Assembly: GCA_024278315.1 (NCBI GenBank)
Contig: JAJRTL010000076.1
Location: 1-63,060 of the forward strand
Direction: 5' to 3'
Source of the DNA: Planctomycetota bacterium
Lineage (GTDB): Bacteria; Planctomycetota; UBA1135; GCA-002748355
Length of the DNA: 63,060 nucleotides
Below are positions 1-63,060 of the stretch, piece by piece (positions within the stretch are counted from its first letter, which is position 1; the number at the start of each line of letters is the position of its first letter). The translations under genes were made by a program, and so were the position numbers. Below the pieces are notes generated by a model. That model saw only the letters and a program-made list of their open reading frames with translations, did not search any database and was not told the origin of the DNA.

Positions 1-230
1 CCCTCCGCAGGCGAGGGCCCCATGCCGAGCAAGCCGTTCTCGGTGTGATAGACCAGCTCGCGGTCATCGGGTACGTACTTGGCGATGAGCTCCGGGATCC
101 CGATGCCCAGGTTGACGTAGCTGCCATCGGGGATGTCGCGCGCGACACGCTCGGCCATCTGCTCGCGGCTCAACCCTACGCGATCCTGACTGGACTTGCT
201 TTCGGCAGCACCACCATGTGTCGGGCTCAT
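1..230 (-). CDS. scoB: 3-oxoacid CoA-transferase subunit B, N-terminal fragment (gene continues past the window edge)
   Basis: Minus-strand translation from ATG at 230 reads MSPTHGGAAESKSSQDRVGLSREQMAERVARDIPDGSYVNLGIGIPELIAKYVPDDRELVYHTENGLLGMGP, a typical CoA-transferase beta-subunit N-terminus. ATGA start/stop overlap with the upstream subunit A gene. Confidence 0.85.
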   Translation of the reverse strand, partial: MSPTHGGAAESKSSQDRVGLSREQMAERVARDIPDGSYVNLGIGIPELIAKYVPDDRELVYHTENGLLGMGPSPAE

Positions 231-937
231 GGGTAACGAACTCCTTGGGCCACCAAAGCGGACTCGAGCGCAGGGTTGGGGACCTCCACGACCCGCGTCA
301 CAAAGATCCCCGGCGTGACCACCACCTCGGGATCCAGCTCGCCTGCGGAAACGATCCTCGTCACCTGCACGATGGTCGTCTCGGCTGCGGTCGCCATGAT
401 CGGCGCAAAGTTGCGCGCCGTCTTGTTGTAGACCACGTTGCCATAACGGTCGGCCGCCCTTCCCTTGATGAGCGCAAACTCCGCAACGAGCCCCTTCTCC
501 ATCACGTAGTCATGATCGCCGAAGCGCCGGCGCTCCTTGCCATCCTCGAGCGGAGTGTCCACCGATGTCCGCGTATAGAAGGCGGGAATCCCCGCACCGC
601 CTGCCCGGATACGCTCGGCCAGCGTCACTTGCGGCACCAACTCCAACTCGATGCGCCCGCTCTTGTAGAGCTCGGGGAAGACCGTGGAGTTGGCCGTGCG
701 TGGGTAGGAGCAGATCATCTTGGACACACGACCGGACTGGATGAGTGCCGCCAGCCCGACCTCGCCGCTGCCGGTGTTGTTGTTGACCACCGTCAGGTCC
801 TTGGCGCCCTGGTCGATGAGCGCATGGATCAACTCGATGGGACTCCCCGCTTCGCCAAACCCTCCGATCAGGATCGTGGCGCCATCGGGAATGTCAGCGA
901 CCGCCTCTTGGGCGCTCTCGATCTGCTTGTCGATCAT
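227..937 (-). CDS. scoA: 3-oxoacid CoA-transferase subunit A
   Basis: 236-aa ORF with GGFGEAGSPIELI, NNNTG and SYPR-type segments characteristic of the alpha subunit of 3-oxoacid/acetate CoA-transferases. Translationally coupled to the subunit B gene. Confidence 0.9.
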   Translation of the reverse strand: MIDKQIESAQEAVADIPDGATILIGGFGEAGSPIELIHALIDQGAKDLTVVNNNTGSGEVGLAALIQSGRVSKMICSYPRTANSTVFPELYKSGRIELELVPQVTLAERIRAGGAGIPAFYTRTSVDTPLEDGKERRRFGDHDYVMEKGLVAEFALIKGRAADRYGNVVYNKTARNFAPIMATAAETTIVQVTRIVSAGELDPEVVVTPGIFVTRVVEVPNPALESALVAQGVRYP

Positions 938-975
938 GATGTCGAGGCCTCTCGGGGGGACCCGTCGGACCTGCC

Positions 976-2418
976 TCAGGAACTGGTCTTGGCGGTTGGC
1001 GTTGCGGCAGGCTTCTCGACTCTCCTGTAGTCGAACAGTCCCGCCTCGTCGAAGATGACACGATCGGCGTATCCATCGAACCAGATCGCCTCGGGATTGC
1101 GGGCCACGATGCAGACCTTGCCACGGTCGGAGGCCTCTGCGGCATTGCGCAGGATCTTGAAGATGACCACACCCTTCTCCGTGCCGGGGATACCGGCCAG
1201 CGGACCATTGGTCACGGCTGCCACCTCGGTCTTGCCCTTGTAGTGCGTGATGGAGAGACGAGCGTGCGCCTCGACTCCGGACAAACCCTTCTGGGACTCG
1301 TTGAGTGTCTGCCAGGCCGTCTCGATCGGCACGTTGAAGGCCCGATGAGCCACGATGTCGCGCCCGCAGAAGAAGTAGTGGTTCTCAGCACCGACCCGCT
1401 TGAGCGATCGCTGCATGATGCGCAACGCATCGGAGTCGTCGTTGATGCCCTTGATGATCGGGGACTGATTCTCGATACAGATCCAACCCCGCGAGACGAC
1501 GCGCTCCATGGCGCGCCAAGTCGAGGGAATCCACTTCAAGATTCCTGAATCCTCTTCGATATAGCCTCCGTCATCGCCCTTGGCCAGGAACTCATCGGGA
1601 TGGTTGAAGTGCACCATGATACGAAGCCCTACATCCGGATATGCTGCATGGAAGCCATCGAGCATCGCCAGGAACGCGTCGTCGAAGCGTTCGGGGTAGA
1701 ACGAGAACTCCTTGGTCCCGAGCCGGATGGACTCCACTCCAGCCTCGGCCAGGGCGGCGAACCATTGCGCCAGCTTGCTGTTGGGCAGCACCATGGGATC
1801 ACCGCCCGAGAGCAGAACCTCGCGCAGCTTCTCGCGGCCGGTCTCGGGATGGCGTCCGCCGTTCTCGGCCACGGCCTGGTTGTGCGACCGGATGTAGTCG
1901 GTGATTTCGCCGATCTGTGCCAGCCCTTTCCGGGCGACCGTGCCGTCCTGCCGATGGATCTCCTTCTGACTGATCAGCTCCTCCCGATAGCAGAAGCGAC
2001 AGTGCGCCGAGCAGGTCGAAACCACGTACATGAGGCCCATCTCGTACTTATGCAGCAGGCCTTCCACTGGGCTGTAGTCCATCTGATGGCCAGGATCCTG
2101 CGCCCCGGCCAGGTCCTCGGTCTCGTCGACGCTCGCCTTGACGATGTGCTGGATGGCCTGGCTCTTTTGGGCCAGTTCGTAGTAATGCCGCGTCATCTTG
2201 ACCGGCATGCGCTCCTCCACGTCCCGCTCGGTTCCCTTGAGCGCCCCCAGCGCCGCAACCTCCTCCGCGGAGTAGAAACCCAACACATCTTCGGGCGCCT
2301 TCTCGTCGAGGAAGATCTTGAGACCGTTGATGCTCTGACGGTCGTACTTGGGGTTTGTGACGGTATCCAGGAAGGCCTGTTCCTTGGCCGTGGGAAGGTA
2401 CTTTTTGGCGTGACTCAT
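976..2418 (-). CDS. KamA-family radical SAM aminomutase (lysine 2,3-aminomutase-like)
   Basis: ORF 976-2463 with a CSAHCRFC (CxxxCxxC) cluster motif and a KamA/EpmB-like layout. Start placed at MSHAKKY (ATG 2418); the upstream ATG at 2463 is also possible. Confidence 0.8.
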   Translation of the reverse strand: MSHAKKYLPTAKEQAFLDTVTNPKYDRQSINGLKIFLDEKAPEDVLGFYSAEEVAALGALKGTERDVEERMPVKMTRHYYELAQKSQAIQHIVKASVDETEDLAGAQDPGHQMDYSPVEGLLHKYEMGLMYVVSTCSAHCRFCYREELISQKEIHRQDGTVARKGLAQIGEITDYIRSHNQAVAENGGRHPETGREKLREVLLSGGDPMVLPNSKLAQWFAALAEAGVESIRLGTKEFSFYPERFDDAFLAMLDGFHAAYPDVGLRIMVHFNHPDEFLAKGDDGGYIEEDSGILKWIPSTWRAMERVVSRGWICIENQSPIIKGINDDSDALRIMQRSLKRVGAENHYFFCGRDIVAHRAFNVPIETAWQTLNESQKGLSGVEAHARLSITHYKGKTEVAAVTNGPLAGIPGTEKGVVIFKILRNAAEASDRGKVCIVARNPEAIWFDGYADRVIFDEAGLFDYRRVEKPAATPTAKTSS

Positions 2419-2552
2419 GTGGCTCGATCTCGAGTAGAGGCGTCTCTTGCGACTGCTCAGCAAGTCGCGGCACCAGAAAACTGGCAGGCAGGCGAATGTA
2501 TCGCCTCTCCAGGGAACGTGCTACAGAGATTACGCGGGATCGATCACGCTGC

Positions 2553-4460
2553 CTAGTGGATCCGCAGACCCTCGAAACGGATGGGTCGCATGGGGGCTCC
2601 GGCAGGTAATTGGAACCCCATACGGCCTTGGAGTCGACGACGTTCCAGGGGAATGATACGAGGTGCGAAGGGTCCGACACGAAGGGAGAGATCGTGATCC
2701 CGGAGGAGGAGAGTCACAGGGATAGAACTCTTGCCGTAGCTCGAGGGCATCTTGGCATACATCTCGAAGATGACGATAGGGCTCCCGTCTTTCCGCTGCT
2801 CCAGGATGACCACGATGTACCCTTTCATCGGTTTGAAGCGGAGGACGAATCGGTCTTTTCCGGAGCGTTGACCAAAAACGAAGTCGAGGATCGCAGGTCG
2901 AGGATCGATGGAAAACTCTACCAGACATCCGGCTGCGGGCATGGAGGGAAGGAGAAGGAGGGAGGACCCCTTGTTCCGGACAAAAGGACTCACGAGTGTA
3001 CCCTTCTGATAGTTCCAGGCACCCAGCCCTCCCAGGGTCTGTGCCCTGGCGAACAGGTTCTTGACTGAGGGGAAGAGCTGATCGATCTTCTTCTTGTCTT
3101 CGACGATCGCATCCGCATCCACCACCTTCGGACTCTTTACCGGAGCAACAGATCGACACATCGTGCGATACCTGGCCGCGAGGATCATGCGCCCATCTTT
3201 CTCTTCGGCGTGAGCCAAGGCCGCCAGACGTTTTGCCGCACTCTTTCGCGCGGAGAGAGTTGCCCCCAGAAGTCGATCGACCTTCTTGAGACTCGCCATC
3301 TGCCTCTTGCGGATATCTTCTTCGTTCGACGACAAGGAAGCAAGGATACCTACGCGCTCGAGATAGGCCTTGGCCAGCCAGTCGATCCTCCAAGCTGCCG
3401 CGCGCTCGGAAGACGCGAAGAGCACGTCGATTTCATGCCCTTGGAGCTTTCGCGGAAGCTCCGCCATGATCGACTTCCCGGCCAGCAGCGGCCGAATCCT
3501 GAAGTTGCGGAAGGACGTGGCCAGCTTGCTCGAGGTGAAGAACACATGCTCGAAGCAGAGGTGCCCATCCATCGTCGCGTTGGCAACAGGCAGGACACGA
3601 AGAGGTCCGTCGCCGATCGCGATGCTGAGCTCGGAGGATCGAACCTCGATGTGGAGGGGGAGCCAGGCGTCGACGTCCACATCCTCCCAAAAGCTGCCCT
3701 GCGGTGAGTAGCTGACCCTCGGTGGTGGGTTGTAGCGAAAGCCACCCATGTCGAGTCTCTTTTCACCGGGCCAACGACGCATTTCCGCCAACACATAGAC
3801 CTGTTTGCTATCCCCCGACCCCAGAAAGATGCCTGCCTTGGATTCCGCCGCGGGCAGACGCATCTCGCAGTCGATCATGAGTCCGGGCATGCTGGCCAAC
3901 CTGCTCTCGAGGATGGCCGGAGACTTCGATGTCGCATTGGGCCCGGGTGATACGAGCATGCCCTTGTGCCATCGGAAGGCGTTGCCTCCTTCTCGCTGAT
4001 AGCTATCGTTGGCCAGCGCCCCCCGCACGATTTTCTCGAAAGGCAAGCGGCCTTCACCGGCGTCGAAGAGGCAGGTCACCAGCGCACGAGTTCCGTCGAC
4101 TGACCTCTCGATACCTTCCGCCATCAGTAGCAGCTCGAGGGCATCGGCCCAGTGCTTCTGACGCATGTGGCTGATGCCTACCTTGCGGAGACTCCGTGCC
4201 GCACCGCTCAAGAGTTTGCGTTGCTTCTTCTCCTTGGGAGAAAACTTGGAGAGCAGGGCCTGGATCTGGGCCTGCGCCTCTTTGTCCTTGCGGAGCAGAG
4301 CTTCGTCGTATGCCGCACGAAGCAAATAGACAACGCGGTCCAACTGGTTGGCCTTCTCGGCCACAGTGGCAGCGGCGCGCAGCTCCTGAACCCTATCCCC
4401 TTGCAGGGGAGGGGCTGCTGGACAGGACAGGATGGCCAAGGCCAATGGGTGCAAGAACAT
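2553..4460 (-). CDS. secreted hypothetical protein with two internally repeated beta-rich modules (DUF1080/concanavalin-like by eye)
   Basis: 635-aa ORF with a hydrophobic N-terminus (MFLHPLALAILSCPAAPP). Two similar modules each begin with a G(M/T)LVSP segment. No recognisable catalytic motif. Confidence 0.6.
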   Translation of the reverse strand: MFLHPLALAILSCPAAPPLQGDRVQELRAAATVAEKANQLDRVVYLLRAAYDEALLRKDKEAQAQIQALLSKFSPKEKKQRKLLSGAARSLRKVGISHMRQKHWADALELLLMAEGIERSVDGTRALVTCLFDAGEGRLPFEKIVRGALANDSYQREGGNAFRWHKGMLVSPGPNATSKSPAILESRLASMPGLMIDCEMRLPAAESKAGIFLGSGDSKQVYVLAEMRRWPGEKRLDMGGFRYNPPPRVSYSPQGSFWEDVDVDAWLPLHIEVRSSELSIAIGDGPLRVLPVANATMDGHLCFEHVFFTSSKLATSFRNFRIRPLLAGKSIMAELPRKLQGHEIDVLFASSERAAAWRIDWLAKAYLERVGILASLSSNEEDIRKRQMASLKKVDRLLGATLSARKSAAKRLAALAHAEEKDGRMILAARYRTMCRSVAPVKSPKVVDADAIVEDKKKIDQLFPSVKNLFARAQTLGGLGAWNYQKGTLVSPFVRNKGSSLLLLPSMPAAGCLVEFSIDPRPAILDFVFGQRSGKDRFVLRFKPMKGYIVVILEQRKDGSPIVIFEMYAKMPSSYGKSSIPVTLLLRDHDLSLRVGPFAPRIIPLERRRLQGRMGFQLPAGAPMRPIRFEGLRIH

Positions 4461-4509
4461 GGTGGGGATTCCCTCTCGGTCTTTTCCGTCCGGGCTCCTT
4501 CATCCTAGC

Positions 4510-4586
4510 CCCGAGTACATGGGGTCAGACCCTATTTCTCCGGGTGAAACACCCGGAGAAATAGGGTCTGACCCCATGTACTCGGG
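4510..4586. repeat. 37-bp perfect inverted repeat with a 3-nt spacer, intergenic
   Basis: CCCGAGTACATGGGGTCAGACCCTATTTCTCCGGGTG-aaa-CACCCGGAGAAATAGGGTCTGACCCCATGTACTCGGG. It lies between the stop of the 4606-6726 gene and the start of the 2553-4460 gene, both on the minus strand. Confidence 0.95.
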
Positions 4587-4605
4587 TGGGGCTCTGGGGT
4601 TCGGG

Positions 4606-6726
4606 TTAGAGGGGGATGGCGCCTCCGTAGGGGACGCCGGTGAGGTAGGCGACGTCGCGCTTCCAGGTGGTCAGGTCGTCGAGGTGCAAACCGCTGAGGC
4701 TTGTGTGGCCGCAGGCACGGGCCAGCGCACTCATAAGGTGAGCGGTGGCGTCGAAGAAGCGTTGGAGGCCCTGGGCGGCGCTTTCGACGTCGATGAGTTG
4801 GCGCAGGGCTTCGTCCTGCGTGGCGATGCCGGTGGGACAGGTGTTGTTGTTGCACTGGCGCGCACCGATGCAGCCGATGGCCTGGATGGCCGAGTTGGAG
4901 ACTGCGATACCGTCTGCGCCGAGGGCGAGGGCCTTGGCGAAGTCCGCGGGTGTGCGCAGGCCACCGGTGATGAAGAGCGTCACTCCCTTGGCACCTGCCT
5001 GGTCGAGGTGGCGGCGCGCCCGTGCCAGAGCTGGCAGCGTGGGCACCGAGATGTTGTCTCGGAAGATCAGCGGAGCCGCGCCCGTGCCCCCACCGCGGCC
5101 ATCCAGGATGATGTAGTCGCCCCCCAGCTCGAGCGCCGCATCGATGTCCTTCTCGATGTGCTGCGCGGAGAGCTTGACGCCGACCGGGATACCGCCGGTC
5201 TTCTCCCGCACCTCGGCGGCAAAGTCACGAAACTGCGAGACCTGCGTCCACTCGGGAAAGCGCGCCGGCGAGATCGCATCCTGGCCGGCCTCGAGCCCGC
5301 GCACCCTGGCGATCTTCTCCGTAACCTTGGCACCCGGAAGATGACCGCCTGTGCCCGTCTTGGCTCCCTGCCCGAACTTGAAGTGGAAGGCCTGCACCTT
5401 CTGGATCTGTTCCCAAGCAAAGCCGAAGCGCGCCGACGCCATCTCATAGAAGTATCGACTGTTGGCCTCCTGCTCCTCGGGCAGCATCCCACCCTCTCCC
5501 GAGCAGATCCCGGTCCCAGCCAGCTCGGCTCCCTTGGACAGGGCCGTCTTGGCCTCGAAGGACAGCGCGCCGAAACTCATGTCCGAGACGATGATGGGAA
5601 TCTCGAGCTCGAGCGGCTTCTGTGCGCCTGGGCCGACGACCAGCCGCGTGTCGACCGCGACGTCATCGAGCTCGGGCACCTTGTAGAGCTGCGCGGTCAC
5701 GAACTGCAGGTCGTCCCAGACGGGCAACTCGTAGTAGGGCACCCCCATGGATCCCATCTTGCCGTGGCCACCCACCTGGGTCAGACCGTACTTGGCGAGG
5801 TGACGGATGTAGTCGTTGTGGGGTTCTTCACGGTTGACCGGTCCGGCATCCTCTGCGCCCGCTCCGTCCGCGGCAGTGCCTGCGCCTGTGGCCTTCCCGC
5901 GAAGCTCCGTGCGCGACACCATGACCTCGTCCCATGGAGCCTCGACCTCCACGCCGAGCACACGCCCATCGGCAGCCTTGACTACAGGCTTGCCTGCCTC
6001 GAGTGTCGCCGTTACCGAAACGCCCAGGACCTCTACAGCGAGCGGGCTCTTCTTCTCGAGCTCACCCAGCGTGGCCACACGAATCTTGTCATCATCGCGG
6101 TACTTGGCATGCCAGTGCTTCCCATCGCAGAAGGGCTTGTTCTTGCTGCTGCCGCAGCGGCACAGCGCGTAGTGCTCGCGGGAGACCTGGTCGAACCAGG
6201 GCGCCGCCCCGAAAGACACCGATCCCTTGACGCGGAAGGGCCCATGCCTCTCGATCTCGATCTCGGGTGCGCTGTCCAGATCCCGATGCTCCACGCCTTC
6301 GATCGTGTAGCTCAAGGCACCCGAGGGACAGACCTCACAGATCTCGATGATCTCTTCCACCGAGGCATTGTCGGGATGGATCCATGGCTGTTGATTGTGG
6401 TTGAACACGCTCGCTAGCTTCTCGGTGCAATCGCCAGCATGTGAGCAGATGCCACGGTTGTCGTGGATCGTGATCTGCTCGCCCACATAGGTCTTGCGAT
6501 CGTCGCGTTCGACACCACCGTCGTTCTTGCTCGTGAATCCGACCGAGGCATGCGTGCCATCACAGAAGGGTCGCTTCTTGCTTTGGCCGCAGCGGCACAG
6601 CGCCATCACGGCTTCACTGGCAATGGCCTCGCCATCGAAACCCTTGAACTCGGTGAGGTTCTTGACGATGAGCGGGCCATTCTCGGGTGCCGCGATCTGC
6701 GGATCTCTCTCGGACTTCTGGGACAT
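4606..6726 (-). CDS. fusion protein: two CDGSH iron-sulfur domains, a Cys-rich ferredoxin-like segment and a glutamate-synthase-type FMN domain (GltB domain 2 family)
   Basis: CRCGQSKKRPFCDGTH and CRCGSSKNKPFCDGKH match the CDGSH signature. The C-terminal ~430 aa carry GltS FMN-domain segments (SDMSFGALS, GEGG, FGQGAKTGTGGHLPG, DGRGGGTGAAP). Start set at MSQKSERD (ATG 6726), which has an AGGA-containing upstream sequence. Confidence 0.85.
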   Translation of the reverse strand: MSQKSERDPQIAAPENGPLIVKNLTEFKGFDGEAIASEAVMALCRCGQSKKRPFCDGTHASVGFTSKNDGGVERDDRKTYVGEQITIHDNRGICSHAGDCTEKLASVFNHNQQPWIHPDNASVEEIIEICEVCPSGALSYTIEGVEHRDLDSAPEIEIERHGPFRVKGSVSFGAAPWFDQVSREHYALCRCGSSKNKPFCDGKHWHAKYRDDDKIRVATLGELEKKSPLAVEVLGVSVTATLEAGKPVVKAADGRVLGVEVEAPWDEVMVSRTELRGKATGAGTAADGAGAEDAGPVNREEPHNDYIRHLAKYGLTQVGGHGKMGSMGVPYYELPVWDDLQFVTAQLYKVPELDDVAVDTRLVVGPGAQKPLELEIPIIVSDMSFGALSFEAKTALSKGAELAGTGICSGEGGMLPEEQEANSRYFYEMASARFGFAWEQIQKVQAFHFKFGQGAKTGTGGHLPGAKVTEKIARVRGLEAGQDAISPARFPEWTQVSQFRDFAAEVREKTGGIPVGVKLSAQHIEKDIDAALELGGDYIILDGRGGGTGAAPLIFRDNISVPTLPALARARRHLDQAGAKGVTLFITGGLRTPADFAKALALGADGIAVSNSAIQAIGCIGARQCNNNTCPTGIATQDEALRQLIDVESAAQGLQRFFDATAHLMSALARACGHTSLSGLHLDDLTTWKRDVAYLTGVPYGGAIPL

Positions 6727-6764
6727 GAGTAGGTTCCTTGGGGAGACGATCGAAGAAGACGCTG

Positions 6765-6795
6765 GCACATGTGTGGGGCTGGCAACGCACATGTG
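6765..6795. promoter_or_regulatory. two copies of the palindrome-containing motif GCACATGTG, 22 bp apart, in a divergent promoter region
   Basis: GCACATGTG occurs at 6765-6773 and 6787-6795 (core CACATGTG is self-complementary). The sites lie between the divergent starts at 6726 (minus) and 7051 (plus). Confidence 0.3.
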
Positions 6796-7050
6796 AACAC
6801 GGCCACTCCGGCCCATCCAACCGATTCTGATCCAACAGGGATGGAGGACACCCGAGCCATGGCTCTGCTCATACTTCTACAGCGCCGTTGGGTGCCAGAT
6901 CCTCTCGCTGTCCGGGATTTTCAACAAATCTGGCTGCCGTCCTCTTCGCCCTGGCCTCCGGAGGCAGGGCCCCATGAATCGCTCGGAGCGATTTCCGTAG
7001 GATTCCTGAAAACCCTGTCGGGTGGGGGAACGCCCTGTCGGGAGGGGGGC

Positions 7051-9552
7051 ATGAACAGCTCCAACACACACAGAACGTGGCCTCAGGGCCTTCTCGCCCT
7101 CTCTCTGGTGGGCTTCCTGACGATCCTGACGGCTGGTTGCAGCGGCGGCGGTAGCAGCGACACTGGCACGACCCCTGTGACCAAGGGGCCTGGCAAGGGA
7201 GGATCAGAGCTCAACAAGGGCAGCTATGACGAGGAGTCCTTCCGCTACGAGGATCCCAATCCCAAGGAGTTCCAACCCCTTCCCGGCGCCGATTTCCGCG
7301 CCCTCGAGCGCAAGGAGCTCGTGGTACTGGGAACCCGGATCGGGGAGCCGACGACCTGGCAGGGCTTTGCGCTGGGCGAGGCTCAGGAGAAGTTCGCCCT
7401 CGATGCAGGCCTGCCCAAGACAAGTCTGGGCAAGGGAGGCCTCTTGGCGTCCCAGGCCGGAGCATGGGACGAGAGGGCGGGAGACGAACTGGTCGCCGTG
7501 AGCGTGGTCGGCAGCGAACTCCACATCACCGTGCGCGGACCGGGAGCCACACCCACATGGAAGGTCCACAAGCAGATCCTGGTGAAGGGCGTGAGCGCTT
7601 TTGCTGCAACGATCGCACTGGCTGACGTGGACGGCGATGGCAAGAACGAGATCGTCATGAGCTATCACGGATCCTCCATCAACAGGACCTATGAGTTCCT
7701 CGTCTTCGACGATGCGGCCCATGGAGCCGCGCTGCTCTATAGGGACAAGGGCCTTACGGGGATCAACAAGCCCGAGACTCGCTTGTGGATCGCGGACTTC
7801 GACGGCGATGGCAAGGCCGAGATCCTCGAGGGGAGGTGGCAGCCCGGGGCCCGATCCTTCCAGCTCCAGGTGCGGGAGCTGGCCGACAAGGGATTCAAGG
7901 TGAGGCGTCGCTTCCTCACGCACGTTGTCGTGCCCCGCCGCCCGATGGCTGGACTCGTCGTTGGTAACTTCGATCGGGATGCAAGCCTCGAGCTGGCCAG
8001 CGTCAGCGGAGCCTCATGGACCTGGTCTGGTTCATTCTTCAATCTGGACCCGATCAAGGGATTCCGCCGCTTCGATACGCAAACGGCCAGGTTCAGCCAA
8101 AAGAGTCTGATTCTCCGCGGTCTTGTCCAGAATGCCTTCGGCCTGACAGCCTGTGACCTGGATGGCAACGGCATGGACGAGATCGCCGTCGGCGTCAACT
8201 ACATCACGCAGTACTCGGCTTTTCGAGCTGGCATCAACATCGGTCATATCCGCGTGCGGAACGACTCCGGCAACTGGGCCAGCCGTCAGTTCCATGATCA
8301 AAGGTGGATGAACCTGGCCAGCACGGCGAGCGGAATGAGCATGCAGGCGTTGGACGATGATGCCGACAATCGCGATGAGCTCCGCATCCTGTCACAGGAT
8401 CTGCGCACGGCCTCTCCGACCCATGTCTGGCGCTGCGAAGCCAGCCCCTCTGCCAAAGAGAAGGGCAAGCTCGGCATCACGCTGAGCAGGACGGGCTTCG
8501 TCAAGCACAACTGGGGCACCGGAAGACTCTGGCGCACACAACTGGTCGCCGGCGACTTCGATGGCCAGGATCTCTTGCTGCGCTCGACCGGGCGCAAGTG
8601 GACCAACCTCTCCGATCCCATGCCCATCGTCCTGATGGCGGCACCTCCGACCAAGAGCGGCATCAGCCAGAACATCGATGCCTCCTACACCTCGTATGCC
8701 GAAGAGAAGAGCGTCGAGCGCAGTCACGGCATCTCCACCGGATGGTCCGCCAGCTTTTCTCGTGGAGTCGCTGTCGAGGACATCACGGGGACCTTTGGCG
8801 CATCGGTCAAAGCCACGATGACGACAGCCGTCGAGAAGACCCTGACCAAGAGCAAGAAGATCACCTACACCAGCTCCTTCGTTGGCTCACCCACCGAGGA
8901 TGTCATTGTCTTCCAGGGCACGCTCTACACCTGCTACGAGTACAAGATCCTGCGCTCGCCCAATCCCAAGCTCATCGGTACCTTCCTGACGATCAACGAC
9001 CCCGTTGCCACGCAGATCTACAAGTGGACCCTACCCTTCTACAACCGTTCGGTGGCGGAGCGTTCGCGCTACGGCCGCGAGGTGATGAACCACACGGTCG
9101 GCAAGCCAGAGACCTATCCCAAGCTCGCAGTGTCCGAAGCGGCAGTGCAGCTCAGTGGGGGCTGGATCCATCGCGACGGCACCACAGTCGGGCAGACCAA
9201 CGGAGGCAAGAACACGACCGGGATCTCCGTGAGCACGACCAACTCCACGAGCAAGACGCGCAGCATCTCGGTCGGCGTCGAGGCCGAGGTCAAGATCGCC
9301 GGCCAGACCATGGGCGGTAGTTTCGGCCTGGACCGGAGCAGTGTCTACTCGGTCTCGACCGAGGTCGGCACCTCCTATGAGGGCGGTATCGGCGACATTG
9401 CCGACACCAAGGACTGGAACGACTGGGTCTACAAGACGGGCCTCGTGGTACGCCGGCATGGTGTGGACAGCGCCGGAAAGGCACTGAAAGGAATGCTGCC
9501 TGTGCAAGTCATCGACTACTGGGTTCAAACCCAGGGACCGGCCTACCGCTGA
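7051..9552 (+). CDS. FG-GAP/VCBS-repeat lipoprotein with a Ser/Thr-rich C-terminal domain
   Basis: Start at MNSSNTHRTWPQGLLALSLVGFLTILTAGCSGG, a signal peptide with a lipobox Cys. Six Dx(D/N)xDGxxE-type repeats are present (DVDGDGKNEIV, DFDGDGKAEIL, GNFDRDASLEL, DLDGNGMDEIA, DDDADNRDEL, GDFDGQDLL). The C-terminal ~300 aa has an alternating Ser/Thr-rich pattern. Confidence 0.8.
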   Translation: MNSSNTHRTWPQGLLALSLVGFLTILTAGCSGGGSSDTGTTPVTKGPGKGGSELNKGSYDEESFRYEDPNPKEFQPLPGADFRALERKELVVLGTRIGEPTTWQGFALGEAQEKFALDAGLPKTSLGKGGLLASQAGAWDERAGDELVAVSVVGSELHITVRGPGATPTWKVHKQILVKGVSAFAATIALADVDGDGKNEIVMSYHGSSINRTYEFLVFDDAAHGAALLYRDKGLTGINKPETRLWIADFDGDGKAEILEGRWQPGARSFQLQVRELADKGFKVRRRFLTHVVVPRRPMAGLVVGNFDRDASLELASVSGASWTWSGSFFNLDPIKGFRRFDTQTARFSQKSLILRGLVQNAFGLTACDLDGNGMDEIAVGVNYITQYSAFRAGINIGHIRVRNDSGNWASRQFHDQRWMNLASTASGMSMQALDDDADNRDELRILSQDLRTASPTHVWRCEASPSAKEKGKLGITLSRTGFVKHNWGTGRLWRTQLVAGDFDGQDLLLRSTGRKWTNLSDPMPIVLMAAPPTKSGISQNIDASYTSYAEEKSVERSHGISTGWSASFSRGVAVEDITGTFGASVKATMTTAVEKTLTKSKKITYTSSFVGSPTEDVIVFQGTLYTCYEYKILRSPNPKLIGTFLTINDPVATQIYKWTLPFYNRSVAERSRYGREVMNHTVGKPETYPKLAVSEAAVQLSGGWIHRDGTTVGQTNGGKNTTGISVSTTNSTSKTRSISVGVEAEVKIAGQTMGGSFGLDRSSVYSVSTEVGTSYEGGIGDIADTKDWNDWVYKTGLVVRRHGVDSAGKALKGMLPVQVIDYWVQTQGPAYR

Positions 9553-12188
9553 TCCTGTTTCTGACCGGTAGAACCAGGCCCGGCCTTGTTGGCGTCCACA
9601 TCCGGGCTCGGGGCGGTGGCCTTCGGGCTGCCCGCCCCGGCGGCAGCTCGGGCCGCCTCCAGGCGCTTCTCCAACACTGCGGCTCGCTCAGGCTCTCCGA
9701 GCCCCTGGGCGAGCTCCTTGCATTGGGCGAGCGCCTTTGCCGTCCTTGCATTGTCGGGGCCCAGGCTCTCCAGCAGGATCCCGAAGGCCAGGACCTTCTC
9801 GTCATAGGCCTCCTGCTGGCGGCCAAGCTTGCGGTAGACCTCACCGAGCCTCAGGTGATGGACGCCCTGACGCCAGTGCCTGGCGCCAAAGACCTTGGTC
9901 GCGTTGGCGATGGCCTTCTTCATCAACTCATGTGCCTCCTCGACCTTGTCGAGGGAGAGACATTCCTCAGCGAGATTGTTGAAGAACAAGATCGCCACAG
10001 GACTCTCGGGTCCCAGCTTGTCCAGAACCTTGGGCAGCGCCTGATCGAAAATCCGCCAGGACTCCTCGACCCTGCCGAGCGCACTGAGGATGAGGGCCTG
10101 ATTGTTCAGTGCGATGAAGGTGAGATGGTGTAGATCACCATAGATCTTGCGCTTGCGCTCGAGGTTTTCGGTCGCCAGAGGCAAGGCCTCCTCGTAGAGA
10201 CCGCATCGGTAGGTATCCAAGGCCAGGTTGTTGAGCGAAGACTGCGTCATGCGATGGTCGATACCCAGGATTCGTCGTGCCTTGGCATGCACGTCCATCT
10301 CGATCTTGCGAGCTTCTTCGAAGCGACCGCGATCCGAGAGGTGTGCGGCGAGGTTGTGCTGCGCGACCAGCGTGTCCTCATCATCCGGTCCCAGGTAACG
10401 CAGGCGGAGGTGGGCCACCTCGCGCAGGACCTTCTCGGCTTCCTGGGGATCTCCCTTGCTGGACAGCTGGTGTCCGAGATCCCCGAGGAGCCCGAGGCGC
10501 ACCTTGTTGCCTACGGGGAGACTGCTCCTCGCGAGCACGACCGAGCGCCGACGAAAAACAAGCGCCTCGTCGTGCTTGCCGAGCAGAGAAAAGACCTCGC
10601 CAAGGGCAGCGCGCGTGCGCAGGGTCTCGATATGTGCAGGACCGAGCGTCTCGTTCTGGATGGTCAAAGCGGCGCGCAGGCTCTTCTCGGCCTCCGCCAG
10701 TTCGCCGAGCGCGGAGCGAGTCTGCCCGAGCGTGCGCAAGAGCTCGGCTCGCACCGCAGGATACTCGCGAAACCGATCTTCGAGCCGTCTCTCGAGTCCT
10801 TGGAGCAGACCGCGGATCGTAGGGTCCTTTCCCTTGGCACGCACGGGGTTCGCAGCTTCGATGAGTTCTTCCTGGAAGAGGTCGTTGAGTTGGCTCATGC
10901 CACGGCGGGCGAGCTGGGTGCGCTCCCGCTCCCGGTTGGCCTCGAGGGCGAAGAGGAGGACGGCGATGGAGCCTGCGATCAGCAGCAGGAGGGCCACACC
11001 GAGCCCAGCCACCAGTCCGCGGTGACGGCTCGAGAACTTTCGCATCTGGTACCAGGCTGTGGCCGGGCGAGCCATGATCGTCTCCTTGGCCAAGAACCGA
11101 CGCAGGTCCTCTCCCATGGCACCAATACTGGTGTAGCGCCGCGCCTTCTCCTTCCCGAGGGCCTTCGCCACGATGGTCTCGAGATCCTTGTCGATGCCAG
11201 GCCGCGCACGGTGAAGAGGCATGGCCTCGGTCTCGCGCACCCGACGCTCCATCTCCAGGAGCGAAAGTCCGGTGCTGGGAAAGGGCTGGCGACCTGCGAG
11301 GAGTTCGTAGGCCACGACTCCTAGAGACCAGATGTCACTGCGTGTGTCGATCGCCTGGTTCTGTCCCGCCAGTTGTTCCGGACTCATGTACGCCAGCGTG
11401 CCGAGCCGCATACCTTGGACCGTCAACTCGGTCTGCTCGATCTCCTGACCGCCCTCGAGCCTTCCGATGCCGAAGTCCAGGACCTTGACGCGACCCCAGG
11501 CATGGCTACCACCCGTCTCTGCACTCGCCGTGTCGGCCTCATATGCCAGGACATTGGCAGGTTTCAGGTCGCGATGCAGGACGCCCCGCTGATGCGCATG
11601 CTCCATGGCGTCCGCTATCTGGATCAGAAGCCGGACACGATCCTCGATCGACAGGTCGTGTTGTTCCGCGAAGCGGGTGATCGGCTGCCCCTCGACCAGC
11701 TCCATCGTGAACCAGAGCCGCTCCCCGAGCTTCTGTCCTCCCTCAGCTTGCAGTTCATCGAGCCCGGCGTCGTAGATGGCCGAGATCCCCCTGTGCTCGA
11801 GTCGACCGAGTAGCTCGATCTCCTGGAGAAAACGTCGCTTCTGCGTCGGGGAGACCAGCGCATCGCGGAGGATCTTGAGGGCCACGACGCGGTCCGGCTG
11901 CGCCTGGCGGGCGCGGAAGACCTGACCGCTTCCACCCCGGCCGAGTTCGGTCAGCAGGGAGTAGCGTCCAATCGTCATAGGTCGCAGCTCCGACCCCGCA
12001 TCGTCTCGGACCAGGGCCTTGTCGAAGAGATCGGCGGCCTCGGTCTCGAGGGACAGCATGCGTCCGAGTCGCTCGGCCAGGGGGGCATCCCGCGCGGCGA
12101 GATGGCGTAGCTCGCTCTGACGGGAATCGACGTCCAGATCCACAAGTCGTTCGTACAGAACAAACAGATCGGTATCAGCCACGGCCAT
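9543..12188 (-). CDS. Ser/Thr protein kinase with a transmembrane segment and C-terminal TPR repeats
   Basis: Hanks kinase motifs GRGGSGQVF, VALK, HRDLKPANVL, DFG and SPEQ, then TM GLVAGLGVALLLLIAGSIAVLLF and TPR-like repeats. Start ATG 12188 overlaps the stop of the upstream ECF sigma gene by 14 nt. Confidence 0.85.
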   Translation of the reverse strand: MAVADTDLFVLYERLVDLDVDSRQSELRHLAARDAPLAERLGRMLSLETEAADLFDKALVRDDAGSELRPMTIGRYSLLTELGRGGSGQVFRARQAQPDRVVALKILRDALVSPTQKRRFLQEIELLGRLEHRGISAIYDAGLDELQAEGGQKLGERLWFTMELVEGQPITRFAEQHDLSIEDRVRLLIQIADAMEHAHQRGVLHRDLKPANVLAYEADTASAETGGSHAWGRVKVLDFGIGRLEGGQEIEQTELTVQGMRLGTLAYMSPEQLAGQNQAIDTRSDIWSLGVVAYELLAGRQPFPSTGLSLLEMERRVRETEAMPLHRARPGIDKDLETIVAKALGKEKARRYTSIGAMGEDLRRFLAKETIMARPATAWYQMRKFSSRHRGLVAGLGVALLLLIAGSIAVLLFALEANRERERTQLARRGMSQLNDLFQEELIEAANPVRAKGKDPTIRGLLQGLERRLEDRFREYPAVRAELLRTLGQTRSALGELAEAEKSLRAALTIQNETLGPAHIETLRTRAALGEVFSLLGKHDEALVFRRRSVVLARSSLPVGNKVRLGLLGDLGHQLSSKGDPQEAEKVLREVAHLRLRYLGPDDEDTLVAQHNLAAHLSDRGRFEEARKIEMDVHAKARRILGIDHRMTQSSLNNLALDTYRCGLYEEALPLATENLERKRKIYGDLHHLTFIALNNQALILSALGRVEESWRIFDQALPKVLDKLGPESPVAILFFNNLAEECLSLDKVEEAHELMKKAIANATKVFGARHWRQGVHHLRLGEVYRKLGRQQEAYDEKVLAFGILLESLGPDNARTAKALAQCKELAQGLGEPERAAVLEKRLEAARAAAGAGSPKATAPSPDVDANKAGPGSTGQKQDQR

Positions 12189-12726
12189 CACCTCGCGTCC
12201 GCTCGAGACCCTCGTAGAGCCAGGCCTTGGCGAAACGCCAGTCACGTTCCACCGTGCGCACGGACGTGTCGAGGATCTCGGCGATCTCCTCGTGTTCCAG
12301 GCCCGAAAACCACTTGAGCATCACGACCTCGGCGGGCCGGGCGTAGCTCGCTGAGAGCCGATCGAGCAGCTCGTCCAGGGCGAGGATGTCCTCCACCGGC
12401 ACGCTGATCTCGAGACCCTCCAGATTGCTGAGCTGATCAGGATCCTGATCGGCACGCTGACGATCACCTCCCCTCTTGAGGCGACTCCTCCTGCGGACGG
12501 CTTCCACGAGGATGTCCCGCATGGCCTGACCGGCACGAAGGAAGAACAGGCGCCTGTCCTCGGCCCCGCCCTGACCCTGGTCCTCGAGACGCATCCAGAC
12601 CTCATGCACGAGCGCGGTGGCTTGCAGCGTCTGGCCAGGGGGGAGCTTGCCCAAACGTGCCTGCGCAAGCGTTCGCAGTTCGTCGTAGCACTGGGCCAGT
12701 GTGTAGGGGCTATCGTCTTGCGTCAT
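12175..12726 (-). CDS. ECF-type sigma-70 family factor (kinase-associated ECF type)
   Basis: Region 2 (ATALVHEVWMRL) and region 4 HTH (LEHEEIAEILDTSVRTVERDWRFAKAWL) are present. Start set at MTQDDSPY (ATG 12726). Directly upstream of, and overlapping, the kinase gene. Confidence 0.85.
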   Translation of the reverse strand: MTQDDSPYTLAQCYDELRTLAQARLGKLPPGQTLQATALVHEVWMRLEDQGQGGAEDRRLFFLRAGQAMRDILVEAVRRRSRLKRGGDRQRADQDPDQLSNLEGLEISVPVEDILALDELLDRLSASYARPAEVVMLKWFSGLEHEEIAEILDTSVRTVERDWRFAKAWLYEGLERTRGDGRG

Positions 12727-12935
12727 TTCGTCGCGGGCGGAGGAGGGCGCATTGTGGATGCAGAAGGGCACATTGGTCAAGGTGGCCTCTGGAAGGGAGT
12801 CCGATGCAGCCCTGTACGCCCTGTTGCGCTATTGTTTCAGGAGACATCCGGCACCTGTTGCCCCGTGTCGACGAGTGAAGCCCACCTGCGTTAGAAACTC
12901 CTCACTACTACCTCTTCTACTGTGGTTGCAATCCA

Positions 12936-13622
12936 ATGCTCACGCGACTCCTGGCTTCGGCACTGATCCTCTCTCTCGCTTCCTGCACCTCCGCCTACGT
13001 CCCCCTCGCTCATGAACCAGATCTGCCGCCGTTTCCGACGGCGGCAGACACCGACTCGAACTCCCTCGTCTATCAGGGCGCAGAAGCCGAGAAGGCCACC
13101 GAGACTGCGAAATCACGAACCTCGCTCCTGCTGCTCCTTGGCGGGAGGAGCTTCGAACACAACAAGTGGACCCCGGTCGAGGATCAGTTCACGATCGGTG
13201 TCGAATGGACCTGGCTGCCCGCCGAGAGCATCCTCGGACTGGAGGTCGGCACTGCTGGCTCCTTCAGCGAGGAGGATCTGACGGTCTCCAGCACGCTCTT
13301 CACCTTCCAGGGCTCGACATTGGAGGTCTACATCGGTCCCAGGCTCGAGACCGCAATCGGTAAGAGCCCCATTCGCATCTACGGGGGACTTGGTCCCAGC
13401 CTCATCTACGCCAGTTATTCCGGAGAGGCTCTGGGCATCAAGCTCGATGACTCCGATGCCTCCTTCGGTCTCTATGCACACGCAGGCGCCCTCGTCGAAC
13501 TCGGCAGTTTCAACATAGGCCTGGACCTCCGCGCCCTCGTAGGAACAGACATCTCTCTCTTCAACATCGGCATGGACGCCGACTATACGCAGATCGCCTT
13601 GGTCATGGGCTTCCGCTTCTGA
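12936..13622 (+). CDS. small outer-membrane beta-barrel-like lipoprotein
   Basis: Signal plus lipobox (MLTRLLASALILSLASC), alternating beta-strand-like pattern, C-terminal MGFRF with a terminal Phe as in many OMPs. Confidence 0.65.
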   Translation: MLTRLLASALILSLASCTSAYVPLAHEPDLPPFPTAADTDSNSLVYQGAEAEKATETAKSRTSLLLLLGGRSFEHNKWTPVEDQFTIGVEWTWLPAESILGLEVGTAGSFSEEDLTVSSTLFTFQGSTLEVYIGPRLETAIGKSPIRIYGGLGPSLIYASYSGEALGIKLDDSDASFGLYAHAGALVELGSFNIGLDLRALVGTDISLFNIGMDADYTQIALVMGFRF

Positions 13623-13634
13623 GCCACCTGTTCG

Positions 13635-13660
13635 CGAAGGCTTGCACAAGCGAGCCTTCG
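13635..13660. terminator. 8-bp stem hairpin between convergent genes
   Basis: CGAAGGCT-tgcacaagcg-AGCCTTCG, 13 nt after the stop at 13622. No U-tract follows. Confidence 0.3.
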
Positions 13661-13764
13661 GACGGACCTCTATGCGATTGTCGTTTCGCCTCGGGGCCTT
13701 TCTGGCCCTTCCGCCGCCTGCTCCGTGCCAAGCAAGGCCAGGGTAGATCTCACTCACAGTTGGT

Positions 13765-14352
13765 TTACGTCGGAATCCCCACACTCACGACGCGCCAAGT
13801 GGGCTCGTGAGGCATCAAGGGGTCGATGGCCTGCTTCGCCTCGGCATCGAAGCTGTCTCCCGCCAGGACCGTCGTGAGCATCTTGGCCGAGAGTTGGCTC
13901 ACTGCTTTCCACTGTCCGGCTTCCTGGATCAGGTCCTCAAGCCGATCGCGCTCTGCACTTCCCGGTCTGGGTAGTCGTGGGGAGCGCGTCTCGCTGATAC
14001 TCACCCGCGCCTCCCGGCCCGTCAGCTCCTGCACGTCTTGATTCGCAGCTGCCTCGATCAGCAGATCCCGCAGGTACTCCCGCGCCCTCTTGGTCTCGCG
14101 GAGCACGTCGTTGAGCCGGTGGTATTCGTCCACAAGCTCCCGCATATGCGCCTGCTTGTAGTCCTCGAAGCGAGTGGACAGCAACCTCAATCGATCCAGA
14201 TGCGGCTCCAACAGTGCGGGACTCTCCCGATACAAGCCACGCAACTCCTCGAACCGCCCTTGCAGATCGAAACAACCATCCACCCCCATCTCCCCCTTCT
14301 CCAACCAGACCAGACCCTGCTCGATCTGCACCAACTCCTTGTCCACATCCAT
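13765..14352 (-). CDS. hypothetical coiled-coil-rich protein
   Basis: ORF 13765-14379 with start set at MDVDKEL (ATG 14352). No recognisable motif; supported only by length and coding-like composition. Confidence 0.5.
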   Translation of the reverse strand: MDVDKELVQIEQGLVWLEKGEMGVDGCFDLQGRFEELRGLYRESPALLEPHLDRLRLLSTRFEDYKQAHMRELVDEYHRLNDVLRETKRAREYLRDLLIEAAANQDVQELTGREARVSISETRSPRLPRPGSAERDRLEDLIQEAGQWKAVSQLSAKMLTTVLAGDSFDAEAKQAIDPLMPHEPTWRVVSVGIPT

Positions 14353-14687
14353 ACCATTCCTCCATCGATGAGCGCCCACGCAAGGCTACCGGCACAGTAC
14401 GTCGCCTCCAACGCTGAGCCTCTTCCGTCTCTGGTCCCTCGTCCCAACCCTCGTCCACAGGCAGCATTCGTTTCGCCCCTTCCCCAGGCGATCCAGGCCG
14501 ACGGCCCAGGCCCGATGGGGACATCCAAACACAAAAACCAGGATGGGGAGCGCGTGATCCGCCGGACGTTCGGGGCCGTAGACCCCCCTCCCGACCGGCG
14601 TGGGGGGAATTCTGAAGAATTCGTGTCGGGATTGCGACTGGTTTGCGGCTTGGGGGCAACTCCGAACCACGAACCACAAGGTAGACC

Positions 14688-16337
14688 ATGACACTGAGCA
14701 CTCGACTTTTCTCTCTCTCCGGCACAGCGCTCCTGCTCTGCTGCTCTCTGGGCCTCTCGTCGCCCCAACTCCCTGCACAGCAAGGGGGTTACTCGCTCTT
14801 CGGCGCTGGCTGCGGCCCCACAACGGCCATCAGCGGCTCGACCAACAACATGACCTGCGCCAGCCCGGCCGGCGCGAGGGCCAACGGCAAGAACTACTAC
14901 GCCATCTCCTGTAGAGAGAAGGTCACCAAGACCCTCTCCAGCGTGACCTTCCGGATGCAGGGGACCCGACCCACGTCGATGCTTCTGGAGCTCTGGCTGG
15001 CGGACAAGACGGGTCGGCCCTCCAAGCGTCTGCGCACCGGACCCATGGTCGTCGGCCGCAACTACGGGAGCTACACGGGCCGATTCTCACCCTACAAGAT
15101 GGCAGCTGGCCAGAACTACGCGATCGTGATCTTCGGGGCCCGGGACATCGTGCTGCCCCAGTGCAAGACCGGCAACCTCGTCGCTGGCTACACCAGGGTC
15201 GTGCCCGGGACCTGGAAGGTCTCCGTCGCTCGCTGGGCCTACCGGGTGAACGCGGGCAGCGTGACCACAGTCCCTACGCTCCGCAACAGCGCGGTGCCCC
15301 TCATCGGTCGTACGATGTCGATCCAGCTCGCCAATGCCCGGCCCAACACGATCTCCTGGCTCAACTTCGGCGATTCCGCCACACGATGGGGACCCTTGTC
15401 GCTGCCACTGCACCTCTCTGCTTTCCAGGCATCGGGCTGATATCTGCGGACATCGCAGCTCTTCAGCGTGGTGCTTCCCACGAACTCCCTCGGTCGGTCT
15501 TCTCTCTCCATCCGCGTGCCCAACCACACCTCCCTCATAGGCAAGCGCTTCTACAACCAAGGCATGATCTATGACAAGGCAGCCAACAGCTTGGGATTCT
15601 CCTTCACCAATGCAGGCTCGGGCCTGGTCGGCAAGCCCTGCGGCAACAGTGCCTCCCGGACCGCCGGGGGCACACTGCGCTTTGCACTGCCACGCGTCAA
15701 CTTCTTCGGCTTCCCAGGACTCAGCATCGCTGGAAACTACACCGGGACCAAGAGGAAGATCTGCTGCACGTCCAACGGCCCACAGGCCTGCTACTACTCC
15801 GGCCGCGGCACGATCACAGGCCAGGTCGGACAGTTTTCGATTCCCGTCACCGCGCTCGGTAAGGTCGTCGACGACATCAATGCCAAGGTATGCACCTTGC
15901 TCAAGGCATCTTCGTCAGGCACGATCACCTGCAGCTCCCTGATGGGCATCAGTGTCAACGGCATCAAGGTCAACGCCGGCGTCAATCTTCTGCGCAACGA
16001 CTGCAATCGGACCAACAGCTACTCGTCCCGCGGATCCATCCAGTTTCCAGGCGGCGTCTTCGGTGGCGTCGACACGACAGCATCGGTCAAGCTTCCCATT
16101 ATCGGCAAGTTCGGATGGAAGTTCAAACTCGGCGTCACGGCGACGCCCGCGGGCTCCTGGGTCGTCTCCGCCAACCGCGCGTGGATGACCATCAAGATCA
16201 CCAGCGTGAGCGTCACAGGCACGACGACGATCCCCGTCCTCAACAAGAAGGTCAACTTCAACTTCAAGATCAACACTCCGAGCCTGACCTTCACGACTCC
16301 CGCCGTCAGAATGCCGACCATCACGATCGGCTGCTAA
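14688..16337 (+). pseudogene. secreted paralog-family protein A, interrupted by one in-frame TGA (15438-15440)
   Basis: ORFs 14688-15440 and 15468-16337 share a frame and are separated only by the TGA. The junction aligns without gaps to the intact paralog 50176-51309. N-terminal signal peptide MTLSTRLFSLSGTALLLCCSLGLSSPQLPAQQ. Confidence 0.7.
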
Positions 16338-16397
16338 CCCGAACGATTCATGACCTCGATGCGTCTGACGGCGTCTTTCGGTCCAGGACCGCGAACC
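16338..16397 (-). mobile_element. solo right-type terminus (60 bp) of the foldback element family
   Basis: CCCGAACGATTCATGACCTCGATGCGTCTGACGGCGTCTTTCGGTCCAGGACCGCGAACC equals the reverse complement of the right 60 bp of the full copies except one base. It starts at the base after the TAA stop (16335-16337). Confidence 0.75.
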
Positions 16398-16441
16398 ATG
16401 ACGGTATCGCGGTTACCACACCGGGAGTAGGTGGATCGTTC

Positions 16442-16527
16442 ACCACGGAAGAGCCGAAGGGCACGAAGGCTGGAACCCGAGAGCGATCTCGCTTCCTCTC
16501 CTTCGTGTCCTTCGTGCGCTTCGTGGT
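16442..16527. repeat. imperfect long hairpin built from CACGAAG-type motifs
   Basis: ACCACGGAAGAGCCGAAGGGCACGAAGG (16442-16469) faces CCTTCGTGTCCTTCGTGCGCTTCGTGGT (16500-16527). Same motif class as the hairpins at 39048-39084 and 62852-62921. Confidence 0.5.
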
Positions 16528-16708
16528 AACATCCTTCTTCCAATCCGATCGTTGGTCCCACATCGAGATCCTGGAGCAACTCCCTCTGTCCGCCAGCGTC
16601 CGTCTCCTTCCTTTCCCCATTCTCCTCTCTCGCCTGTTCGATGTCGATTCATCGCCAAACACGAACGAGACTCCATGATGTGCCTGCGTGCACATACGGG
16701 ACTCAAGG

Positions 16709-19249
16709 ATGAGTGACGGGAAGACCCGATTGCGGCTCGAAGAGTTGTTCTTCGCCGCTGCCGAACTCGAGGGAGAAAAACGCGCTCGCTACGTACAAGA
16801 CCTGTCGGACTCCGACGCGGCTCTCCGGCCCGAACTCAAACGCCTCCTCCAACTCGACGACCAAGACAGCAGCCCCATCGACACACCGGTGCTGGACCAG
16901 CTCGAAGAACGGGAGCCCAGACCTGATCCAGCCGAGTGGATGCCGCAACGTATCGGCCCATACGAGGTGCAAGGTGTCCTCGGGGTCGGTGGCATGGGGA
17001 TCGTCTACGAAGCACGGCAAGACTCGCCCGGACGCCTGGTCGCACTCAAGTTGCTCCGACCCGAATATGGCGGAAGCATGGTGCAGAAGCGCTTCGTTCG
17101 CGAAGGGGAGATTCTCGCCAGATTGAAGCATGAGAGCATCGCTCACATCTACGAGGCAGGACTGGCCGAGGTTCTATGGCCCGGCGGAGCCACGAGCGAG
17201 CAGCCCTTCCTCGCGATGGAGCTGGTCCGCGGCCTGCCGGTGCACGAATACAGCGTGCAACAAGACCTGAACACCAGGCAGCGTGTCGCGCTGATCACCC
17301 GTATCGCCGACGCGATCGAGGCAGCACACCAGGCCGGGATCGTCCATCGCGATCTCAAGCCCGGCAACATCCTGGTGACCTCCGCAGGCGTGCCCAAAGT
17401 GCTCGACTTCGGCGTTGCCCGTCTCCTCGACGAGGAGCAGCCAAACCTGACGCTCCAGACACATACGGGTCAGGTCATCGGTACGATCGCCTACATGAGT
17501 CCTGAGCAGATCACGGGCGATGTCTCCCTCATCACGGCGCGCAGCGATGTCTACTCCCTGGGTGTGCTTGCCTACGAACTGCTGACCGGTGTCCTGCCCC
17601 ATCAGGTCGGGCGACTGTCGATCCCCGAGGCCGCCCGCATCATCCAGGACGAGGAGCCGACCCGGCTTGGCCATCTCAGCGCAGAGCTACGCGGCGACCT
17701 GGAGACCATCCTCGGCAAGGCGCTCGAAAAAGAACCCTCGCGGCGCTACGCGTCGGCCGGTCCGCTCGCCGAAGATCTACGCCGCCACCTTTCCAACGAG
17801 CCGATCCTCGCCCGCCCGGCCACGCGCCTCTACCGCATGCGCAAGTTCACACGCCGCCATCCAGGCCTCGTCTACGGCACGAGTGCAACGATGCTCATGC
17901 TCGTGCTCGGCGTCGTGTTCAGCACGATGTTCGCCCTGCGCGCGGCCGCGGGCCGAAAGGACGCGGAGACCGCCCTGGTCAAAGCCCGACAACAGACACG
18001 CAAGGCCGAGGAGATCCGCGCCTTCCTCGATCGCATGTTGACCGCGGTCGATCCCGATCTCAGCCAAGGCAAGGAGGTCACCGGCGTCGAAATCGTCGAC
18101 AGCGCAGCCAAACAACTCGATGCGAGGCCTCCCGAGGATCCCGAGGTCGAAGCCGCCATCCGCAGCACACTCGGAGACACCTACCGCGTGCTCAGCAAGT
18201 ACAGCAAGGCCAGGCCACAGGTAGAGCGCGCCCTCGCCCTCCATCTTCGCATCCACGGAGAGGACCACGAGGACACGATCAGTGCACGGCGGGCTCTCGG
18301 CCTTTTGATGCTCGATCTACAGGATCTGCCGCGCGCCGAAGCTGAACTCCAACGATGCAGATCCTACTACGAATCCCAAGGGGACGAGGGCCTGCGTGGC
18401 CTTTCGATCACGCTATTGCTGTTGGCGAGCGCCCTGATCGATCGCAGGCAGTTCCGGGAGTCCGAAGCCGTGGCCAGGCTGGCCCTCGAGAAGGCTGCGC
18501 CCCTCGTGGACAATCAACTACTCAGGGCGGACGGCCTCGAGTTCATCGCCATGAGCCGGGTCTGGCGAGGCGCCTACAAGGGGACGGAGGAGATGTACCA
18601 GCAAGCCCTGCGCCTGCGCCAGGAGCACGCCGGAGGCTTGACCACCAAACAGATCTCGCTCCGGAGCCTCATCGCCAACCTCTACGAACTCCAAGGCCAG
18701 CATGCCAAGGCCGAGAAGCTCTACGTGCAGATGCTCGCGGACGCCCGCAAACTCACAGGCAAGCACAGCAAGATCATCGCAGGCCTCCTGCTCAACCTTT
18801 CCACCCTGCGCTCCACCCTCCACAGATACCGGGAGGCGGCAGAGGCCGCCCGCGAGTGCATCCAGGTCGCCACCAAGGTCTACGGACCCGAAGTCAGGAT
18901 GCTGGCCGATGCCCACTGGACCCTGGCCAACGCCCTTTCCACCTTCAACAAGAACACCGAAGCTGTCCATCACTTCACCCTCGCCCTCGGCATCCTGGAC
19001 AATAGCTCCAACAAGGGTCGACTTCCCGCCAAGGGCTTCGTCCACCTCCGCCTCGCAGGCCTCTACCTGGGCCTCGGCGACACAGCCAAAGCCCTGCACC
19101 ATGCCCAGAGCGCCTTCGACATCCACAAACAGCTCTACCAACTCGACCACGACAGCACCCGCGCCTCCGCTTCCATGCTTGCCGACATCTACACCCAGAC
19201 CCAACAAGCCCAAGAAGCCACCAAGTGGCGCAAGCTCAGCCAGAAGTAG
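16709..19249 (+). CDS. Ser/Thr protein kinase with a transmembrane segment and C-terminal TPR repeats (second copy of this architecture)
   Basis: Kinase motifs GVGGMGIVY, VALK, HRDLKPGNIL, DFG and SPEQ, TM LVYGTSATMLMLVLGVVFSTMFAL, then TPR-like repeats. Start at MSDGKTRL (ATG 16709); GTG 16688 is an alternative. Confidence 0.85.
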   Translation: MSDGKTRLRLEELFFAAAELEGEKRARYVQDLSDSDAALRPELKRLLQLDDQDSSPIDTPVLDQLEEREPRPDPAEWMPQRIGPYEVQGVLGVGGMGIVYEARQDSPGRLVALKLLRPEYGGSMVQKRFVREGEILARLKHESIAHIYEAGLAEVLWPGGATSEQPFLAMELVRGLPVHEYSVQQDLNTRQRVALITRIADAIEAAHQAGIVHRDLKPGNILVTSAGVPKVLDFGVARLLDEEQPNLTLQTHTGQVIGTIAYMSPEQITGDVSLITARSDVYSLGVLAYELLTGVLPHQVGRLSIPEAARIIQDEEPTRLGHLSAELRGDLETILGKALEKEPSRRYASAGPLAEDLRRHLSNEPILARPATRLYRMRKFTRRHPGLVYGTSATMLMLVLGVVFSTMFALRAAAGRKDAETALVKARQQTRKAEEIRAFLDRMLTAVDPDLSQGKEVTGVEIVDSAAKQLDARPPEDPEVEAAIRSTLGDTYRVLSKYSKARPQVERALALHLRIHGEDHEDTISARRALGLLMLDLQDLPRAEAELQRCRSYYESQGDEGLRGLSITLLLLASALIDRRQFRESEAVARLALEKAAPLVDNQLLRADGLEFIAMSRVWRGAYKGTEEMYQQALRLRQEHAGGLTTKQISLRSLIANLYELQGQHAKAEKLYVQMLADARKLTGKHSKIIAGLLLNLSTLRSTLHRYREAAEAARECIQVATKVYGPEVRMLADAHWTLANALSTFNKNTEAVHHFTLALGILDNSSNKGRLPAKGFVHLRLAGLYLGLGDTAKALHHAQSAFDIHKQLYQLDHDSTRASASMLADIYTQTQQAQEATKWRKLSQK

Positions 19250-20082
19250 CCCCTGCCCTCCCACCGAGACAGGGGTGGCCCAGCAATTCCCCCCCGTCAA
19301 CGCGGTTTCCACGGGGGAAGCAGCTCGCCAGTCGGGGATATCGGGCGGGGCCTGCACGGGAAGGGTCACCAGGGGGACCGGGCCGGCTCCTGTACCGAGC
19401 TCGGCCGGGATGAGGACCGTGCCGAGGAGTTGCTGGAGTCGTTGGCGCAGGGCGGGAAGCAATGGCGTGGCTTGCGTGCGCAAGAGCGAGAGGGAGGCCA
19501 GGTGGGCCGTCAGCGTGTAGGGCGCGGCGGGGAGGTAGAGTCTTAGTTTTTCATCCCAGTCCAGATCGCGGTGAACATCCGAGTAGAAACCAGGCTGGCC
19601 TTCGAGGGTCACGCGGGGCACCTTCACGCCAGGTTTGGCGGGACCGAGCTGCACATCGACGACACGCGGATGGAGCTGGATGCGAAGCCTGTGAATCTGG
19701 TCGACCACGCGCACCGAGAGGAGCTTCGCCGCGATCATCCCGAGCCTGCCCAGATCCTGCGCCCCCACCGTCCCCACCCCTACCCCCAGGACGAGCCCCA
19801 ACCCCACGACTCCGCGGACCAGTCCCCACCCCCCTCCTATCTGTTTCATCTCATGCCTGGTGCAGGGGAGCCTAACGTAAGAACGCCATCGAGATGGCAT
19901 ATTCGGATCAGCCCACCATGTTTCGTCGCCTCCCTGACCTGCCGGATCACAGCGGGAGCTTCAGGGGCGGCTGTGCAATCCGCCTCGTCAGACCACGAAC
20001 ACGACCAAGAGGATCCCAGGGTCTCGAACGGCTTGGCGGCTTCCTGCCAGCGGGTTATGGTCGTGGGCCTTCTTGACCTCGG

Positions 20083-22320
20083 ATGCACCCTCGAATCCGT
20101 CAACCAGTGAACCACGCGCTCTATCTCGATCTCGAAGTGGCGCTCCCCGGTCCGGGTGATGGCACGCCGAGAGTGCCACCCATACCACCCTTGCGCGAGG
20201 TCGGGGCCGTGCTGGAAGGCCGAGAATTCCGACGCAAGGTCAGCAGCAACGCCAAGGCGGTCCTGCGCGAGTTAGAGCTCTTCGCGCAAGGAGCCGAGTG
20301 GGTCGTCGGTCACAACGTGCTGGGTCACGATGCACCGTTTCTGCGACAGATCGCACCAAACCTCGAGCTGCATCAGCTGCCCTGGGTTGACACCCTCTAT
20401 CTCTCTCCCCTGGCCTTTCCGGAAAATCCCTATCACAGGATCATCAAGGACTACAAGGTCAGAAAGGAGGAGAAGAACAACCCTGTAGCCGATGCAAAGC
20501 TTTCGCGGCGGATCCTCGAAGACGAGGAAGCTGCGTTCGCCAAGCGATTCGGAGCACGAGGGCAGAGCGAGATGCTCTCCCTGTTTCGGACCTGCTTTTC
20601 GAAAGAAGCGGCCTTCGTAGGTCTGACACATTGGTTGGGCGAGAAGGGAGCTCTGGCCTGGGGTGAGGCGCAACTCCGGGATTGGTGCCTGGATCGGTTC
20701 TGCGGCGGCGCAGGAGAGGCCAGCGTCTGCCGGGCAGGATTGCAGACGGTCCTGGACAGGGCGAGTAGCGGGGAGGGGCGAGCAGCGTTGGCGTACGCTT
20801 TCTCGTGGATCCAGATCGCAGGTGCCAATTCCGTGATCTCTCCGTGGGTGCGCCATCGCTTCCCGGAAGTACTTACGATCCTGCGTCGCCTACGGGATGA
20901 GGACTGCGGCTGCGAAGACTGTGCCTGGTGCCGAGTGGAGCACAACCCGGACGGACTGTTGGGACAATGGTTCGGCTTCGATTCCTATCGTCCCGAACCA
21001 CACAACGATGAAGGGAAGAGCCTCCAGCGGAGCATCGTCTGTCACAGCCTACGGGGAGGATCCCACTTGGCCATCTTGCCGACGGGCGGGGGCAAGTCCC
21101 TGTGCTTTCAACTTCCAGCCCTGGTGAGACATCGTCGCAGGGGCCAACTCACGGTGGTGATCTCACCGCTCCAGGCGCTCATGAAAGATCAAGTGGACAA
21201 CCTGAATGAGCGTGCGAAGCTCGGCAATGGCAGGTTGGCTGCAACCCTGAATGGTCTTCAGACTCCGCTCGAGCGAGGTGCGGCATTGCAGGACGTCGTG
21301 ATGGGCGATGCAGCCATGCTCTATCTCAGCCCCGAGCAGCTGCGCAATCGAAATGTGCAAAGGGTCTTGGCGCAGCGAGAGATCGGAGCCTGGGTCTTGG
21401 ACGAGGCACACTGCCTCTCGGGGTGGGGACATGACTTTCGACCCGACTATCTCTACGTAGCCAAGGTCATCCGCAAGCTATGCGGTCTGGCCAAGCCTGC
21501 GGCGGGGGTGGATCCCAAGGAAACGGATAGCCATCAGCTACCAGTTGTCACCTGCCTGACGGCGACGGCCAAACAGGAAGTCATCAAAGAGATCGTCCAG
21601 CACTTCCGAGAAGAGTTGGGTATCGAGCTCGCGGTCTTCGAAGGCGGCACGGATCGCGAGAACCTCGAGTTCACAGTGCGATCTGTCGGGAAGGGCGAGA
21701 AGTTCGCACTGGTCTGCCAATACCTGGAGGAGGCGATCTCACCCACTGCGGCCAGCTCCGGGTCGGCCATCATCTACCACTCGACACGGCAGTCGGCCGA
21801 TGATCTAGCCCTGCGCCTGGCAAGAGATCGCAACCTCCGCGTCCGCAGCTATCACGCTGGCCTGGATTCCGCAAAGCGAAAGGAGACCCAAATACTCTTC
21901 AGTACGAACCAACTCGATGTCGTCTGCGCGACGAACGCATTCGGGATGGGCGTAGACAAGGACAATGTGCGACTCGTGCTCCACTATGACATTCCGGGAT
22001 CCTTGGAGAACTACATCCAAGAAGCGGGCAGGGCTGGCCGCGACCAGCAAGGCGCTCTCTGTGTGTTGCTCTATAACGAGGAGGATCTGGATGCCCAGTT
22101 CCGTCTTGGTTCCTTCTCGAGACTCACGCGCAAAGACATCGCCGAGATCCTGCGTGCCATCCGCAAGCGAAGGTCCAGGCACGATCACCAAATCGTGATG
22201 ACTCCGGGTGAGATTCTGCGCGTGCCCGGAACACAAACGACATTCGGCACCGAGGACAGAGATGCCCCGACGCGAGTCAAGACGGCAGTGTCTTGGCTCG
22301 AGAGACAGGAGTTCCTGTAG
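20083..22320 (+). CDS. DEDDh 3-prime-5-prime exonuclease domain fused to a RecQ-family helicase core
   Basis: N-terminal exonuclease motifs: LDLE (Exo I), GHNVLGHDAPFL (Exo II), HRIIKD (H-x4-D, Exo III). Helicase motifs: PTGGGKS, DEAH (VLDEAHCLSGWGHDFRPDY), LTATA, QEAGRAGRD. Ends at TAG 22318-22320. Confidence 0.85.
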   Translation: MHPRIRQPVNHALYLDLEVALPGPGDGTPRVPPIPPLREVGAVLEGREFRRKVSSNAKAVLRELELFAQGAEWVVGHNVLGHDAPFLRQIAPNLELHQLPWVDTLYLSPLAFPENPYHRIIKDYKVRKEEKNNPVADAKLSRRILEDEEAAFAKRFGARGQSEMLSLFRTCFSKEAAFVGLTHWLGEKGALAWGEAQLRDWCLDRFCGGAGEASVCRAGLQTVLDRASSGEGRAALAYAFSWIQIAGANSVISPWVRHRFPEVLTILRRLRDEDCGCEDCAWCRVEHNPDGLLGQWFGFDSYRPEPHNDEGKSLQRSIVCHSLRGGSHLAILPTGGGKSLCFQLPALVRHRRRGQLTVVISPLQALMKDQVDNLNERAKLGNGRLAATLNGLQTPLERGAALQDVVMGDAAMLYLSPEQLRNRNVQRVLAQREIGAWVLDEAHCLSGWGHDFRPDYLYVAKVIRKLCGLAKPAAGVDPKETDSHQLPVVTCLTATAKQEVIKEIVQHFREELGIELAVFEGGTDRENLEFTVRSVGKGEKFALVCQYLEEAISPTAASSGSAIIYHSTRQSADDLALRLARDRNLRVRSYHAGLDSAKRKETQILFSTNQLDVVCATNAFGMGVDKDNVRLVLHYDIPGSLENYIQEAGRAGRDQQGALCVLLYNEEDLDAQFRLGSFSRLTRKDIAEILRAIRKRRSRHDHQIVMTPGEILRVPGTQTTFGTEDRDAPTRVKTAVSWLERQEFL

Positions 22321-22401
22321 AGAGATCTCAATATCGTTGGCGTCTTCAGTGGCAAGGCCCGGCTCAACTCCCTCGCAGACGCCGAGCGCCGCATCGCCGC
22401 G

Positions 22402-25401
22402 ATGGGGCTGCCATCCCTCAAGCGAGAGCTCTTCCATGCCCTCTTTGCGAGGATCTTCGCCTGCGACACGACAGACTCCATGAGCGTCGACGATCTTGCG
22501 GCACTACCGGAATACCGAATCTACCACGACGCCCGAGCCTCGAAGGCAGAGGCCCCGGAGAGCACAAGGCCCGTCGCTGAATCCTTGGAGATCCTCTCCC
22601 TACTGCGAGAGATGGTGGAAGTCGGCCTTCTAGATGAGTCCCAGAGCTACCGTGCCCTGGTACGATACAAGGTCACAAATCCATCCCAACGCATCCTGGA
22701 GGAAGCCATCGCGAGAGAGATATGGCTCTTGCAACTCCTCGCAGAGCTTCACCCGGATCTGCAGTGTGGTGAGAGGAGCGTGCTGTCGATCCGCAAGGTC
22801 AGCCAGGAGTTGCAGAACCGTGAGCAGTCGGTCGCGCCCGAGGAGATCTCCGCGATACTGATGAATCTCGCTCGTGAGGGGAGAGATCCGCATGGATCGG
22901 CGGGCTTGATCACAACCAAGGTTCTTTCACCGGATCGCCTCCTGCTGACACTCAAACGTGACTGGGCGGAGATTCGGGATCAGGTGACTGTCGCACGACG
23001 ATTGTCCACGGCCCTTCTCCGTGCCGTGATGACCCGCATCCCCGAAGGCACGCCACGTTCCAAGGAGTGCAGCGTCGACTTCACTGACAAGGACCTCCTT
23101 GAGGTACTGAGCGTACAACCCGGGCTCGAAGACTCCACAGAGTCACGCAGCAGGATGCTGGATACCTGCCTCCTCTATCTCCACGAACTGGGGGCCATGA
23201 GGCTCAAATCAGGCCTGGCCTTCTTCCGGCAGGCGATGACCATGACGCTTCGTCAGGATGCGAGACCTCAGTTCACGAAAGAGGATCATGCACCATTGGC
23301 GGATCACTACGGTCTCAAGCGCAGGCAGGTCCACATCATGGGTCGCTACGCAGAACTCATGGAGAACAACCCGGACGATGGTGCCTCCTTCGTCCGGGAG
23401 TACTTCCAATTGCCAGACCAGGAGTTCTTGACCCGTCACTTCCCCAGGGACAAGACCCTGCTCGAGAAGGGCGCTACTCGCGCCACGATTCGCAAGATCG
23501 TAGGCCCTCTGACGCAAGAGCAGAGGCGACTCGTCGAGGCACCCCTGGAGTCCTCCACATTGGCACTCGCAGGTCCCGGGTCGGGCAAGACGCGAGTCCT
23601 GGTGCATCGTGTGGCGTGGCTGCTGAGCGTGGAGCAGGTGCAAAGCCATGAGTTGCTGGTGCTTTGCTTCAACCGACGCAATGTCCTGGAGCTCCGGCGG
23701 CGACTCAAGCATCTGGTGGGACCCCGCGCACGGTTCGTTTCCATCTACACCTACCATGGGCTCGCCATGAGGCTCTTGGGCCGCAGCTTCCAGGATCTCG
23801 AGAGTGGTCAGGCGCCCAAGAATTTCGATGGACTACTGAAGGAGGCCTGCGCACGCCTCCACGCCCCTGACCTGGACGAGGAAGGGTCTCTGCGAGACCG
23901 CATCATCGCCGGTTTTCGCTACCTCCTCATCGATGAGTACCAGGATATCGACGGTGCACAGTACGACCTCGTGGCAGCTCTGGCAGGGCTCAGGGCGAAG
24001 GATGCCGATACCCGGCTGGCCGTGCTCGCTGTCGGCGATGACGACCAGGGCATCTATGACTGGCGAGGTGCCAATGTGGAGTATCTGCGGCGATTCGAGG
24101 AGGAGTACGACGCAAGACGACACTCCCTGCTGACGAATCATCGTTCCACACGCTCGATCGTCGATGGCTCGCAAGCCTTCATTGCTCAGAACGGCCATCG
24201 ACTGAAGCGTAGAGAGATTCTCAAGTCAGCTCAGAGCCGTTCGCCGACGCCAGGTCTCTATGACGCGCGTGACACATCGCCGGTCGCAGCAGAACGCCCG
24301 GTGCACATGCTCCAAGTAGAAGATGAGCAGGGCCAGGCCATCCAGACCCTGGCTGTCTTGGAGGACATGCGTCAGCACCTGACACTCGAAGGAGAGCCGC
24401 CTCCCTGGTCCTGTTTCGCCGTCTTGGCCCGAAGGTGGCAAGACCTCGAGCCGGTGCGATCACTTGCGGATGAGAAGAAGATACCGGTTGACTGGGCCAA
24501 GGACCGTGAGCTCGAGTATTCGCCAGGTCGTGTGCGAGAGGTGCTCCTCTTCATGGATCACCTCAAGTCGAGACGAAAGCAGGATGGGCACATCCCTCAT
24601 GCCGAGTTGGGGCAGATCCTCCGTGCGCTTGCTGGACCCAGGCACAAACGCCATTGGTGGCGCTACGTCCAGAATCTCCTCCAGGCATGGGCGGACGAGG
24701 CGGGTCGGGGCGAAGCAGATCTGGACGACCTCCAGAACTACCTGTGGGGACTCATCCACGAGGAACGTTACACTCCCCAAACCAGTGATGGTCTCTACCT
24801 CGGCACCGTGCACAGCGCCAAAGGTCTCGAGTTCCCCGGAGTCTGTGTTCTCGGCGGAGATTGGCAACCCAACCACAATGAGACCCTGGATCAGGTCCGC
24901 CGCCTCTACTACGTCGGGATGACACGCGCAGAATGTGAGCTGGCCCTCTTCGATCGCCGCGACCTTCCTCATGGCTTGATGAAGGACATCCACCTCCCCT
25001 GCCTGGAGCGCCGACGCATCCCAACCTCCCAGAGGCCCCTCCCCCGCATCCGTGAGCATCTGTCTCTAGGTCTCACGGACCTCTATCTCGACTTCGCTGG
25101 CCGCAAAACCCTATCCGACCCCATCCATCCAGCCCTGCTGGAGCTCCAGGAAGGAGACCCTCTCACGCTCCGACGCAAGGCTTCCTACCTCCTCCTCTTC
25201 GACAGCCAGGATCGCGCCGTCGCCTCCCTGAGCAAGAGAGCACGCGAACAGTGGCTCCCTCGATACACAGCGCCCATCCCCCTCACGGTGGAAGCTCTCA
25301 TCCTACGTAAGTCCACAGATGGCTCTTCAGCGTACCAACACCAGCTGAAAGTCCCCCAGTGGTGGGTGCCGATCTGCACGACGCGGAGTGTTGCACGGTA
25401 G
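22402..25401 (+). CDS. UvrD/Rep-family (SF1) helicase with a ~370-aa N-terminal extension
   Basis: Motifs AGPGSGKT, LLIDEYQD, TNHRSTRSIV, TVHSAKGLEFP, YVGMTRA. Same frame as the upstream RecQ ORF, with no stop between the TAG at 22320 and this ATG. Confidence 0.85.
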   Translation: MGLPSLKRELFHALFARIFACDTTDSMSVDDLAALPEYRIYHDARASKAEAPESTRPVAESLEILSLLREMVEVGLLDESQSYRALVRYKVTNPSQRILEEAIAREIWLLQLLAELHPDLQCGERSVLSIRKVSQELQNREQSVAPEEISAILMNLAREGRDPHGSAGLITTKVLSPDRLLLTLKRDWAEIRDQVTVARRLSTALLRAVMTRIPEGTPRSKECSVDFTDKDLLEVLSVQPGLEDSTESRSRMLDTCLLYLHELGAMRLKSGLAFFRQAMTMTLRQDARPQFTKEDHAPLADHYGLKRRQVHIMGRYAELMENNPDDGASFVREYFQLPDQEFLTRHFPRDKTLLEKGATRATIRKIVGPLTQEQRRLVEAPLESSTLALAGPGSGKTRVLVHRVAWLLSVEQVQSHELLVLCFNRRNVLELRRRLKHLVGPRARFVSIYTYHGLAMRLLGRSFQDLESGQAPKNFDGLLKEACARLHAPDLDEEGSLRDRIIAGFRYLLIDEYQDIDGAQYDLVAALAGLRAKDADTRLAVLAVGDDDQGIYDWRGANVEYLRRFEEEYDARRHSLLTNHRSTRSIVDGSQAFIAQNGHRLKRREILKSAQSRSPTPGLYDARDTSPVAAERPVHMLQVEDEQGQAIQTLAVLEDMRQHLTLEGEPPPWSCFAVLARRWQDLEPVRSLADEKKIPVDWAKDRELEYSPGRVREVLLFMDHLKSRRKQDGHIPHAELGQILRALAGPRHKRHWWRYVQNLLQAWADEAGRGEADLDDLQNYLWGLIHEERYTPQTSDGLYLGTVHSAKGLEFPGVCVLGGDWQPNHNETLDQVRRLYYVGMTRAECELALFDRRDLPHGLMKDIHLPCLERRRIPTSQRPLPRIREHLSLGLTDLYLDFAGRKTLSDPIHPALLELQEGDPLTLRRKASYLLLFDSQDRAVASLSKRAREQWLPRYTAPIPLTVEALILRKSTDGSSAYQHQLKVPQWWVPICTTRSVAR

Positions 25402-25457
25402 CCAGGTGAGCTTGCCATCAGCGGCGGGGGAGGGGGCGCCCACCACCACGCACTGGG

Positions 25458-27194
25458 CTACTTGCCGTTGCGTTCCGCGGTGCGGAGCACCAACTCCTGG
25501 ACCTCCCGAAGCGTTTCCTCACGAGTGAACCCGTCCTTCTTCTCGTCGCCGAAGTAGTCCAGACAACCCACGCGATGTCTCAGCTTGTAGAACTTGCGCA
25601 TGTCCTGGAAGCCAGCTTCGCCAGCCCCCTCGAAAGACTCCGTTGCATCGAAGGGGTAGGGACCATTGTAGGCACCGCCTCGGTTCACGCTGGCCAGGAG
25701 CCGCTCCCTCTCGTGGAAGGCCTGGGCCACATCCATCGTGTCATGTCGCCAATCGAGCTGGATTCCGTGCAGGTTCCACTTTTCACGCTCCTTGTCGACA
25801 GGAACCAGTGGGATCACGGTATGCACCCAACAGTTGAACCAGTGCATCGTCGACCCGCGGTCGGGATAGGCGTTCAACATCGCGATCGTACGGTCAATCG
25901 ACTCGGGCGTCTCGGTGGGGAAGCCAACTACCAGTGTGCTGAGGGTCGATATGCCCACGTCCGAAAGCAGGTTCATCGTACGCAGGACGCGCTCCGGCCT
26001 CTGGACCTTGCGCATGGTCTTGAGCACTCCCAGGTCTCCGGATTCGATTCCGAGCATCAGGAAGGTGCAACCCGCTTCCTTCATCAGCTGGGCATTCTGC
26101 TCGTCGACCGAATCCACCCTCACGAACGCCGACCAGGTGAAGGGGAACTTCTCCTCAACCATCATCTTGGTGTACTGGTAAACGCTGCGCCTGGTGAGGA
26201 AGAGATTGTCGTCCACGAACGAGACGTGCTTGATGATGTCCGATCGTGTCGACAGCTCGCGTAGCTCCTCACGGAACACATCGACCTTCTTCATCTCGAA
26301 CTCGGGGTGGATCACGACGAAGGAGCAGAACTTGCACCTCAACGGACATCCTCGACTGCCTCGTACACCGACCTCCCGTCCGAGGAACTCATCCGGAAGT
26401 TGGCTCCATACGACGCCCTCTTCGTTCACATCGACGAACTCGGGCACACGCGGATTGATGTGCCAATCCCGGTTCTCGTCGGCATAGGCAAGATTGGGCA
26501 GGTCCTTCCAGGGCCGGCCATCCCTGACCCTTCGGACGATCTCCGCAAGCGTCGCCTCGCCACGTGAATCGATGACCAGAGCATCGACCGCTGGATCAGC
26601 CTTCTCTCCACTGAACCAGTAGGTGGCCTGGATCAGGAGATGCGGATGCAAGCGGGGCGCATCGGTCATGATCTTGTGTGAGTAGAGCACAAGAGGGCCA
26701 CCAATCACGATGGGCACGTCGGGAACGATCTCGCGGATCCTCCTTGCGGTGGACTCGGCGGCCTCACGGCTCTCCAGGAACGTCGTCGAGATGGCAATGA
26801 CCCTGGGCCCCTCTTCGACATAGTCGAGAAAGGTCTGCCAGGAGGTGGCCAGGTTGTTGATGAGCCGCGCGGTCATCCCCTCCTTGATGAGATGACTCGT
26901 CACGTAGAGACCGTTGCCGAAGCGGGTCAGTGTGTCATTGCTGAGTTCACTGAAATACTTCTCGACCTCTGCCGGCGACAGCGAGAAATTCCGGTCGTTG
27001 CGAAACCAGTTCTCGGCCGCAACGTACGACATGGGCACATCCCCCTCTTTCCACCAGGGCGCGTCAGCGAACAGCAGCTGTCGGATCTGCTTGTCGGACA
27101 TCCCATAGGAGGATGAGAGGAAAGAGAACTTGTCTCGATCAAAGTTGCCAGCGGATTGCGAATCCGAAGAAATGAAGAGGACATCGAAGGACAT
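25458..27194 (-). CDS. B12-binding-domain radical SAM protein (class B type)
   Basis: 578-aa ORF with CPLRCKFCSF (CxxxCxxC) and an upstream Rossmann-like B12-binding segment (VIAISTTFL ... PIVIGGP). About 110 aa of unassigned N-terminal sequence. Confidence 0.85.
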   Translation of the reverse strand: MSFDVLFISSDSQSAGNFDRDKFSFLSSSYGMSDKQIRQLLFADAPWWKEGDVPMSYVAAENWFRNDRNFSLSPAEVEKYFSELSNDTLTRFGNGLYVTSHLIKEGMTARLINNLATSWQTFLDYVEEGPRVIAISTTFLESREAAESTARRIREIVPDVPIVIGGPLVLYSHKIMTDAPRLHPHLLIQATYWFSGEKADPAVDALVIDSRGEATLAEIVRRVRDGRPWKDLPNLAYADENRDWHINPRVPEFVDVNEEGVVWSQLPDEFLGREVGVRGSRGCPLRCKFCSFVVIHPEFEMKKVDVFREELRELSTRSDIIKHVSFVDDNLFLTRRSVYQYTKMMVEEKFPFTWSAFVRVDSVDEQNAQLMKEAGCTFLMLGIESGDLGVLKTMRKVQRPERVLRTMNLLSDVGISTLSTLVVGFPTETPESIDRTIAMLNAYPDRGSTMHWFNCWVHTVIPLVPVDKEREKWNLHGIQLDWRHDTMDVAQAFHERERLLASVNRGGAYNGPYPFDATESFEGAGEAGFQDMRKFYKLRHRVGCLDYFGDEKKDGFTREETLREVQELVLRTAERNGK

Positions 27195-27242
27195 GAAGTT
27201 CTCAGTGGGCAGGAGTGGAAGGTCGACCTGTAGACAAGCTAA

Positions 27243-27462
27243 CCCGGACTATTCATGAGATCGTTGTGAGCAAATGCGAGATCGGCTGCGCCGATCTCGC
27301 ATTTGCGGTCTGACGAGCGCATTTCGAGTTCAGGACGGCTGCGCGAGATATGAGGCGACCCAAGAGGGTCGTCGAATCGAAGCCATGCCGAGCGAACCCA
27401 TAGGTTCGCGGTCCTGGACCGAAAGACGCCATCAGACGCATCGAGGTCATGAATCGTTCGGG
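27243..27462 (+). mobile_element. foldback MITE-like element, full copy 1 (220 bp)
   Basis: Left end CCCGGACTATTCATGAGATCGTTG; right end reverse complement CCCGAACGATTCATGACCTCGATG. Flanked by CTAA on both sides (27239-27242 and 27463-27466). Perfect internal 17-bp hairpin at 27270-27306. Confidence 0.85.
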
Positions 27463-27746
27463 CTAATGAGTATGCCAGAGATCGACCCGCTGTTGACAGC
27501 TCTCAGAATGAGGCGACGGGCACGTATCTCTAGTTGGGTTTCTATCGACCGGGTGGGAGCCCACCTGTGGGCCGATCACCGGGCCGGAGCCAACAGATTC
27601 CCCAACTGCACACCTATAACCTGTTTTAGACACACATGTTACGGTAACTCAAGCCGAGGTCGTGCGCCAAATGGTCACCACCGGGAACTGCGAGACACAC
27701 CCTGCGTTCAGGCCGGCTGACCCGAGAGGACAAGCGTAGATCCACC

Positions 27747-28253
27747 ATGAAGACGACCCGAAATCTCCTTTGCATCACGATCGCTCTCAGCGTCTGGAGC
27801 TGCAGTCCCACGGGGACTTCGCGGGACAATGGCGCCCAGCCCATGCAAGGTCAAGGTGTGGCGCCCATCCCTGACGGCCCGATCCCACAGGAGGACGTGG
27901 TGCTGACCTTGGAGGGATCCGTGGTGCAGGATCCAACCGCCAGGGAGTGGGAGCAGATCCAAGTACGGTTGTCCAACCGCTCAGGACGAGCCCTCGGATT
28001 CACAGGCTACGACGAGACCCAACCTTGGTATCGCATCCAGCGCTTCATCGACTCCAAGTGGGTCGACCACCAGGTCGGCTGGTACTGCGGAACCGGGCTT
28101 CGTCAATGCAAGATTCCATCGGGTATGTCTTCGATCATCCCCGTGTCCGTGCGCAAGGATCTCTACCCCATCCGTGTCGGTGTCACCTACTCACTCGGTG
28201 CGGGCAAGGCCGAAAGCCAAACCGTCTGGAGCGCACGCATCGACGCACGCTGA
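27747..28253 (+). CDS. hypothetical lipoprotein
   Basis: MKTTRNLLCITIALSVWSC signal/lipobox; 168 aa; no recognisable domain. Confidence 0.6.
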   Translation: MKTTRNLLCITIALSVWSCSPTGTSRDNGAQPMQGQGVAPIPDGPIPQEDVVLTLEGSVVQDPTAREWEQIQVRLSNRSGRALGFTGYDETQPWYRIQRFIDSKWVDHQVGWYCGTGLRQCKIPSGMSSIIPVSVRKDLYPIRVGVTYSLGAGKAESQTVWSARIDAR

Positions 28254-28518
28254 CTGGGATCCCGGCACCCACTCCGGGGTGTGGATCCCATGCAATGGAG
28301 CCTGCGAGGCAGCATCACCGACACCGTTTAGGAAATCAGCTCCATAAGCTCTAGGTGTCGCATGGAAGAGGGATGGGGGTCGACCTTCCACGACGACCTG
28401 TGTGCGCAACACGCCTGATCTTGGGGCTCAAGTCCCATATCCAAGCCTGACGATATCGCCTGGACGAGTTGGTTAGACACTCGGTCAGACGTACGAAACA
28501 AAAGGACACACAGGACAC

Positions 28519-29028
28519 ATGAAGCACCTATCCAAGATCGCCGCTATTCTCTCTCTCGCCGTGCTCTCCGGTTGTGCCAGCATGCGCCAGTACGCTGCAC
28601 GCCAGGAGTTCATCATGAAGAAGACGCTCCAACACGAGTATGAAATGCCCTTGGCGCAGGTTTGGCCACAGGCGCGGACCATCCTCTTCGAGATGGGTTA
28701 CGAGGTGAAGGACACAGGCGAGGGCGGAAGCTACACCCTGGCCACGGAGTGGCGCCACGAGTCCATGGAGACGGTGCGCTACCTCGTGCAGGGCGTGAAC
28801 ACCGGCAGCGACAGTTGCAAGGTCCTGTTCACAAGGGCCATCAAGGGCACGACTGGTGGCGGCTTCAGCGGGAACACAAACTACGGGAGCTCCAGTAGCC
28901 AACAGTCCAACCGTGACTGGCAGGTCGAGTGGAACCTCATCCAGCGCGCCGACCCGCAAGCCGCCGCACAGATCAACTCGGGCGCCGACATCGCCGGTCA
29001 GGCAGCCTACGCCTCACCTGGTAAGTAA
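28519..29028 (+). CDS. hypothetical lipoprotein
   Basis: MKHLSKIAAILSLAVLSGC is a classic lipoprotein signal (LSGC); 169 aa. Confidence 0.65.
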   Translation: MKHLSKIAAILSLAVLSGCASMRQYAARQEFIMKKTLQHEYEMPLAQVWPQARTILFEMGYEVKDTGEGGSYTLATEWRHESMETVRYLVQGVNTGSDSCKVLFTRAIKGTTGGGFSGNTNYGSSSSQQSNRDWQVEWNLIQRADPQAAAQINSGADIAGQAAYASPGK

Positions 29029-29312
29029 GAACCCGACCGTCGACGCCAATCGCTCCCATGCGGTCACCGACGCAATGCTGGATGCATGATCTTGCATTCC
29101 ACAGTCGTCGTCACGGTGGCAATCTCCTCGATGCCATCGTGACGACGCATGTACAGCGCCCTCCTTCTGGATAGGGGTCACCTTCCGACTGTGCAGGGCG
29201 AGCAACCGGGCTATGATAGGCGCCAAGAATCGTGATGCTCGCGACTGTCCCCTGGCGGTCACGGACGACGCAACACGCCTCGCTACTCCTCCCCTCGCAT
29301 GGAGCCTCTCAG

Positions 29313-30476
29313 ATGTTCAAGGTCTACCTCCTCTCTACGCTCGCAGTCACTGCATCACTGGGCCTCTCCCAGGCCAGCACGACACTCCCCAAAGGGTTCG
29401 ACAAGACCCAGGGCACGTCCTATTTCTGGAGTGGATTCAGCGTCGCACCAACAACAAATCTCGACTACAAGTACTACACTTCGAGAAGCGTCTTCCTCTA
29501 CGACTCCTCGACATTCCCTTGGAATCCGAAGAGTGCCAAGGTCATCGACAAGATCAGCTTCCGGCGGTCGCATTCGAATCCCGCTGCGACAGCTGCGGCC
29601 CACAAGGCCAAGTGGGTCGTCATCATATCGACGAGCAACCAACCGGCTCATCGTCCGAACACGAAGTTCGATGACAACCATGGCAGCAACAAGAAAGTCG
29701 TGTTCGGAGCCAAGGGCCCCCAGGAGGTGAAGTTCCTGGCCACGCCACAACCCAAGGCCTTCACGACGGCACCTTTCGATGTGACGGTGGATATCACCAA
29801 CTTCCTGGTGCTTCCCAACACCAAGACCCTCGTCATCGAAATCCGCAGCTACAGCAGTGACGTTCGTTTCGGTGACTGGTATGTGGATTCGGCCATCTAC
29901 CCGGGCACCGGCTACAACGGTGGTGGCTACACGCTGTTCTACTCGACGCACTGTCTCGCCCCTCGGGCTTTCTACTCGGCCCGTGCCAGCTATCTCAATG
30001 GCCACCTCGCTCACATCTGGAGGACCGGTCGGAAAGGCGGCTTGCCGGTCATCGGCCTGGCAGGGACTCGAATGACGACAGGTATCAAGGTGCCCAACAC
30101 GACCTGCGAGTGGTACATCAACCCGATGATCACAGCGGTCACCCTGACAGCCAATGGTCCCGGGCACGCCACGAATCCTGGTCAAGGCACTGCATACCTG
30201 GACTGGGGCCCCATCCCACCTATCGCCTCCCTGGTCGGAATCAAGGTGGCTCACCAGGCTCTCATCATCGACCCCAGCGCCAACAAGCTAGGCATCGGCA
30301 TCACCCGTGGCGGTGAGACATCGATTGGAACCGCGTACGACAACAAGTACGTCAACGTGGGGGCCACCTACTCCTTCGGCCCACAGAACCACCGCTACAA
30401 CAAGTTCATGGACGCTGACAAGGAAACCTACGGACGCTACTTCTACCGTCGGGTCCCCATCATCAACATCCAGTAG
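29313..30476 (+). CDS. secreted paralog-family protein B
   Basis: Start at MFKVYLLSTLAVTASLGLSQAS (ATG 29313). It shares the family layout: an N-terminal LPKGF..T.G segment, a conserved Cys pair (STHCLAP ... NTTCEWY) and a C-terminal Q.LIIDPSANKLGI..T.GG module. Confidence 0.75.
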   Translation: MFKVYLLSTLAVTASLGLSQASTTLPKGFDKTQGTSYFWSGFSVAPTTNLDYKYYTSRSVFLYDSSTFPWNPKSAKVIDKISFRRSHSNPAATAAAHKAKWVVIISTSNQPAHRPNTKFDDNHGSNKKVVFGAKGPQEVKFLATPQPKAFTTAPFDVTVDITNFLVLPNTKTLVIEIRSYSSDVRFGDWYVDSAIYPGTGYNGGGYTLFYSTHCLAPRAFYSARASYLNGHLAHIWRTGRKGGLPVIGLAGTRMTTGIKVPNTTCEWYINPMITAVTLTANGPGHATNPGQGTAYLDWGPIPPIASLVGIKVAHQALIIDPSANKLGIGITRGGETSIGTAYDNKYVNVGATYSFGPQNHRYNKFMDADKETYGRYFYRRVPIINIQ

Positions 30477-30562
30477 CTGTCCGCGGGCAGGGAGTGGGGA
30501 CAGCAGTGAGGGGGGAGGTTGACCGGGGTTTCGAAGGTACCCTTGTAAGAAAGGTAGGTTAG

Positions 30563-30782
30563 CCCGGACTATTCATGAGATCGTTGTGAGCAAAATCGAG
30601 ATCGGCGCAGCCGAGCTCGATTTTGCGGTCTGACGAGCGCATTTCGAGTTCAGGGCGGCTGCGCGAGATATGAGGCGACCCAAGAGGGTCGTCGAATCGA
30701 AGCCATGCCGAGCGAACCGATAGGTTCGCGGTCCTGGACCGAAAGACGCCATCAGACGCATCGAGGTCATGAATCGTTCGGG
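30563..30782 (+). mobile_element. foldback MITE-like element, full copy 2 (220 bp)
   Basis: Same termini as copy 1. Flanks TTAG (left) and TTGG (right). The internal hairpin at 30590-30626 carries two compensatory base-pair swaps relative to copies 1 and 3. Confidence 0.85.
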
Positions 30783-30841
30783 TTGGGAGATCCTCGCGAA
30801 GCCACGGGACTTCTGGAAAACATCGATGGCAGTCTGATGTA

Positions 30842-30896
30842 GCTCATCCACAGAGTTCATCCACAGAGCTCGTCCCAGACAGCTCGTCCCAAAGAG
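30842..30896 (+). repeat. four tandem ~14-bp direct repeats just upstream of the EEP gene start
   Basis: GCTCATCCACAGAG / TTCATCCACAGAG / CTCGTCCCAGACAG / CTCGTCCCAAAGAG, ending 9 nt before ATG 30906. Confidence 0.6.
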
Positions 30897-30905
30897 ATTG
30901 GATCC

Positions 30906-31760
30906 ATGTCCAGACACCTACACCCTGTCGTCGTTGCCCTGATCGGTGTTGCCGCATTCTGCGTTGCCTGCAGGAACACCGCCTCTACCGATGGTCCACC
31001 AGAGGTCAAACCCTTGCGCGTCCTGAGCTACAACATCCATCACGGCGCTGGCGTCGACCGAAAGCTCGACCTCGAGCGTATCGCTGGAATCCTGAAGCGC
31101 AGCGGGGCCGACCTCATCGCCCTGCAGGAAGTCGACCGCGTTGTCCAGCGCACCGGCAAGGTGGACCAGCTACAGGAACTCGCGAGGCTCACCGGGATGC
31201 ATCCCGCCTTCGCCAGGTTCATGGACTATGGGGGTGGCAAGTATGGCCTCGCCATCCTCAGCCGGTATCCCATCGACCACTCCTGGCCGATCCTGTTGCC
31301 GCCCGGCAAGGCCGAGCCGCGCAGCGCGTTGGCCATCCGCGTCGAGCACCCCGGGTTCGGGCCAGTCACCTTCGTCTGCCTGCACTTCGACTGGATCGAC
31401 GACGACACACAACGCTACGCGCAAGCGCAGGCGCTCCTGGCTGCACTGGGGGATGTGGCCGGAACGGTGATCCTCGCGGGCGACTTCAACGACCGGCCTG
31501 GCTCGCGCACTCTACGACTGATTCTGGGACAGTTCACTCATGCGGCCAAGCCCGAGGATGCGAACGGGACCTTTCCCGCACCCAAGCCCGACCGCGAGAT
31601 TGATTTCGTGATGTTCCGACCGACCGACCAGATCGAAGGCCTTTCCCACGTCCTCGACGAAGGCGTTGCTTCCGACCACCGGCCGGTGCTGGCCGAGCTG
31701 CGCTACATCAGCCCACCCTCACCACCTGTCACACCTTCTTCACCTGGCCACCAGCCATGA
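30906..31760 (+). CDS. endonuclease/exonuclease/phosphatase (EEP) family protein, secreted
   Basis: LRVLSYNIHHG, IALQEVD, GDFND and SDHRPVLAEL motifs of the EEP fold, with an N-terminal signal-like segment. Confidence 0.85.
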   Translation: MSRHLHPVVVALIGVAAFCVACRNTASTDGPPEVKPLRVLSYNIHHGAGVDRKLDLERIAGILKRSGADLIALQEVDRVVQRTGKVDQLQELARLTGMHPAFARFMDYGGGKYGLAILSRYPIDHSWPILLPPGKAEPRSALAIRVEHPGFGPVTFVCLHFDWIDDDTQRYAQAQALLAALGDVAGTVILAGDFNDRPGSRTLRLILGQFTHAAKPEDANGTFPAPKPDREIDFVMFRPTDQIEGLSHVLDEGVASDHRPVLAELRYISPPSPPVTPSSPGHQP

Positions 31761-31795
31761 GCAGCCCAACCTGCCTGGCACTTCTGCAGCCTTAT

Positions 31796-31826
31796 CCCGG
31801 ATGATTCATGAGATCGTTGTGAGCAA
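31796..31826 (+). mobile_element. solo left-type terminus (31 bp) of the foldback element family
   Basis: CCCGGATGATTCATGAGATCGTTGTGAGCAA matches the left end of the full copies and then diverges. Left flank is TTAT. Confidence 0.7.
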
Positions 31827-32115
31827 CTACGCGTCAGGCTATAGGGGGAGGAGCTTTCGACGGCAATCTGTGGAAGATCATCCACTGACTACCGGAGACT
31901 GGATAGAGAAGTCGGCTTTTGTGGGCGGCTGGGCTGGGGGGGCTTGCTAAATTCGGCCCCGTGGTTCGTGGATCTTGGCTACAGGGAGCGAGCGGACTAC
32001 AAGACTGGATGCGGCAGGTGAGGCGATTGCCACAAGCCGCTACTGAGCAAGCTCTTGGATTATTCGATTGGGTCAAGAGACTGGCCCATTCACCACTCAC
32101 AGGATCAGGCATTCG

Positions 32116-33591
32116 ATGTGCGGCTTCATTTCCATTTTCGGTTCTGACGGGACCCCTGTGCTCACGGACATCCTGGACGGACTCCTGGCCATCCAGCATC
32201 GCGGCCAGGATGCAGCCGGAGTCGTGACCTACGACGGCCAGCGTTTCAACGCCAAGAAGGGCATCGGCCTGGTCCGCGAGGTCTTTGGCGCCAAGCACCT
32301 GGATCGGCTGAAGGGCAACATGGCCGTGGGCCACGTGCGTTACCCCACGGTTGGCAAGGGCGAGGACATGGATGTCCAACCCTTCTGGCACGACTTTCCC
32401 TTCGGCATCGCCATGGCCCACAACGGCAATGTCACCAACTTCGTCGACCTCAAGAACAACTACTTCCCAAGCCACGGCATCCCTCTCTCCAGCGACTGCG
32501 ACCTTGAAGCCGTGCTCGACGTCATGGCCAAGTCCCTGGTCGACAGCAACTTCAAGAACAGCAGCAACCTCAGAGACATCGGCAAGGAAGAGATCTTCTC
32601 TGCGGTCAGCGAAGTCTTTCGCATGGTCAAGGGCGCCTACTCGGTCGTGGGCATGATCGCCGGCAAGGGCATGTTCGCCTTCCGCGACCCCTACGGCATC
32701 AAGCCCATCATCTTCGGCGAGCGTCAGGAGGACAACGGCCAGTCCTACGCCTTGGCCAGCGAGTCCGTGGTCCTGGACGTGACGGGATACACCAACAAAC
32801 ACGATCTCCAGCCCGGTGAAGCCCTCTGGATCGACATGGACCGCAAACTGCATTGGCGCAAGCTCACCGACACACCGCATCGCCCGTGCATCTTCGAGCA
32901 GGTCTACTTCGCGAGGCCCGACAGCATCCTCGACGACATCTCGGTCTACAAGACGCGCATGCGCATGGGCTATGCCATCGCCAAGAAGTTCCAGAAGACC
33001 GGCCTGAAGCCCGACGTCGTGATCCCTGTGCCCGAGTCGGCGCGCACCGCAGCCCAGGCCATGGCCCAGGAGCTCGGCGTGCCCTGCCGCGAAGGCCTGG
33101 TCAAGAGCCGCTACGTCGGCCGGACCTTCATCATGGCAGACGACACTCTGCGCAAGAAAAGCATCCGACAGAAGCTCAATCCCATCCCGCTCGAGTTCCG
33201 GGACAAGAAAGTCCTGTTGCTCGATGACTCCATCGTTCGCGGCAACACCAGCCGTGAGCTCGTGCGCATGGCAAAGGAAGCGGGAGCCAAGGAGGTCTAC
33301 CTGGCCAGCTATTCTCCCCCACTGATCTATCAGTGCCCCTACGGCATCGACATGAGCACCAAGAAGGAGTTCATCGCACGCGGTCGGAGCTACGAAGAGC
33401 TGCGCAAGGAGATCGGCTGCGACGCGCTGATCTACCAGGATCTCGAAGACATGGTCGAGGCTGCACGCGTGGGCAATCCCAAGATCGAGAAGTTCTGCAC
33501 GGCTTGCTTCAATGGAGACTACCCGACCGGCGACATCACGACCGAGATCCTCGACAAGATCGAGGATGAACGCATCGAGGCACATACCTGA
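32116..33591 (+). CDS. purF: amidophosphoribosyltransferase
   Basis: MCGFISIFG N-terminus (Cys2 nucleophile), HRGQDAAG, and a PRTase motif VLLLDDSIVRGNTS. Start ATG 32116 lies within ORF 32068-33591. Confidence 0.95.
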   Translation: MCGFISIFGSDGTPVLTDILDGLLAIQHRGQDAAGVVTYDGQRFNAKKGIGLVREVFGAKHLDRLKGNMAVGHVRYPTVGKGEDMDVQPFWHDFPFGIAMAHNGNVTNFVDLKNNYFPSHGIPLSSDCDLEAVLDVMAKSLVDSNFKNSSNLRDIGKEEIFSAVSEVFRMVKGAYSVVGMIAGKGMFAFRDPYGIKPIIFGERQEDNGQSYALASESVVLDVTGYTNKHDLQPGEALWIDMDRKLHWRKLTDTPHRPCIFEQVYFARPDSILDDISVYKTRMRMGYAIAKKFQKTGLKPDVVIPVPESARTAAQAMAQELGVPCREGLVKSRYVGRTFIMADDTLRKKSIRQKLNPIPLEFRDKKVLLLDDSIVRGNTSRELVRMAKEAGAKEVYLASYSPPLIYQCPYGIDMSTKKEFIARGRSYEELRKEIGCDALIYQDLEDMVEAARVGNPKIEKFCTACFNGDYPTGDITTEILDKIEDERIEAHT

Positions 33592-33609
33592 GCTCCAAGC
33601 AGGCATCCC

Positions 33610-34548
33610 GTGTTTGACATCATCTCAGACCTGAGCTCTCTACCACGTCGCGTCGAGGACACGCAAGGCAAGGCCTGGTTCGTCCTCGACTACTCGCTGG
33701 CAGAGGCCCTGATCCGTCGGGGTGCTGACAGCAAACGCATAGCCATCGGCGAACTCGGCAGTCAGCAGGAGTGGGAGTTGGCACTGGAACAGGCGGGACC
33801 CGACGGCCCCATTCCACCTCCCCATGCCTACGAACCCGAGCTGCGCTCCCTGCTGGCCCTGCCAACCTACAACGAAGCCGAGAACCTGGAGAAGATGGTT
33901 CAAGCCATCCACACCTGGCTCGACAGCGACATCCTGATCATCGATGACAACTCGCCCGACGGCACAGGCGACATCGCTGATCGACTCGCAGAAGCCGACT
34001 CCCGCGTGCACGTCCTGCATCGCCAGGGCAAGGAAGGCCTCGGCAAGGCCTACATCTCTGGCTACGGCTGGGGCCTGGAGCAGGGATACGAACTCCTGTT
34101 CCAGATGGACTGCGATCTCAGCCATCCCCCCTGGGATTTGCCGCGCATGGCGCACGCTGCCAAGACAGCCGATCTCGTCATTGGTAGTCGCTACGTTCCT
34201 GGAGGTCGAACCGACGGCTGGGTGTTCCGTCGCCGCCTGCTCAGCAAGGGCGCCAACCTCTACACCAAGATCTGGCTCGGCTTCGGCATCCAGGACTGGA
34301 CGGCCGGTTTCCGCTGCTACCACGCTGACCTTCTGCGCCGCATCCGACTGGATCAGGTCTCGGCCAGCGGTTACAGCTTCCAGGTGGAGATGGCCTACCG
34401 CAGCAAGCGCAAGCGTGCGCGCATCCAAGAAGTCCCTATCCGTTTCACCGATCGTGAGGAGGGCATCAGCAAGATGAGTGGCGGGATCGCCAAGGAGGCG
34501 ATCCGGCTCGTGCCAGCCATGCGATTCAAGCGTATCTCGCGCGATTGA
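33610..34548 (+). CDS. GT2 polyprenol-phosphate mannosyltransferase (Ppm1/DPM1-like)
   Basis: LPTYNEAENL, IIDDNSPDGT, QMDCDLSH and GYSFQVEM are the pattern of polyprenol monophosphomannose synthases. GTG start, with an ~80-aa N-terminal extension. Confidence 0.85.
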   Translation: MFDIISDLSSLPRRVEDTQGKAWFVLDYSLAEALIRRGADSKRIAIGELGSQQEWELALEQAGPDGPIPPPHAYEPELRSLLALPTYNEAENLEKMVQAIHTWLDSDILIIDDNSPDGTGDIADRLAEADSRVHVLHRQGKEGLGKAYISGYGWGLEQGYELLFQMDCDLSHPPWDLPRMAHAAKTADLVIGSRYVPGGRTDGWVFRRRLLSKGANLYTKIWLGFGIQDWTAGFRCYHADLLRRIRLDQVSASGYSFQVEMAYRSKRKRARIQEVPIRFTDREEGISKMSGGIAKEAIRLVPAMRFKRISRD

Positions 34549-34551
34549 GTC

Positions 34552-35904
34552 ATGCCGAATCACACAGGGACTTCAAAACGCCACACGGAGCAACCCCAGG
34601 TACCCAAGAAGTGGATCGTCTCCATCCTGCTCTTGGTCGCCGTCATCGGTCTTGGGATCACATACAATCGCACAGCGGAAGAACTGGGCGTCTACAGGCT
34701 TGCAGCACAACGAATGCTCGAGGGAGAGGAGATCTACCGCCCTCTCGAACCCAAGCCCTTCACCTATCCACCATTTTTTGCCGCCCCTTTCATTCCGCTG
34801 CTCTGGATCCCTGCGACGCTCCAGAAAGGCATCTTCTTCCTCTTCAACCTGAGCCTCCTGTTCGCCATCCTGGTGATACTGCGTCGCATGCTCTCACCCT
34901 GGCTCGACAGAGATGCGGATGAGCAGGTCCTCGAAGATCCACCAGGCCCTCGGTCTTCAAACCGATTCAGGAAGGAAGCCCTCTTCTGGTTTCTTTGCTT
35001 TCTTCTGGCCGCGCGTCACGTCACCGCAGTATTCGAGAATCAGAGCCATGATCTGATCGTCTTCTTGCTGGTCATGGTGAGCACCTACGCCTACGCCAAA
35101 CACAAGACGAATCTGGCAGGTGCAGGGATGGGTCTTGCTGCCGCCTGCAAGGCGACGCCAATCCTGTTCCTTCCGGTCTACGCCTGGCAAGGCCGCTTCC
35201 GTGGGGCAGCAACAGGAGTGGTCATCCTTGCCGCTGCACTCCTTCTGCCCGATCTGATCTTCCCTCGCACAGCTGGCGGACTGTGGGTCCAGGCCTGGTT
35301 CGACTCCTTCCTCTCCAAAGTGAGCCCCGGCGAAGCCGCAGATGCCGAAGGCGCATGGTTCAGTTGGAACTTCCTGAACCAAAGCCTGACAGGCAGCCTC
35401 TATCGGCTCTCGACGCCTATCGGCGCTCGCACCTCCACCGCCTTCGACGTGAGCATCTGGAACCCTTCACGCGAAGTCCTCAAGTTCACGGGCTACGCGC
35501 TCCAACTCGGCCTGATCGCGATTGCGGCTTTTTCCTGTCTCCCACGCTTCACTCGTGGGCTCGACGACGATCGATTCACGCTCCGCAAACTCGGCGAAGC
35601 CGGCCTTCTCGTCTGCTGCATGGTTCTTCTGTCCCCCATGAGCTCCAAGAGTCACTTTGGCGTCCTCTTGATTCCGATTGCCTTCTGCACATTCGACCTG
35701 CTCTATCGCAAGCGGGATTGGATCGTAGCCACGCTTCTCGCGTTGATCTTCCTCACGGGCACGATCACGACCAAGGGCCTTCTCGGTGTCGATCTCGGCA
35801 ACGAGTTTCTCGCTCGCGGCACGGTTACCTTCGCGACGCTTTGCGCCTTCTTCGCAACCGCGCACGTCCTGTTCCACACGCGTAGCCGAGAGGCACGCGT
35901 ATAG
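34552..35904 (+). CDS. polytopic membrane glycosyltransferase, GT87/DUF2029-like
   Basis: 450 aa with about 10 predicted TM segments. N-terminal VYRLAAQRMLEGEEIYRP...FTYPPFFA segment typical of GT87 mannosyltransferases. Starts 4 nt after the Ppm1-like gene. Confidence 0.7.
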   Translation: MPNHTGTSKRHTEQPQVPKKWIVSILLLVAVIGLGITYNRTAEELGVYRLAAQRMLEGEEIYRPLEPKPFTYPPFFAAPFIPLLWIPATLQKGIFFLFNLSLLFAILVILRRMLSPWLDRDADEQVLEDPPGPRSSNRFRKEALFWFLCFLLAARHVTAVFENQSHDLIVFLLVMVSTYAYAKHKTNLAGAGMGLAAACKATPILFLPVYAWQGRFRGAATGVVILAAALLLPDLIFPRTAGGLWVQAWFDSFLSKVSPGEAADAEGAWFSWNFLNQSLTGSLYRLSTPIGARTSTAFDVSIWNPSREVLKFTGYALQLGLIAIAAFSCLPRFTRGLDDDRFTLRKLGEAGLLVCCMVLLSPMSSKSHFGVLLIPIAFCTFDLLYRKRDWIVATLLALIFLTGTITTKGLLGVDLGNEFLARGTVTFATLCAFFATAHVLFHTRSREARV

Positions 35905-35911
35905 CCGGCGC

Positions 35912-37123
35912 TCAGCTCAGCACGTCGACAATCAGGCCGAGCGCATGTTCGAGCTCAGCATCACTGATGACGAGAGGGGGGACGAACCGAAGCGTGTGCA
36001 CGTGTGTCTCCTTCAGCAGGAGACCCTTGTCCTGCAGGGCCTCCGAAAACCGACGCGCTCCGCCGGCGTCCTCACGCAACTGGATACCGATCCAGAGCCC
36101 AGCTCCACGCAACTCCTCGATGACCGGAAGGTCTTGCTGCCGGAGTTCTTCGAGGAAGCGTGTCCCAAGGCGTTGCGATCGTTCGCAGAGCTTCTCATGC
36201 TCGATGACCGCGAGCGCAGCCTCGGCCACGGCACAGGCCAGCGGATTGCCCCCAAAGGTGGAGCCGTGACTACCGGCGTCGAATACGGACATGACATCGT
36301 CGTCGGCTAGAAATCCAGAGACGGGATAGAGACCACCCGAAAGCGCCTTGCCGATCGTCACGGCATCGGCGCGGATACCCGCACGGTGATGCGCCAGCCA
36401 ATGACCGGCACGACCCAGACCGGCTTGAATCTCGTCGCAGATCAGCAATGCACGATGCTCGTCGCAGAGACTGCGCAGACCTTCGAGGAATCCCTCGGGT
36501 GGGATGATGACACCACCCTCGCCCTGGATCGGCTCGACGAGCACGGCAGCCGTCTTGGCCCCGATTGCTGCAGCGACCGCATCCAGGTCCCCGTAGGGCA
36601 GGATGCGGAAGCCTGGCGTGAAAGGACCAAAGCCGCGCCGAGAGCCCTCGTCGGTCGAGAAGCCCACGATCGTCGTGGTACGCCCATGAAAATTGCCATC
36701 GAAGACGAGGATCTCTGCCTCCCCATCGGGAATGCCCTTTCGGTCATAGCCCCACCGCCGCGCAGCCTTGATCGCTGTCTCAACCGCCTCCGCACCCGAG
36801 TTCATCATGAGCACCTTGTCGTAGCCCAGCAGCGTGCAGATCTTCTCGCAGAGCGGGCCGAACCGGTCGTTGCGAAAGGCGCGCGAAGTCAAGGACATCC
36901 GCGAGAGCTGATCCTGCATGGCCTCGACGATGCGTGGATGGTTGTGCCCCTGGTTGACAGCGGAGTAGGCGGCGAGGCCATCCATGTACTTCTTGCCAGC
37001 AGTATCCCAGAGCCAGATGCCCTCAGCTCGATCCAGCATCACGTCGAGGGGATGGTAGTTGTGGGCGCTGTACCGATCTTCGAGTTCGATGAGTCGTTGT
37101 GCCTCGTTCTGGTGCTCTGACAT
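35912..37123 (-). CDS. rocD: ornithine--oxo-acid aminotransferase
   Basis: Near-collinear with known RocD/OAT by eye: AYSAVNQGHNHPRI, LTSRAF, NSGAEAVETAIKAARRW, DEIQAGLGRAG, GSHGSTFGGNPLACAV. Start MSEHQ (ATG 37123) is preceded by GGAGG. Confidence 0.9.
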   Translation of the reverse strand: MSEHQNEAQRLIELEDRYSAHNYHPLDVMLDRAEGIWLWDTAGKKYMDGLAAYSAVNQGHNHPRIVEAMQDQLSRMSLTSRAFRNDRFGPLCEKICTLLGYDKVLMMNSGAEAVETAIKAARRWGYDRKGIPDGEAEILVFDGNFHGRTTTIVGFSTDEGSRRGFGPFTPGFRILPYGDLDAVAAAIGAKTAAVLVEPIQGEGGVIIPPEGFLEGLRSLCDEHRALLICDEIQAGLGRAGHWLAHHRAGIRADAVTIGKALSGGLYPVSGFLADDDVMSVFDAGSHGSTFGGNPLACAVAEAALAVIEHEKLCERSQRLGTRFLEELRQQDLPVIEELRGAGLWIGIQLREDAGGARRFSEALQDKGLLLKETHVHTLRFVPPLVISDAELEHALGLIVDVLS

Positions 37124-37219
37124 CGCTGCCTCCGTAAGCGCTTGGGGGGAGGCTCTATCTGAGCCAGAACCAAGGCGGATGCAAGAGGGACCCCGGGGTA
37201 GCACGAGATGCCTCGCCTG

Positions 37220-38257
37220 TTACCTCACGGGGTGAGAGGTGTCCTCTTCAGAGTTCGCAGGACGAGAAGACGAGGGTTCCTGTTGCTCCCCGAGCAGACG
37301 GATCAGCCAGGCAGCGGCACATGAGGGGTGGTAGTGATTGCGGTAGAAAGCCAGCATGCCCTCCCGGTCCAGGATCTCCGACTGCTGGGTCGGGAAGGCC
37401 TGCCGCCATTCCCGGGGGACCTGGATGTGGAACTCTTCTGGTGCTATTGCAGGAATTCCCAGAGCGGCAAGCTCGTGATGACGGAAGCAGAGTTCGCCAC
37501 GTCCCGGCAGGGAGAGAGCCAGGTCGCAGGCCTGCAGCTCCTTCCAGGTCTGCATGAGAGTCAAACCACCCTCGACCACGCGTAGGCGCAGATCGGGATT
37601 CCGGTCCTGCCAAAGCTCGAGCAACGAAGCTCGCCTGCCCATGTATCTCCAATGCGAAACGGTTCCGGCGAAGAGCACCTCCTTGCGCCCCGGACCCGGG
37701 GCTTCGTGCTGCTGCCGGACCTCGCGTGCCTCCTTCCGGAGGGCATCCAACCCGCCACTGAGCTCCAGGTACAAGAGCTCGGGCTGGTAGAGGAAGGGAA
37801 AGGGCAGGACTCCATCCTCACTCGCCCAGGGCAGTCGTTCGCGCTTGAGCTTGAGCGCGGGTGTCTCCCGGAAGTAGGGTGAAGTCGTGGACGCTGCGTC
37901 CCCCATGTCGATGAGGACCATTGCCTGCCGGTTCGATACCTGCGACGTAATCCATCGATTGCGAATGGTCGCTTGCCCGGGATGGATCGTGCAGAAGAGT
38001 GGCTCTTCGGGCCTGATCTCGCCCTCTTGCTGGATGCCCAGTTCCCGTGCCCATTGCTCATCCGAGAAAGAGGCTGCATAGAGGAACACATCAGCCTGGA
38101 AGACGGGTTCTGGCTCCAGGATGCCCGCCATGCGTGCCGCTTGCTGGATGCTCTCGTGCTTCGAATCCGTCCAATAGCGCACGTGGTGACCCAGTTGCCT
38201 CAGACCAAGGGCTGGGCCTAGAAAGTTGCCACCGATGTCGAGAACTGCAATATCCAT
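37220..38257 (-). CDS. hypothetical protein, possibly GT-B-fold glycosyltransferase-like
   Basis: ORF 37220-38308, start set at MDIAVLDIGG (ATG 38257). The C-terminal GRGELCFRHHELAALGIPAI resembles the GT1 donor-binding segment only weakly. Confidence 0.5.
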   Translation of the reverse strand: MDIAVLDIGGNFLGPALGLRQLGHHVRYWTDSKHESIQQAARMAGILEPEPVFQADVFLYAASFSDEQWARELGIQQEGEIRPEEPLFCTIHPGQATIRNRWITSQVSNRQAMVLIDMGDAASTTSPYFRETPALKLKRERLPWASEDGVLPFPFLYQPELLYLELSGGLDALRKEAREVRQQHEAPGPGRKEVLFAGTVSHWRYMGRRASLLELWQDRNPDLRLRVVEGGLTLMQTWKELQACDLALSLPGRGELCFRHHELAALGIPAIAPEEFHIQVPREWRQAFPTQQSEILDREGMLAFYRNHYHPSCAAAWLIRLLGEQQEPSSSRPANSEEDTSHPVR

Positions 38258-38333
38258 GGGAGGTGATGCGCTAGAGGGAGGATCGCCAAGGGCGTTCCTT
38301 GCGACCACACCTTCTTTCGGCTAGGAATCACCT

Positions 38334-38942
38334 ATGGCCAAAGGCGATCACGCACGCTTCCTGAAGACTTTTCTCAAGAACCCCTCCTCCACGGGGGCGG
38401 TGGCTCCGAGTTCAGAGGCGCTCTCCAAGGCCATGGTGCGTGGGATCGAGATGGGGGGCGAGGATCTGGTCGTCGAGTTCGGTCCAGGAACGGGACCTTT
38501 CACCAAGGCCATCCAGGAGATCCTGCCCAGTCCCGAGCAGTATCTGGGCATCGAGAGAGACCCTGAATTCGTCAGCCTGCTCCGTGCGAGATTCCCCGAT
38601 CTCGCCTTGATCGAAGGCTCTGCCGAGGAGGCTCACCTGCACGTCGAGACCCATCGTAGCGATACGGGGCACACTGGCAGGGTCAAAGCCGTGATCTCGG
38701 GCCTGCCCTTCGCCAGCCTTCCCGATCCTGTCCAGAAGGGAATCCTGCAAAGCCTCTTGGATCTGCTCCCTGCAGGTGCAGAGTTCCGGACCTTCCAGTA
38801 TGTGCATGCCTACGGACTCCCCAAGGCGGTTCGCTTTCGCAAACGCATGAGGGAGATCTTCGGCCCCGTCACAGTGAGTGGACCCATCTTCTGGAACCTC
38901 CCCCCTGCCCTCGTCCTGACCTGGTCCGCAGGGACGGACTAG
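38334..38942 (+). CDS. class I SAM-dependent methyltransferase (phospholipid N-methyltransferase/RrnaAD-like, COG3963 type)
   Basis: FLKTFLKNPSSTGAVAPSS N-terminus followed by the VVEFGPGTGPFT SAM-binding motif. Confidence 0.75.
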   Translation: MAKGDHARFLKTFLKNPSSTGAVAPSSEALSKAMVRGIEMGGEDLVVEFGPGTGPFTKAIQEILPSPEQYLGIERDPEFVSLLRARFPDLALIEGSAEEAHLHVETHRSDTGHTGRVKAVISGLPFASLPDPVQKGILQSLLDLLPAGAEFRTFQYVHAYGLPKAVRFRKRMREIFGPVTVSGPIFWNLPPALVLTWSAGTD

Positions 38943-39047
38943 GGCACTTGACCCGCCAAGAAGTGGACAGATGAGTCCAGAAGGGTGCTCGCCTCTGCAA
39001 GACGCAGGGATACTGAGGAGACCTGGTGAACAAGAGGAACCACACGT

Positions 39048-39084
39048 AGAGCACAGAGATCGTCTTGTTGTTTCTCTGTGCTCT
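39048..39084. terminator. 12-bp perfect hairpin between convergent genes (CACAGAG-motif class)
   Basis: AGAGCACAGAGA-tcgtcttgttgtt-TCTCTGTGCTCT, between stops at 38942 (plus) and 39163 (minus). Confidence 0.45.
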
Positions 39085-39162
39085 CTGCCTCTCTGCGAGG
39101 AATAGCTCCGGATCCCGGCTCCACTCCTCGTGGGTCTGAGGCGCAGCCTCGTTAGAAGTTCG

Positions 39163-40881
39163 TCAAGAACCCTCACCGGCACATGGGCGAAAGCGCAGCT
39201 TGCGTTCACTTTTTTCGAACATGTGGGACTTCCCGGTTGCACATCCGCCCAGTTTCCCGCGAAGCCGGACCTCCATCCCGCGACGAAAGACCAGCAACTC
39301 GATCGTATCACCTGGAAAACGCTCTTCCTTGAGCCTTGCCTCGAAGCTCTCCGGTAGGACCCGTTCGCCGTCCAGGGCCACGATCTCATCCTCTGCCGAG
39401 AGGCCCATCCGGTCTCCAGCGCCATCCCGGTCGATACTCGCCACGATGATGCGCTCCCCCTTGGACGAGTGGCGAATATCGAGGCTCGCGGTTTCGGGTC
39501 CAGACGGACCTTCATAGCTGAGACCAAAGGGAGCGAGCAGGGCTTGAAGGTCGGGATCCCCACGACCGTCGACCAGGTCCGTAAACTCGGCACTCAGGTC
39601 CGCACCAGCGGCTTCATTGGCAAGACTGAGGACCAATTCTCGGCTCTGGCCCGGGCCGTGTTCGAGGTAGTCGGCGTAGAGACCTCGCATGACCGTATCA
39701 AGGCTCTTCTGTCCCGCCGAACGTTCCTGGATAAGTAGATCCAGACAGAGGGCCAGGACTGCCCCCTTTCCGTAGTAGCTCACGGTGCTGTTGCGGGTGT
39801 TCTCGTCAGGTCGGTAGAGCTTGATCCACGCATCGTGGCTGGACTCCGACAGGCTCATGAGTTTTCGTCCGGGCACAGCCAACACCTGGGCGTAGTTCTC
39901 GGCGAGTCGATCCAGGAAGAACTCGCGACCGAAGATCCCAGCCATGTAGGGAATCACCTCCTGGTAGTAGGTCGTGAATCCCTCGGCCAACCAGAGATCG
40001 GGCGTGTAGTTCTCGTTTTCGTAGTCGAAACTCGCAAGCCCCTCGGGGCGGATGCGCTTGACGTTCCAGGAGTGGAAGTGTTCGTGGGCCAGGAGATCCA
40101 ACAATCGCATGCGTTCCTTGGGTCTTCGGAAGGAAGACCTGCGCATGTGGATGACCGTGCTGTTGGCATGTTCCAAGCCACCACTGGCAGTCTCATCCGC
40201 AAAGATCTGGAAGACGTAGTTCTCGTAGGGGAGTTCGTTTCCGAAGATGCCCGCGGCAGCCGTAACGATCTTCTGGAGGTCCGCATTGAGCCTGCTCCTC
40301 TCCTCTGCGTCGACACCATCCAGCATCACGACATGGGGAACTCCAAACACATCGAAACCTGTACTTGGGATATCGCCGACGACGAAGGGGCAATCCATGA
40401 GCTCGTCCAGGTCGCGTGCCCCCCACGCCTCACCTTCTTGGCTAAGGCCCGTGAAAACCTCCCAGGTATCCGGGGATTCGACCACAACAAGAGCGGGCGC
40501 GGCCTTGCAGTTCTCATGGACAATGTAGGTAGCCGCGCCATTCCAGTAGGCACGCTTCTCGTCCACGAAGTTCGTCCGAACGGTCAGGTCGCGCGCATAC
40601 ACGCAGTAGGAGAGCGTGACGCAACCAGACTCAGGCAATCGGAGAGACCAGCGATTCTTGGACGTCTTCGTGATCTTCAGGGGTTTCCCCTCTCCGTCGC
40701 GAGCCTCGAGTCCCTGCACGTGTCGCGCATACTCCCGGACCATGTAGGAACCCGGTGTCCAGACAGGCATGAAGAAGTTGTGCTCTCCTGCAGGCAAATC
40801 CTCGGTCATGCATTCCAGATGCAGGAGATGGTCTTCAGGTCTGGGAAAAGAGACGTGGATGCGCGTCGTCGGCTGGGACAT
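39163..40881 (-). CDS. M61 family glycyl aminopeptidase with a C-terminal PDZ domain
   Basis: HEHFHSWNVKRIRP (HExxH) and a C-terminal PDZ-like segment (GLSAEDEIVALDGERV). Start at MSQPTTRIHVSFP (ATG 40881) within ORF 39163-41142. Confidence 0.85.
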   Translation of the reverse strand: MSQPTTRIHVSFPRPEDHLLHLECMTEDLPAGEHNFFMPVWTPGSYMVREYARHVQGLEARDGEGKPLKITKTSKNRWSLRLPESGCVTLSYCVYARDLTVRTNFVDEKRAYWNGAATYIVHENCKAAPALVVVESPDTWEVFTGLSQEGEAWGARDLDELMDCPFVVGDIPSTGFDVFGVPHVVMLDGVDAEERSRLNADLQKIVTAAAGIFGNELPYENYVFQIFADETASGGLEHANSTVIHMRRSSFRRPKERMRLLDLLAHEHFHSWNVKRIRPEGLASFDYENENYTPDLWLAEGFTTYYQEVIPYMAGIFGREFFLDRLAENYAQVLAVPGRKLMSLSESSHDAWIKLYRPDENTRNSTVSYYGKGAVLALCLDLLIQERSAGQKSLDTVMRGLYADYLEHGPGQSRELVLSLANEAAGADLSAEFTDLVDGRGDPDLQALLAPFGLSYEGPSGPETASLDIRHSSKGERIIVASIDRDGAGDRMGLSAEDEIVALDGERVLPESFEARLKEERFPGDTIELLVFRRGMEVRLRGKLGGCATGKSHMFEKSERKLRFRPCAGEGS

Positions 40882-40911
40882 GGTGCTCGTTCTGTGTCGT
40901 GGTTGACGTAA

Positions 40912-40957
40912 CCCGAACGATTCAGGACCTCGTTGCGTCTGACGGGAATCATCCGGG
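40912..40957 (-). mobile_element. 46-bp mini copy of the foldback element (two termini only)
   Basis: CCCGAACGATTCAGGACCTCGTTGCGTCTGACGGGAATCATCCGGG, flanked by GTAA on both sides (40908-40911 and 40958-40961). Confidence 0.65.
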
Positions 40958-41399
40958 GTAAGGAGAACGAAGCAGTGTAGGGCCCAGTAGCTCGGTCGCG
41001 GAGAGAAGTGATGGTCAAGCCGGCGGGAATCGCCAATGCCCCACGCGTGGAGCTTTCCACCAGGCCGCTGGCTCCTGCTGTTGGATCCGGGTCTCGTGGA
41101 CCAGGATCTCGGGCAGAGCCTCTTCACCACCTCCTGGCCCAAGGCCTCCCATCCCCAGTCCGGCCGCGCCGAGCATAAGATCCCAGTCGAATACCATTGC
41201 CGCGGCTGGATCCCCAGGCAGCTTCCTCATATCCATGATCACCTCCAAATCCATGATTGCAGCCAGGAGGAGGTCCGGAGCACGATTGGGTGCCCCTTCC
41301 CACATACGAAACGACATGGTATAGATACTATGCGACATACACAAGCACAAAAGTGTCAGTGAAGCAAAGGGATGGCCTGCTCGCCAAACGCTTGCCATA

Positions 41400-41993
41400 A
41401 TGCAGCCCGCACTTCCCCTTCTCCCATTCATGACCGATCCCCTTCCATCTCCGCCACCGAACCCGACTTCTGCCGAAGTCGAGCTGGGTCGCCGTCTGCG
41501 TGAGTGCAGACTCCGATCAGGGCTCGACCTGAAGGGAGCAGCGGATGCCGCAGGTGTCTCTGCGGTTTCGATCCAAAAGTATGAGACTGCGCGACGCACC
41601 CCCACGGCTCACAGGCTCGCTGCACTGGCAGACGTCTACGGTGTATCGCTGGATGCCCTGCTGGGTCGATCCCCTCATCAACAAGGCCCGATTGCTGGGA
41701 AGGTCCTCGTCGATCGGCATCGACTCGACGGCCTCATGAGGGCCAACACCTGCGCCGAAGCCCTTCCCTACATGAACTGGCGCCCCGGCATTTTCCTCGC
41801 CCTCGTAGAGATTCCTGCGGGATTCGAGCTCGTCGGAGCGCAGGAAGCCATGGATCTCGCGGTCGAAGCACGACAGCATCTGCAGAAGATCGCCCCACGG
41901 ATCGTGGAAGCCTATGAGCAAAACCAGGGTTCCTGGGAGTCCTTTGGGCGGGATCAACTCAGATCCCTGGGGGGGGATCCGGACCAGATCTGA
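41400..41993 (+). CDS. XRE-family helix-turn-helix transcriptional regulator with an unassigned C-terminal domain
   Basis: LGRRLRECRLRSGLDLKGAADAAGVSAVSIQKYETARRTPTAHRLAALADVYGVSLDALLG is a canonical HTH_XRE segment. Alternative start at ATG 41430. Confidence 0.75.
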   Translation: MQPALPLLPFMTDPLPSPPPNPTSAEVELGRRLRECRLRSGLDLKGAADAAGVSAVSIQKYETARRTPTAHRLAALADVYGVSLDALLGRSPHQQGPIAGKVLVDRHRLDGLMRANTCAEALPYMNWRPGIFLALVEIPAGFELVGAQEAMDLAVEARQHLQKIAPRIVEAYEQNQGSWESFGRDQLRSLGGDPDQI

Positions 41994-42007
41994 GGGCCAG
42001 AAGAAGA

Positions 42008-42084
42008 TGGTACGCCCGAAGGGATTCGAACCCCTGACCTTTCGCTCCGGAGGCGAACGCTCTATCCAGCTGAGCTACGGGCGC
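42008..42084 (-). tRNA. tRNA-Arg (anticodon CCG), CCA encoded
   Basis: Reverse complement GCGCCCGTAGCTCAGCTGGATAGAGCGTTCGCCTCCGGAGCGAAAGGTCAGGGGTTCGAATCCCTTCGGGCGTACCA folds as a cloverleaf. Anticodon loop is CTCCGGA. Confidence 0.95.
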
Positions 42085-42508
42085 TTGAACCAGGAAAGGT
42101 CCATGGGATCGCCGGGACCCACATCACGGACTCAATCGAGGGGCAGAGGTTCTACGAGGCCTACGAGAGGCAGGCAAGGGCCATCAAGGAGAATCATCCC
42201 GTCCGCAGGGGCAGCGAGGGAGGCAACTTCACCTTCTAGAAGGCCTTCTCCTTGGGGTTCTCCTGCTCCCTGGGGGGCGGAGATCGCCTCACTGCCAGCC
42301 AAAGCTCCACAGCATGGGTTTTTAGCCTGAATCGATTGAATTTGCGGCAAATCGACCCACTGGATGCCTGATCGGGCCTTGATGACATCTCAGTTTTTGA
42401 GACAATGCAGGTCCTCCCTGTGAAAGTCACAGCGAGGGTAGATCCCACTCGGCTCCGCGCTGTGCCCCTCAGCCAAGCCACACAGCATCGCCACGAGGAC
42501 CGAACCCG

Positions 42509-43666
42509 GTGAGTCGCCACCAGGATGACTCGACGGTGATGGTTCGCGATGACTGGTTTTCGCAATCGAAAGCCAGTCACCGGCGAAGACGTCATGAGAA
42601 GCCGAATCGAGAAGATCGGGTGCAGAGAGAAAAACTGAACAGTCCGAATGGTCACAGGCCTGGCTTGGCGAGATTCTTTTTCGTCGGTGTCGGCGTGAGC
42701 ACCCTGCTTTGCCTACCTATCTTTCTGAATGGTCTGATGGGGCAGAAGGCCGGGACCGACTCTGCGCAGCAGGCTTTGACAACTGAGGTTTCGAGCGCAA
42801 GCAATGCTGGTTTCTTCGGGATGCGCGGGCCGATCCCCAGCGAATCCCTGGTGGGTCAGAGTGGGAGCACCCTGAACGTCGATCCACTCAAGGATACGGA
42901 CGGCGACCTCTTGCCAGATGTGCTGGAGTGGTCCCTTCTGAGCGATCCGCTCAAGAAGGATACGGACGGAGATGGTATATCGGACTTCGTTGAAGCCGTC
43001 GAATTCACCTCTCCCATCGAGAAGAACCAGACGGGCCCAGCAGTTGACTCCTACCGGGTTCTCTTTGCCACGACACAAGAAGGGAAGCTCCGGAGCCGCT
43101 ATCTGTGGGTGCATAGCCTGATTCGCCTGGCCAGCGGCAACATCAAGGACCTACGCGCACTCAATCTCTTCTTAGACTACAACGGATCCAAGGTCGACCT
43201 CACGAGTCTCTTCTACACCAACACCAAAGAGATCAAGGTCCAGTCGGTATCCAGTCAAGGCCTGCTCATCCGGATCGCAGTGCGCTTCCCGATGCCCAAG
43301 GGCTTCGAAAAACTAGCCCCGGGCAGCTTCGCCTCGCACGCGTTGGTCAACAGCAACATCCTGACTGCCAGCGCCCAGATGTTCTACCTGAACTCGGCCT
43401 TCCACACCTTGTCGCTGGTAAACAGCAAGGCGATGATCCTGCAAACTTCCGGCGCTGGCGAAGCCCGGACGACCTTCTGGACCTCAGGACAGGCCTGTGT
43501 CCTGACTCTCGAGATCATCGGGAGCAGCCCAGGCTGGCGGATCTGCGAGGTCAAGAAAGCTGCCTGTAAGGTGGTCTATCGTGGGAACTGCTCGCCCAGT
43601 TGCCTCAAGTCCACGGGAGCCGCCGTCTTGGTTGCGGACGGCACTCCTCTCATCGAGGGCGGTTGA
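42509..43666 (+). CDS. membrane-anchored hypothetical protein with thrombospondin-type-3-like Ca-binding repeats
   Basis: GTG start. TM LARFFFVGVGVSTLLCLPIFLNGL, then DTDGDLLPD and DTDGDGISD (DxDxDG) repeats. Confidence 0.6.
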   Translation: MSRHQDDSTVMVRDDWFSQSKASHRRRRHEKPNREDRVQREKLNSPNGHRPGLARFFFVGVGVSTLLCLPIFLNGLMGQKAGTDSAQQALTTEVSSASNAGFFGMRGPIPSESLVGQSGSTLNVDPLKDTDGDLLPDVLEWSLLSDPLKKDTDGDGISDFVEAVEFTSPIEKNQTGPAVDSYRVLFATTQEGKLRSRYLWVHSLIRLASGNIKDLRALNLFLDYNGSKVDLTSLFYTNTKEIKVQSVSSQGLLIRIAVRFPMPKGFEKLAPGSFASHALVNSNILTASAQMFYLNSAFHTLSLVNSKAMILQTSGAGEARTTFWTSGQACVLTLEIIGSSPGWRICEVKKAACKVVYRGNCSPSCLKSTGAAVLVADGTPLIEGG

Positions 43667-43941
43667 TCATCGAGGGCGGTTGATCGAGGCCTCTCACCTG
43701 GATTCCTGACAGCTCAGGGGTCGCCTCCAGACAGGAGGATCGGCTGAGTTCTCTATCAGGTTTTGGGCTGCCCCCTCCTCAGAAAGGCCTGGAAGGAACC
43801 TACCCTTGGGATGGGAACAAGGGTGGCTCAGTCATGACACCGACGTATTCTGGGCAGTCTCTCCCTTGCCGAGGCGCTTTCCAGGGCAGATCTCGGTCCT
43901 CTCCGAAACCAAGCTGGCACCTGGACTTCCAGAGATTCCAG

Positions 43942-43967
43942 GGAACACTCCCGAGACTCCCCTCGTC
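43942..43967 (+). promoter_or_regulatory. ECF-type promoter GGAAC-N17-CGTC upstream of the ECF sigma gene
   Basis: GGAAC (43942-43946), 17-nt spacer, CGTC (43964-43967), 14 nt before ATG 43982. This matches the generic ECF autoregulatory promoter pattern. Confidence 0.5.
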
Positions 43968-43981
43968 CTAACAGTGACGCA

Positions 43982-44728
43982 ATGTCCATGGATCCTGATC
44001 GTGAACTCATAAAACGTTGCCAAACGCTTGGTAGCCAAGAGTTTGAGTCCGCTTTCAGGCAGCTCTATGACAGATACAAGGACAGGGTTTACAGCCTCGC
44101 CTACCGCATCACGGGCAACGCCACCGAGGCGCTCGACGCGGCACAAGAGGCATTCATCCTGCTCTACCAGAAGATTGGGAGCTTCAAGTTCGACTCGAAG
44201 TTCTCGAGCTGGCTCTATCGGCTCGTCGTGAACGCCTCCATTGACCACCTGAGGCGAGTCAAGACGCGACGATGGGAGTCATCAACCTCTCTCTCCTCCT
44301 CTCCAACCACCTCTATACAGGACTCGTCAGGACCAGCCCTTTCCTCTTCCCAAATGGGAGCGGGCTCGCTTGGCGAAGAGCCGCTTCATCTTCCATCGGA
44401 CCCAGCGCAGGGCCCACAACGTCTCGCGCAAGTCCAGGACCAGGCCGATGCCATCCAGCTCGGCATCAACCAACTCTCCGACAAACTCAAAGTCATCACC
44501 GTGCTCCGCTACCAGCAAAACCTGAGCTACGAAGAGATAGGCGAGGTCCTCGAGATCTCTCCTGGCACGGTGAAGTCGCGCATTGCACGGGCCCACATCG
44601 CCCTCGCCACGCATCTCGCACACCTGCATCCGAACATGGATGGGCATCCGAACATGGATAGGGATGGCAGTGTGGATAGGGATGGCAGTGTGGATGCGAA
44701 GATTCCAGGAGGCAGCGATGTCTCCTGA
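43982..44728 (+). CDS. ECF sigma-70 family factor with a repeat-containing C-terminal tail
   Basis: Region 2 (DAAQEAFILLYQKIGSF, SWLYRLVVNASIDHLRR) and region 4 (LSYEEIGEVLEISPGTVKSRIARAHIAL), with a long linker and a hexapeptide-repeat tail. Confidence 0.85.
   Translation: MSMDPDRELIKRCQTLGSQEFESAFRQLYDRYKDRVYSLAYRITGNATEALDAAQEAFILLYQKIGSFKFDSKFSSWLYRLVVNASIDHLRRVKTRRWESSTSLSSSPTTSIQDSSGPALSSSQMGAGSLGEEPLHLPSDPAQGPQRLAQVQDQADAIQLGINQLSDKLKVITVLRYQQNLSYEEIGEVLEISPGTVKSRIARAHIALATHLAHLHPNMDGHPNMDRDGSVDRDGSVDAKIPGGSDVS
44627..44698 (+). repeat. 4 x 18-bp tandem repeat inside the sigma-factor 3-prime end
   Basis: CATCCGAACATGGATGGG / CATCCGAACATGGATAGG / GATGGCAGTGTGGATAGG / GATGGCAGTGTGGATGCG, encoding HPNMDG HPNMDR DGSVDR DGSVDA. 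Confidence 0.9.
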
Positions 44729-45377
44729 TTTCAACAGGAACCAGAATTCCGGGGATCGGGATCAGGGGAAACCTGTCCGCGACGCATTCCTTCGTGAACT
44801 CTTCGAAAAGACCCAACCCGACTTGGAGGCCAAAGCCAGCGAGTCCATGCCTCGGGATCTGGATGCACTCTTCGAGAAGCGCAGGTCTGCTTCCCATCAG
44901 GACAACACCATCAAGGACGATGGAGCTCCTGATGGCCATATGGCCAGCCTGTTGGAAGAACTCTTCTCACATGACCTTCAGCACGACTCCCAGATGGGCA
45001 GCCCCGCCCGACTCGATGCCGCCACCGCATCGGAGCTGGATCGTCGTGTTGCCGAGGGTATTCGAGAAGACAGGCCTCAGCCGATCCCCTTGGGTCGGAT
45101 GAGAGCACCACAGTGGTCCGGCTTGGCTGCAGCAGGCTTGATCGGCATGCTCTACCTCTGGGGTCAGGGCTATCTGAGCGGTGATGCAGACGGAGGAAGA
45201 CCCCTCTTCGTGCTCATGGACGTGGATCAGCCACTGAATACCAGCATGGATCCAGGTGCCATTTCTTTGGCGGCAGCGGGGGCCATCGATTTCGTCGAAG
45301 GCAAGACTCCGGGTAGGGCATCTCCCACTCAGACATCTCCCACTCGGGCGCAGCCCAAGAAGGGAGGCGAAGAGTGA
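44718..45377 (+). CDS. putative anti-sigma factor (single-pass membrane protein)
   Basis: ATG 44718 is preceded by CCAGGAGG and overlaps the sigma stop by 11 nt. One TM (WSGLAAAGLIGMLYLW). The call rests on position after the ECF sigma gene; there is no recognisable zinc-binding anti-sigma motif. Confidence 0.55.
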   Translation: MSPDFNRNQNSGDRDQGKPVRDAFLRELFEKTQPDLEAKASESMPRDLDALFEKRRSASHQDNTIKDDGAPDGHMASLLEELFSHDLQHDSQMGSPARLDAATASELDRRVAEGIREDRPQPIPLGRMRAPQWSGLAAAGLIGMLYLWGQGYLSGDADGGRPLFVLMDVDQPLNTSMDPGAISLAAAGAIDFVEGKTPGRASPTQTSPTRAQPKKGGEE

Positions 45378-46528
45378 TGCGCTCTTTCTCTACACGGAGC
45401 AAGGTCTGCCTGGCTGCAGCCACCGCGGCACTCTGCCTCTCGGGCTCCTGGCTGGGTGCACAGATCACTGTCAAGGGCAGCCAGACCGCTGATGTCGAGA
45501 AGATCACCAAGGATGGCAACAACCTCTTCAGGGTATTGTCGCAGACCTTTGATCGCGTCGCCCTCACAGGGGAGCGCTACTGGTACAGCCTGCTGCCGGC
45601 GAGCGGCACGGGCAGCACTGCACAAAAGGCCCGGCTCCTCCGTTACCGCGAGAGCATCTCGATTCGTCCCAAGAGCCTCTCCAAGCTTCCACAACTCTCG
45701 TCTCCCAAGCGCCGTGCTGACTTCAGCCTGACCCTGCTGGAGCCAGGAGAGATCGGGGCCCAGATGTCGCCCACTGAGAAGAGCCTACGCAAGGCAGCTT
45801 TCCGGGATCGCTCAGGCTTCCTGCACTACCAGAGAGACTTCCGGATCCAGGATGTCGAGCAGGCCTCCAAGAACTACCGTGTCGTCCCCATGGGGGCCTG
45901 GCTCCACAGAAGGGCTACCGGCGGTCCCAGGGTCGCACGCATCTTCGACCTGTTCCCCAAGGGTGAACACGCCAAGAGTTCCGGTGCCTCGATCTTCCGC
46001 TTAGTCGTGGACCTCGAACATCAGATCGTGCTGGACTGGATCCGCTTCTCGATCGAAGGCCGATTGATCTCTGCTCTGAGCTACGACGAGTTCTCCCTGG
46101 GAACCAATGTCAGCTTCGACCCGGCAACCAAGTGGTGGAAGCCGTGGATCGATGTCGAGCCATACGAGAACACGACTGAGGCGAGCCGCAAGGTGGGGTT
46201 CACAATTGCGGAGCCAGGCAGCTTGCCCCAGGGCTTCCATCGCCTTGAGATCCGCTCGGCCAAGGAACCAATCCTTGGCACGCTCTACTCGGTCCTGATC
46301 TACACCGATGGCGTTCGCAACTTCTTCTTGCTTCAACACCGTAACAAGATCAGCTCGCTGAGCACGAGCAACGGAGGCACGAGCTCCGAACTCGTTACCG
46401 TCAAGCGCTTCCGCATGGGCCCTGTGACCCAATACGATGCGGAGTACAAGGGCATGACCTATCTCCTGCTCGGCCATGAGGAAAGGGGCGACGGAGTACC
46501 GACCCTCCTCCAAAGCCTGGTCCGTTAG
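45374..46528 (+). CDS. secreted protein, RseB/MucB- or LolA-like by context and a weak C-terminal pattern
   Basis: GTGATG start overlapping the upstream stop. Signal peptide MMRSFSTRSKVCLAAATAALCLSGSWLGAQ. The C-terminal segment FTIAEPGSLPQGFHRL...LIYTDGVRNFFLL resembles the RseB-type LP.GF...Y.DG pattern. Confidence 0.55.
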   Translation: MMRSFSTRSKVCLAAATAALCLSGSWLGAQITVKGSQTADVEKITKDGNNLFRVLSQTFDRVALTGERYWYSLLPASGTGSTAQKARLLRYRESISIRPKSLSKLPQLSSPKRRADFSLTLLEPGEIGAQMSPTEKSLRKAAFRDRSGFLHYQRDFRIQDVEQASKNYRVVPMGAWLHRRATGGPRVARIFDLFPKGEHAKSSGASIFRLVVDLEHQIVLDWIRFSIEGRLISALSYDEFSLGTNVSFDPATKWWKPWIDVEPYENTTEASRKVGFTIAEPGSLPQGFHRLEIRSAKEPILGTLYSVLIYTDGVRNFFLLQHRNKISSLSTSNGGTSSELVTVKRFRMGPVTQYDAEYKGMTYLLLGHEERGDGVPTLLQSLVR

Positions 46529-46796
46529 CAGCCGCTACCTACAAAGGAATAGCGCGATGGGTATGCACCATTTTCCCACCCTTCGGTGCCTTGCATAAAT
46601 AAGCGGTTCGGCACACAAGGCCCTTGGGGACCTAACTTGCGTCGCACAAAAAGGTTCAGGCATGGACCCTGTGTGCATGGGCTTGGCAATTGCACACAGA
46701 AGCGTATCCTGTTGTGCCCAGCACCTGGGCTGGGCCTCCTACCAACCAACGCAAAGGCAGCATTGCCTTCGCCCCCCTCCACACGACTGATTCACG

Positions 46797-48353
46797 ATGA
46801 AAGCCACAATCTCTATCTTGGCTGCGGGCCTTTGCCTCACTGCAGCAGTCTCTGCACAAACGAACTACTCGGTTGTGACCTCTTCGAGATTCGATGCGAC
46901 CTCCTTGGATGACAAGGGGGGCGAACTCTCGAAGATCCGTCCCTTCGGACTTTGGCAGTTCACTCCATCCAAAACAGGAACCGCTGCGTACCACGTGCTC
47001 AGCTCCAGCAACCTGTCAGCCCTCATGGGGGATCCCGATGGAGACGGAAAGCTTGCTGTCTTCAACGGCATGAAGGATGCGGGCACCTTTGCCATCAGCC
47101 CGTTCATCAAGGACAAGGACCGGAAGAAGAACGATCCGCGGCTCCTTTTCTGGACCGTGAAAGACTACGGAAAGCTCAACACGACGATCCATGTCTTCCG
47201 TAATGGCAAGAAGCACGTCGTTCGCCCTGGTGACTTCGTCCGGATCAATGCCAATGGCAATGCTGAGTTCTTCATCACACAAGACCTGATCATGAAGGGT
47301 GTGGGTGCCCAGAAGGGAGCCTTCATCAAGGGCGTCACAGCACTTTGTCAGAGCTCGACAGGAGCCCTGTTCTTTGCACCTGGACATGGGCGCAATGCTG
47401 CCAACACGGGCAGCGGTGGCGGCTTTTGGATCGGAAGCACCTTCATCTACGACGGAGGTGTCTGCACCATCCCGGCTTCCGCCATCAAGTACGACAACGC
47501 GGGCAATGTCGTGGACGTCAAGGGGTCCAGCGCCACGTTGCTCTTCAACGAGATCGGCAGTGGGCCTCTGTCCCAACTCAGCGCCAGGGACATGATCAAG
47601 AACTCCAACTTCAGGAGAACGGACGGACTCAACCAGAATACATCACTCTGGATGACCGGGGTCGAGATCGACCCCAACGGTGGCACCTTCAAGGATTGGG
47701 GTGGCAATGTGCAACCCAACCTGATCTTCACCTTTGAAAACTACAGGATCCAACTCGGGACGGCTTGGTTCCCCAGCTGGGCCGGCACGATCTTCTCGAC
47801 CCGGCCCACGAAGGGAGTCACAGCCATGGGAAGCCTGGCCGTCATCAATGGCGTGGAGATGGGCGTCACCACCAGCAAGGCGACGGGAGCCTGGACCGGC
47901 CTCAAGAACAGTCCCAAGCCTCCATGCCTGCGGGGCCTTGCGCTGCTGCAAGCCAACCACAAGCCCCTAGCTCCCAGCGGCCCCATCGGATCCACGACCA
48001 TCAATGATGGCGTCGTCACAATGGGTGTGGACCCCAGCATCGTCCTGGCCTTCCAGGACTCCAATCGCGTCGCTCCCGGGCTTCTCATGCTGGCCGCATC
48101 CGCCGGCAAGGGGCAGCGCTCGATCGGCCTGGATCTGGGAGTCATCCTGAGCGGCTACGCCGATGTGCATGTGCTGAGATTCGGCCCCAGCATCAATGTG
48201 GCCGGCGTCAGCGACATCAAGGGCCGTCTCACGGTCACCATACCGACACCCACGAACACGGCACTCAAGGGAGTCACGCTCAACTGGCAGATGCTCTTCG
48301 TGCGCGGCACGACCCTCAATATGACTCCCCCGGTCCTCACCGAGATCCGTTAG
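46797..48353 (+). CDS. secreted paralog-family protein C (divergent N-terminal domain, shared C-terminal module)
   Basis: Signal peptide MKATISILAAGLCLTAAVSAQ. The C-terminal RLTVTIPTPTNTALKGVTLNWQMLFV module is shared with the other family members. The TAG stop is followed at the next base by an element terminus. Confidence 0.75.
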   Translation: MKATISILAAGLCLTAAVSAQTNYSVVTSSRFDATSLDDKGGELSKIRPFGLWQFTPSKTGTAAYHVLSSSNLSALMGDPDGDGKLAVFNGMKDAGTFAISPFIKDKDRKKNDPRLLFWTVKDYGKLNTTIHVFRNGKKHVVRPGDFVRINANGNAEFFITQDLIMKGVGAQKGAFIKGVTALCQSSTGALFFAPGHGRNAANTGSGGGFWIGSTFIYDGGVCTIPASAIKYDNAGNVVDVKGSSATLLFNEIGSGPLSQLSARDMIKNSNFRRTDGLNQNTSLWMTGVEIDPNGGTFKDWGGNVQPNLIFTFENYRIQLGTAWFPSWAGTIFSTRPTKGVTAMGSLAVINGVEMGVTTSKATGAWTGLKNSPKPPCLRGLALLQANHKPLAPSGPIGSTTINDGVVTMGVDPSIVLAFQDSNRVAPGLLMLAASAGKGQRSIGLDLGVILSGYADVHVLRFGPSINVAGVSDIKGRLTVTIPTPTNTALKGVTLNWQMLFVRGTTLNMTPPVLTEIR

Positions 48354-48388
48354 CCCGAACGATTCATGACCTCGATGCGCCTGACGCC
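48354..48388 (-). mobile_element. solo right-type terminus (about 35 bp) of the foldback element family
   Basis: CCCGAACGATTCATGACCTCGATGCGCCTGACGCC starts at the base after TAG 48351-48353. Left flank is TTAG. Confidence 0.7.
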
Positions 48389-48398
48389 ATCGAGCTTC

Positions 48399-48443
48399 AT
48401 GAAGAAACCCCCATCGGGACAGTCCCGGTGGGGGTTTCTTCAT
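48399..48443. terminator. 15-bp perfect hairpin between convergent paralog genes
   Basis: ATGAAGAAACCCCCA-(15 nt)-TGGGGGTTTCTTCAT. No U-tract. Lies between the 3-prime ends of 46797-48353 (plus) and 48986-50092 (minus). Confidence 0.5.
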
Positions 48444-48548
48444 AGCCTGAAAGAGAGAAGGATGGGAGAAGCTGTGGTGCCCCACACTCATCGCTCACCC
48501 CATCCCACGCTCATTGGCCTCATGGCTCACCGGGCTCATGCAGCATAA

Positions 48549-48767
48549 CCCGGATGATTCATGACCTCGTTGTGAGCAAATGCGAGATCGGCTGCGCCGA
48601 TCTCGCATTTGCGGTCTGACGAGCGCATTTCGAGTTCAGGACGGCTGCGCGAGATATGAGGCGACCCAAGAGGTCGTCGAATCGAAGCCATGCCGAGCGA
48701 ACCGATAGGTTCGCGGTCCTGGACCAAAAGACGCCGTCAGACGCATCGAGGTCATGAATCGTTCGGG
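48549..48767 (+). mobile_element. foldback MITE-like element, full copy 3 (219 bp)
   Basis: Termini CCCGGATGATTCATGACCTCGTTG and reverse complement CCCGAACGATTCATGACCTCGATG. Flanks ATAA / ATAG. One base shorter than copies 1 and 2 (CAAGAGGTCG versus CAAGAGGGTCG). Confidence 0.85.
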
Positions 48768-48775
48768 ATAGGAAG

Positions 48776-48868
48776 GTGCTGAACTCACTGCCCAGGACAT
48801 CTTGCGATGTCATCCACGCGCGTGCTGGCATGATCGAACCATCGTGAACTCACTTCTCTCTCACGGAG
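48776..48868 (+). repeat. second interspersed repeat (about 93 bp), copy X
   Basis: GTGCTGAACTCACTGCCCAGGACATCTTGCGATGTCATCCACGCGCGTGCTGGCATGATCGAACCATCGTGAACTCACTTCTCTCTCACGGAG matches the reverse complement of 62919-63009 with few mismatches. Confidence 0.75.
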
Positions 48869-48985
48869 CCACAGAGAAGACACGGAGTGCATCAAGCAGC
48901 CCCGCCATTCAAGGCGACCTTTGAGGCCGCCTCCGTGCCCCCTGTGAGAGAGGAGGAGTCCATCGAACGACAGGGCCCTCCAGGA

Positions 48986-50092
48986 TCACTTCTTCGTGAT
49001 CTGGGTCACGAGACCAACACCGCGATCGACGTGCCCAACAGAGGAGTTGGAGCTGTTGGACAACCTGTAGACCAGGGTGGAATCGAGACCAGTCTGGCCG
49101 AGGTTTCTACCCATCCGGATCTGCACCCCATTGGAAAGTGCGATTGGGAAGGCAGGATTGACGCGCTTGTCCAAGGCCAACCATTGGAAGTACATCGTCT
49201 TGTTCACCAAGGACTTCAAACCAGGAAGTAGCAAGTCCAACTGGGCCGAGCCTTGGCTGCGTGTCTGAGCCGTAAAGGTCATGTCGTAGCTGGCGTAGAG
49301 CGAGCATCATGTCAACCCGAGTCCAGAGAGACTCAGCGGGAGCTTGATCCCACTCCACGTGCTGTTGCTTGCCCCCAGGATGCCGACAACGGGGCTGAGA
49401 GAAGGACCCTCATAGAGCAGCAAGGAGAGAGGGGTTGAGCTTCCGGGATTGGTGGCGATCGCGTAGGCGCGATTCTTGCCCAAGGGACAGGCGGTACCAA
49501 ACGCCTTGGCATCGCCATGATCGATCTGGCTCCTCACGGCATCCACCCAGTAGCCATGGATGCGATACCGGGATTCGTAGACGTAATGATCGATCGCCAG
49601 GTTGGGGCCCGTGAAGGCAAAGGGGAAATCGAGGGGAAACTTGATGTCGAACCCAGGCAAGCCCGAGGCAGGATTCTTGAGAACCGGGAAGTTGACTCGC
49701 TTGGCGAGGAACACGGTCCGCAGCGTGTTCAGCTTCCCGGTTCCAGGCTTGAGAAACCTCTCCATCTTGGTCGACGTCGTGGGCCAGAAGTTTCCCATGC
49801 GCACGGTCCAGATGGGAGTTGTGGACCGCCTCAAGCTGAGTGTCGGGAAGGCCTTCCCGTCTCTCCGGTAGGCGATGGCTGTGATGGAGCTGTTGAAGGT
49901 CAGCTTGCCGGCCAACAGGACAGAGCCGATGTACTGGGTCATGCGGCAACGGTCGTAGCCGAAGGGTCGCAGCTCCAGGGTGTTGCCCTCCTTCGTTGTA
50001 TTCGCTGAAGGAATGACGAAGGAACTGCTCGTCTGGGAAGGAAGGGATGCGGCGAGGAGGCCAGCCGCTGCAAGAAGGCTCGTGCTGCGCAT
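48986..50092 (-). pseudogene. secreted paralog-family protein D, interrupted by one in-frame TGA (49307-49309)
   Basis: ORFs 49307-50092 and 48986-49282 share a frame. The junction GLGLT*CSLYASYDM aligns to SLGLKGCSLQASMDI of the adjacent intact paralog. Signal peptide MRSTSLLAAAGLLAASLPSQ. Confidence 0.7.
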
Positions 50093-50175
50093 TGTCGAAA
50101 GTCCTGGAGGCAGTGAAGGGAAGAGGGGAGCGCTGAGTATAGCGCAATTGCCCCCCTCACTGAGGGACGATCGGC

Positions 50176-51309
50176 CTACTTGAGGGTGAACTGGGTCACC
50201 AAGGCCATCCCTGGGTCCACAAATCCATACAACCCGTTCACCAGGTTGTTCAACCCAATGCCGTATACCAGGGCAGCATCCACGTTGCCGATATTACCGA
50301 TCGTCGCCCCGGAGCGGACCTCGACACCGTTGGAGAGGGTCAATGGGAACGCAGGACTGATCCTCTTGTCCAGATTGATCCACTGATTCCAGAAGGTCAC
50401 GTTGGCGTGCCTGGCGGTTGGAGGAAGTGGAATCGTGAGGTTGGCACGCCCACTCTCGTTGGTCGGCACGGGATAGAAGATATCCATGCTGGCCTGAAGC
50501 GAACAACCTTTGAGGCCCAAGGAGGACAGGTCCCAGGGGAGCTTCACAGCACCCCAACTCGTCTTGCTGACACCGATCACACAGAGAGCGGCGCTCTGCT
50601 TGGGACCATCGAATTCATAGAGCTCGATGGCTCCTCCACCGGGATTCGAGGACAGGGCATACGCGCGATTGAGACCGGGAGGGCAGGACGAGCCATAGGT
50701 CTTGGAGCTACCCTGATCGACCTTGCCACGATGGGCATCGATGAAGTAGCCGAAGATCTGATTGCGGCTCTCATAGACCGAATGGTCGATGACAAGATTC
50801 GTGCCGTTGTGCACGAAGGGGATGTCCAGAGGGAACTTGAGTGTAAAAGCGGGTAGGACCCCCTTGGTGTGCGTCAGGTTCGGGAATTTGACTCTCTTTG
50901 CCGTAAAGGCGGTCCGGACGATGGGACCTCGGCCACGCCCCCCGGACGGACGCGTATGGAACGGCAAGGGTTTCGATGCACTCGTCGTCATGTTGCCCAT
51001 GCGAATCGTCCACGTGGGGTCAGTAGTACCTCTCCGGGGAGGCCTGACCATGGTGAGCCCCACGAAGGTCGAGCCATCCCTTCGATACGCCAAGGCCGTG
51101 ATGGTATTCCCCTTGGCAATTGCCCCCTTGAGCATCGAGGCCCCAATGTGCTGCGCCACACGCACGCGGTTGTAGCTGAAGGGGCGCATCTCGAAGGCGT
51201 TGCCCTCCACCTTGGCGAGGCTTTGGGGGATCGTCACCGTCTTGGTTTGGGCCAGAAGCGCTGGGCAGAACACCAGCAGAGAGACAGCAGGAAGGATGGC
51301 AGGCTTCAT
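50176..51309 (-). CDS. secreted paralog-family protein E (intact reference member)
   Basis: Start at MKPAILPAVSLLVFCPALLAQ (ATG 51309). Collinear with paralog D over its whole length. Contains the GC motif and the C-terminal FWNQWINLD...LSNG module. Confidence 0.8.
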   Translation of the reverse strand: MKPAILPAVSLLVFCPALLAQTKTVTIPQSLAKVEGNAFEMRPFSYNRVRVAQHIGASMLKGAIAKGNTITALAYRRDGSTFVGLTMVRPPRRGTTDPTWTIRMGNMTTSASKPLPFHTRPSGGRGRGPIVRTAFTAKRVKFPNLTHTKGVLPAFTLKFPLDIPFVHNGTNLVIDHSVYESRNQIFGYFIDAHRGKVDQGSSKTYGSSCPPGLNRAYALSSNPGGGAIELYEFDGPKQSAALCVIGVSKTSWGAVKLPWDLSSLGLKGCSLQASMDIFYPVPTNESGRANLTIPLPPTARHANVTFWNQWINLDKRISPAFPLTLSNGVEVRSGATIGNIGNVDAALVYGIGLNNLVNGLYGFVDPGMALVTQFTLK

Positions 51310-51603
51310 GTGGAATATCCAGGGGGATGGCTGGGGGGGGCGAGCCAGGATCTGGCTCGGAATCGCCTCGTCAGGCTGTCCCTCCAGCCTATGCTCGATG
51401 GAAGAGAGATCAAGCACCCCAGAAGAGGCCCTGTCACAGGTCTGCAAGGACCGCTCTGGCTTGCCTGAAGGGCCCCTACAGAATAGGATCTTCCGCCCGA
51501 TTTCCCCGAATTCAGCTCCGCTGGATGGATGGAGACGTTCCGGTCGAACGATACGGCCAGATCACAAGGAGTCGGCCCCAAACGGACCGGTGGAGAAGCA
51601 GTG

Positions 51604-52515
51604 ATGGACCCCAAGAACAGCAACGTCCCAGGATTCACGTCAGAAGAGGTCAAGACCAAGATCGGCTTCTGTGAGCAACTCAAGGGGGGCGTCATCATGG
51701 ACGTCACCGATTTCAAACAGGCCAAGATCGCCGAGGATGCGGGTGCCTGTGCGGTCATGGCCCTGGAGAGGGTCCCTGCTGATATCCGGCGGGACGGTGG
51801 CGTCGCGAGGATGTCCAGTGTGCAGAAGATCCGTGAGATCCAGGAGGTCGTCTCGATCCCCGTCATGGCCAAGGTTCGCATCGGCCATTTCGTCGAAGCG
51901 CAGATGCTCCAGGCTCTCGAGGTGGATTGCATCGACGAGTCCGAGGTCCTCACCATGGCCGATGAGAGCAACCACGTGTGGAAGCGTGACTACCCGATCC
52001 CGTTCGTCTGTGGATGTCGCAACCTCGGCGAGGCCATGCGTCGCGTCCATGAGGGAGCCGCCATGATCCGAACGAAAGGAGAAGCTGGTACGGGGAACAT
52101 CGTCGAGGCTGTGCGCCATATGCGCGCACTCATGAGCGGGATCCAGGGCTTGTCACGGCTCTCGCCTTCCGAACTCCAAGAGAAAGGCCGAGAGTTCCGC
52201 GTGCCCTATGAACTGGTCGAGTGGGTGGCTCGCGAAGGCCGCCTGCCTGTCCCCAATTTCTCCGCGGGGGGCATTGCCACGCCAGCCGATGCAGCCTTGA
52301 TGATGCAACTCGGTGCCGAGGCCGTCTTCGTCGGCTCGGGCATCTTCAAGTCGGAAGACCCTGAAGCCAGGGCACGCGCCATGGTCAAGGCAGTCACGCA
52401 CTACCAGGATGCAGCAACTCTCGTAGAAATCTCCATGTCCCTGGGTGAGGCAATGGAGGGGCTCGAAATGGAGAAGATCCCCGAAGAAGACCGCCTGGCC
52501 AATCGAGGCATCTGA
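51604..52515 (+). CDS. pdxS: pyridoxal 5-prime-phosphate synthase lyase subunit
   Basis: [24 protein letters not shown] and [16 protein letters not shown] motifs. Start MDPKNSN (ATG 51604). Confidence 0.95.
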
Positions 52516-52520
52516 TTTCG

Positions 52521-53126
52521 ATGACCGAACCTGTGCGCATCGGTCTCCTTGCCATCCAAGGAGACTACCCATCGCATGAGCGTGCATTGTCGGGTAGGGA
52601 CCTTCGGCATGTTCGGGTGTCTCGACCCGAACACCTCGAGGGGTTGGCAGGTGTCATCCTTCCTGGGGGGGAGAGTTCAGTGATGCTCAAACTCCTGACG
52701 GAGGAGGGCCTCCTGGAGCCGCTGCGTTCCTGTATCCAATCAGGTATCCCGACATTGGCCACCTGCGCGGGAATGATCCTGATGGCACAGCATGTCCAAT
52801 CGCCTGCTCAAGCTAGCCTGGGACTCCTGGACATCTCTGTAGTCCGCAACGGCTATGGCCCCCAGATCCACTCAGGAGTCCACCGCGTCGAAGGAGCCCT
52901 GGGCTTCCCCGACTGTGAAGGTGTCTTTATCCGGGCTCCACTGGTTCAAGAGCCAGGCCCGGAGATCGAGATCCTCGGCACCTACCAAGGGGACCCTGTC
53001 CTGATCCGCCATGGTCGAATTGTCGCAGCGAGCTTCCACCCTGAACTGAGTGAAAACCACCCGGTCATGGAGCTGTTCTTGCACACAGTCGACCCGAACA
53101 TCGCAAGCGACCCCAGGCAATCCTGA
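52521..53126 (+). CDS. pdxT: pyridoxal 5-prime-phosphate synthase glutaminase subunit
   Basis: IGLLAIQGDY, LPGGESS, ATCAGMILM (catalytic Cys) and SFHPEL. Starts 5 nt after pdxS. Confidence 0.9.
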   Translation: MTEPVRIGLLAIQGDYPSHERALSGRDLRHVRVSRPEHLEGLAGVILPGGESSVMLKLLTEEGLLEPLRSCIQSGIPTLATCAGMILMAQHVQSPAQASLGLLDISVVRNGYGPQIHSGVHRVEGALGFPDCEGVFIRAPLVQEPGPEIEILGTYQGDPVLIRHGRIVAASFHPELSENHPVMELFLHTVDPNIASDPRQS

Positions 53127-53215
53127 CAAACGCGCAATCCTCCGCCTGGGGAAGTGATCCCTTCCCTGAGCGCGGATAGAATGTTCGGATCACGAATCAG
53201 CTTGCGAGGACAATC

Positions 53216-54211
53216 ATGAGTCACAGAGTTCTCTTCTATGGGCTTGGGCCCATCGGCCTGAGGGCGGTCCAATTGGCACAGGGCCGCGAGGATCTGGAAA
53301 TCGTTGGTGCCGTCGATATCGATCCGGCCAAAGTTGGAAAGGACCTTGGCGATCTCCTGGAGACCAACGCGCAACTTGGGATCCAGATCAGCGATGACGC
53401 CATGACCTGCATCCAGGAGACCAGGCCGGATCTCATCGTACACTGCACATCCTCTTGGTTGCCCAAGGTGGAGACCCAGCTCCTCGCCTGCCTTTAAGCA
53501 GGTGTCAACATCGTCTCCTCGACCGAGGAACTGCTTTGGCCTTGGCTCTCGAATCCAGAGATTGCAGAGAGGCTCGACAAGGCAGCTCTAGCCTCGGGTG
53601 CCGCGATCCTCGGAACCGGTGTCAACCCGGGATTCCTCATGGACAGCCTCCCTCTCTTTGCCAGCTCGGTTTGCTGGGAAGTCAGAAAGGTTGAATGTCG
53701 ACGGGCTCTCGATGCTGGACAACGCCGTATCCCCTTCCAGAACAAGGTCGGAGTCGGCCTTGCACTGGATGAGTTCGAGAGCAAGGCGGCTACGGGTGCC
53801 TTCGGGCACGTGGGGCTCGCCGAATCGATTGCCATGCTCGGTGCTGGTCTTGGATTCGAGATCGACACGATCGATCAGGGAGTAGAACCCATCATTGCCA
53901 AGACGACTGTGACCGTGGGCGAACAGGTCGTGCCAGAGGGCCGCGTCCTGGGTCTGCGCAACACGGGCACGGGTTCGAGCAAGGGTGAGACCTTGATCAG
54001 CATGGATTTCCAGGCCTACTTCGGTTGCGAAAACCCCATGGATGAGATGATCCTGGATTCGGATCCGCCCATGCATCTCCAGATCCCAGGAGGCACGCAT
54101 GGCGATCTGGCGACAGCAGCCATGTTGATCAACGCAGGCGTACGCTTGCTCGAGACTGGAGCAGGCCTCAAGACCATGCTTCAAGTTCCTCTTCCCCGCG
54201 TAGGCCCCTGA
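53216..54211 (+). pseudogene. DapB-like NAD(P)-dependent amine dehydrogenase/reductase (COG3804 type), interrupted by one in-frame TAA (53495-53497)
   Basis: ORFs 53216-53497 and 53639-54211 share a frame. Read-through gives ...VETQLLACL*AGVNIVSSTEELLWPW...AAILGTGVNPGFLMDSLPL..., a continuous Rossmann N-domain (VLFYGLGPIGL) plus DapB-like C-domain. Confidence 0.75.
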
Positions 54212-54274
54212 CCCTTCCGTTTCTTCTCGACACCTCGACCCCCTTCTCCTGGAAGGCTCTCCCAGAAGACCAAT

Positions 54275-54859
54275 ATGACCGCCAAGACACAGACCATCGA
54301 CATAGACCCTCGAGTTGCCAGGGAGCGCCTGCTCGAACTCGTCAAAGAACGCGCATACAAGGATGGACTCGATATCGTCCTGGCTTCAGGCAAGCGTTCG
54401 AGCTTCTACGTCAACGGCAAGAAGATCTCCCTGCACCCCGAAGGGTTGTTCTTGTTTGCAAGCCTGATCCTCGATGAGCTCGAAGGCTACCCAGAGATCA
54501 CTGCTGTCGGCGGGCTCACGATGGGAGCGGATCCGATCGCTGCCGCTGTCTGCGTCCTCTCACACCTCCAAGGCCGCCCCATCGACGCCTTTCTTGTCCG
54601 CAAGGAAGCCAAGGGGCATGGCACCGGATCTCGCATCGAGGGAGAACTTGAAGCCGGACAACGCGTGGCCATCATCGAGGACACGATCACCACGGGCGGG
54701 AGCGCCTTGAAGGCCATCGAGGCGGTCAAGGAAATCGGCGTGGAACCTTGCGTCGTCTTTGCCCTGGTGGACCGCGAAGATGAGGAAGCTCAGGACTTCC
54801 GCAACGAGTACGATGTACGCCCTTTGTTCACATTGAGCCAACTCAAGGGTGATTCGTGA
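54275..54859 (+). CDS. pyrE: orotate phosphoribosyltransferase
   Basis: SGKRSSFYVNGK and the PRTase motif VAIIEDTITTGGSA; 194 aa. Confidence 0.9.
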   Translation: MTAKTQTIDIDPRVARERLLELVKERAYKDGLDIVLASGKRSSFYVNGKKISLHPEGLFLFASLILDELEGYPEITAVGGLTMGADPIAAAVCVLSHLQGRPIDAFLVRKEAKGHGTGSRIEGELEAGQRVAIIEDTITTGGSALKAIEAVKEIGVEPCVVFALVDREDEEAQDFRNEYDVRPLFTLSQLKGDS

Positions 54860-55350
54860 GCGACTCCAAGAAGGACGATGGTGTTCGTGAGGAAATCGGA
54901 AAGGCGCTCGGAAAGGTGCCCAGTGGTCTCTTTGTTGCCAGCTGTGTACTGGGCACGAGCTCGGTTCCCTTTCTGGCCTCCTGGGTCCAACAATGCGACC
55001 TCGAAGAACCTTTGGTCATGATGTCCGTGCAGAAGGGACGTGAGGCCATGGCTGCATTGGATGGGCAGAAGGGAGCCTTCACGATCTCGGTCCTCCCTGA
55101 GGGGCGACATGATCTCATGAAACCTTTCTTCCAGACCAAACCAGAAGCGCCCTTTGGCGATCTCAAGACCTGCCGCGCGCCGAACGGTGGCGTCTATCTG
55201 GACGAGGCCCTGTCCTGGCTCGAGTGCAGCGAGATCGAGCGTGCCGAGGCTGGGGATCACGTCGTCATCATCGCCCGTGTATTGGCAGGCGGACTCCTGT
55301 CAGAGGCCAAACCCGCGGTCCATATCCGAAAGTCAGGCTTCAACTATTGA
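54856..55350 (+). CDS. flavin reductase-like (FMN-binding split-barrel) protein
   Basis: GTGA overlap with the pyrE stop; 164 aa. The layout SGLFVAS...SWVQQCDLEEPLVMMSV...GAFTISVL...GDHVVIIARV is typical of flavin reductase domain proteins. Confidence 0.75.
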   Translation: MSDSKKDDGVREEIGKALGKVPSGLFVASCVLGTSSVPFLASWVQQCDLEEPLVMMSVQKGREAMAALDGQKGAFTISVLPEGRHDLMKPFFQTKPEAPFGDLKTCRAPNGGVYLDEALSWLECSEIERAEAGDHVVIIARVLAGGLLSEAKPAVHIRKSGFNY

Positions 55351-55403
55351 GCTCGACTGCGACAGGCAAGAGGGGACGGGATGCGGGGGCCTTTCGTCAT
55401 TCG

Positions 55404-56084
55404 ATGCAACGACTCGAGCCCTGGCTTCTGTTCCTGTCCGTGCTGGGAATCCTGTTCATCCCCTCTCCCAAGGGCCTTTGGTGGTTGGTCCTCATGGGCC
55501 TGGCGATCAGTAATGCAATTCGCCGTTGGCGCGATGCGTGGGCCTGGTTTTCCCTTCAGTCCATGGGAGAGATGCTGCGCTCCTTTCTCTGGGTGCCGGG
55601 GATCATCCTTCTCTATTTCGCCATGCACAGCTATGCCCCACAGTTCGTGCACGCAAGTCCGGCTACAGACCACCTTGTCGGCAGGCACCGCATGGTCGTA
55701 GACGTGCATTTGCCCGATGGGAGCGTTCACAGGAGCGCCTGGCTCTATCTTCGTATCCAACAGAAACGTGGCCGAATCGACATCTTCGGCCAGGTACTAC
55801 CGGATGACGACTCAGCCAGAGCCATCTTCAATTTCGAGGGAGTGGCAAGTTTCGGGGACTACATACGGAACTCCCTCGACGGCTATCGCAACCCCATCCC
55901 TTTTCGCATCCTGCGTGCGAGCATCCCCTGGAAGGGCACAGTAACCGGTCGACGAGGAAAGGGACTCCAACGACTCATCCACCAGGGACGCGGCACGATA
56001 GGATTCAATCGAGTTGGGGAAATGCTTGGGAAACCCCTGAATCTCGAACTCCAGACGAATCAGGGTCTGAGCTTGAGGAACTGA
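55404..56084 (+). CDS. hypothetical membrane protein
   Basis: Start set at MQRLEPWLLFLSVLGILFI (ATG 55404) within ORF 55224-56084. Three or four hydrophobic segments and no known motif. Confidence 0.5.
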   Translation: MQRLEPWLLFLSVLGILFIPSPKGLWWLVLMGLAISNAIRRWRDAWAWFSLQSMGEMLRSFLWVPGIILLYFAMHSYAPQFVHASPATDHLVGRHRMVVDVHLPDGSVHRSAWLYLRIQQKRGRIDIFGQVLPDDDSARAIFNFEGVASFGDYIRNSLDGYRNPIPFRILRASIPWKGTVTGRRGKGLQRLIHQGRGTIGFNRVGEMLGKPLNLELQTNQGLSLRN

Positions 56085-56085
56085 G

Positions 56086-56673
56086 ATGATCGTGGGGCTC
56101 CTCCTTGCAGGTGGCGATTCCAGCCGCATGGGCCAGCAGAAGGCTCGACTCCAGATCAAGGGACAGGAGGCATGGGTCCACCTCGCGAACAAGATGCTGG
56201 CAGCAGGCTGCGGGAGAGTCCTTATGGCCATCCCCTCAGGGCTCCAGGATCCTCTGACTCCGATGGCTCCCGAACACGTCGAGCTCCACGTTGTCCCTGA
56301 ATCCCAACGACAGCGTGGGGCCATCGGTAGCCTTGCTCACCTGATCACGCATCTCCAAGTCGAGAACTGGAGTGACGTCGAATCCCTCCTGATCGCTCCC
56401 GTCGATCACCCCTATGTGGCCACCGAGACGCTACACCACCTTCTTGGTGGCGGCCACGCGGTGGCAATCCCGACCCATGGAGGAAAGCGCGGGCATCCGA
56501 TCGTCCTGAGAGCCGATGTGGCGGCTCGCTTGCAAGACCTCCAGGGAACACTCAAGACACTGACTCGGGATCCAGAAATCGGTGCCATCGAGATCCCTGT
56601 ACCCGATGAGACGATCCTCTGGAACCTGGATCTCCCGGAAGACTATGACCGCTTCACGCGAAGGCTGCCCTGA
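56086..56673 (+). CDS. MobA-like NTP transferase (molybdenum cofactor nucleotidyltransferase family)
   Basis: GLLLAGGDSSRMG N-terminal motif and APVDHPYV; 195 aa. Starts 2 nt after the upstream stop. Confidence 0.8.
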   Translation: MIVGLLLAGGDSSRMGQQKARLQIKGQEAWVHLANKMLAAGCGRVLMAIPSGLQDPLTPMAPEHVELHVVPESQRQRGAIGSLAHLITHLQVENWSDVESLLIAPVDHPYVATETLHHLLGGGHAVAIPTHGGKRGHPIVLRADVAARLQDLQGTLKTLTRDPEIGAIEIPVPDETILWNLDLPEDYDRFTRRLP

Positions 56674-56775
56674 GACGTTCTTGTTGATTCGTGCCCGAAT
56701 GTCTCATGCCACGGGGGGTCTACAGCCGATGGAGAAGCTACGAAGCTCCACCTCTGATCAAGGAAGGCTCCCCAT

Positions 56776-57543
56776 ATGCGTCCTGCACTTCTCTCCGTCG
56801 GCATGGTTCTCGGTCTCATGTCCTGTAGCGGTATCGGCATCGTCGCAGATCTCGGGGTCCTGCAGGCCAAACCAGAAGGCACGATCGCATTGACCGATGC
56901 TGGCAATATCGGCAACATCCAGGACTTCACCAACGATCTCGCAGACTCCTTCGGCATCACTGACGATGTGTCGACACCCTACGGGCGGGTGGAGGTGTCA
57001 GGTCTGTTCGTGACCATGACCTTCTCTGGCTTCATCTTCGGGGACAACGCCAACGGATCCCTGCAGAACCCCTATGGCAGCTTGCCTGGTGGCAGTTCTG
57101 TTGATTCGGACTACTCACTGAGCAACCTCAAGGGCGCGGCAACGCTCGACCTGATCAACCTGGGTCCTCTCCGCGTGGCGCCAGGGGTCTGCCTCAACAT
57201 CCTGGAAGTCTCCAACAAGTCTATTGTCGCGAGCAATCCCTCACTGAACGAAGATAGGAGCACACTTCTGACCATCCCCCAGATCTTCCTGCAAGCGGAG
57301 GTCGATCTGGGATATGTCGATCTGGTCGTCGAGGGAGGTTGGATGGAAGCCAGCCTCCCGGACATCAGTGGCCGGTTGATCGACCTCGAGGCCATCTTTC
57401 GGATCCGCCCGATCGAACACGTAGAGGTCTTCGCGGGATACCGTTGGCTGGATGTGGATGTGGACGGCATCCAGGACAATCAGGCCTTCGACACGGACAT
57501 CACCTTCGGGGGCTTCACGTTCGGGCTGGGATTCTCTCTGTAG
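56776..57543 (+). CDS. putative outer-membrane beta-barrel lipoprotein
   Basis: MRPALLSVGMVLGLMSCSG signal/lipobox, alternating-strand pattern, C-terminal FTFGLGFSL. Confidence 0.55.
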   Translation: MRPALLSVGMVLGLMSCSGIGIVADLGVLQAKPEGTIALTDAGNIGNIQDFTNDLADSFGITDDVSTPYGRVEVSGLFVTMTFSGFIFGDNANGSLQNPYGSLPGGSSVDSDYSLSNLKGAATLDLINLGPLRVAPGVCLNILEVSNKSIVASNPSLNEDRSTLLTIPQIFLQAEVDLGYVDLVVEGGWMEASLPDISGRLIDLEAIFRIRPIEHVEVFAGYRWLDVDVDGIQDNQAFDTDITFGGFTFGLGFSL

Positions 57544-57549
57544 CCCGGA

Positions 57550-58455
57550 TCAGCGTCCAGGGCCTGCCACTGCTGCAGGCCTCGACTCTACATTCATCAT
57601 GTAGTCTCTGAGTTCACGTGCCGGACGCTTGCTGTCGAGATTGTAGGTCAGGTAGCGGTCGAAGCTGAGGGGGTAACTGCCCTCTCTCAGCGCCTGCCAA
57701 CTAGCACGCTTACCGTCGATCGCCAAGACCTTGACCCTGGAGGATCGTGCCTCCTCCAGGGGAACGATGGCTATCCCTCCAGGTGCCTTCGAGACCCTGG
57801 AAACAACATCAGCCCAGGTGGGTTCACCTGAGCCCTTGACCTTGAGTTCGGGGAAGAGCAGATGCCATGCCTGCTTCTGACTTGGTTCATCCTTGGCCCG
57901 ATGGAAGGTCTCTACATCCATGAAGAGCCGGCTGATGGCCGACCAGTTGTGGATCCGGCCATCCAGGATTTCCCCGACCTGGGTCTTGGACAGAGCCTGG
58001 ATGGGATTGGTAGGGTTGACGATCGCGACCCAGTGCTTGCGATCCATGACGAGCTGCCGAAGACCCTGCTTCTTCTGCGCATAGCTCAGAGGAAGGGATG
58101 TCAGGATCAGGTCCAAGTTGCCTCGCATGAGCTCCTGAAGCCCTTGCTCAGGACCAGGATGGAACATGTAGATCTCGAAGCCTGGGTGACTCTTCTCAAA
58201 GGCAGGCTTCACACGATCCATGAACCACTCCTGCCCCCCACCGGCACAAGCAACCCTGAGTGCTTGGGCACGTTTCGATATCGTGGTCCGCGTGGATAGC
58301 CTTGGTTCGGTGTGCATGGCAACCGGCTGGTTCGAGTCGAGGACGAGTTCGTAGGCTGCTTCCTCTTCGGGGCTGGACGATATATCGATGTACTCTGGAG
58401 ACCTGGCGCAAGATGTACAGATCGTGCACAGCAGCAGTGTGGCGATACTCGACAC
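57550..58455 (-). CDS. PstS-like periplasmic substrate-binding protein (PBP type 2)
   Basis: Segments LRVACAGGG, NLDLILTSLPL, HWVAIVNPTNPIQALSKTQVGEILDGRIHNW and GGIAIVPL fit phosphate-binding PBP_like_2 proteins. The start is uncertain: GTG 58455 precedes a hydrophobic SSIATLLLCTICTSC segment, and the ORF stays open to 58608. Confidence 0.65.
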   Translation of the reverse strand: MSSIATLLLCTICTSCARSPEYIDISSSPEEEAAYELVLDSNQPVAMHTEPRLSTRTTISKRAQALRVACAGGGQEWFMDRVKPAFEKSHPGFEIYMFHPGPEQGLQELMRGNLDLILTSLPLSYAQKKQGLRQLVMDRKHWVAIVNPTNPIQALSKTQVGEILDGRIHNWSAISRLFMDVETFHRAKDEPSQKQAWHLLFPELKVKGSGEPTWADVVSRVSKAPGGIAIVPLEEARSSRVKVLAIDGKRASWQALREGSYPLSFDRYLTYNLDSKRPARELRDYMMNVESRPAAVAGPGR

Positions 58456-58671
58456 TGTGTAGTCAATCCCCGCCCCCAAATCAGCCCCCCCCAGGTCCAA
58501 TCTCCGAATGATGGATCCATCGACAAGGAGGGGGTCCCGACCTGAGTCAAGGTGTGGGAAGAAAGGACAGTCGAGGCAAACTCCCACAACATGGAAACAG
58601 CCGTGCACCGGTCTCGCGGTTCACGGCTGTCCTGGTCCACGCCCCATGGGAGCGTTCACGCAATCATGGTC

Positions 58672-60873
58672 TCAGACCTTCGAGATCTCCTTGATCTGGA
58701 CCTGGATGCTCCCTGTCGGAAGCTCGATTTCGACAGTCTTGCCAGCCTCACTACCCAGGAGAGCTTTGGCCAGAGGAGCCTGGTAGGACACGACGTTCTC
58801 CCCCTGCTCTCCATCCCAGGGCCCCAGAATCGTCATGGACTTGGTGTCGCCCGACTCCAGGTCCAGGTAGACCACGCGAGTGCCAGGTGCGACGACCCCG
58901 TCGGGAACTTCCTGCTCGGAGATCAGGCGTGCCTTCTTGAGGTTCTCCTCCATCTCCGTCGCTCTCGCGGTGAGGTTGCGCTGTTCCTCCATGGCGGCAT
59001 CCCACTCAGCGTTCTCGGAGAGATCGCCGAGAGAAGCTGCCGCACCAATAGCCTTGCTGTTGGCCGGAATCTTGACGTCCCGCAGCTCATGGAAAACAGC
59101 TTCATAGCTGGCTAGACCAGCCTGGGTGCAGAAGATGGAATCCAGCTCCCAGAAAGGCTTGTCAGGAGCAAGGAAGATTTTGGGGTAACGGTCGTGTGCC
59201 ACGCGCTCGATGATCTCCTGCACCTTGGGCGGAAACTCTTCGCCTCCAAGGTTGCCAGAGTTCAACAAGGATTGGATCGTGCGTTGATCCACCTCGGCCA
59301 GCAACTCGACGAGGAGTTTCCGCTTGCCAGTAAGAAGCGTGACAATGCGATTCATGAGGCGCGTCTTCTCCGCACTGCCCTTTCGAGAAAGGCTGGTCGT
59401 GCGGATGACATGAACGATGACGCGTGCCATGACGGAGGCATCCGGCTTCTTCTCCGCTCCATCGAGTGCCCCGTCGGCATAAGCCTTGGTCAGAAGGAAC
59501 AGAAGGAAGGGGTTCTTGTTCGGAAAAGGAGCAGTGCTATGCCACAGTGCCGCGAGATCCTCGTCGACACCTTCTCCGGTGATCATCTCGAAGAGGGGCT
59601 CCAAGCAGTCCACCGGAACATTCTTGAGGTGCGGGAGGACTTGTTTGTGCCACCCTTCACCCAGAACAGCGGGGAGGAAACTAATCGTGCGTTGACGGAC
59701 CTTGGATAGCTTCAGGTCCCGCAGCTTGTTGAAGTGGAAAGCTCCAGTATCCAGACCAAAGAAGCTCTGCAGGGTCTCGACGAACTCAGCCTGCTCGATT
59801 TCATGATGCTCTTCGAGCCAGATCAGGGCTTCGATGGATTCGGAATCCACCTTTCCGGAGGCAGCAATAGGCCCAATCAGCTCATGTGCCAAGGTAAGGA
59901 TTTCAGCACGGTCGGAATCCCTCGTGCAACGATCCAGATAGGCCTGGATCGCCGTGAGCAACTCATGCACCTTGTTGAGATGGCGCAGGGAGTAGCGAGC
60001 CTCTTCCGAGAGACTCAGGGACTTCTTCCGGATCGTGAGTATGGGCCTGGAAGCACTTCCTGCGACGGTGATGAGGGGATCCTCGACAGCTGCCTTCTTG
60101 GCCTTTTTCCACCAGGTCGCCCAAGAGCGCGTAGCCACCACCTTGTCCGTTAGCATCTCCTTGATCTGCAGGGAGCTGGCCTTGCCACGATGGAGCCGCA
60201 AGACCTTCCGGACGATCTCGACAGGATTGTCCTTGGCCATCTGTTGGAGGCCATCAGGGTCCATCATCTGCATCGCACGGAGGTCGTCCATGGCGAGCGG
60301 GGTGAAGCTATCCAAAGCCGTTTGCCAGGGCACCAGATGCTCTCTTCCGTTGGAAAAGCGGATGGTCACCTCATCTTCGTCCTCATCGATCTCTCCGATA
60401 ACACCCTCTCCCCAACCCGAGGAATGGTAGACAGGCTTTCCAGGGAGATAGCTCATGTTCACCTGGAGACGAAGGAACTGTTTCCAGCTCAACTTCTCGA
60501 TGTTCCCAGGATCCAAAGCAACATCCACCTTCTTCAGAACGAAGGGGAACCAGGACTCTTTGCCATAGGCGTCAGCCACCACCTTGCCTATCAGGACATC
60601 TTGTCCAGACAGTTGCTTGAGCCCGGCCTTGTTCAGATATTCCATCGTAGGGAGGACATCTCCTGTCCGCCCCTTGGATTCCAACGAATCGAGAAGCATG
60701 CCCGCCAACATCGATGCGTGATCCTGACGCTTCGAAGAAAGCAGATACTCGAGTGTTCCCAGGTAGTCCTCAAGAGGGCCGGGTTCCTTCATCTGCTCGA
60801 GCCATACACGTTCGAGGTCATCAAGGTCGCCAGACTGGATAGCATCACGAAGCGAAGTAGAAGTCACTGACAT
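58672..60873 (-). CDS. greA: GreA-family transcript-cleavage factor with a ~580-aa N-terminal extension
   Basis: The C-terminal ~150 aa form a complete GreA module (GDLSENAEWDAAMEEQ ... VVAPGTRVVYLD ... ILGPWDGE ... VSYQAPLAKALLGSEAGKTVEIELPTG). The N-terminal part contains a CarD/TRCF-RID-like segment (GKPVYHSSGWGEGVIGEI). Start MSVTSTSL (ATG 60873). Confidence 0.8.
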   Translation of the reverse strand: MSVTSTSLRDAIQSGDLDDLERVWLEQMKEPGPLEDYLGTLEYLLSSKRQDHASMLAGMLLDSLESKGRTGDVLPTMEYLNKAGLKQLSGQDVLIGKVVADAYGKESWFPFVLKKVDVALDPGNIEKLSWKQFLRLQVNMSYLPGKPVYHSSGWGEGVIGEIDEDEDEVTIRFSNGREHLVPWQTALDSFTPLAMDDLRAMQMMDPDGLQQMAKDNPVEIVRKVLRLHRGKASSLQIKEMLTDKVVATRSWATWWKKAKKAAVEDPLITVAGSASRPILTIRKKSLSLSEEARYSLRHLNKVHELLTAIQAYLDRCTRDSDRAEILTLAHELIGPIAASGKVDSESIEALIWLEEHHEIEQAEFVETLQSFFGLDTGAFHFNKLRDLKLSKVRQRTISFLPAVLGEGWHKQVLPHLKNVPVDCLEPLFEMITGEGVDEDLAALWHSTAPFPNKNPFLLFLLTKAYADGALDGAEKKPDASVMARVIVHVIRTTSLSRKGSAEKTRLMNRIVTLLTGKRKLLVELLAEVDQRTIQSLLNSGNLGGEEFPPKVQEIIERVAHDRYPKIFLAPDKPFWELDSIFCTQAGLASYEAVFHELRDVKIPANSKAIGAAASLGDLSENAEWDAAMEEQRNLTARATEMEENLKKARLISEQEVPDGVVAPGTRVVYLDLESGDTKSMTILGPWDGEQGENVVSYQAPLAKALLGSEAGKTVEIELPTGSIQVQIKEISKV

Positions 60874-60958
60874 CACGGGCACAGAGTCCAAGAAAAGGAG
60901 GGGCGGAAGCCAAGCATCTGGAATCGACTGGATATGGACCGGGATTGTAGGGATGAGA

Positions 60959-61483
60959 TCATTCGGCCATCCGGGCAATAAGGCTCTCGATGCTTGAGGG
61001 AAGCACCTCATCATCACTGATCTTCTCGAAGATCTCGTCGAGAACAGGGCCAGGAGCCACCAGGGTCACGAAGAACTCAGCGTCGAAGAGCTTTCTAAAA
61101 GCCTTGATCTTCTTGATCTGGGTCTCGTTCAAGGTCGGCAGGACCTCGATCACCATGGTCTTGCCCTCCCGCCCACGTCCACGGAGAACCATGGTTGGTG
61201 AGTAGGCAGCCACCTTCTCGTCCTCGAGTTTGACCTCGAAGCGGCGCGGGGCGTGCGAGTGGGCCAGGCCATGCTTGGACAGACACTGGCAGACTCTCTG
61301 CTCCAACTCGCTGAGAAGCGGGCGTCCCCCGCATCGGCCGTAGACCTTGCCCTTCTCAGGTGGAGCAACGAAGTCCTGCTCGAACTCGATGCCGCGCTTG
61401 CTGACGAAGATTCCATCTACAGGGCTCCGGGTCTGGGTCGGTTTGACCTCGGTATCGGAACCTGAACGTTTTCTAGCCGCCAT
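60959..61483 (-). CDS. hypothetical protein
   Basis: 174-aa ORF with basic N-terminus. It resembles PD-(D/E)xK-type layouts only faintly (YSPTMVL...IEVLP), and the catalytic residues are not conserved. Confidence 0.45.
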   Translation of the reverse strand: MAARKRSGSDTEVKPTQTRSPVDGIFVSKRGIEFEQDFVAPPEKGKVYGRCGGRPLLSELEQRVCQCLSKHGLAHSHAPRRFEVKLEDEKVAAYSPTMVLRGRGREGKTMVIEVLPTLNETQIKKIKAFRKLFDAEFFVTLVAPGPVLDEIFEKISDDEVLPSSIESLIARMAE

Positions 61484-61667
61484 ATGTTCTCAACAGCGAT
61501 CCAACAGGAGGATCCCGGAAGGCCAATCGTGTCATCCGATCAACCTAACCACCTAGTGGAAAATCTCTTACAGTGATCCGCTCAGTGGTTTTTCCGGGGA
61601 ATCCACGGAGCAAAAGGCCGAGGATCTTAGCACGCTACATTCCGCTTGTCAGCATTCCTCTGACCTG

Positions 61668-61785
61668 CCTCGAACTATTCATGACCTCGATGAGTCTGAG
61701 GGCGCCTTTCGGTCCAGGTGGGCAAACACGCACTCGGCTGCGCAGATCTCGCGTTTGCCCACAACGATCTCATGAATCACCAGGG
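61668..61785 (-). mobile_element. 118-bp internal-deletion derivative of the foldback element
   Basis: Degenerate right-type terminus (CCTCGAACTATTCATGACCTCGATGAGTCTGA), a hairpin GGGCAAAC...GTTTGCCC, then a left-type terminus in reverse (CACAACGATCTCATGAATCACCAGGG). Lies 67 nt from the tRNA gene. Confidence 0.65.
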
Positions 61786-61852
61786 TTTGGCCAAGGCATT
61801 CTTGGAGTCAAAGAGGGTCGGAGCAGATCTCAACCAGGGATCTGCCCCGACC

Positions 61853-61929
61853 TGGTAGGCCCTGCAGGACTCGAACCTACAACCAGCCGGGTATGAGCCG
61901 GCAGCTCTAACCAATTGAGCTAAGGGCCC
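61853..61929 (-). tRNA. tRNA with CAT anticodon (elongator Met or lysidine-modified Ile2), CCA encoded
   Basis: Reverse complement GGGCCCTTAGCTCAATTGGTTAGAGCTGCCGGCTCATACCCGGCTGGTTGTAGGTTCGAGTCCTGCAGGGCCTACCA folds as a cloverleaf with anticodon loop CTCATAC. No C1xA72 initiator mismatch. Confidence 0.9.
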
Positions 61930-62045
61930 AGGTGGAACCAGGGTCGATCCATGTTGGCGACACCTGAAGTCGATCAGCATATGCAAATGCTGGGGTTCAC
62001 GGGAGCGTAGATCTCACTTTGCATCCCCTCTCCGGCTGGAATCGA

Positions 62046-62612
62046 CTAGTCGCCGAGGCCTTTGAGCACTTCCTCGTCACCCATGTCGAAGATGTTCTCC
62101 CACTCGCTCTCGCCGCATTCCTGGTTGAGGAGCTTGTTCTTCCTTGTTTCCTCGGATTCCCTGCTGTGCTCAGGAAAGAGCTTGAAGAGTGTCTCCAGGT
62201 TCTCGGAGAACAGCCCCACCAAGGGAAAGACCTTCTTCTTCGCGAGGTGGCCCGCTTGCTCCAGGACCTTGAACGGGATCAGGATCGGCATCGTCAAGGT
62301 CAGGGCATCACCGAAGAGCTCGATTGGAACGATCCTGTTCTCGAAGAGGAAATCCTCTGGGAGGCACCCAACTGCTTCCGGAGAAGGCTCCGTACCGTTG
62401 ATCGACAGGAAAGGTAGTTGGTAGTGCTGAACGACTATCTTGGCCAGATCCCATTCGGCAATCGCCCCCTGGTCAACGAGGATTTCCACGAAGGGAATCC
62501 CCGTGTTGTCCTGCTTGTACAGGGCATCCGAGATCTGCTCGTTGGAGATCTGACTGGTCTGGGCCAAGGCTTCAGCCAGCCGGACCGAAGTGATACGTTC
62601 CAACCCTTTCAT
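62046..62612 (-). CDS. stand-alone GspE/MshE N-terminal (T2SSE_N / MshEN) domain protein
   Basis: RLAEALAQTSQISNEQISDALYKQDNTGIPFVEILVDQGAIAEWDLAKIVVQHYQLPFLSI...LPEDFLFENRIVPIELFGDALTLTM follows the T2SS ATPase N-terminal domain pattern. No ATPase domain follows. Confidence 0.8.
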   Translation of the reverse strand: MKGLERITSVRLAEALAQTSQISNEQISDALYKQDNTGIPFVEILVDQGAIAEWDLAKIVVQHYQLPFLSINGTEPSPEAVGCLPEDFLFENRIVPIELFGDALTLTMPILIPFKVLEQAGHLAKKKVFPLVGLFSENLETLFKLFPEHSRESEETRKNKLLNQECGESEWENIFDMGDEEVLKGLGD

Positions 62613-62851
62613 GGGTCTTCTATCGGCAGGCTCTCCCGGGGACTGAAGCTGGTCTCCTTTCCGGTGGATCTAAGAGCCTTGAGGCGCTAAGGAGCCGGTG
62701 ACAACAAGGGTTCCAACAAGGGTTCAACCAAAGAGGCCCAGGAAGGAACAGCGCGACCCCTGACCGCAACCAAACATGCTCCTCCCGGCTCTTGATGCCG
62801 GGGAAGGGATCTCCTGTCGTTCGATCGACTCTTTCTCTCACAGAGATCACG

Positions 62852-62921
62852 GAGACACGGAGGCGGTCTTGCTCAATGGTCGTCTTGAATGATGGGACTT
62901 CTGGATGGATCTCCGTGTCTC
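62852..62921. repeat. 11-bp perfect inverted repeat of the CACGGAG motif class
   Basis: GAGACACGGAG (62852-62862) pairs with CTCCGTGTCTC (62911-62921). Flanking TCTCTCAC / GTGAGAGA extend the pairing with a bulge. Confidence 0.6.
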
Positions 62922-63009
62922 AGTGAGAGAGAAGTGAGTTCACGATGGTTCGATCACGCCAGCACGCGCATGGATGACATCGCAAGATGTGGTGCAGTGA
63001 GTTCAACAC
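62919..63009 (-). repeat. second interspersed repeat, copy Y (inverted relative to 48776-48868)
   Basis: The reverse complement GTGTTGAACTCACTGCACCACATCTTGCGATGTCATCCATGCGCGTGCTGGCGTGATCGAACCATCGTGAACTCACTTCTCTCTCACTGAG matches copy X closely. Confidence 0.75.
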
Positions 63010-63032
63010 GCCGATCTCATGAATCATCCGGG
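63010..63032 (-). mobile_element. left-type terminus of the foldback element family, fused directly to repeat copy Y
   Basis: The reverse complement CCCGGATGATTCATGAGATCGGC matches the left terminus. Outer flank is CTAG. Confidence 0.65.
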
Positions 63033-63060
63033 CTAGATGTCCAGGTTGGTCACCTCGAGG

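Follow-up and report, generated by a model that had tools for sequence, protein, structure and literature searches.

The DNA analysed here, a 63,060-nt stretch from a Planctomycetota bacterium (the window; 60% G+C), holds four members of one protein family, namely genes A, D and E and a fourth gene at 29232-30476 (Table 1). Gene A occupies a frame of 549 codons (14688-16337) whose sole interruption is a TGA at 15438-15440, in the context GCA TCG GGC TGA TAT CTG CGG. An earlier reading of the window from its letters alone (the sequence-only reading) had described ORFs 14688-15440 (250 aa) and 15468-16337 (289 aa) as sharing one frame, parted only by this TGA and followed by about 290 further open codons; the sequence confirms this, with 298 open codons before a TAA at 16335-16337. 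P0001-P0003, which are fused homologues of 550-552 aa, align through their residues 1-250 with the upstream part. In the downstream part the first start codon in frame is a GTG at 15468, nine codons past the TGA.

Paralog D (50092-48989, minus strand) carries one in-frame TGA of its own, at 49307-49309, which the sequence-only reading had not recorded; an in-frame ATG lies nine codons past it. The motif reads LGLT*CSLYAS in paralog D (asterisk, stop) versus LGLKGCSLQAS in paralog E, and the codons are ACA TGA TGC in paralog D, AAG GGC TGT in the related locus L004 and AAA GGT TGT in paralog E. Because all relatives carry Gly-Cys at the motif, the paralog D stop is placed in the Gly column, one column before the gene A stop. 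Two of the window's four family members are interrupted, both at this Gly-Cys motif, and their TGAs are the only two internal stops in 36 gene models comprising 16,541 codons. NCBI annotates P0006 and P0011 as separate proteins.

Table 1 Coordinates of the family members, their in-frame stops and associated features in the window
Feature	Position	Strand	Remarks
Gene A, upstream part	14688..15437	+	250 codons; signal peptide ending ...LPAQQ
Module common to genes A, D and E	15261..15653	+	Family-profile match; gene A TGA in its middle
Gene A, in-frame TGA	15438..15440	+	Cys column of the Gly-Cys motif; orthologue codons TGC, TGT, TGC
Gene A, downstream part	15441..16337	+	298 codons and TAA; without a signal peptide of its own
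MITE-like repeat arm	16335..16397	+	Abuts gene A; first three bases are the gene A TAA stop; in the spacer replacing the ECF sigma gene
Ser/Thr kinase with TPR repeats	16709..19249	+	Pfam Pkinase and TPR; conserved neighbour of gene A in L001 and L002
Fourth family member	29232..30476	+	Intact; motif reads T-C; profile match 29325-30395, E=7e-29
Paralog D, downstream part	48989..49306	-	105 codons and TGA; without a signal peptide
Paralog D, in-frame TGA	49307..49309	-	Gly column, directly before the motif Cys
Paralog D, upstream part	49310..50092	-	261 codons, signal peptide; NCBI protein P0006
Paralog E	50176..51312 (ORF to 51447)	-	Intact, in tandem with paralog D; motif LGLKGCSL
MITE-like repeat copies	27240-27462, 30560-30782, 48546-48768		
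MITE-like repeat arms	16335-16397, 31793, 40909, 48351, 61666, 63000		

Conservation across the stops and the surrounding locus

The frame of gene A is conserved through its TGA. Positions 202-332 of the 365-position family profile match the common module on both sides of the stop (domain E=1.9e-33), and the gapless alignment with paralog E claimed by the sequence-only reading was recovered by tblastn at 35% identity over 71 aa (E=2e-6). Relative to its nearest orthologue, P0001, gene A is 65% identical after the TGA and 50% before it, with changed-to-silent codon ratios of 105:69 after the stop and 126:46 before, and the codon-usage score of the downstream part equals or exceeds that of the upstream part. 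The sequence-only reading had remarked that a long intact downstream frame in GC-rich DNA is not expected for an old pseudogene. That frame is weak evidence alone, since a 262-aa ORF (15890-16678) is also open in another frame of this stretch, whereas the 65% identity to the orthologue marks the downstream part as one that, by this comparison, is or recently was coding. Given this downstream conservation and the codon-usage score, gene A carries one lesion and is intact in all other respects.

A query with the read-through product of gene A returned only 4 homologues among 5.8 billion proteins, so that full-length genes of the gene A type are great rarities. Three of the homologues are fused (550-552 aa; 58%, 51% and 45% identity), and all four (41-58% identity) have Cys in the column of the TGA, as do 132 of the 154 aligned family members; the assignment of the gene A TGA to the Cys column by the sequence-only reading thus held. 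The three homologues that were read as DNA use TGC, TGT and TGC at this position, each a single change from TGA, as had been proposed. The fourth, P0004, was read as protein only and is an apparently frameshifted homologue on a contig labelled 1x, and it is therefore uninformative on decay in the family. An AlphaFold2 model of P0001, built from a 5-sequence alignment, reached a pLDDT of only 53 and gave no usable fold for the C-terminal 240 residues of gene A.

Paralog D is conserved in the same way. Its read-through product aligns gaplessly with the intact 368-aa P0005 at 76% identity over all 367 residues, and the changed-to-silent codon ratios against its nearest orthologue are 25:39 after the stop and 62:106 before.

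The locus around gene A has changed in other ways too, through loss of a sigma factor gene and insertion of repeat elements. An ECF sigma factor gene (PF07638) sits between the gene A orthologue and the Ser/Thr kinase in three other loci (L001, L002 and L003). Neither this gene nor a remnant of it was found at 16338-16708 of the window, where a 370-nt spacer with a repeat element replaces it after gene A; the kinase is intact, being 78% identical to the kinase of L001 and 49% identical to that of L002.

The repeat element belongs to a MITE-like family of ~223 nt with inverted ends (TAACCCGAACGATTCATGACCTCG...), present in nine or more copies, full or partial, across the 63 kb, all of them intergenic. 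The TAA stop of gene A comes from one of these copies; two others occupy the 640-nt spacer that follows paralog D, a position at which only 39 nt are present in L004. Another dispersed repeat, separate from this family, forms an 81-nt inverted pair (48797-48877 and 62910-62990; 94% complementary) with its arms 14 kb apart. Elsewhere in the window, the minus-strand genes 2553-4460 and 4606-6816 are separated by a perfect inverted repeat of 37 nt (4510-4586; loop of 3 nt), which is likely to be either a strong terminator or a repeat element. The protein encoded at 4606-6816 joins two CDGSH iron-sulfur fingers to a divergent 4Fe-4S domain and a glutamate-synthase-type FMN domain.

A large family of secreted all-beta proteins

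The family of secreted proteins to which gene A and paralog D belong is large and evolves fast. A profile search built on paralogs D and E retrieved 7,716 clusters at 50% identity among 1.84 billion representatives, and the module at profile positions ~195-333 forms the C-terminus of many proteins, up to ~980 aa long, that otherwise differ from one another. Pfam and NCBIfam hold no family for genes A, D and E, a profile search of PDB sequences returned no relative, and a Foldseek search of the PDB with the paralog E model gave generic beta-sandwich hits only, none at E<=0.001. We describe the family as large, uncharacterised, secreted all-beta proteins with a covarying Cys pair. With the exception of P0006 from the window itself, all close homologues of D and E are fused proteins of 365-389 aa; the locus scan was done with a closer sequence set (A5).

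The motif Cys covaries with an upstream Cys (FGxxCP), the two columns being C/C in 110 and G/N in 15 of the 154 aligned members. Because of this covariation with a second Cys, we infer that the motif Cys is half of a structural disulfide rather than a redox-active site. In the AlphaFold2 model of paralog E (pLDDT 94.4, all-beta), the motif is interior and at least six strands follow it. Judged against this model, each stop halves one beta-sandwich module and removes, or separates off, the putative disulfide partner. Of the 150 best representatives of the family, none but P0006, from the window itself, terminates at the motif.

Probable young nonsense mutations and a possible consensus error

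We consider it probable, at roughly six in ten, that both TGAs are ordinary stops which arose by single substitutions in otherwise intact genes, and that A and D are very young pseudogenes or truncated alleles. In gene A, TGC or TGT would have become TGA by one base change, and paralog D would most simply have gone from GGA to TGA; with TGC and GGA as the ancestral codons, each substitution would be a G:C-to-T:A transversion. Translation would end at the UGA, leaving an N-terminal fragment with half a beta-sandwich module and without the Cys that pairs with the upstream Cys. This fragment would probably misfold, and the downstream parts would not be made, save by background read-through. A and D would then be very young pseudogenes or truncated alleles in the sampled population. 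The analysis shows directly the stops themselves, the sense codons of relatives, the ordinary use of TGA as a terminator, the want of a SECIS signal and the placing of each stop within the module; we further infer that neither substitution is a consensus error, that the fragments lack function and that a disulfide joins the two Cys.

The arrangement resembles young nonsense-mutation pseudogenes in bacterial paralog families in that each frame has a single premature stop, the gene A stop is one base from the orthologues' sense codons, the orthologues of gene A are fused and intact, the remainder of each gene is conserved and the neighbourhood has changed, with a lost sigma gene and inserted repeat elements. 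The stop of paralog D is one step only from an assumed GGA; its nearest relatives use GGC and GGT. Neither relaxed constraint downstream nor any further lesion was found in A or D, the downstream parts being at least as conserved as the upstream parts. This lack of decay means that the stops are very recent or that the frames are still translated, and a pseudogene origin therefore fits only a very recent event.

Unlike in that class of pseudogenes, two family members were hit in adjacent columns of one motif. Enumerating all single-base changes that create a stop, we found that 3 of 100 in paralog D fall within one column of the gene A stop and 2 of 141 in gene A fall within one column of the paralog D stop. 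The coincidence therefore has a chance probability of ~1-3%, judged post hoc, and is a mild oddity that counts against independent mutations. No mechanism linking the two sites was found when we looked for a DNA repeat or template copy, a shared RNA structure and recurrence in other genomes. We rejected a diversity-generating retroelement, as the window contains no DNA-level repeat copy of the motif region. A-to-I editing by TadA, which needs an A followed by CG, was rejected on sequence context, as the A of neither TGA precedes CG.

The main rival to young nonsense mutations is a consensus or base-call error, in which the true codons would be TGC or TGT in gene A and GGN in paralog D and the stops would stem from sequencing, assembly or polishing of this metagenome-assembled genome. 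The sequence-only reading had named four options and preferred none of them; two of these, a very recent nonsense mutation and a sequencing error, fit a single-base difference in a gene whose orthologues are fused and intact and whose downstream part is conserved. An error would account for stops that each lie one base from a sense codon and for perfectly preserved downstream frames; the collections searched contain no second assembly of the organism that could confirm the bases, and each protein cluster is a singleton. Outside the two stops, however, the window is clean: genes of 853-999 aa are uninterrupted, Pfam matches of full length occur, the 16,541 codons contain no other internal stop, and random errors would not be expected to hit one motif twice. 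Nor could mis-mapped reads from paralogs have given the observed bases, no family codon that we read having a Gly codon with T as its first base or a Cys codon with A as its third, and paralog D needs two changes from the GGC or GGT of its relatives. Because the window is clean and paralog reads are unable to supply these bases, we regard an error as a minority possibility, of the order of one chance in several, and rate it below young nonsense mutations.

Possible decoding of the UGA codons

The remaining explanations require that the UGAs be decoded or that the halves function separately. Programmed or tolerated read-through, in which near-cognate decoding or a suppressor tRNA would yield a predominant short form and a smaller amount of full-length protein, would explain the conserved downstream frames and the coincidence of both stops at one motif. 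TGA-T is an efficient termination context in E. coli. A T follows both internal stops, and the same TGA-T context ends five genuine genes in the window. No stimulatory RNA structure follows either TGA: the 60 nt past each stop fold no better than shuffled sequences (z-scores 0.0 and 0.24) and, set against the corresponding stretches at 175 ordinary Cys codons of the window, more weakly than 60% and 76% of them. The window contains no suppressor tRNA, the short form would be half a domain, and the stop is conserved in no relative; on these grounds we hold read-through to be improbable.

We give similarly little credence to the broader proposition that both UGAs are a site-specific recoding or regulatory device of this lineage rather than accidents. 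Such a device could insert selenocysteine (Sec) next to, or in place of, the disulfide Cys of secreted proteins through a non-canonical signal, or it could use a controlled stop to produce short and long forms of the protein.

Canonical selenocysteine recoding appears less probable still. Here SelB and tRNA-Sec would read UGA as Sec, giving full-length secreted proteins in which a selenylsulfide replaces the disulfide. The sequence-only reading had raised this option from the classic Sec/Cys pattern at gene A, whose UGA does stand opposite Cys in all four homologues; the downstream frames of gene A and paralog D are conserved, two UGAs share one motif, and some Planctomycetes have the full Sec machinery (PMC4807772), so that the phylum alone excludes nothing. 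In these respects gene A, with its UGA opposite Cys and its continuing frame, is like bacterial selenoprotein genes such as fdhF, which combine a Sec-UGA with a bSECIS hairpin. The likeness does not extend to paralog D, whose UGA replaces a residue that is Gly, not Cys, in all relatives.

The hairpin signal also fails to distinguish these stops from ordinary codons. We implemented the published constraints of the bSECIS model ourselves, requiring a loop of 3-9 nt with a G in its first two positions, a stem of 4-16 bp, a distance of 16-37 nt from the UGA and a minimum free energy of -7.5 kcal/mol or lower (PMC13188914). Under these constraints, no candidate hairpin follows the paralog D TGA. 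Gene A has a single candidate, a 5-bp hairpin of -5.6 kcal/mol, which is at background level, as candidates likewise follow 61% of the 173 ordinary Cys codons compared; neither gene has the hairpin expected of a selenoprotein gene. A hairpin CUGCG-N5-CGCAG after the gene A TGA was rejected as a SECIS because it begins 3 nt past the stop; its arms are set by the Leu-Arg-Thr-Ser-Gln codons and are also present in the orthologue at L001, which has TGC.

Comparison with other genomes points the same way. The three gene A homologues read as DNA have sense codons (TGC, TGT and TGC) in the column of the stop, and the D/E relatives in six other genomes are intact at the motif, with Gly-Cys, so that TGA recurs in no homologue examined from another genome. 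The sequence-only reading had named both the bSECIS search and inspection of the orthologue column as checks on recoding, and each came out against it. Furthermore, known bacterial selenoproteins are mostly redox in function (PMC4807772), whereas the Cys here, judging by its covariation with another Cys, looks like the structural half of a disulfide in a secreted beta-sandwich protein and not like a redox-active one. No tRNA-Sec was found within the window, where Rfam matched two ordinary tRNAs only.

A deliberately split gene, whose halves would be made as separate proteins and then assemble, is the most doubtful of the alternatives: in-frame starts nine codons past each stop and the separate NCBI entries for P0006 and P0011 would suit it, but the family is secreted and the downstream halves lack a signal peptide, the split interrupts a single beta-sandwich module, with loss of the motif Cys, and no stand-alone halves occur in other genomes, the homologues of gene A being fused except for the apparently frameshifted P0004. 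A stop within the module, together with downstream parts that lack a signal peptide, argues equally against a useful short form, and we found neither self-contained halves nor a split conserved elsewhere.

Genome-wide reassignment of UGA (tables 4 and 25) would likewise place UGA within conserved frames, including that of paralog D at a Gly column, but it is excluded: TGA is the window's most frequent ordinary stop, ending 26 of 46 rough gene calls, it is absent from the interior of long genes (up to 999 codons) and occurs internally only twice in 16,541 codons, and the DNA is 60% G+C.

Meaning for the family

The in-frame stops are thus real in the sequence and ordinary in kind, and genes A and D are most likely young pseudogenes rather than selenoprotein genes. 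For annotation, both ORF pairs should be recorded as interrupted genes and not as four proteins, and an in-frame TGA opposite Cys is insufficient to call a selenoprotein. The finding would gain wider interest only if site-specific recoding were true. If the stops are real, they would mark only the recent knock-out, in an uncultured planctomycete, of two members of a large secreted family, which is ordinary gene turnover.

Follow-up and report, generated by a model that had tools for sequence, protein, structure and literature searches.

Four protein-coding loci in the window, the whole 63,060-nucleotide stretch of the MAG analysed here, are each broken by one in-frame stop codon (Table 1), which raises the question of whether these genes are recoded, split, wrongly called by the assembly or lost to mutation. 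The evidence favours four plain nonsense substitutions in unrelated genes, none of them recoded, with loss of mutY in a genome that also has no Fpg as the most likely cause, a reading to which we give a probability of about 55%. Recent nonsense mutation in a mutator lineage was among the options listed in the original prediction and is the one favoured here, while selenocysteine (Sec) was absent from that list and is considered below.

Table 1. Features of the interrupted loci and of the intact paralog C; positions are those of the window, residues lost are taken from homologue columns, and open codons are counted by translation.
Feature	Position	Strand	Description	Residue lost	Open codons after stop
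Paralog A	14688..16337	+	Secreted 'LPL.L..LG.pGC.L' family, extra C-terminal domain; 549 aa read through
In-frame TGA of paralog A	15438..15440	+	Column of the family's invariant Cys	Cys	298
RecQ-family/UvrD-family fusion helicase gene	20083..25401	+	~1,772 aa, split by TAG
In-frame TAG	22318..22320	+	Invariant Glu of WLERxxF-E-RN; alignment with six fused homologues	Glu	1026
Paralog D	48986..50092	-	Tandem neighbour of paralog C; 368 aa read through
In-frame TGA of paralog D	49307..49309	-	Nearly invariant Gly column, directly before Cys	Gly	106 (98 from first ATG)
Paralog C	50176..51312	-	Intact reference member, 378 aa, carries ...LGLKGCSLQAS...
2,4-diaminopentanoate dehydrogenase-like gene	53216..54211	+	DapB_N plus DAP_DH_C (Pfam); 331 aa read through
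In-frame TAA	53495..53497	+	Inside DapB_N, Glu column	Glu	237

The stops lie where the original prediction placed them, one per gene, and the homologues are uninterrupted. The frame beyond each stop is homologous to the matching part of those homologues, so that every locus is one gene and not a pair of neighbours. As in nonsense pseudogenes generally, each stop is one substitution away from a sense codon and the gene runs unbroken in relatives.

In the fusion helicase gene, Pfam finds DEAD and Helicase_C upstream of the TAG and UvrD-helicase and UvrD_C downstream of it. RecQ-UvrD fusion helicases of ~1,750 aa are a widespread family: database matches to the junction region exceed 7,000 proteins, and among the 120 listed almost all have both halves, most are 1,700-1,800 aa long and most span the junction fully, the closest being 81% and 76% identical. 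No counterpart of the junction turned up in 40 related genomes; the fused family came to light only in the large protein collection. The TAG is a single G-to-T change from GAG.

The 2,4-diaminopentanoate dehydrogenase-like (Ord-like) gene scores 247 bits against NCBIfam NF040740, under the cut-off of 400, and is intact in all 11 of the relatives carrying it (11/11). Its TAA falls at about position 76 of the 124 in the DapB_N profile, a column that holds E or G in same-family genomes. A metagenome scan returned relatives 80-87% identical; in the two closest metagenomic loci (80% and 86%) the codon is GAG, for Glu.

Paralogs A and D belong to a family of about 54 members in this genome. Residues 19-546 of paralog A share 35% identity with an uninterrupted 566-aa frame from a same-family genome; a close orthologue is absent, and the nearest one, 35% identical, has Cys at the stop column. 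Cys also stands there in 14 of 16 paralog alignments. Paralog D is 44-45% identical to paralog C over its whole length, stop included, and Gly occupies its stop column in 14 of 15 paralog alignments. The two stops hit adjacent residues of the "GC" motif, which we leave as a coincidence of roughly 3-4%. The best 150 family matches, drawn from seven genomes, include no stop carriers except A and D, which amounts to two of about 30 listed members here and none of about 120 listed from six related genomes.

No frameshift was found in the window, in agreement with the original prediction, as judged from a coding-potential map of the open reading frames and a Pfam check of suspicious same-strand overlaps; two candidates (41015-41142 and 55224-55350) gained no Pfam support and were discarded. 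The local excess of stops is modest, at 4 of ~47 genes (Poisson P 0.03-0.12 against a rough genome-wide rate of 2.5-4% of genes).

The picture changes over the whole assembly (5.16 Mb, 518 contigs, median 7 kb, 85% complete), where the claim that frameshifts and multiple lesions are lacking fails: about 23 junctions look like frameshifts and several loci carry multiple lesions, two or three each at C394, C374 and C34. The genome-wide count thus yields a mixed spectrum of nonsense mutations, frameshifts and multi-lesion pseudogenes, close to the outcome that had been named in advance as speaking against exotic readings. Coding frames were scored with a six-frame dicodon model with EM re-orientation, a single-codon model having been dropped after it scored the antisense frame as coding. 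The 438 raw junctions at which a stop lies between two coding stretches are mostly ordinary same-frame neighbours and were not taken as a pseudogene count. After 57 stops come 20 or more coding-like codons that contain no start codon; ten junctions from the top of this list were tested and a Pfam domain spans the stop in nine, eight of them nonsense and one a Sec deiodinase-like gene. Paralog alignments bridge 59 non-repeat stops. At least 40-60 in-frame stops are validated genome-wide, and extrapolation puts the total load at roughly 100-170. The carriers include the NiFe hydrogenase small subunit (332 bits to HoxK) and a PTS enzyme I-like gene, and the residues replaced are E, S, Q, K, Y, W, G and C.

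A G:C-to-T:A change fits 16 of the 24 classifiable stops, several of whose ancestral residues come from Asp/Glu columns of distant homologues, where 41% would be expected at equal rates (P=0.01) and 27% if transitions were three times as frequent (P=5e-5). The eight others lie in Trp, Gln, Lys and Tyr columns. Three or all four of the window stops fit this class, four of four having P=0.03 at equal rates.

A cause for such a bias is suggested by the repair genes. No match to mutY was found in the 5.16 Mb assembly (85% complete), the best match being a 229-aa Nth; an apparent mutY with two TGAs proved to be this intact 229-aa endonuclease III. A strong mutY match is present in 23 of 24 relatives, including 10 of 10 from the same family, and the order TatA-MutY-KdsB is kept in G005, G007 and G009. 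On contig C327 of the present genome BirA, an S8 protease and TatA are followed by a MITE remnant and an unrelated gene, and mutY is missing there. Nor was fpg found in the assembly (85% complete), a gene that is patchy among relatives (7/14). Because the assembly is 85% complete, mutY and its three neighbour genes could share one unassembled piece after a rearrangement.

If the MutY adenine glycosylase has been lost and Fpg is missing, 8-oxoguanine would go unrepaired and G:C-to-T:A changes would follow, striking the abundant GAG/GAA, GGA, TGC, TCG and TAC codons and making stops without frameshifts. The TAG of the helicase gene would then be GAG to TAG, and the TAA of the Ord-like gene GAA to TAA, with a further third-position change implied by the GAG of its nearest relatives. 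The TGA of paralog D would be GGA to TGA, provided that the lost codon was GGA, and that of paralog A would belong to the class only if the Cys codon was TGC, since TGT to TGA is a T-to-A change. On this reading the lesions would be real in the cells and not consensus errors, mutY loss would be their cause, and the broken genes would be non-functional. With 8 of 24 stops outside the class, the fit is far below the ~90% of a fresh mutY mutator, so older pseudogenes must be mixed in.

The nearest known parallel is the Wisconsin outbreak strain of Elizabethkingia anophelis, whose mutY is disrupted by ICEEa1 and in which G/C-to-T/A changes make up 87% of the substitutions and account for 45 of the 49 nonsense mutations (PMC5458099). 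Both cases appear to combine mutY loss with a G:C-to-T:A excess, and nonsense mutations of the GAA-to-TAA and GAG-to-TAG type are spread over numerous genes that are otherwise intact, while frameshifts do not rise in step. They differ in that the strain's mutY is visibly interrupted whereas here it is absent and fpg is missing too, and in that its spectrum was polarised on an isolate tree whereas ours (16/24) is read from homologue columns in a single MAG. If mutY loss is true, the genome would represent an environmental GO-repair-deficient mutator caught gathering nonsense alleles, the documented case being a clinical outbreak strain (PMC5458099). A stronger version, in which a population of this uncultured, free-living planctomycete is a natural GO-repair-null hypermutator that lacks fpg, has deleted mutY at the MITE-marked junction and carries on the order of a hundred very recent G:C-to-T:A nonsense alleles at consensus frequency, is put forward only tentatively; it would catch mutator-driven gene loss in the act in an environmental population.

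It is rather unlikely that the stops, though real, reflect only the usual pseudogene load of 1-5% in a free-living bacterium whose large gene families are dispensable, with no mutator, the mutY gap being an assembly gap or irrelevant. Such a background would account for the mixed spectrum with its frameshift-like junctions and multi-lesion pseudogenes, and for two of the four window stops falling in a 54-copy family; at this codon usage, moreover, 41% of nonsense paths are G:C-to-T:A in any case. The singleton spectrum of the MITE also looks ordinary (C>A in 14 of 129 across 81 copies, not enriched), a test without power as only about four extra events were expected at the implied rate. As in ordinary bacterial pseudogenes, single premature stops face intact relatives and fall in a large dispensable family and accessory genes; here, however, the density appears high, one substitution class is favoured and most of the hit genes are otherwise undecayed. 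The excess of G:C-to-T:A, the absence of mutY from its conserved place, the freedom from stops of the family members listed from related genomes and the uniformly intact Ord-like gene of the relatives all count against a mere background.

An assembly or consensus artefact is unlikely; on this account oxidative G-to-T damage to the library, or minority alleles picked by the assembler, made the stops or many of them in a low-coverage MAG, and the cells carry sense codons. The fragmentation and incompleteness of the assembly agree with this, as does the strong conservation of the broken genes on both sides of the stop, for example in the NiFe hydrogenase small subunit, and 8-oxoG artefacts share the G-to-T bias. 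Random errors, however, would not cluster, and several loci carry two or three lesions; no obviously essential single-copy gene is among the named validated carriers. Short-read assemblers seldom fix substitution errors at ~0.04%, the rate implied here, and an artefact leaves the mutY gap at the syntenic locus unexplained. If the stops are consensus errors after all, surveys of pseudogenes or recoding that rely on fragmented assemblies should take this MAG as a caution.

Wholesale codon reassignment was considered unlikely in the original prediction, and this assessment stands. Like the known cases (codes 4 and 25, and pyrrolysine at UAG), the loci have in-frame stops within conserved frames; unlike them, the interruptions comprise TGA, TAG and TAA alike, the residue displaced varies (Glu, Glu, Gly and Cys), genes end mainly in TGA or TAG (2711 TGA, 1400 TAG and 302 TAA terminator-like stops), and a scan for suppressors among the 43 tRNAs found gave none except tRNA-Sec, with no CUA- or UUA-anticodon tRNA and no Pyl tRNA. 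TGA in particular is a genuine stop: the GTGA stop/start overlaps at 45374-45377 and 54856-54859 agree with the open reading frame table, and TGA closes ~61% of the coding-looking frames genome-wide. That the genes still work, through read-through by near-cognate tRNAs or through reinitiated downstream parts, is very improbable, for although the downstream frames are intact, a start codon lies 8-47 codons 3' of each stop and UGA is the leakiest stop, no suppressor tRNA was found among the 43 tRNAs, the interruptions sit within single folded domains (DapB_N and the C-terminal domain of the paralog family), three stop codons would require three mechanisms, and the split is conserved in no relative.

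The genome has tRNA-Sec (78 bits, at C363), selA (457 bits), selB (341 bits) and selD (357 bits), the last itself with an in-frame TGA (Sec-containing), and UGA is therefore also decoded as selenocysteine. This machinery was overlooked in the original prediction; as it is complete, a UGA can mean either stop or Sec in this genome, and the TGAs of paralogs A and D called for a dedicated test. Hairpin free energy alone did not separate true SECIS elements from controls in this genome of 60% G+C and was rejected as a discriminator in favour of a shape-and-loop signature (a stem of at least 6 bp with a GU-containing loop on top, 18-47 nt after the UGA), which 8 of 9 reference Sec genes carry, as do 3.1% of 5,000 coding controls. 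No such hairpin follows the TGA of paralog A or D, even with the stem relaxed to 5 bp; fold z-scores are ~0 and Rfam has no match for either.

The reading of paralog A, and conceivably of D, as a new exported selenoprotein family member with Sec at its TGA was dropped and has very little probability. Paralog A does resemble bacterial selenoprotein genes, its TGA lying exactly on the invariant Cys with a conserved open frame behind it, in an organism with many selenoprotein genes, some exported. The lack of a SECIS-like hairpin sets both paralogs apart from such genes, as does the lack of a TGA at this place in any other of the listed family matches; the TGA of D replaces Gly and not Cys, the Cys, which has another conserved Cys upstream of it, seems to be structural and not part of a redox CxxC/UxxC motif, and similar TAG and TAA lesions lie beside A and D. 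Low-level decoding of the UGA of paralog A as Sec or Cys is a further, minor possibility. For annotation, the four loci and many others in the MAG are single genes with internal stops, not pairs of short genes, and the two paralogs are not selenoproteins, although the organism makes many. Genome-wide, the SECIS-like signature is found in 22 of 201 in-frame-TGA junctions, roughly 16-22 in-frame TGAs bear a SECIS, and the signature serves as a genome-specific rule that sorts the two kinds of in-frame TGA.

The four in-frame stops, one each in paralogs A and D (two TGA-broken members of a secreted protein family), a RecQ–UvrD fusion helicase gene and a DapB-like gene, are all present as the original prediction described, and no frameshifts within the window were indicated by a coding-potential map and Pfam searches of odd same-strand overlaps. 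The window is the complete contig C446 (63,060 bp) of a 5.16-Mb MAG (518 contigs, 85% complete), and its 4 broken genes per ~47 are a mild local excess over the genome-wide rate (P=0.03-0.12). The four stops are most likely nonsense mutations, which would have accumulated in a lineage that has neither MutY nor Fpg; this would be a phenomenon of a known kind met in a new setting.

Positions of the interrupted genes and associated features (window coordinates unless a contig of the same MAG is named)
Feature	Position	Strand	Details
Paralog A stop	15438-15440	+	TGA between ORFs 14688-15440 and 15441-16337
Paralog D stop	49307-49309	-	TGA between ORFs 50092-49310 and 49306-48986
RecQ–UvrD helicase stop	22318-22320	+	TAG; 745-aa frame, then 1026-codon frame
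DapB-like gene stop	53495-53497	+	TAA; 93-aa frame, then 237-codon frame
RecQ–UvrD N-terminal region (~300 aa)	20083-21000		LDLET...GHNLLGHDL...FPENPYHRL
Secreted-family loci	14688-16337, 29232-30476, 46797-48353, 48986-51312		Copies often in tandem
MITE-like copies	27243-27462, 30563-30782, 48549-48767
Putative deletion or rearrangement junction	C327:13701-14894
NiFe hydrogenase small subunit, membrane-bound	C230:1824		Single TAG; Tyr in HoxK
ABC-transporter ATPase	C34:12308, C34:12559		Two TAGs ~250 nt apart; first at Ser column of Walker A motif (GE*GCGKS)
Selenoproteome loci	C127:5448, C355:4115, C471:9378, C477:2098, C290:8985, C485:4202, C447:13705, C116:3199, C27:2375, C366 (selD)

The locus named the RecQ/UvrD pair in the original prediction is a single helicase gene interrupted by TAG. 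Its junction region is matched by more than 7,000 proteins in a large protein collection, and almost all of the 120 listed junction-matching proteins combine a DEAD/Helicase_C half with a UvrD half. Most of the listed fusion homologues are 1,700-1,800 aa long, most span the junction region in full, and many are annotated 'RecQ family ATP-dependent DNA helicase'; the nearest two among the listed matches share 81% and 76% identity. Alignment with six fusion homologues places the TAG at an invariant Glu column (WLERxxF-E-RN). The gene was not found in any of 40 related genomes and is therefore considered accessory. Its N-terminal region is conserved family-wide, presumably resembles a DnaQ-like exonuclease domain, and has a sub-threshold match to NCBIfam DpdF (198 bits vs a cut-off of 550).

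The DapB-like gene contains Pfam domains DapB_N and DAP_DH_C and resembles 2,4-diaminopentanoate dehydrogenase (NF040740, 247 bits, under the cut-off of 400). It is uninterrupted in eleven relatives, and at the position of the TAA a GAG Glu codon stands in both of the closest metagenomic loci (80% and 86% identity).

The family of paralogs A and D, which no Pfam or NCBIfam model matches, combines a signal peptide with a conserved C-terminal domain bearing LPL.L..LG.pGC.L, and has ~54 members here and 27-59 per same-family genome. The TGA of paralog A occupies the column of the family's invariant Cys and that of paralog D the nearly invariant Gly column immediately preceding it, an adjacency that is taken as a ~3-4% coincidence given ~80 at-risk codons per gene. 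The nearest homologue of paralog A (35% identity over the full length) has Cys at the stop column, and among the 150 best family matches, from seven genomes, only paralogs A and D contain stops.

Loss of MutY raises G:C-to-T:A transversions. For three of the four codons lost in the window, a single such step would make the stop: TAG from Glu, TAA from Glu, and TGA from Gly if it was encoded by GGA. The TGA at the Cys column would fit as well if TGC was lost, whereas TGT would mean T-to-A. Elsewhere in the genome, ancestral residues were read from homologue columns in paralog and PDB alignments, and most stops replace Glu or Asp/Glu, Ser, or Gly. G:C-to-T:A fits 16 of 24 classifiable stops, in excess of the share expected from this codon usage under equal rates (41%, P=0.01) or threefold transitions (27%, P=5e-5); the other eight lie at Trp, Gln, Lys and Tyr columns. 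Singleton differences among copies of the MITE, a repeat element, (C>A 14/129) speak neither for nor against a recent burst. A rival explanation is that the stops are consensus errors in the assembly and not fixed alleles, and an oxidation artefact would produce the same G-to-T bias.

No mutY match was found in the genome, the best being an intact 229-aa endonuclease III, while a strong match exists in 23 of 24 relatives, all ten same-family genomes among them; fpg was likewise not found in the genome and is patchy among relatives. Three relatives (G005, G007, G009) share the gene order tatA, mutY, kdsB, histidine phosphatase, metallophosphoesterase. Contig C327 carries birA, an S8 protease gene and tatA (ending near 14309), followed by a MITE remnant and then, up to where the contig ends at 14894, by an unrelated secreted-protein gene, with no mutY. 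The mutY-linked histidine phosphatase and metallophosphoesterase have no match anywhere in the assembly, and for kdsB there is only a weak one (31% identity), on another contig. This end of C327 has the appearance of a junction left by deletion or rearrangement, where relatives encode mutY, kdsB, the phosphatase and the phosphoesterase. Alternatively, mutY and its neighbours could lie on an unassembled piece of the genome, the MAG being incomplete (85%). Of the 49 nonsense mutations in an Elizabethkingia outbreak strain whose mutY was disrupted, 45 were G:C-to-T:A (PMC5458099).

The stops could also belong to an ordinary pseudogene background, and the proposed absence of frameshifts and multiple lesions fails as a genome-wide pattern. 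With MITE-derived pseudo-ORFs masked, paralog alignments span 59 in-frame stops (at least five of them selenocysteine, Sec) and 29 frameshift-like junctions, ~23 of them distinct, and several loci (on C394, C374, C473, C426 and C34) have more than one lesion. A six-frame dicodon coding model applied to the genome yielded 438 stops with coding-like sequence both before and after them in one frame, the majority of which simply separate ordinary neighbouring genes; 57 (26 TAG, 25 TGA, 6 TAA) have downstream of them at least 20 coding-like codons lacking ATG, GTG or TTG. A single Pfam domain crosses the stop in 9 of 10 junctions tested from the top of these 57 (Ski2-like helicase, S8 protease, DUF5077, amidohydrolase, ClpB-like ATPase, NiFe hydrogenase small subunit, PTS enzyme-I-like, MtaB-like methylthiotransferase and Sec deiodinase-like). 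Because the 20-codon filter would let through about a third of interruptions placed at random, a rough extrapolation puts the genome-wide number of nonsense-broken genes at some 100-170. The hydrogenase subunit on C230 matches HoxK with 332 bits over 199 aa. The MITE-like element (~220 bp) gives 263 BLAST hits genome-wide, with 109 copies close to full length (median identity 93%), and its translated ends (AHNDLMNRPG, PERFMTSMRL) are the source of many spurious ORFs and of stops wrongly called in-frame.

Sec at paralogs A and D required testing because the genome has Sec machinery (tRNA-Sec(UCA), selA, selB and selD, the last itself with an in-frame TGA) and many genuine selenoprotein genes. 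Nine reference genes were chosen by a TGA recurring in paralogs or at a known Sec position: four TlpA-like W-U-G-P-C proteins, two UxxC proteins, a deiodinase-like protein with EF-hands (its TGA lies inside a Pfam T4_deiodinase match), a formate-dehydrogenase-like (FdhA-like) protein and a GST-like protein (V-U-P-F). A SECIS-like signature (stem of at least 6 bp and a 4-6-nt GU-containing loop (GGUC, GGUCU, CGUGU), 18-47 nt past the UGA) occurs in 8 of the 9, compared with 3.1% of 5,000 coding positions drawn at random, 7 of 237 TAG/TAA junctions and 22 of 201 in-frame TGA junctions. The signature was not found after the TGA of paralog A or D, even at a 5-bp stem, downstream folding was no better than in shuffled sequences, and an Rfam search of both regions gave no match. 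With no TGA in the other best family matches either, Sec was rejected for both genes, being very improbable in paralog A and even less probable in paralog D. Wholesale codon reassignment, already judged unlikely in the original prediction, is excluded because genes usually terminate in TGA or TAG, the residues that in-frame stops replace are of many kinds, and none of the 43 tRNAs found is a suppressor; exotic readings of the four sites (reassignment, suppression, selenocysteine) are not supported. The genome encodes a large selenoproteome, with ~22 in-frame TGAs followed by a SECIS-like hairpin vs ~6 expected by chance.

Follow-up and report, generated by a model that had tools for sequence, protein, structure and literature searches.

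The stretch of DNA analysed here, called the window throughout, is a complete NCBI contig of 63,060 nucleotides with a GC content of ~60%. Its host is probably an uncultured planctomycete bacterium; the named homologues of the Exo_endo_phos protein encoded in the window occur in Phycisphaerales/Planctomycetota MAGs at 49–57% identity, and the best match of all reaches only 69%. The gene content agrees with this placement, in that TPR-bearing Ser/Thr kinases and Sigma70_ECF (PF07638) are encoded and many open reading frames are without a Pfam match. Two of the reading frames stand out by their domain content. The first (58672–61017, −) codes for 781 amino acids with complete GreA/GreB N- and C-terminal domains at residues 629–779 only, the preceding ~620 residues being without a Pfam match, which leaves an unusual fusion or an over-extended frame. 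The second (4606–6816, −), with 736 amino acids, combines two CDGSH iron-sulfur zinc fingers and a divergent Fer4_19 4Fe-4S mono-cluster domain with a glutamate-synthase FMN domain.

Dispersed over this contig are nine copies and remnants of a 220-bp non-coding, hairpin-forming mobile element; Table 1 lists them as three full copies (219–220 bp), two copies shortened by internal deletion to 117 and 46 bp, and four solo ends. A degenerate 21-nt terminus pattern (CCCGRAYKATTCATGASMTCG, ≤3 mismatches), run over the whole window, gave 13 matches against 0.04 expected from shuffles, and when a profile of the full copies c1–c3 was run over the window with nhmmer, no tenth locus appeared. By self-BLAST, c1 shares 96.0% identity with c3 and 95.5% with c2, c2 and c3 are 92.9% identical, and the sequences around the three full copies are unrelated to one another. 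The density amounts to about one locus per 7 kb, and the copies together make up ~1 kb, that is, ~12% of the intergenic DNA of the contig. The first-pass annotation had described three full copies with few differences, a 118-bp internal-deletion derivative (61668–61785), a 46-bp copy (40912–40957), and a very high density of termini in 63 kb; the coordinates of the full copies proved exact at 93–96% pairwise identity, all 13 termini were recovered at the positions it had given, and the 46-bp copy stands as described, while the longer derivative was found to span 117 bp.

Table 1. Copies and remnants of the repeat element in the window; flanks (left/right, or the single flank of a solo end) are in element orientation unless stated otherwise.
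Feature	Position	Strand	Length and composition	Flanks	Neighbourhood
Full copy c1	27243–27462	+	220 bp	CTAA (27239–27242)/CTAA (27463–27466)	Divergent radical-SAM gene 25458–27194 (−); ORF 27747–28253 (+)
Full copy c2	30563–30782	+	220 bp	TTAG (30559–30562)/TTGG (30783–30786)	ORF 29232–30476 (+); Exo_endo_phos gene 30906–31760 (+)
Full copy c3	48549–48767	+	219 bp, 1-nt deletion	ATAA (48545–48548)/ATAG (48768–48771)	
Internal-deletion derivative	61669–61785	−	117 bp; left end ~63 nt + right end ~56 nt	CAAA/GCAG, unmatched	Adjoins 3′ end of tRNA-Met (61853–61929, −)
Mini copy	40912–40957	−	46 bp; right end 34 nt + left end 12 nt	TTAC/TTAC (GTAA/GTAA as read in the window)	
Solo right end	16338–16400	−	63 nt; 97% identity to c1	TTAG	
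Solo left end	31796–31829	+	~31–34 nt (profile match to 31840)	TTAT (31792–31795)	Between Exo_endo_phos stop (31760) and conserved block upstream of purF
Solo right end	48354–48391	−	38 nt	CTAA	Followed by terminator-like hairpin, ~48399–48441
Solo left end	63007–63032	−	23–26 nt	CTAG (63033–63036)	Fused to second ~200-bp repeat (62813–63009); 28 nt from contig end

The ends of the element are imperfect inverted repeats of ~26 bp, with CCCGGAYKATTCATGAGATCGTTGTG on the left and, in reverse complement, CCCGAACGATTCATGACCTCGATGCG on the right; 20/26 positions match in c1 and 21/24 in c3, in line with the imperfect ends of ~25 nt noticed early on. The whole element folds as a rod with side hairpins, and pairing spans its full length. 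The RNA minimum free energy of c1 was calculated as −129 kcal/mol for the + strand (z = −10.8) and −116.7 kcal/mol for the − strand (z = −9.8), and such nearly equal strength on both strands is what is expected of a DNA palindrome. Within c1 a perfect hairpin of 37 nt is located at 27270–27306, in which c2 carries two compensatory pair changes relative to c1 and c3, a feature that could hint at structural constraint beyond transposition. The hairpin is not taken as a selected RNA structure, because its pairing is not kept in a further copy of the element, read through by the protein record P0125 on another contig (see below), and templated correction within the quasi-palindrome would explain the changes equally well. 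Stops interrupt all but one of the six frames in c1 and c2, the peptide translated from the + frame of the element has no homologue among 5.8 billion proteins, and the genuine database matches to the − frames turned out to be reading frames called through other copies. The Rfam matches at gathering score in the window were two tRNAs only, with no family for the element, and at E ≤ 1 nothing overlapped a copy within 48300–49100 and 61500–63060. A scan of c1 for sigma-70-like promoter and terminator motifs found none; in c3, the only motif returned was a weak one resembling a terminator, at the right end.

An extremely stable fold, the two compensatory changes in the 37-nt hairpin, and a strictly intergenic placement, often just past genes, might be taken to indicate a structured element maintained by the host, that is, either a set of structured non-coding RNA genes or palindromes of the REP/BIME kind whose spread depends on a RAYT-type enzyme or on recombination. 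Against this stand the lack of any Rfam match, even at the permissive threshold, and the balanced folding of the two strands. Furthermore, what survives in the deletion derivatives and solo ends is the termini, the structural core being lost, which is the pattern expected of transposase substrates, not of structured RNA, and the 4-bp flank duplication discussed below is statistically solid. As to the REP version in particular, REPs have a length of 20–40 bp, GTAG/CGTC heads, and no duplication (PMC3733652), and neither a RAYT nor a Y1 transposase was found in the window. Host maintenance of this kind is accordingly regarded as very improbable.

A mark of transposition is found immediately outside the termini. 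A central TA (NTAN) is present in 11/13 flanks (P = 9e-19), TA accounting for 1.5% of the dinucleotides of the window. Among the five two-ended copies, two have perfect flank pairs and two agree in three of four positions; the duplications are imperfect in c2 and c3 and absent in the 117-bp derivative. The variable outer bases are equal on the left and right in 7/8 cases (P = 5e-4), and over all positions compared 14/16 are equal (P = 5e-7). The flanks CTAA, TTAG, CTAA, CTAG, TTAG, and TTAG/TTGG fit the motif YTAR, which holds strictly at 6/9 loci, while ATAA, TTAC, and TTAT, seen at three loci, are one outer base off. TA is the sole invariant part of the flanks, and IS711 is reported to duplicate just the TA of its YTAR target (PMC2266754), so that one might think of a TA-duplicating MITE of the IS630/Tc1-mariner type (Correia, RUP) or of the IS427 group (IS711), the extra flank bases being coincidental; a 2-bp duplication does not predict the agreement of the outer bases, and we give this possibility hardly any credence. 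The match of the outer bases from left to right indicates that the duplication is a true one of 4 bp and not of TA only. A 4-bp duplication at NTAN, mostly YTAR, is thus supported and a TA-only duplication disfavoured, and the 4-bp NTAR duplications of the first-pass annotation hold, each of its flanks having been found again.

All nine loci reside within the 8.0 kb (12.7%) of DNA that is non-coding by the ORF set of this analysis; 85% of the NTAN sites are located within coding sequence, yet no locus is found there. Two of the solo right ends begin directly after a stop codon, the one at 16338 following the TAA (16335–16337) of gene 15468–16337 (+) and the one at 48354 following the TAG (48351–48353) of gene 46797–48353 (+). 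It can be rationalized that, with TA as rare as it is here, the stop codons TAA and TAG would be frequent among the usable targets, and the duplication made by an intact insertion at such a codon would leave the stop intact. The 46-bp copy lies 31 nt ahead of an M61 peptidase gene on the − strand, the probable ATG of which is at 40881. A + strand reading frame, 39835–40911, apparently ends at a TAA beside this copy; it was dismissed as spurious because it runs antisense to the peptidase gene. Right after the solo right end at 48354 follows a long GC-rich hairpin (48399–48441, ATGAAGAAACCCCCATCGGGAC/GTCCCGGTGGGGGTTTCTTCAT) with a U-rich tail, which is probably the terminator of gene 46797–48353. 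The 5′ arm of this hairpin bears a weak likeness to a degenerate left terminus, and the segment 48354–48413 could be a second mini element.

With regard to decay, the 117-bp derivative matches positions 2–64 and 163–218 of the profile and is 86–91% identical to the full copies. Its breakpoint coincides, in the alignment, with a direct repeat TTYGCGGTC of the full element, which occurs as TTTGCGGTC at about position 60 and as TTCGCGGTC at about 163, and is consistent with slippage or recombination between the two direct repeats. The region between this derivative and the solo left end near the contig end (61669–63032, 1.36 kb, with inverted termini) was considered as a composite or autonomous element and rejected: tRNA-Met and an MshEN-domain gene are all that it contains, and the outer flanks, CTGC/CTAG, are unmatched. 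The four solo ends, the two deletion derivatives, and the left end that is fused to a different ~200-bp repeat would also be accommodated if each locus were an independent remnant of a full-length insertion sequence that had lost its transposase gene. Independent deletions would not yield three full copies with the same 220-bp interior and the same breakpoints at 93–96% identity, and a transposase pseudogene fragment was not detected in or beside any copy, which together make such a history highly unlikely.

The repeat just mentioned is a second one of ~200 bp, present at 48776–48974 (+) and 62813–63009 (−), with 90% identity over the first 102 bp and 76% over the rest. It adjoins a MITE terminus both times, being fused to it at 63009 and starting 8 nt after c3 at 48776. 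It is non-coding, not unusually structured (z = −0.6), and without an Rfam match, and could be a chimeric element with a common left terminus. A further palindrome, single-copy in the window, occupies 4510–4586, where 37-bp arms around a 3-nt loop form a perfect 77-bp structure between the stop of the glutamate-synthase-like gene (4606–6816, −) and the start of gene 2553–4460 (−). It begins with CCCGAG and, like the MITE termini, is preceded by CTAG, and no T-run follows.

Beyond the window, further copies were detected on three other NCBI contigs of 11.9 kb, 4.9 kb, and 20.6 kb, recognized through the protein records P0122, P0123, and P0125, respectively, which probably belong to the same MAG as the window. 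A phmmer search of the translated − frame against 1.84 billion representative proteins returned P0122 and P0123 (two more matches, P0121 and P0124, were discarded as low-complexity false positives), and P0125 was the only match in a protein search with the six-frame concatenate; all three records are singletons at NCBI. The frame of P0122 crosses an internal-deletion derivative of a third kind. That of P0123 covers the terminal part of one element, then a 4-nt YTNG spacer and a second element in full, and appears to finish in another left end. P0125 is porin-like; its called start falls inside a copy, such that the annotated N-terminus (MRSSDRKNERGCADLAFAHNDLMNRPG) is translated element sequence. 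Among the flanks readable from these three contigs, 2/4 are not NTAN.

Searches of wider scope gave no further copies. The 21-mer terminus was absent among the matches listed from GTDB representative genomes and was not found in an exact search of IMG/VR, nor was a 26-mer terminus found in an exact search of JGI metagenomes; the stop-free translation, sought as a pseudo-protein in GTDB representatives and JGI metagenomes, was likewise not found, and plasmids searched with the element by blastn yielded nothing. Around orthologues in relatives (loci L001–L005, ~36 kb non-redundant) no copy was present. One of these, L001 from the nearest available relative, offers the syntenic exo-purF spacer, which is without the solo-end terminus and keeps the purF-upstream block; the relative is distant, and the spacer is not counted as a true empty site because the nearest orthologue shares only 69% protein identity. 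The block itself, ~85 nt at 31906–31990 (L001 965–1050; GAGAAGTCGGCTTTTGTGGGCGGCWGGGCTGGGGGG.CTTGCTAAATTC...CCGTGGTYCGTGGA.CTTGGCTA), is near-identical between window and L001, though identity is only 69% for the neighbouring protein; the block does not occur in L003, has no Rfam match at gathering score, and may be a regulatory leader or promoter.

Taken together, the elements are best explained, with a probability of about 0.85, as a non-autonomous MITE family, specific to its lineage, that a DDE transposase mobilises in trans. The non-autonomous foldback, MITE-like nature proposed at the outset is borne out by size, inverted repeats, 4-bp duplication, non-coding character, and dispersed copies, and mobility is read from the anatomy of the element. 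A Pfam scan of ~50 open reading frames returned no transposase domain, as had been claimed for the window, and an autonomous element with the same termini was not found in the window, among the matches listed from GTDB representatives, or in JGI metagenomes, IMG/VR, and plasmids. The 220-bp MITEs would derive from an insertion sequence of which only the parts required for transposition are left. A DDE transposase with its gene at another place in the genome would bind the ~26-bp inverted repeats (CCCGGAYKATTCATGA... and ...TCATGAATCGTTCGGG) and cut NTAN targets, mostly YTAR, with a 4-bp stagger, after which gap repair would duplicate the 4 bp. The family would have been amplified within this lineage, purifying selection presumably clearing insertions in coding sequence. 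Decay of the copies is seen as internal deletion, in one case at a short internal direct repeat, and as solo ends.

The family is new, although the kind of bacterial mobile element is already familiar, so that little is gained conceptually. The host phylum is poorly studied, and nothing specific on MITEs in Planctomycetes came up in a full-text literature search. Density and a very stable foldback are the main features that set the family apart. Being specific to its lineage and present about once per 7 kb, it would serve well as a marker of recent transposon activity. The copies also give rise to annotation errors: no fewer than three NCBI protein records (P0122, P0123, and P0125) were called through elements, with the start of the porin-like gene in P0125 wrongly extended into one. 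The MITE family also explains the short contigs of this MAG, the window ending 28 nt after a terminus.

As for the parent family, the transposase acting in trans would most likely belong to the IS5 group or to IS701. IS5 makes a 4-bp target duplication with the motif YTAR (PMC5009759), and in the IS701 family the duplication is exactly 4 bp long and highly conserved (PMC2266710), a length shared with the elements described here. IS701 is a family widespread across phyla. The first-pass annotation had proposed the IS5 group; the YTAR duplication fits, as does the bias of IS5 insertions towards non-coding DNA, which is also seen here, while the uniqueness of the signature did not stand, because IS701 also makes conserved 4-bp duplications. 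IS5-group parentage is plausible and serves only as a lead. The ends of IS5 start with GGAAGGTGCGAA (GGAAGG), unlike the CCCGG of these elements, three loci depart from YTAR, and no IS5-type DDE transposase was found in the window. Ends starting with CC are found in the IS1380 family, together with 4–5-bp duplications. It is an unlikely, more elaborate variant that the transposase belongs to a lineage not yet linked to MITEs (for example an IS701-like or another enzyme with 4-bp duplications and termini starting with CC), that several hundred copies populate a Phycisphaerae-like genome, and that the post-stop right ends (16338 and 48354) have been retained as 3′-end RNA stabiliser or terminator modules.

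Two further types of derivative were set aside. PATEs, of the IS200/IS605 type, lack the combination of inverted repeats and duplication, and TIMEs, of the Tn3 type, have a 5-bp duplication and GGGG ends; neither corresponds to the elements of this contig. Among known families, the Correia (NEMIS) elements of Neisseria are alike in being high-copy intergenic MITEs with ~26-bp inverted repeats and a TA-centred target. Correia elements measure ~100–155 bp, occur once per several kb, and coexist in full-length and internally deleted forms. They duplicate TA only, in contrast to the 4 bp of the present family, share no sequence similarity with it, and inhabit another host phylum; promoter, IHF-site, and RNase III functions have been described for them, and no sigma-70-like promoter or terminator motif was found in c1. 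REP/BIME sequences likewise are intergenic, palindromic, and of high copy number, but REPs, in the description cited above, are short and RAYT-linked, as opposed to a 220-bp element that has inverted repeats and duplicates 4 bp. Imperfect palindromes of 100–250 bp with inverted repeats, intergenic amplification, and long hairpins are also known as ERIC/IRU and as cyanobacterial MITEs such as Nezha. The planctomycete elements share this architecture, but no sequence similarity was found in any of the collections searched, and duplication length and target may differ.

Follow-up and report, generated by a model that had tools for sequence, protein, structure and literature searches.

Five genes for secreted proteins lie at three loci of the window (i.e. 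the whole analysed stretch of 63,060 nt), which comes from the MAG of an uncultured marine Planctomycetota bacterium (completeness 85%). ORFs were found at all five positions given in a first-pass annotation, with two of them (i.e. A and D) not being uninterrupted, as each carries a single in-frame TGA. Gene A (14688..16337, + strand; 549 codons plus stop) encodes a signal peptide, an N-terminal FGAGC motif, a distinct A-type N-domain, a shared beta-sandwich module (aa 210-315; 15315..15632, + strand) and a Cys-rich extension of ~230 aa. Gene B (29313..30476, + strand; 387 aa) encodes a signal peptide, an E-type N-domain and a divergent copy of the module (30039..30332, + strand), and has its nearest paralog on contig C409 (68% identity). 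Gene C (46797..48353, + strand; 518 aa) combines a signal peptide and an unrelated N-terminal part of ~450 aa with half a module at the C-terminus (48171..48311, + strand). Gene D (48986..50092, - strand; 368 codons plus stop) has the architecture of E, with its module at 49109..49417 (- strand). Gene E itself (50176..51309, - strand; 377 aa) is intact and encodes a signal peptide, an N-terminal beta-sandwich (aa ~22-205) and the module (aa 232-334; 50308..50616, - strand) followed by a 40-aa beta tail. The signal peptides proposed for all five proteins were read directly from the translations and are of Sec type in each case (i.e. an n-region, a hydrophobic core and an AQ-T, SQ-T or SQ-A junction). 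The proposed tandem, collinear arrangement of D and E was confirmed, with 44% identity between the two, as was the N-terminal domain common to B, D and E (jackhmmer; 1.3e-36 for B).

The gene neighbourhood of C, D and E was compared with that in relatives. An ECF-type sigma factor is encoded upstream of C (43982..44728, + strand), with matches to Sigma70_r2 (PF04542, 2.4e-18) and Sigma70_r4_2 (PF08281, 1.1e-11), i.e. with region 2 and region 4 and no region 3. Two conserved genes without a Pfam match follow (44725..46528, + strand; a putative anti-sigma factor and a 384-aa protein), in the same order as in relatives, and C has the same direction as these genes. The sigma-factor part of the ECF sigma, anti-sigma and RseB-like operon described by the first-pass annotation was thereby recovered, but the RseB-like assignment was not, the product of 45374-46528 giving no significant Pfam match, including to the MucB_RseB profile. 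The order conserved in relatives is ECF sigma, anti-sigma, 384-aa protein, C, D, E, pdxS and pdxT. E is only 42-73% identical in syntenic relatives, and D and E each have their own orthologs there, indicating that the tandem pair is old and stable. Gene A is, in relatives, the first gene of an operon with an ECF sigma and a Ser-Thr kinase; in this genome A no longer has its neighbouring sigma gene, the loss coinciding exactly with the terminus of a MITE. These arrangements raise the possibility, which we hold only tentatively, that the adjacent ECF sigma factors drive an envelope-stress or signal response, with the sigma factor at 43982-44728 controlling C and the downstream sigma/kinase pair controlling A in relatives. 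Such control would fit the presence of sigma, anti-sigma, unknown and C-like genes on one strand in three relatives (L018, L019 and L020), the spacing of A, ECF sigma (24-nt gap) and Ser-Thr kinase (4-nt overlap) in L021, and the A and ECF sigma pair of L022. D and E, however, lie on the opposite strand and adjoin pdxS.

The distribution of the module was examined using a profile from whose construction A, B, C and D were left out. This profile matched D (9e-29), A (3e-26; i-E 2.8e-26) and B (8e-10), whilst C was matched over profile positions 44-90 (i-E 1.8e-4). The claimed presence of the module in all five proteins therefore held strongly for A, D and E and moderately for B, but for C the match was marginal and confined to the second half. 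The notion of a five-member family was refuted, since a jackhmmer search of the six-frame translated genome yielded 117 module copies in 115 ORFs, with two copies per ORF in only two cases. Few domains of the genome are more abundant than this module, and the earlier suggestion of an expanded secreted or surface repertoire is supported by more than 100 signal-peptide proteins that carry it. The E/D/B-type N-domain is common to ~30 paralogs in the genome. The protein ends within 5 residues of the module in 71 of 108 full copies; a further 30 copies have a tail of 21-60 aa and A has 230 aa, indicating that the module need not be terminal. Passengers found with the module include Peptidase_S8 (i.e. 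subtilases), M4/M36, LTD (lamin-tail), CotH, Beta_helix, PKD, Laminin_G_3 and propeller proteins.

Beyond this genome, 15,113 cluster representatives matched the module profile at E<=1e-3 (1.84e9 representatives searched), and the profile-search matches listed carry it at their extreme C-terminus. Of 151 genomes sampled from the phylum, 27 (~18%) contained the module, often with at least 31 copies, and it occurs in dozens of copies per genome across the taxonomic family; its lineage-specific expansion is large in marine planctomycetes. None of the five proteins had a Pfam or NCBIfam match at E<=1. The statement that the module belongs to no named domain family also stands after a PDB sequence search and Foldseek, neither of which gave a significant result, and no search assigned the module to a well-described family.

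The shared module spans ~108 aa at the C-terminus, or ~145 aa when the preceding [FY]GxGC strand is counted. An AF2 model of the module (pLDDT 92.4, pTM 0.83) is all-beta, as is the full-length model of E (pLDDT 89), and the module is confidently predicted to adopt an Ig-like beta-sandwich fold. The Cys pair noticed in the first reading is real: the two cysteines co-occur in 63 of 68 versus 7 of 37 copies (OR 54, p=1e-14), and the module is disulfide-stapled to the preceding [FY]GxGC strand. Foldseek retrieved generic Ig-like or FN3-like folds only, at TM below 0.5; the best match in the PDB had an E of 0.03 (TM<=0.48), and no T9SS C-terminal domain (CTD) was present among the top 50 matches.

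The closest parallel in layout is provided by the type A CTD of T9SS cargo in Bacteroidota (Por_Secre_tail, PF18962 / TIGR04183), an Ig-like beta-sandwich of ~80-110 aa. Both domains are found at the extreme C-terminus of many Sec-exported enzymes and adhesins that are otherwise unrelated, a single genome holding from dozens to more than 100 copies, and the module shares with T9SS CTDs this placement on diverse, signal-peptide-bearing cargo. The two differ in that the module has neither a sequence match to T9SS CTDs nor, as above, a structural one. T9SS CTDs are not known to be linked by a conserved disulfide to a preceding FGxGC strand, and T9SS itself is not known from the host phylum. PF18962 had no match in the genome and none in the control genomes, and TIGR04189, searched as a test for the SprA/PorV/PorU translocon, likewise matched neither this 85% complete MAG nor any control genome. 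Short sorting tags (i.e. PEP-CTERM, MYXO-CTERM, GlyGly-CTERM and LPXTG) consist of a motif, a TM helix and a basic tail over ~20-30 aa and are handled by exosortase, sortase or rhombosortase-type enzymes. These tags are also C-terminal on diverse secreted proteins and expanded in particular lineages, whereas the module is a folded, soluble beta domain of ~110-145 aa without a TM segment. PPC (PF04151) and similar accessory domains resemble the module as small beta-sandwiches at the C-terminus of secreted subtilases and metalloproteases, but are a separate family; some module-bearing proteins carry a PPC domain as well, and its matches lie upstream of the module. We know of no case in which PPC domains occur on more than 100 unrelated proteins per genome.

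From these properties we infer that the module is probably a localisation domain, for sorting or anchoring, and a putative surface tag. Following Sec export, the module would direct its passenger through the outer membrane or onto it, or would retain it on the cell surface, a role for which the T9SS CTDs of Bacteroidota would be the analogue. E, D and B are members of a subfamily of ~30 per genome whose passenger is a beta-sandwich of ~180 aa, in A the module is joined to another type of N-domain and to a Cys-rich extension, and C carries a degenerate module within the conserved ECF sigma operon. Taken whole, this explanation, in which the five products are Sec-exported all-beta proteins united by a C-terminal Ig-like module with a localisation role and in which the TGAs of A and D are lesions, appears somewhat likelier to be right than wrong; regulation by the neighbouring sigma factors would be compatible with it. 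A bolder version, which we regard as rather doubtful, is that the module tags the cargo of an undescribed pathway for outer-membrane translocation or surface attachment, restricted to certain Planctomycetota lineages, serving more than 100 substrates per cell and evolved independently as an analogue of CTD sorting. It is poorly understood how degradative enzymes and adhesins, of which planctomycetes have large arsenals, reach the cell surface. A module found on more than 100 unrelated exported proteins per genome and in ~15,000 clusters, and represented in none of Pfam, NCBIfam and the PDB, offers a concrete handle on this process: it defines a candidate secretome and could be used in phylogenetic profiling for partner machinery and in reporter fusions.

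The module might instead bind a ligand (i.e. a polysaccharide, a particle surface or the cell wall) and tether secreted enzymes to their substrate without acting as a sorting signal, in which case proteins of the E/D/B type would have two domains and act as adhesins or in binding. An Ig-like beta-sandwich is the fold of many CBMs and adhesin domains, and the generic Foldseek matches fit this reading equally well; the passengers are mainly degradative enzymes, the module is sometimes non-terminal, and an expansion in marine planctomycetes would also be consistent with such a function. CBMs, however, occur at either end of proteins or internally, and in tandem; strict C-terminal placement is unusual for them and typical of sorting tags. 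In two thirds of the full copies the module strictly forms the end of the protein, nearly all of the best database matches listed are C-terminal as well, only 2 of 115 ORFs contain two copies, and no CBM family was matched in Pfam. Ligand binding is consequently considered possible and not probable.

The repeats flanking the five genes were identified as a MITE of ~225 nt with terminal inverted repeats (TAACCCGGA..ATTCATGA), which at this size has no ORF of its own and is present at 338 loci, 135 of them with at least 180 nt. A copy or terminus of the element was confirmed at every locus, as the first-pass annotation had described. A terminus starts at the stop codon (TAA) of A (16334..16397), a full-length copy lies 84 nt downstream of B (30560..30789), a terminus overlaps the TAG stop of C (48350..48391) and another full-length copy separates the 3' ends of C and D (48546..48773). 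The genome-wide association of the family with the repeats is real but involves only ~20% of family loci: an element lies within 300 nt of the 3' end for 19.7% of the family versus 5.5% of all ORFs (OR 4.2, p=1.5e-7), an enrichment of ~4-fold that persists after stop-codon stratification. The element targets TA-containing sites at stop codons generally, with 112 ORFs having an element within 5 nt of the stop. A repertoire that diversifies as MITE copies recombine with one another, as at contingency or variable surface-protein loci, could account for the elements that abut A, B and C/D, for the ~4-fold enrichment and for the loss of the sigma gene beside A exactly at a MITE terminus. At the main locus, however, the recombining character attributed to the family was not supported, as the order of ECF sigma, C, D, E and pdxS is syntenic across genera and one relative (L018) has an 80-nt C-D spacer without a MITE. 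Furthermore, an element within 300 nt is lacking at 80% of family loci, the element itself has 338 loci and targets stop codons with TA sites in general, and none of the five genes was seen to be chimeric or recently converted. Diversification through the repeats is therefore judged very unlikely.

Both in-frame TGA codons fall within the conserved Gly-Cys motif, in adjacent alignment columns. The TGA of A (15438..15440, + strand) occupies an invariant-Cys column and that of D (49307..49309, - strand) replaces the invariant Gly directly before the conserved Cys. The chance of adjacent columns is ~3% for the A/D pair and ~16% if any two of the four interrupted copies may form the pair. A has intact orthologs of 550-552 aa (with TGC at this position in P0011 and P0012) and D has intact orthologs of 368-369 aa with GGT or GGA; all orthologs found were uninterrupted, and none had a UGA. 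The genome encodes tRNA-Sec, selA and selB together with approximately nine selenoprotein genes of the UxxC type, and genuine selenoprotein genes here have perfect stems of 5-8 bp, located at +20 to +37 and closed by a GGUC or CGUGU loop. No SECIS-like hairpin was found downstream of the TGA of D (z +1.3 and +0.2), and that of A is followed only by weak hairpins (z -0.3 and +0.1) which the Cys-containing ortholog also encodes. Single in-frame TAG or TAA codons occur in the same MAG in NuoD, DnaB, a DapB-like gene and two further family members. On the ortholog codons, the absent or marginal SECIS elements and these other interruptions, the TGAs of A and D are most likely base-level lesions and not selenocysteine codons. 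They would be G:C>T:A nonsense substitutions without a recoding signal, arising either as assembly or consensus errors or through recent pseudogenisation. That A and possibly D are selenoproteins, with selenocysteine replacing or flanking the disulfide Cys of an exported protein, would be in keeping with the selenocysteine machinery, the position of the A codon exactly on an invariant Cys, the sharing of one motif by both codons and the open, conserved and coding-like frames downstream, but is judged very unlikely given that the codon in D replaces a Gly, that orthologs lack it, that hairpins are absent or shared with a Cys ortholog, that the TAG or TAA lesions of NuoD and the other genes named above are of the same kind, and that the ECF sigma gene is missing from the A locus as well. 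An in-frame TGA at a conserved Cys can thus mimic a selenoprotein in a MAG that uses selenocysteine, and essential genes of the same MAG bear TAG or TAA lesions of the same kind.

Five genes for secreted proteins, designated A (14688-16337), B (29313-30476), C (46797-48353), D (48986-50092) and E (50176-51309), had been delineated in the first-pass annotation at positions that were confirmed, although the frames of A and D are each interrupted by one in-frame TGA. The Sec-type signal peptides proposed for all five were likewise evident in the translations, where a short n-region of basic character precedes the hydrophobic core and cleavage follows the pattern ..AQ↓T, SQ↓T or SQ↓A. D and E are neighbours on the minus strand and, as had been noted, align end to end (44% identity). 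The C-terminal module was examined by iterating residues 225-345 of E against all six reading frames of the complete assembly (518 contigs, 5.16 Mb, 61.7% GC). A total of 117 copies of a ~108-aa module were found in 115 ORFs, indicating that the family is real but that the supposed five members are a sample of a superfamily of more than 100. A profile of 37 module copies, from which A, B, C and D had been left out, recovered D (9e-29), A (3e-26) and B (8e-10). C matched weakly (1.8e-4) and over the second half of the module only, such that its claimed membership is reduced to that of a marginal relative.

The module lay within 5 residues of the protein C-terminus in 71 of 108 near-complete copies, and in a further 30 was followed by a tail of 21-60 aa, an arrangement typical of E, D and B. 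A ~180-aa N-terminal domain of E is common to about 30 paralogs of this genome, including B. The tail of E/D/B-type proteins has a conserved ~40-aa sequence (..YG..G..G.VDPG..LVT(Q/R)FT.K; e.g. 50179-50300 on the minus strand) and forms beta strands in the structural model; it may, for example, complement the N-domain by adding a strand. The passengers N-terminal to the module are mutually unrelated in this genome; among them are subtilases, CotH proteins and proteins with a lamin-tail domain, as well as a beta-helix protein, a PKD/LamG protein and ELW-type propeller repeats. When the module profile was run against 50%-identity cluster representatives, 15,113 matched at E<=1e-3 and 6,756 at 1e-10; nearly all of the matches listed carry the module at their extreme C-terminus. 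These proteins again include subtilases, together with M4/M36 peptidases, and where named are called 'hypothetical protein [Planctomycetota bacterium]'. Relatives of E were encoded by metagenome-assembled genomes (MAGs) titled Planctomycetota or uncultured Phycisphaerales. Dozens of module copies were present in all 10 sampled genomes of the same taxonomic family, and the module occurred in 27 of 151 genomes sampled across the phylum, often in at least 31 copies.

Assignment of the module to a named domain family, which had not been possible from the sequence, was not achieved by database searches either. None of the five proteins matched Pfam or NCBIfam at E<=1, and a profile search of PDB sequences with the module gave no meaningful match. 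AlphaFold2 produced confident all-beta models of full-length E (pLDDT 89) and of the module alone (pLDDT 92.4, pTM 0.83). Foldseek comparison of these models to the PDB returned only generic Ig/FN3-like sandwiches (best E 1.5e-3 for full-length E and 0.03 for the module; TM <0.5), and a type IX secretion (T9SS) C-terminal domain (CTD) was not among the matches of either model. Literature searches turned up no account of a planctomycete domain of this kind. The previously noted Cys pair is real, as the presence of a Cys in the 'GC' motif is coupled to that of a Cys in a preceding [FY]GxGC strand (63/68 vs 7/37; OR 54, p=1e-14); we read this as a putative disulfide staple between the module and that strand.

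The combination of a Sec signal with variable passengers, of more than 100 copies per genome and of a folded, stapled domain at the very C-terminus points to a localisation tag. After Sec export, the module would sort or anchor its passenger at the cell surface in a manner analogous to T9SS CTDs, a putative role to which we attach roughly even confidence. The main rival, in which the module would instead bind a substrate or the cell wall, is a rather unlikely one. As a candidate for surface sorting or anchoring, the module resembles T9SS CTDs in its behaviour yet matches them in neither profile nor structure; its form sets it apart from PEP-CTERM- or LPXTG-type short tags. Profiles for T9SS machinery and CTDs had no match in the genome, though control genomes were silent as well. 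The module represents a large unannotated domain family whose putative sorting function is plausible.

The genes were also proposed to form a recombining repertoire, with C, D and E downstream of an ECF sigma/anti-sigma/RseB-like operon. On syntenic contigs of relatives, genes for an ECF sigma factor, a 228-aa protein, a ~400-aa protein and a C-like protein lie on one strand and are followed by D and E on the opposite strand and then by pdxS, pdxT and a DapB-like gene. This whole order, which is also that of the window, recurs on contigs encoding an E of 73%, 44% and 42% identity, and D and E each have a separate ortholog there, indicating that the tandem pair is old and the locus stable; recombination thus lacks support. 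The sigma factor upstream of C (43982-44728) was borne out by Pfam but the 'RseB-like' assignment was not. In two relatives, an ECF sigma gene (PF07638) begins 24 nt downstream of the A ortholog, and in one of these (contig L021) a Ser/Thr kinase gene comes next. The kinase gene is retained in the window (78% identity), the ECF sigma gene between it and A is missing, and positions 16338-16687 hold in its place ~350 nt of unrelated sequence with a terminus of the foldback element (MITE) first. The conserved operon structure suggests that ECF sigma factors may be linked to A and C.

The foldback element abutting these loci is ~225 nt long with terminal inverted repeats and was found at 338 genome loci, at 135 of which it is of nearly full length. 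At its left end, which reads TAACCCG.. or TAGCCCG.., it overlaps the stop codons of A (16335-16337) and C (48351-48353), the first bases of the element (TAA/TAG) serving as stops. An element lay within 5 nt of the stop in 112 ORFs genome-wide, consistent with a TA-containing target site supplied by stop codons in a GC-rich genome. The suspected association of family and repeat holds genome-wide but is partial: an element occurred within 300 nt of the 3' end of 19.7% of family genes as compared to 5.5% of all ORFs (OR 4.2, p=1.5e-7), and the enrichment was kept within TAA/TAG-ending and TGA-ending genes separately. In a closer relative the C-D spacer is only 80 nt, leaving no element between these genes. 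A separate perfect inverted repeat of 37 nt, 100% complementary with a 3-nt spacer, is present at 4510-4586, between or overlapping long ORFs.

The in-frame TGAs fall in the Cys column (A, 15438-15440, plus strand) and the Gly column (D, 49309-49307, minus strand) of the conserved Gly-Cys motif; in each gene the frame is open and codon usage coding-like on both sides. By chance, such adjacency would arise with a probability of about 3% for this particular pair and about 16% for any pair among four interrupted copies. Selenocysteine was considered because of the motif position and because the genome encodes tRNA-Sec, selA, selB and about nine convincing, probably genuine selenoprotein genes of the UxxC type, at C127:5450, C355:4115, C477:2100, C477:5448, C257:3007, C290:8985, C485:4202, C447:13707 and C254:6540 (contig:position). 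Their motifs are redoxin-like (WUGPC, UVNC, UPPC) or deiodinase-like (TUPPF), and each is followed, 20-37 nt past the UGA, by a strong SECIS hairpin whose perfect 5-8-bp stem carries a GGUC, CGUGU or comparable loop. Nothing comparable lies downstream of the TGA of D, and the two weak hairpins near that of A are both also encoded by a Cys-encoding ortholog. The frame is unbroken in orthologs of A (550-552 aa, 45-58% identity), which have Cys at the site (TGC in both whose DNA was read), and equally in those of D (47-72% identity), where the codon is GGT or GGA. The SECIS evidence, the ortholog codons and TAG/TAA lesions elsewhere led to rejection of selenocysteine as the main reading. An alternative genetic code was dismissed, as each of the three stop codons both terminates and singly interrupts genes.

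The lesions are not TGA-specific. Two further family members are interrupted in-frame within the module, by TAG (contig C380) and TAA (contig C454), and the DapB-like gene of the window has TAA at 53495-53497 where its ortholog encodes Glu. A TGA within a module copy of another genome proved to be a normal terminator. A strict genome-wide scan yielded further single TAG/TAA interruptions, two of which fall inside the Pfam domains of NuoD (C352:4127, minus strand) and DnaB (C199:10656, plus strand). A gene for a GlmU-like hexapeptide protein (C199:5162, plus strand) is interrupted in the same way; in these and the DapB-like gene, an open conserved frame resumes after the stop. Interruption of essential genes points to base-level consensus errors or very recent mutations and argues against recoding. 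For each interruption with an inferable ancestral codon, a G:C>T:A transversion accounts for the stop (A, TGC>TGA; D, GGA>TGA; DapB-like gene, GAA>TAA; C380 family member, TCG>TAG), which suggests consensus errors bearing a signature of the oxidative-damage type, or else a hypermutator lineage. The TGAs of A and D are thus most likely artefacts or lesions, and such lesions affect the calling of any pseudogene or recoding event in this MAG. Elsewhere in the window (20083-25401), two long helicase-like ORFs (RecQ/UvrD) in the same frame are split only by a TAG (22318-22320). This codon was rejected as a lesion since no gene spans the junction in relatives, and it may be a true gene boundary.
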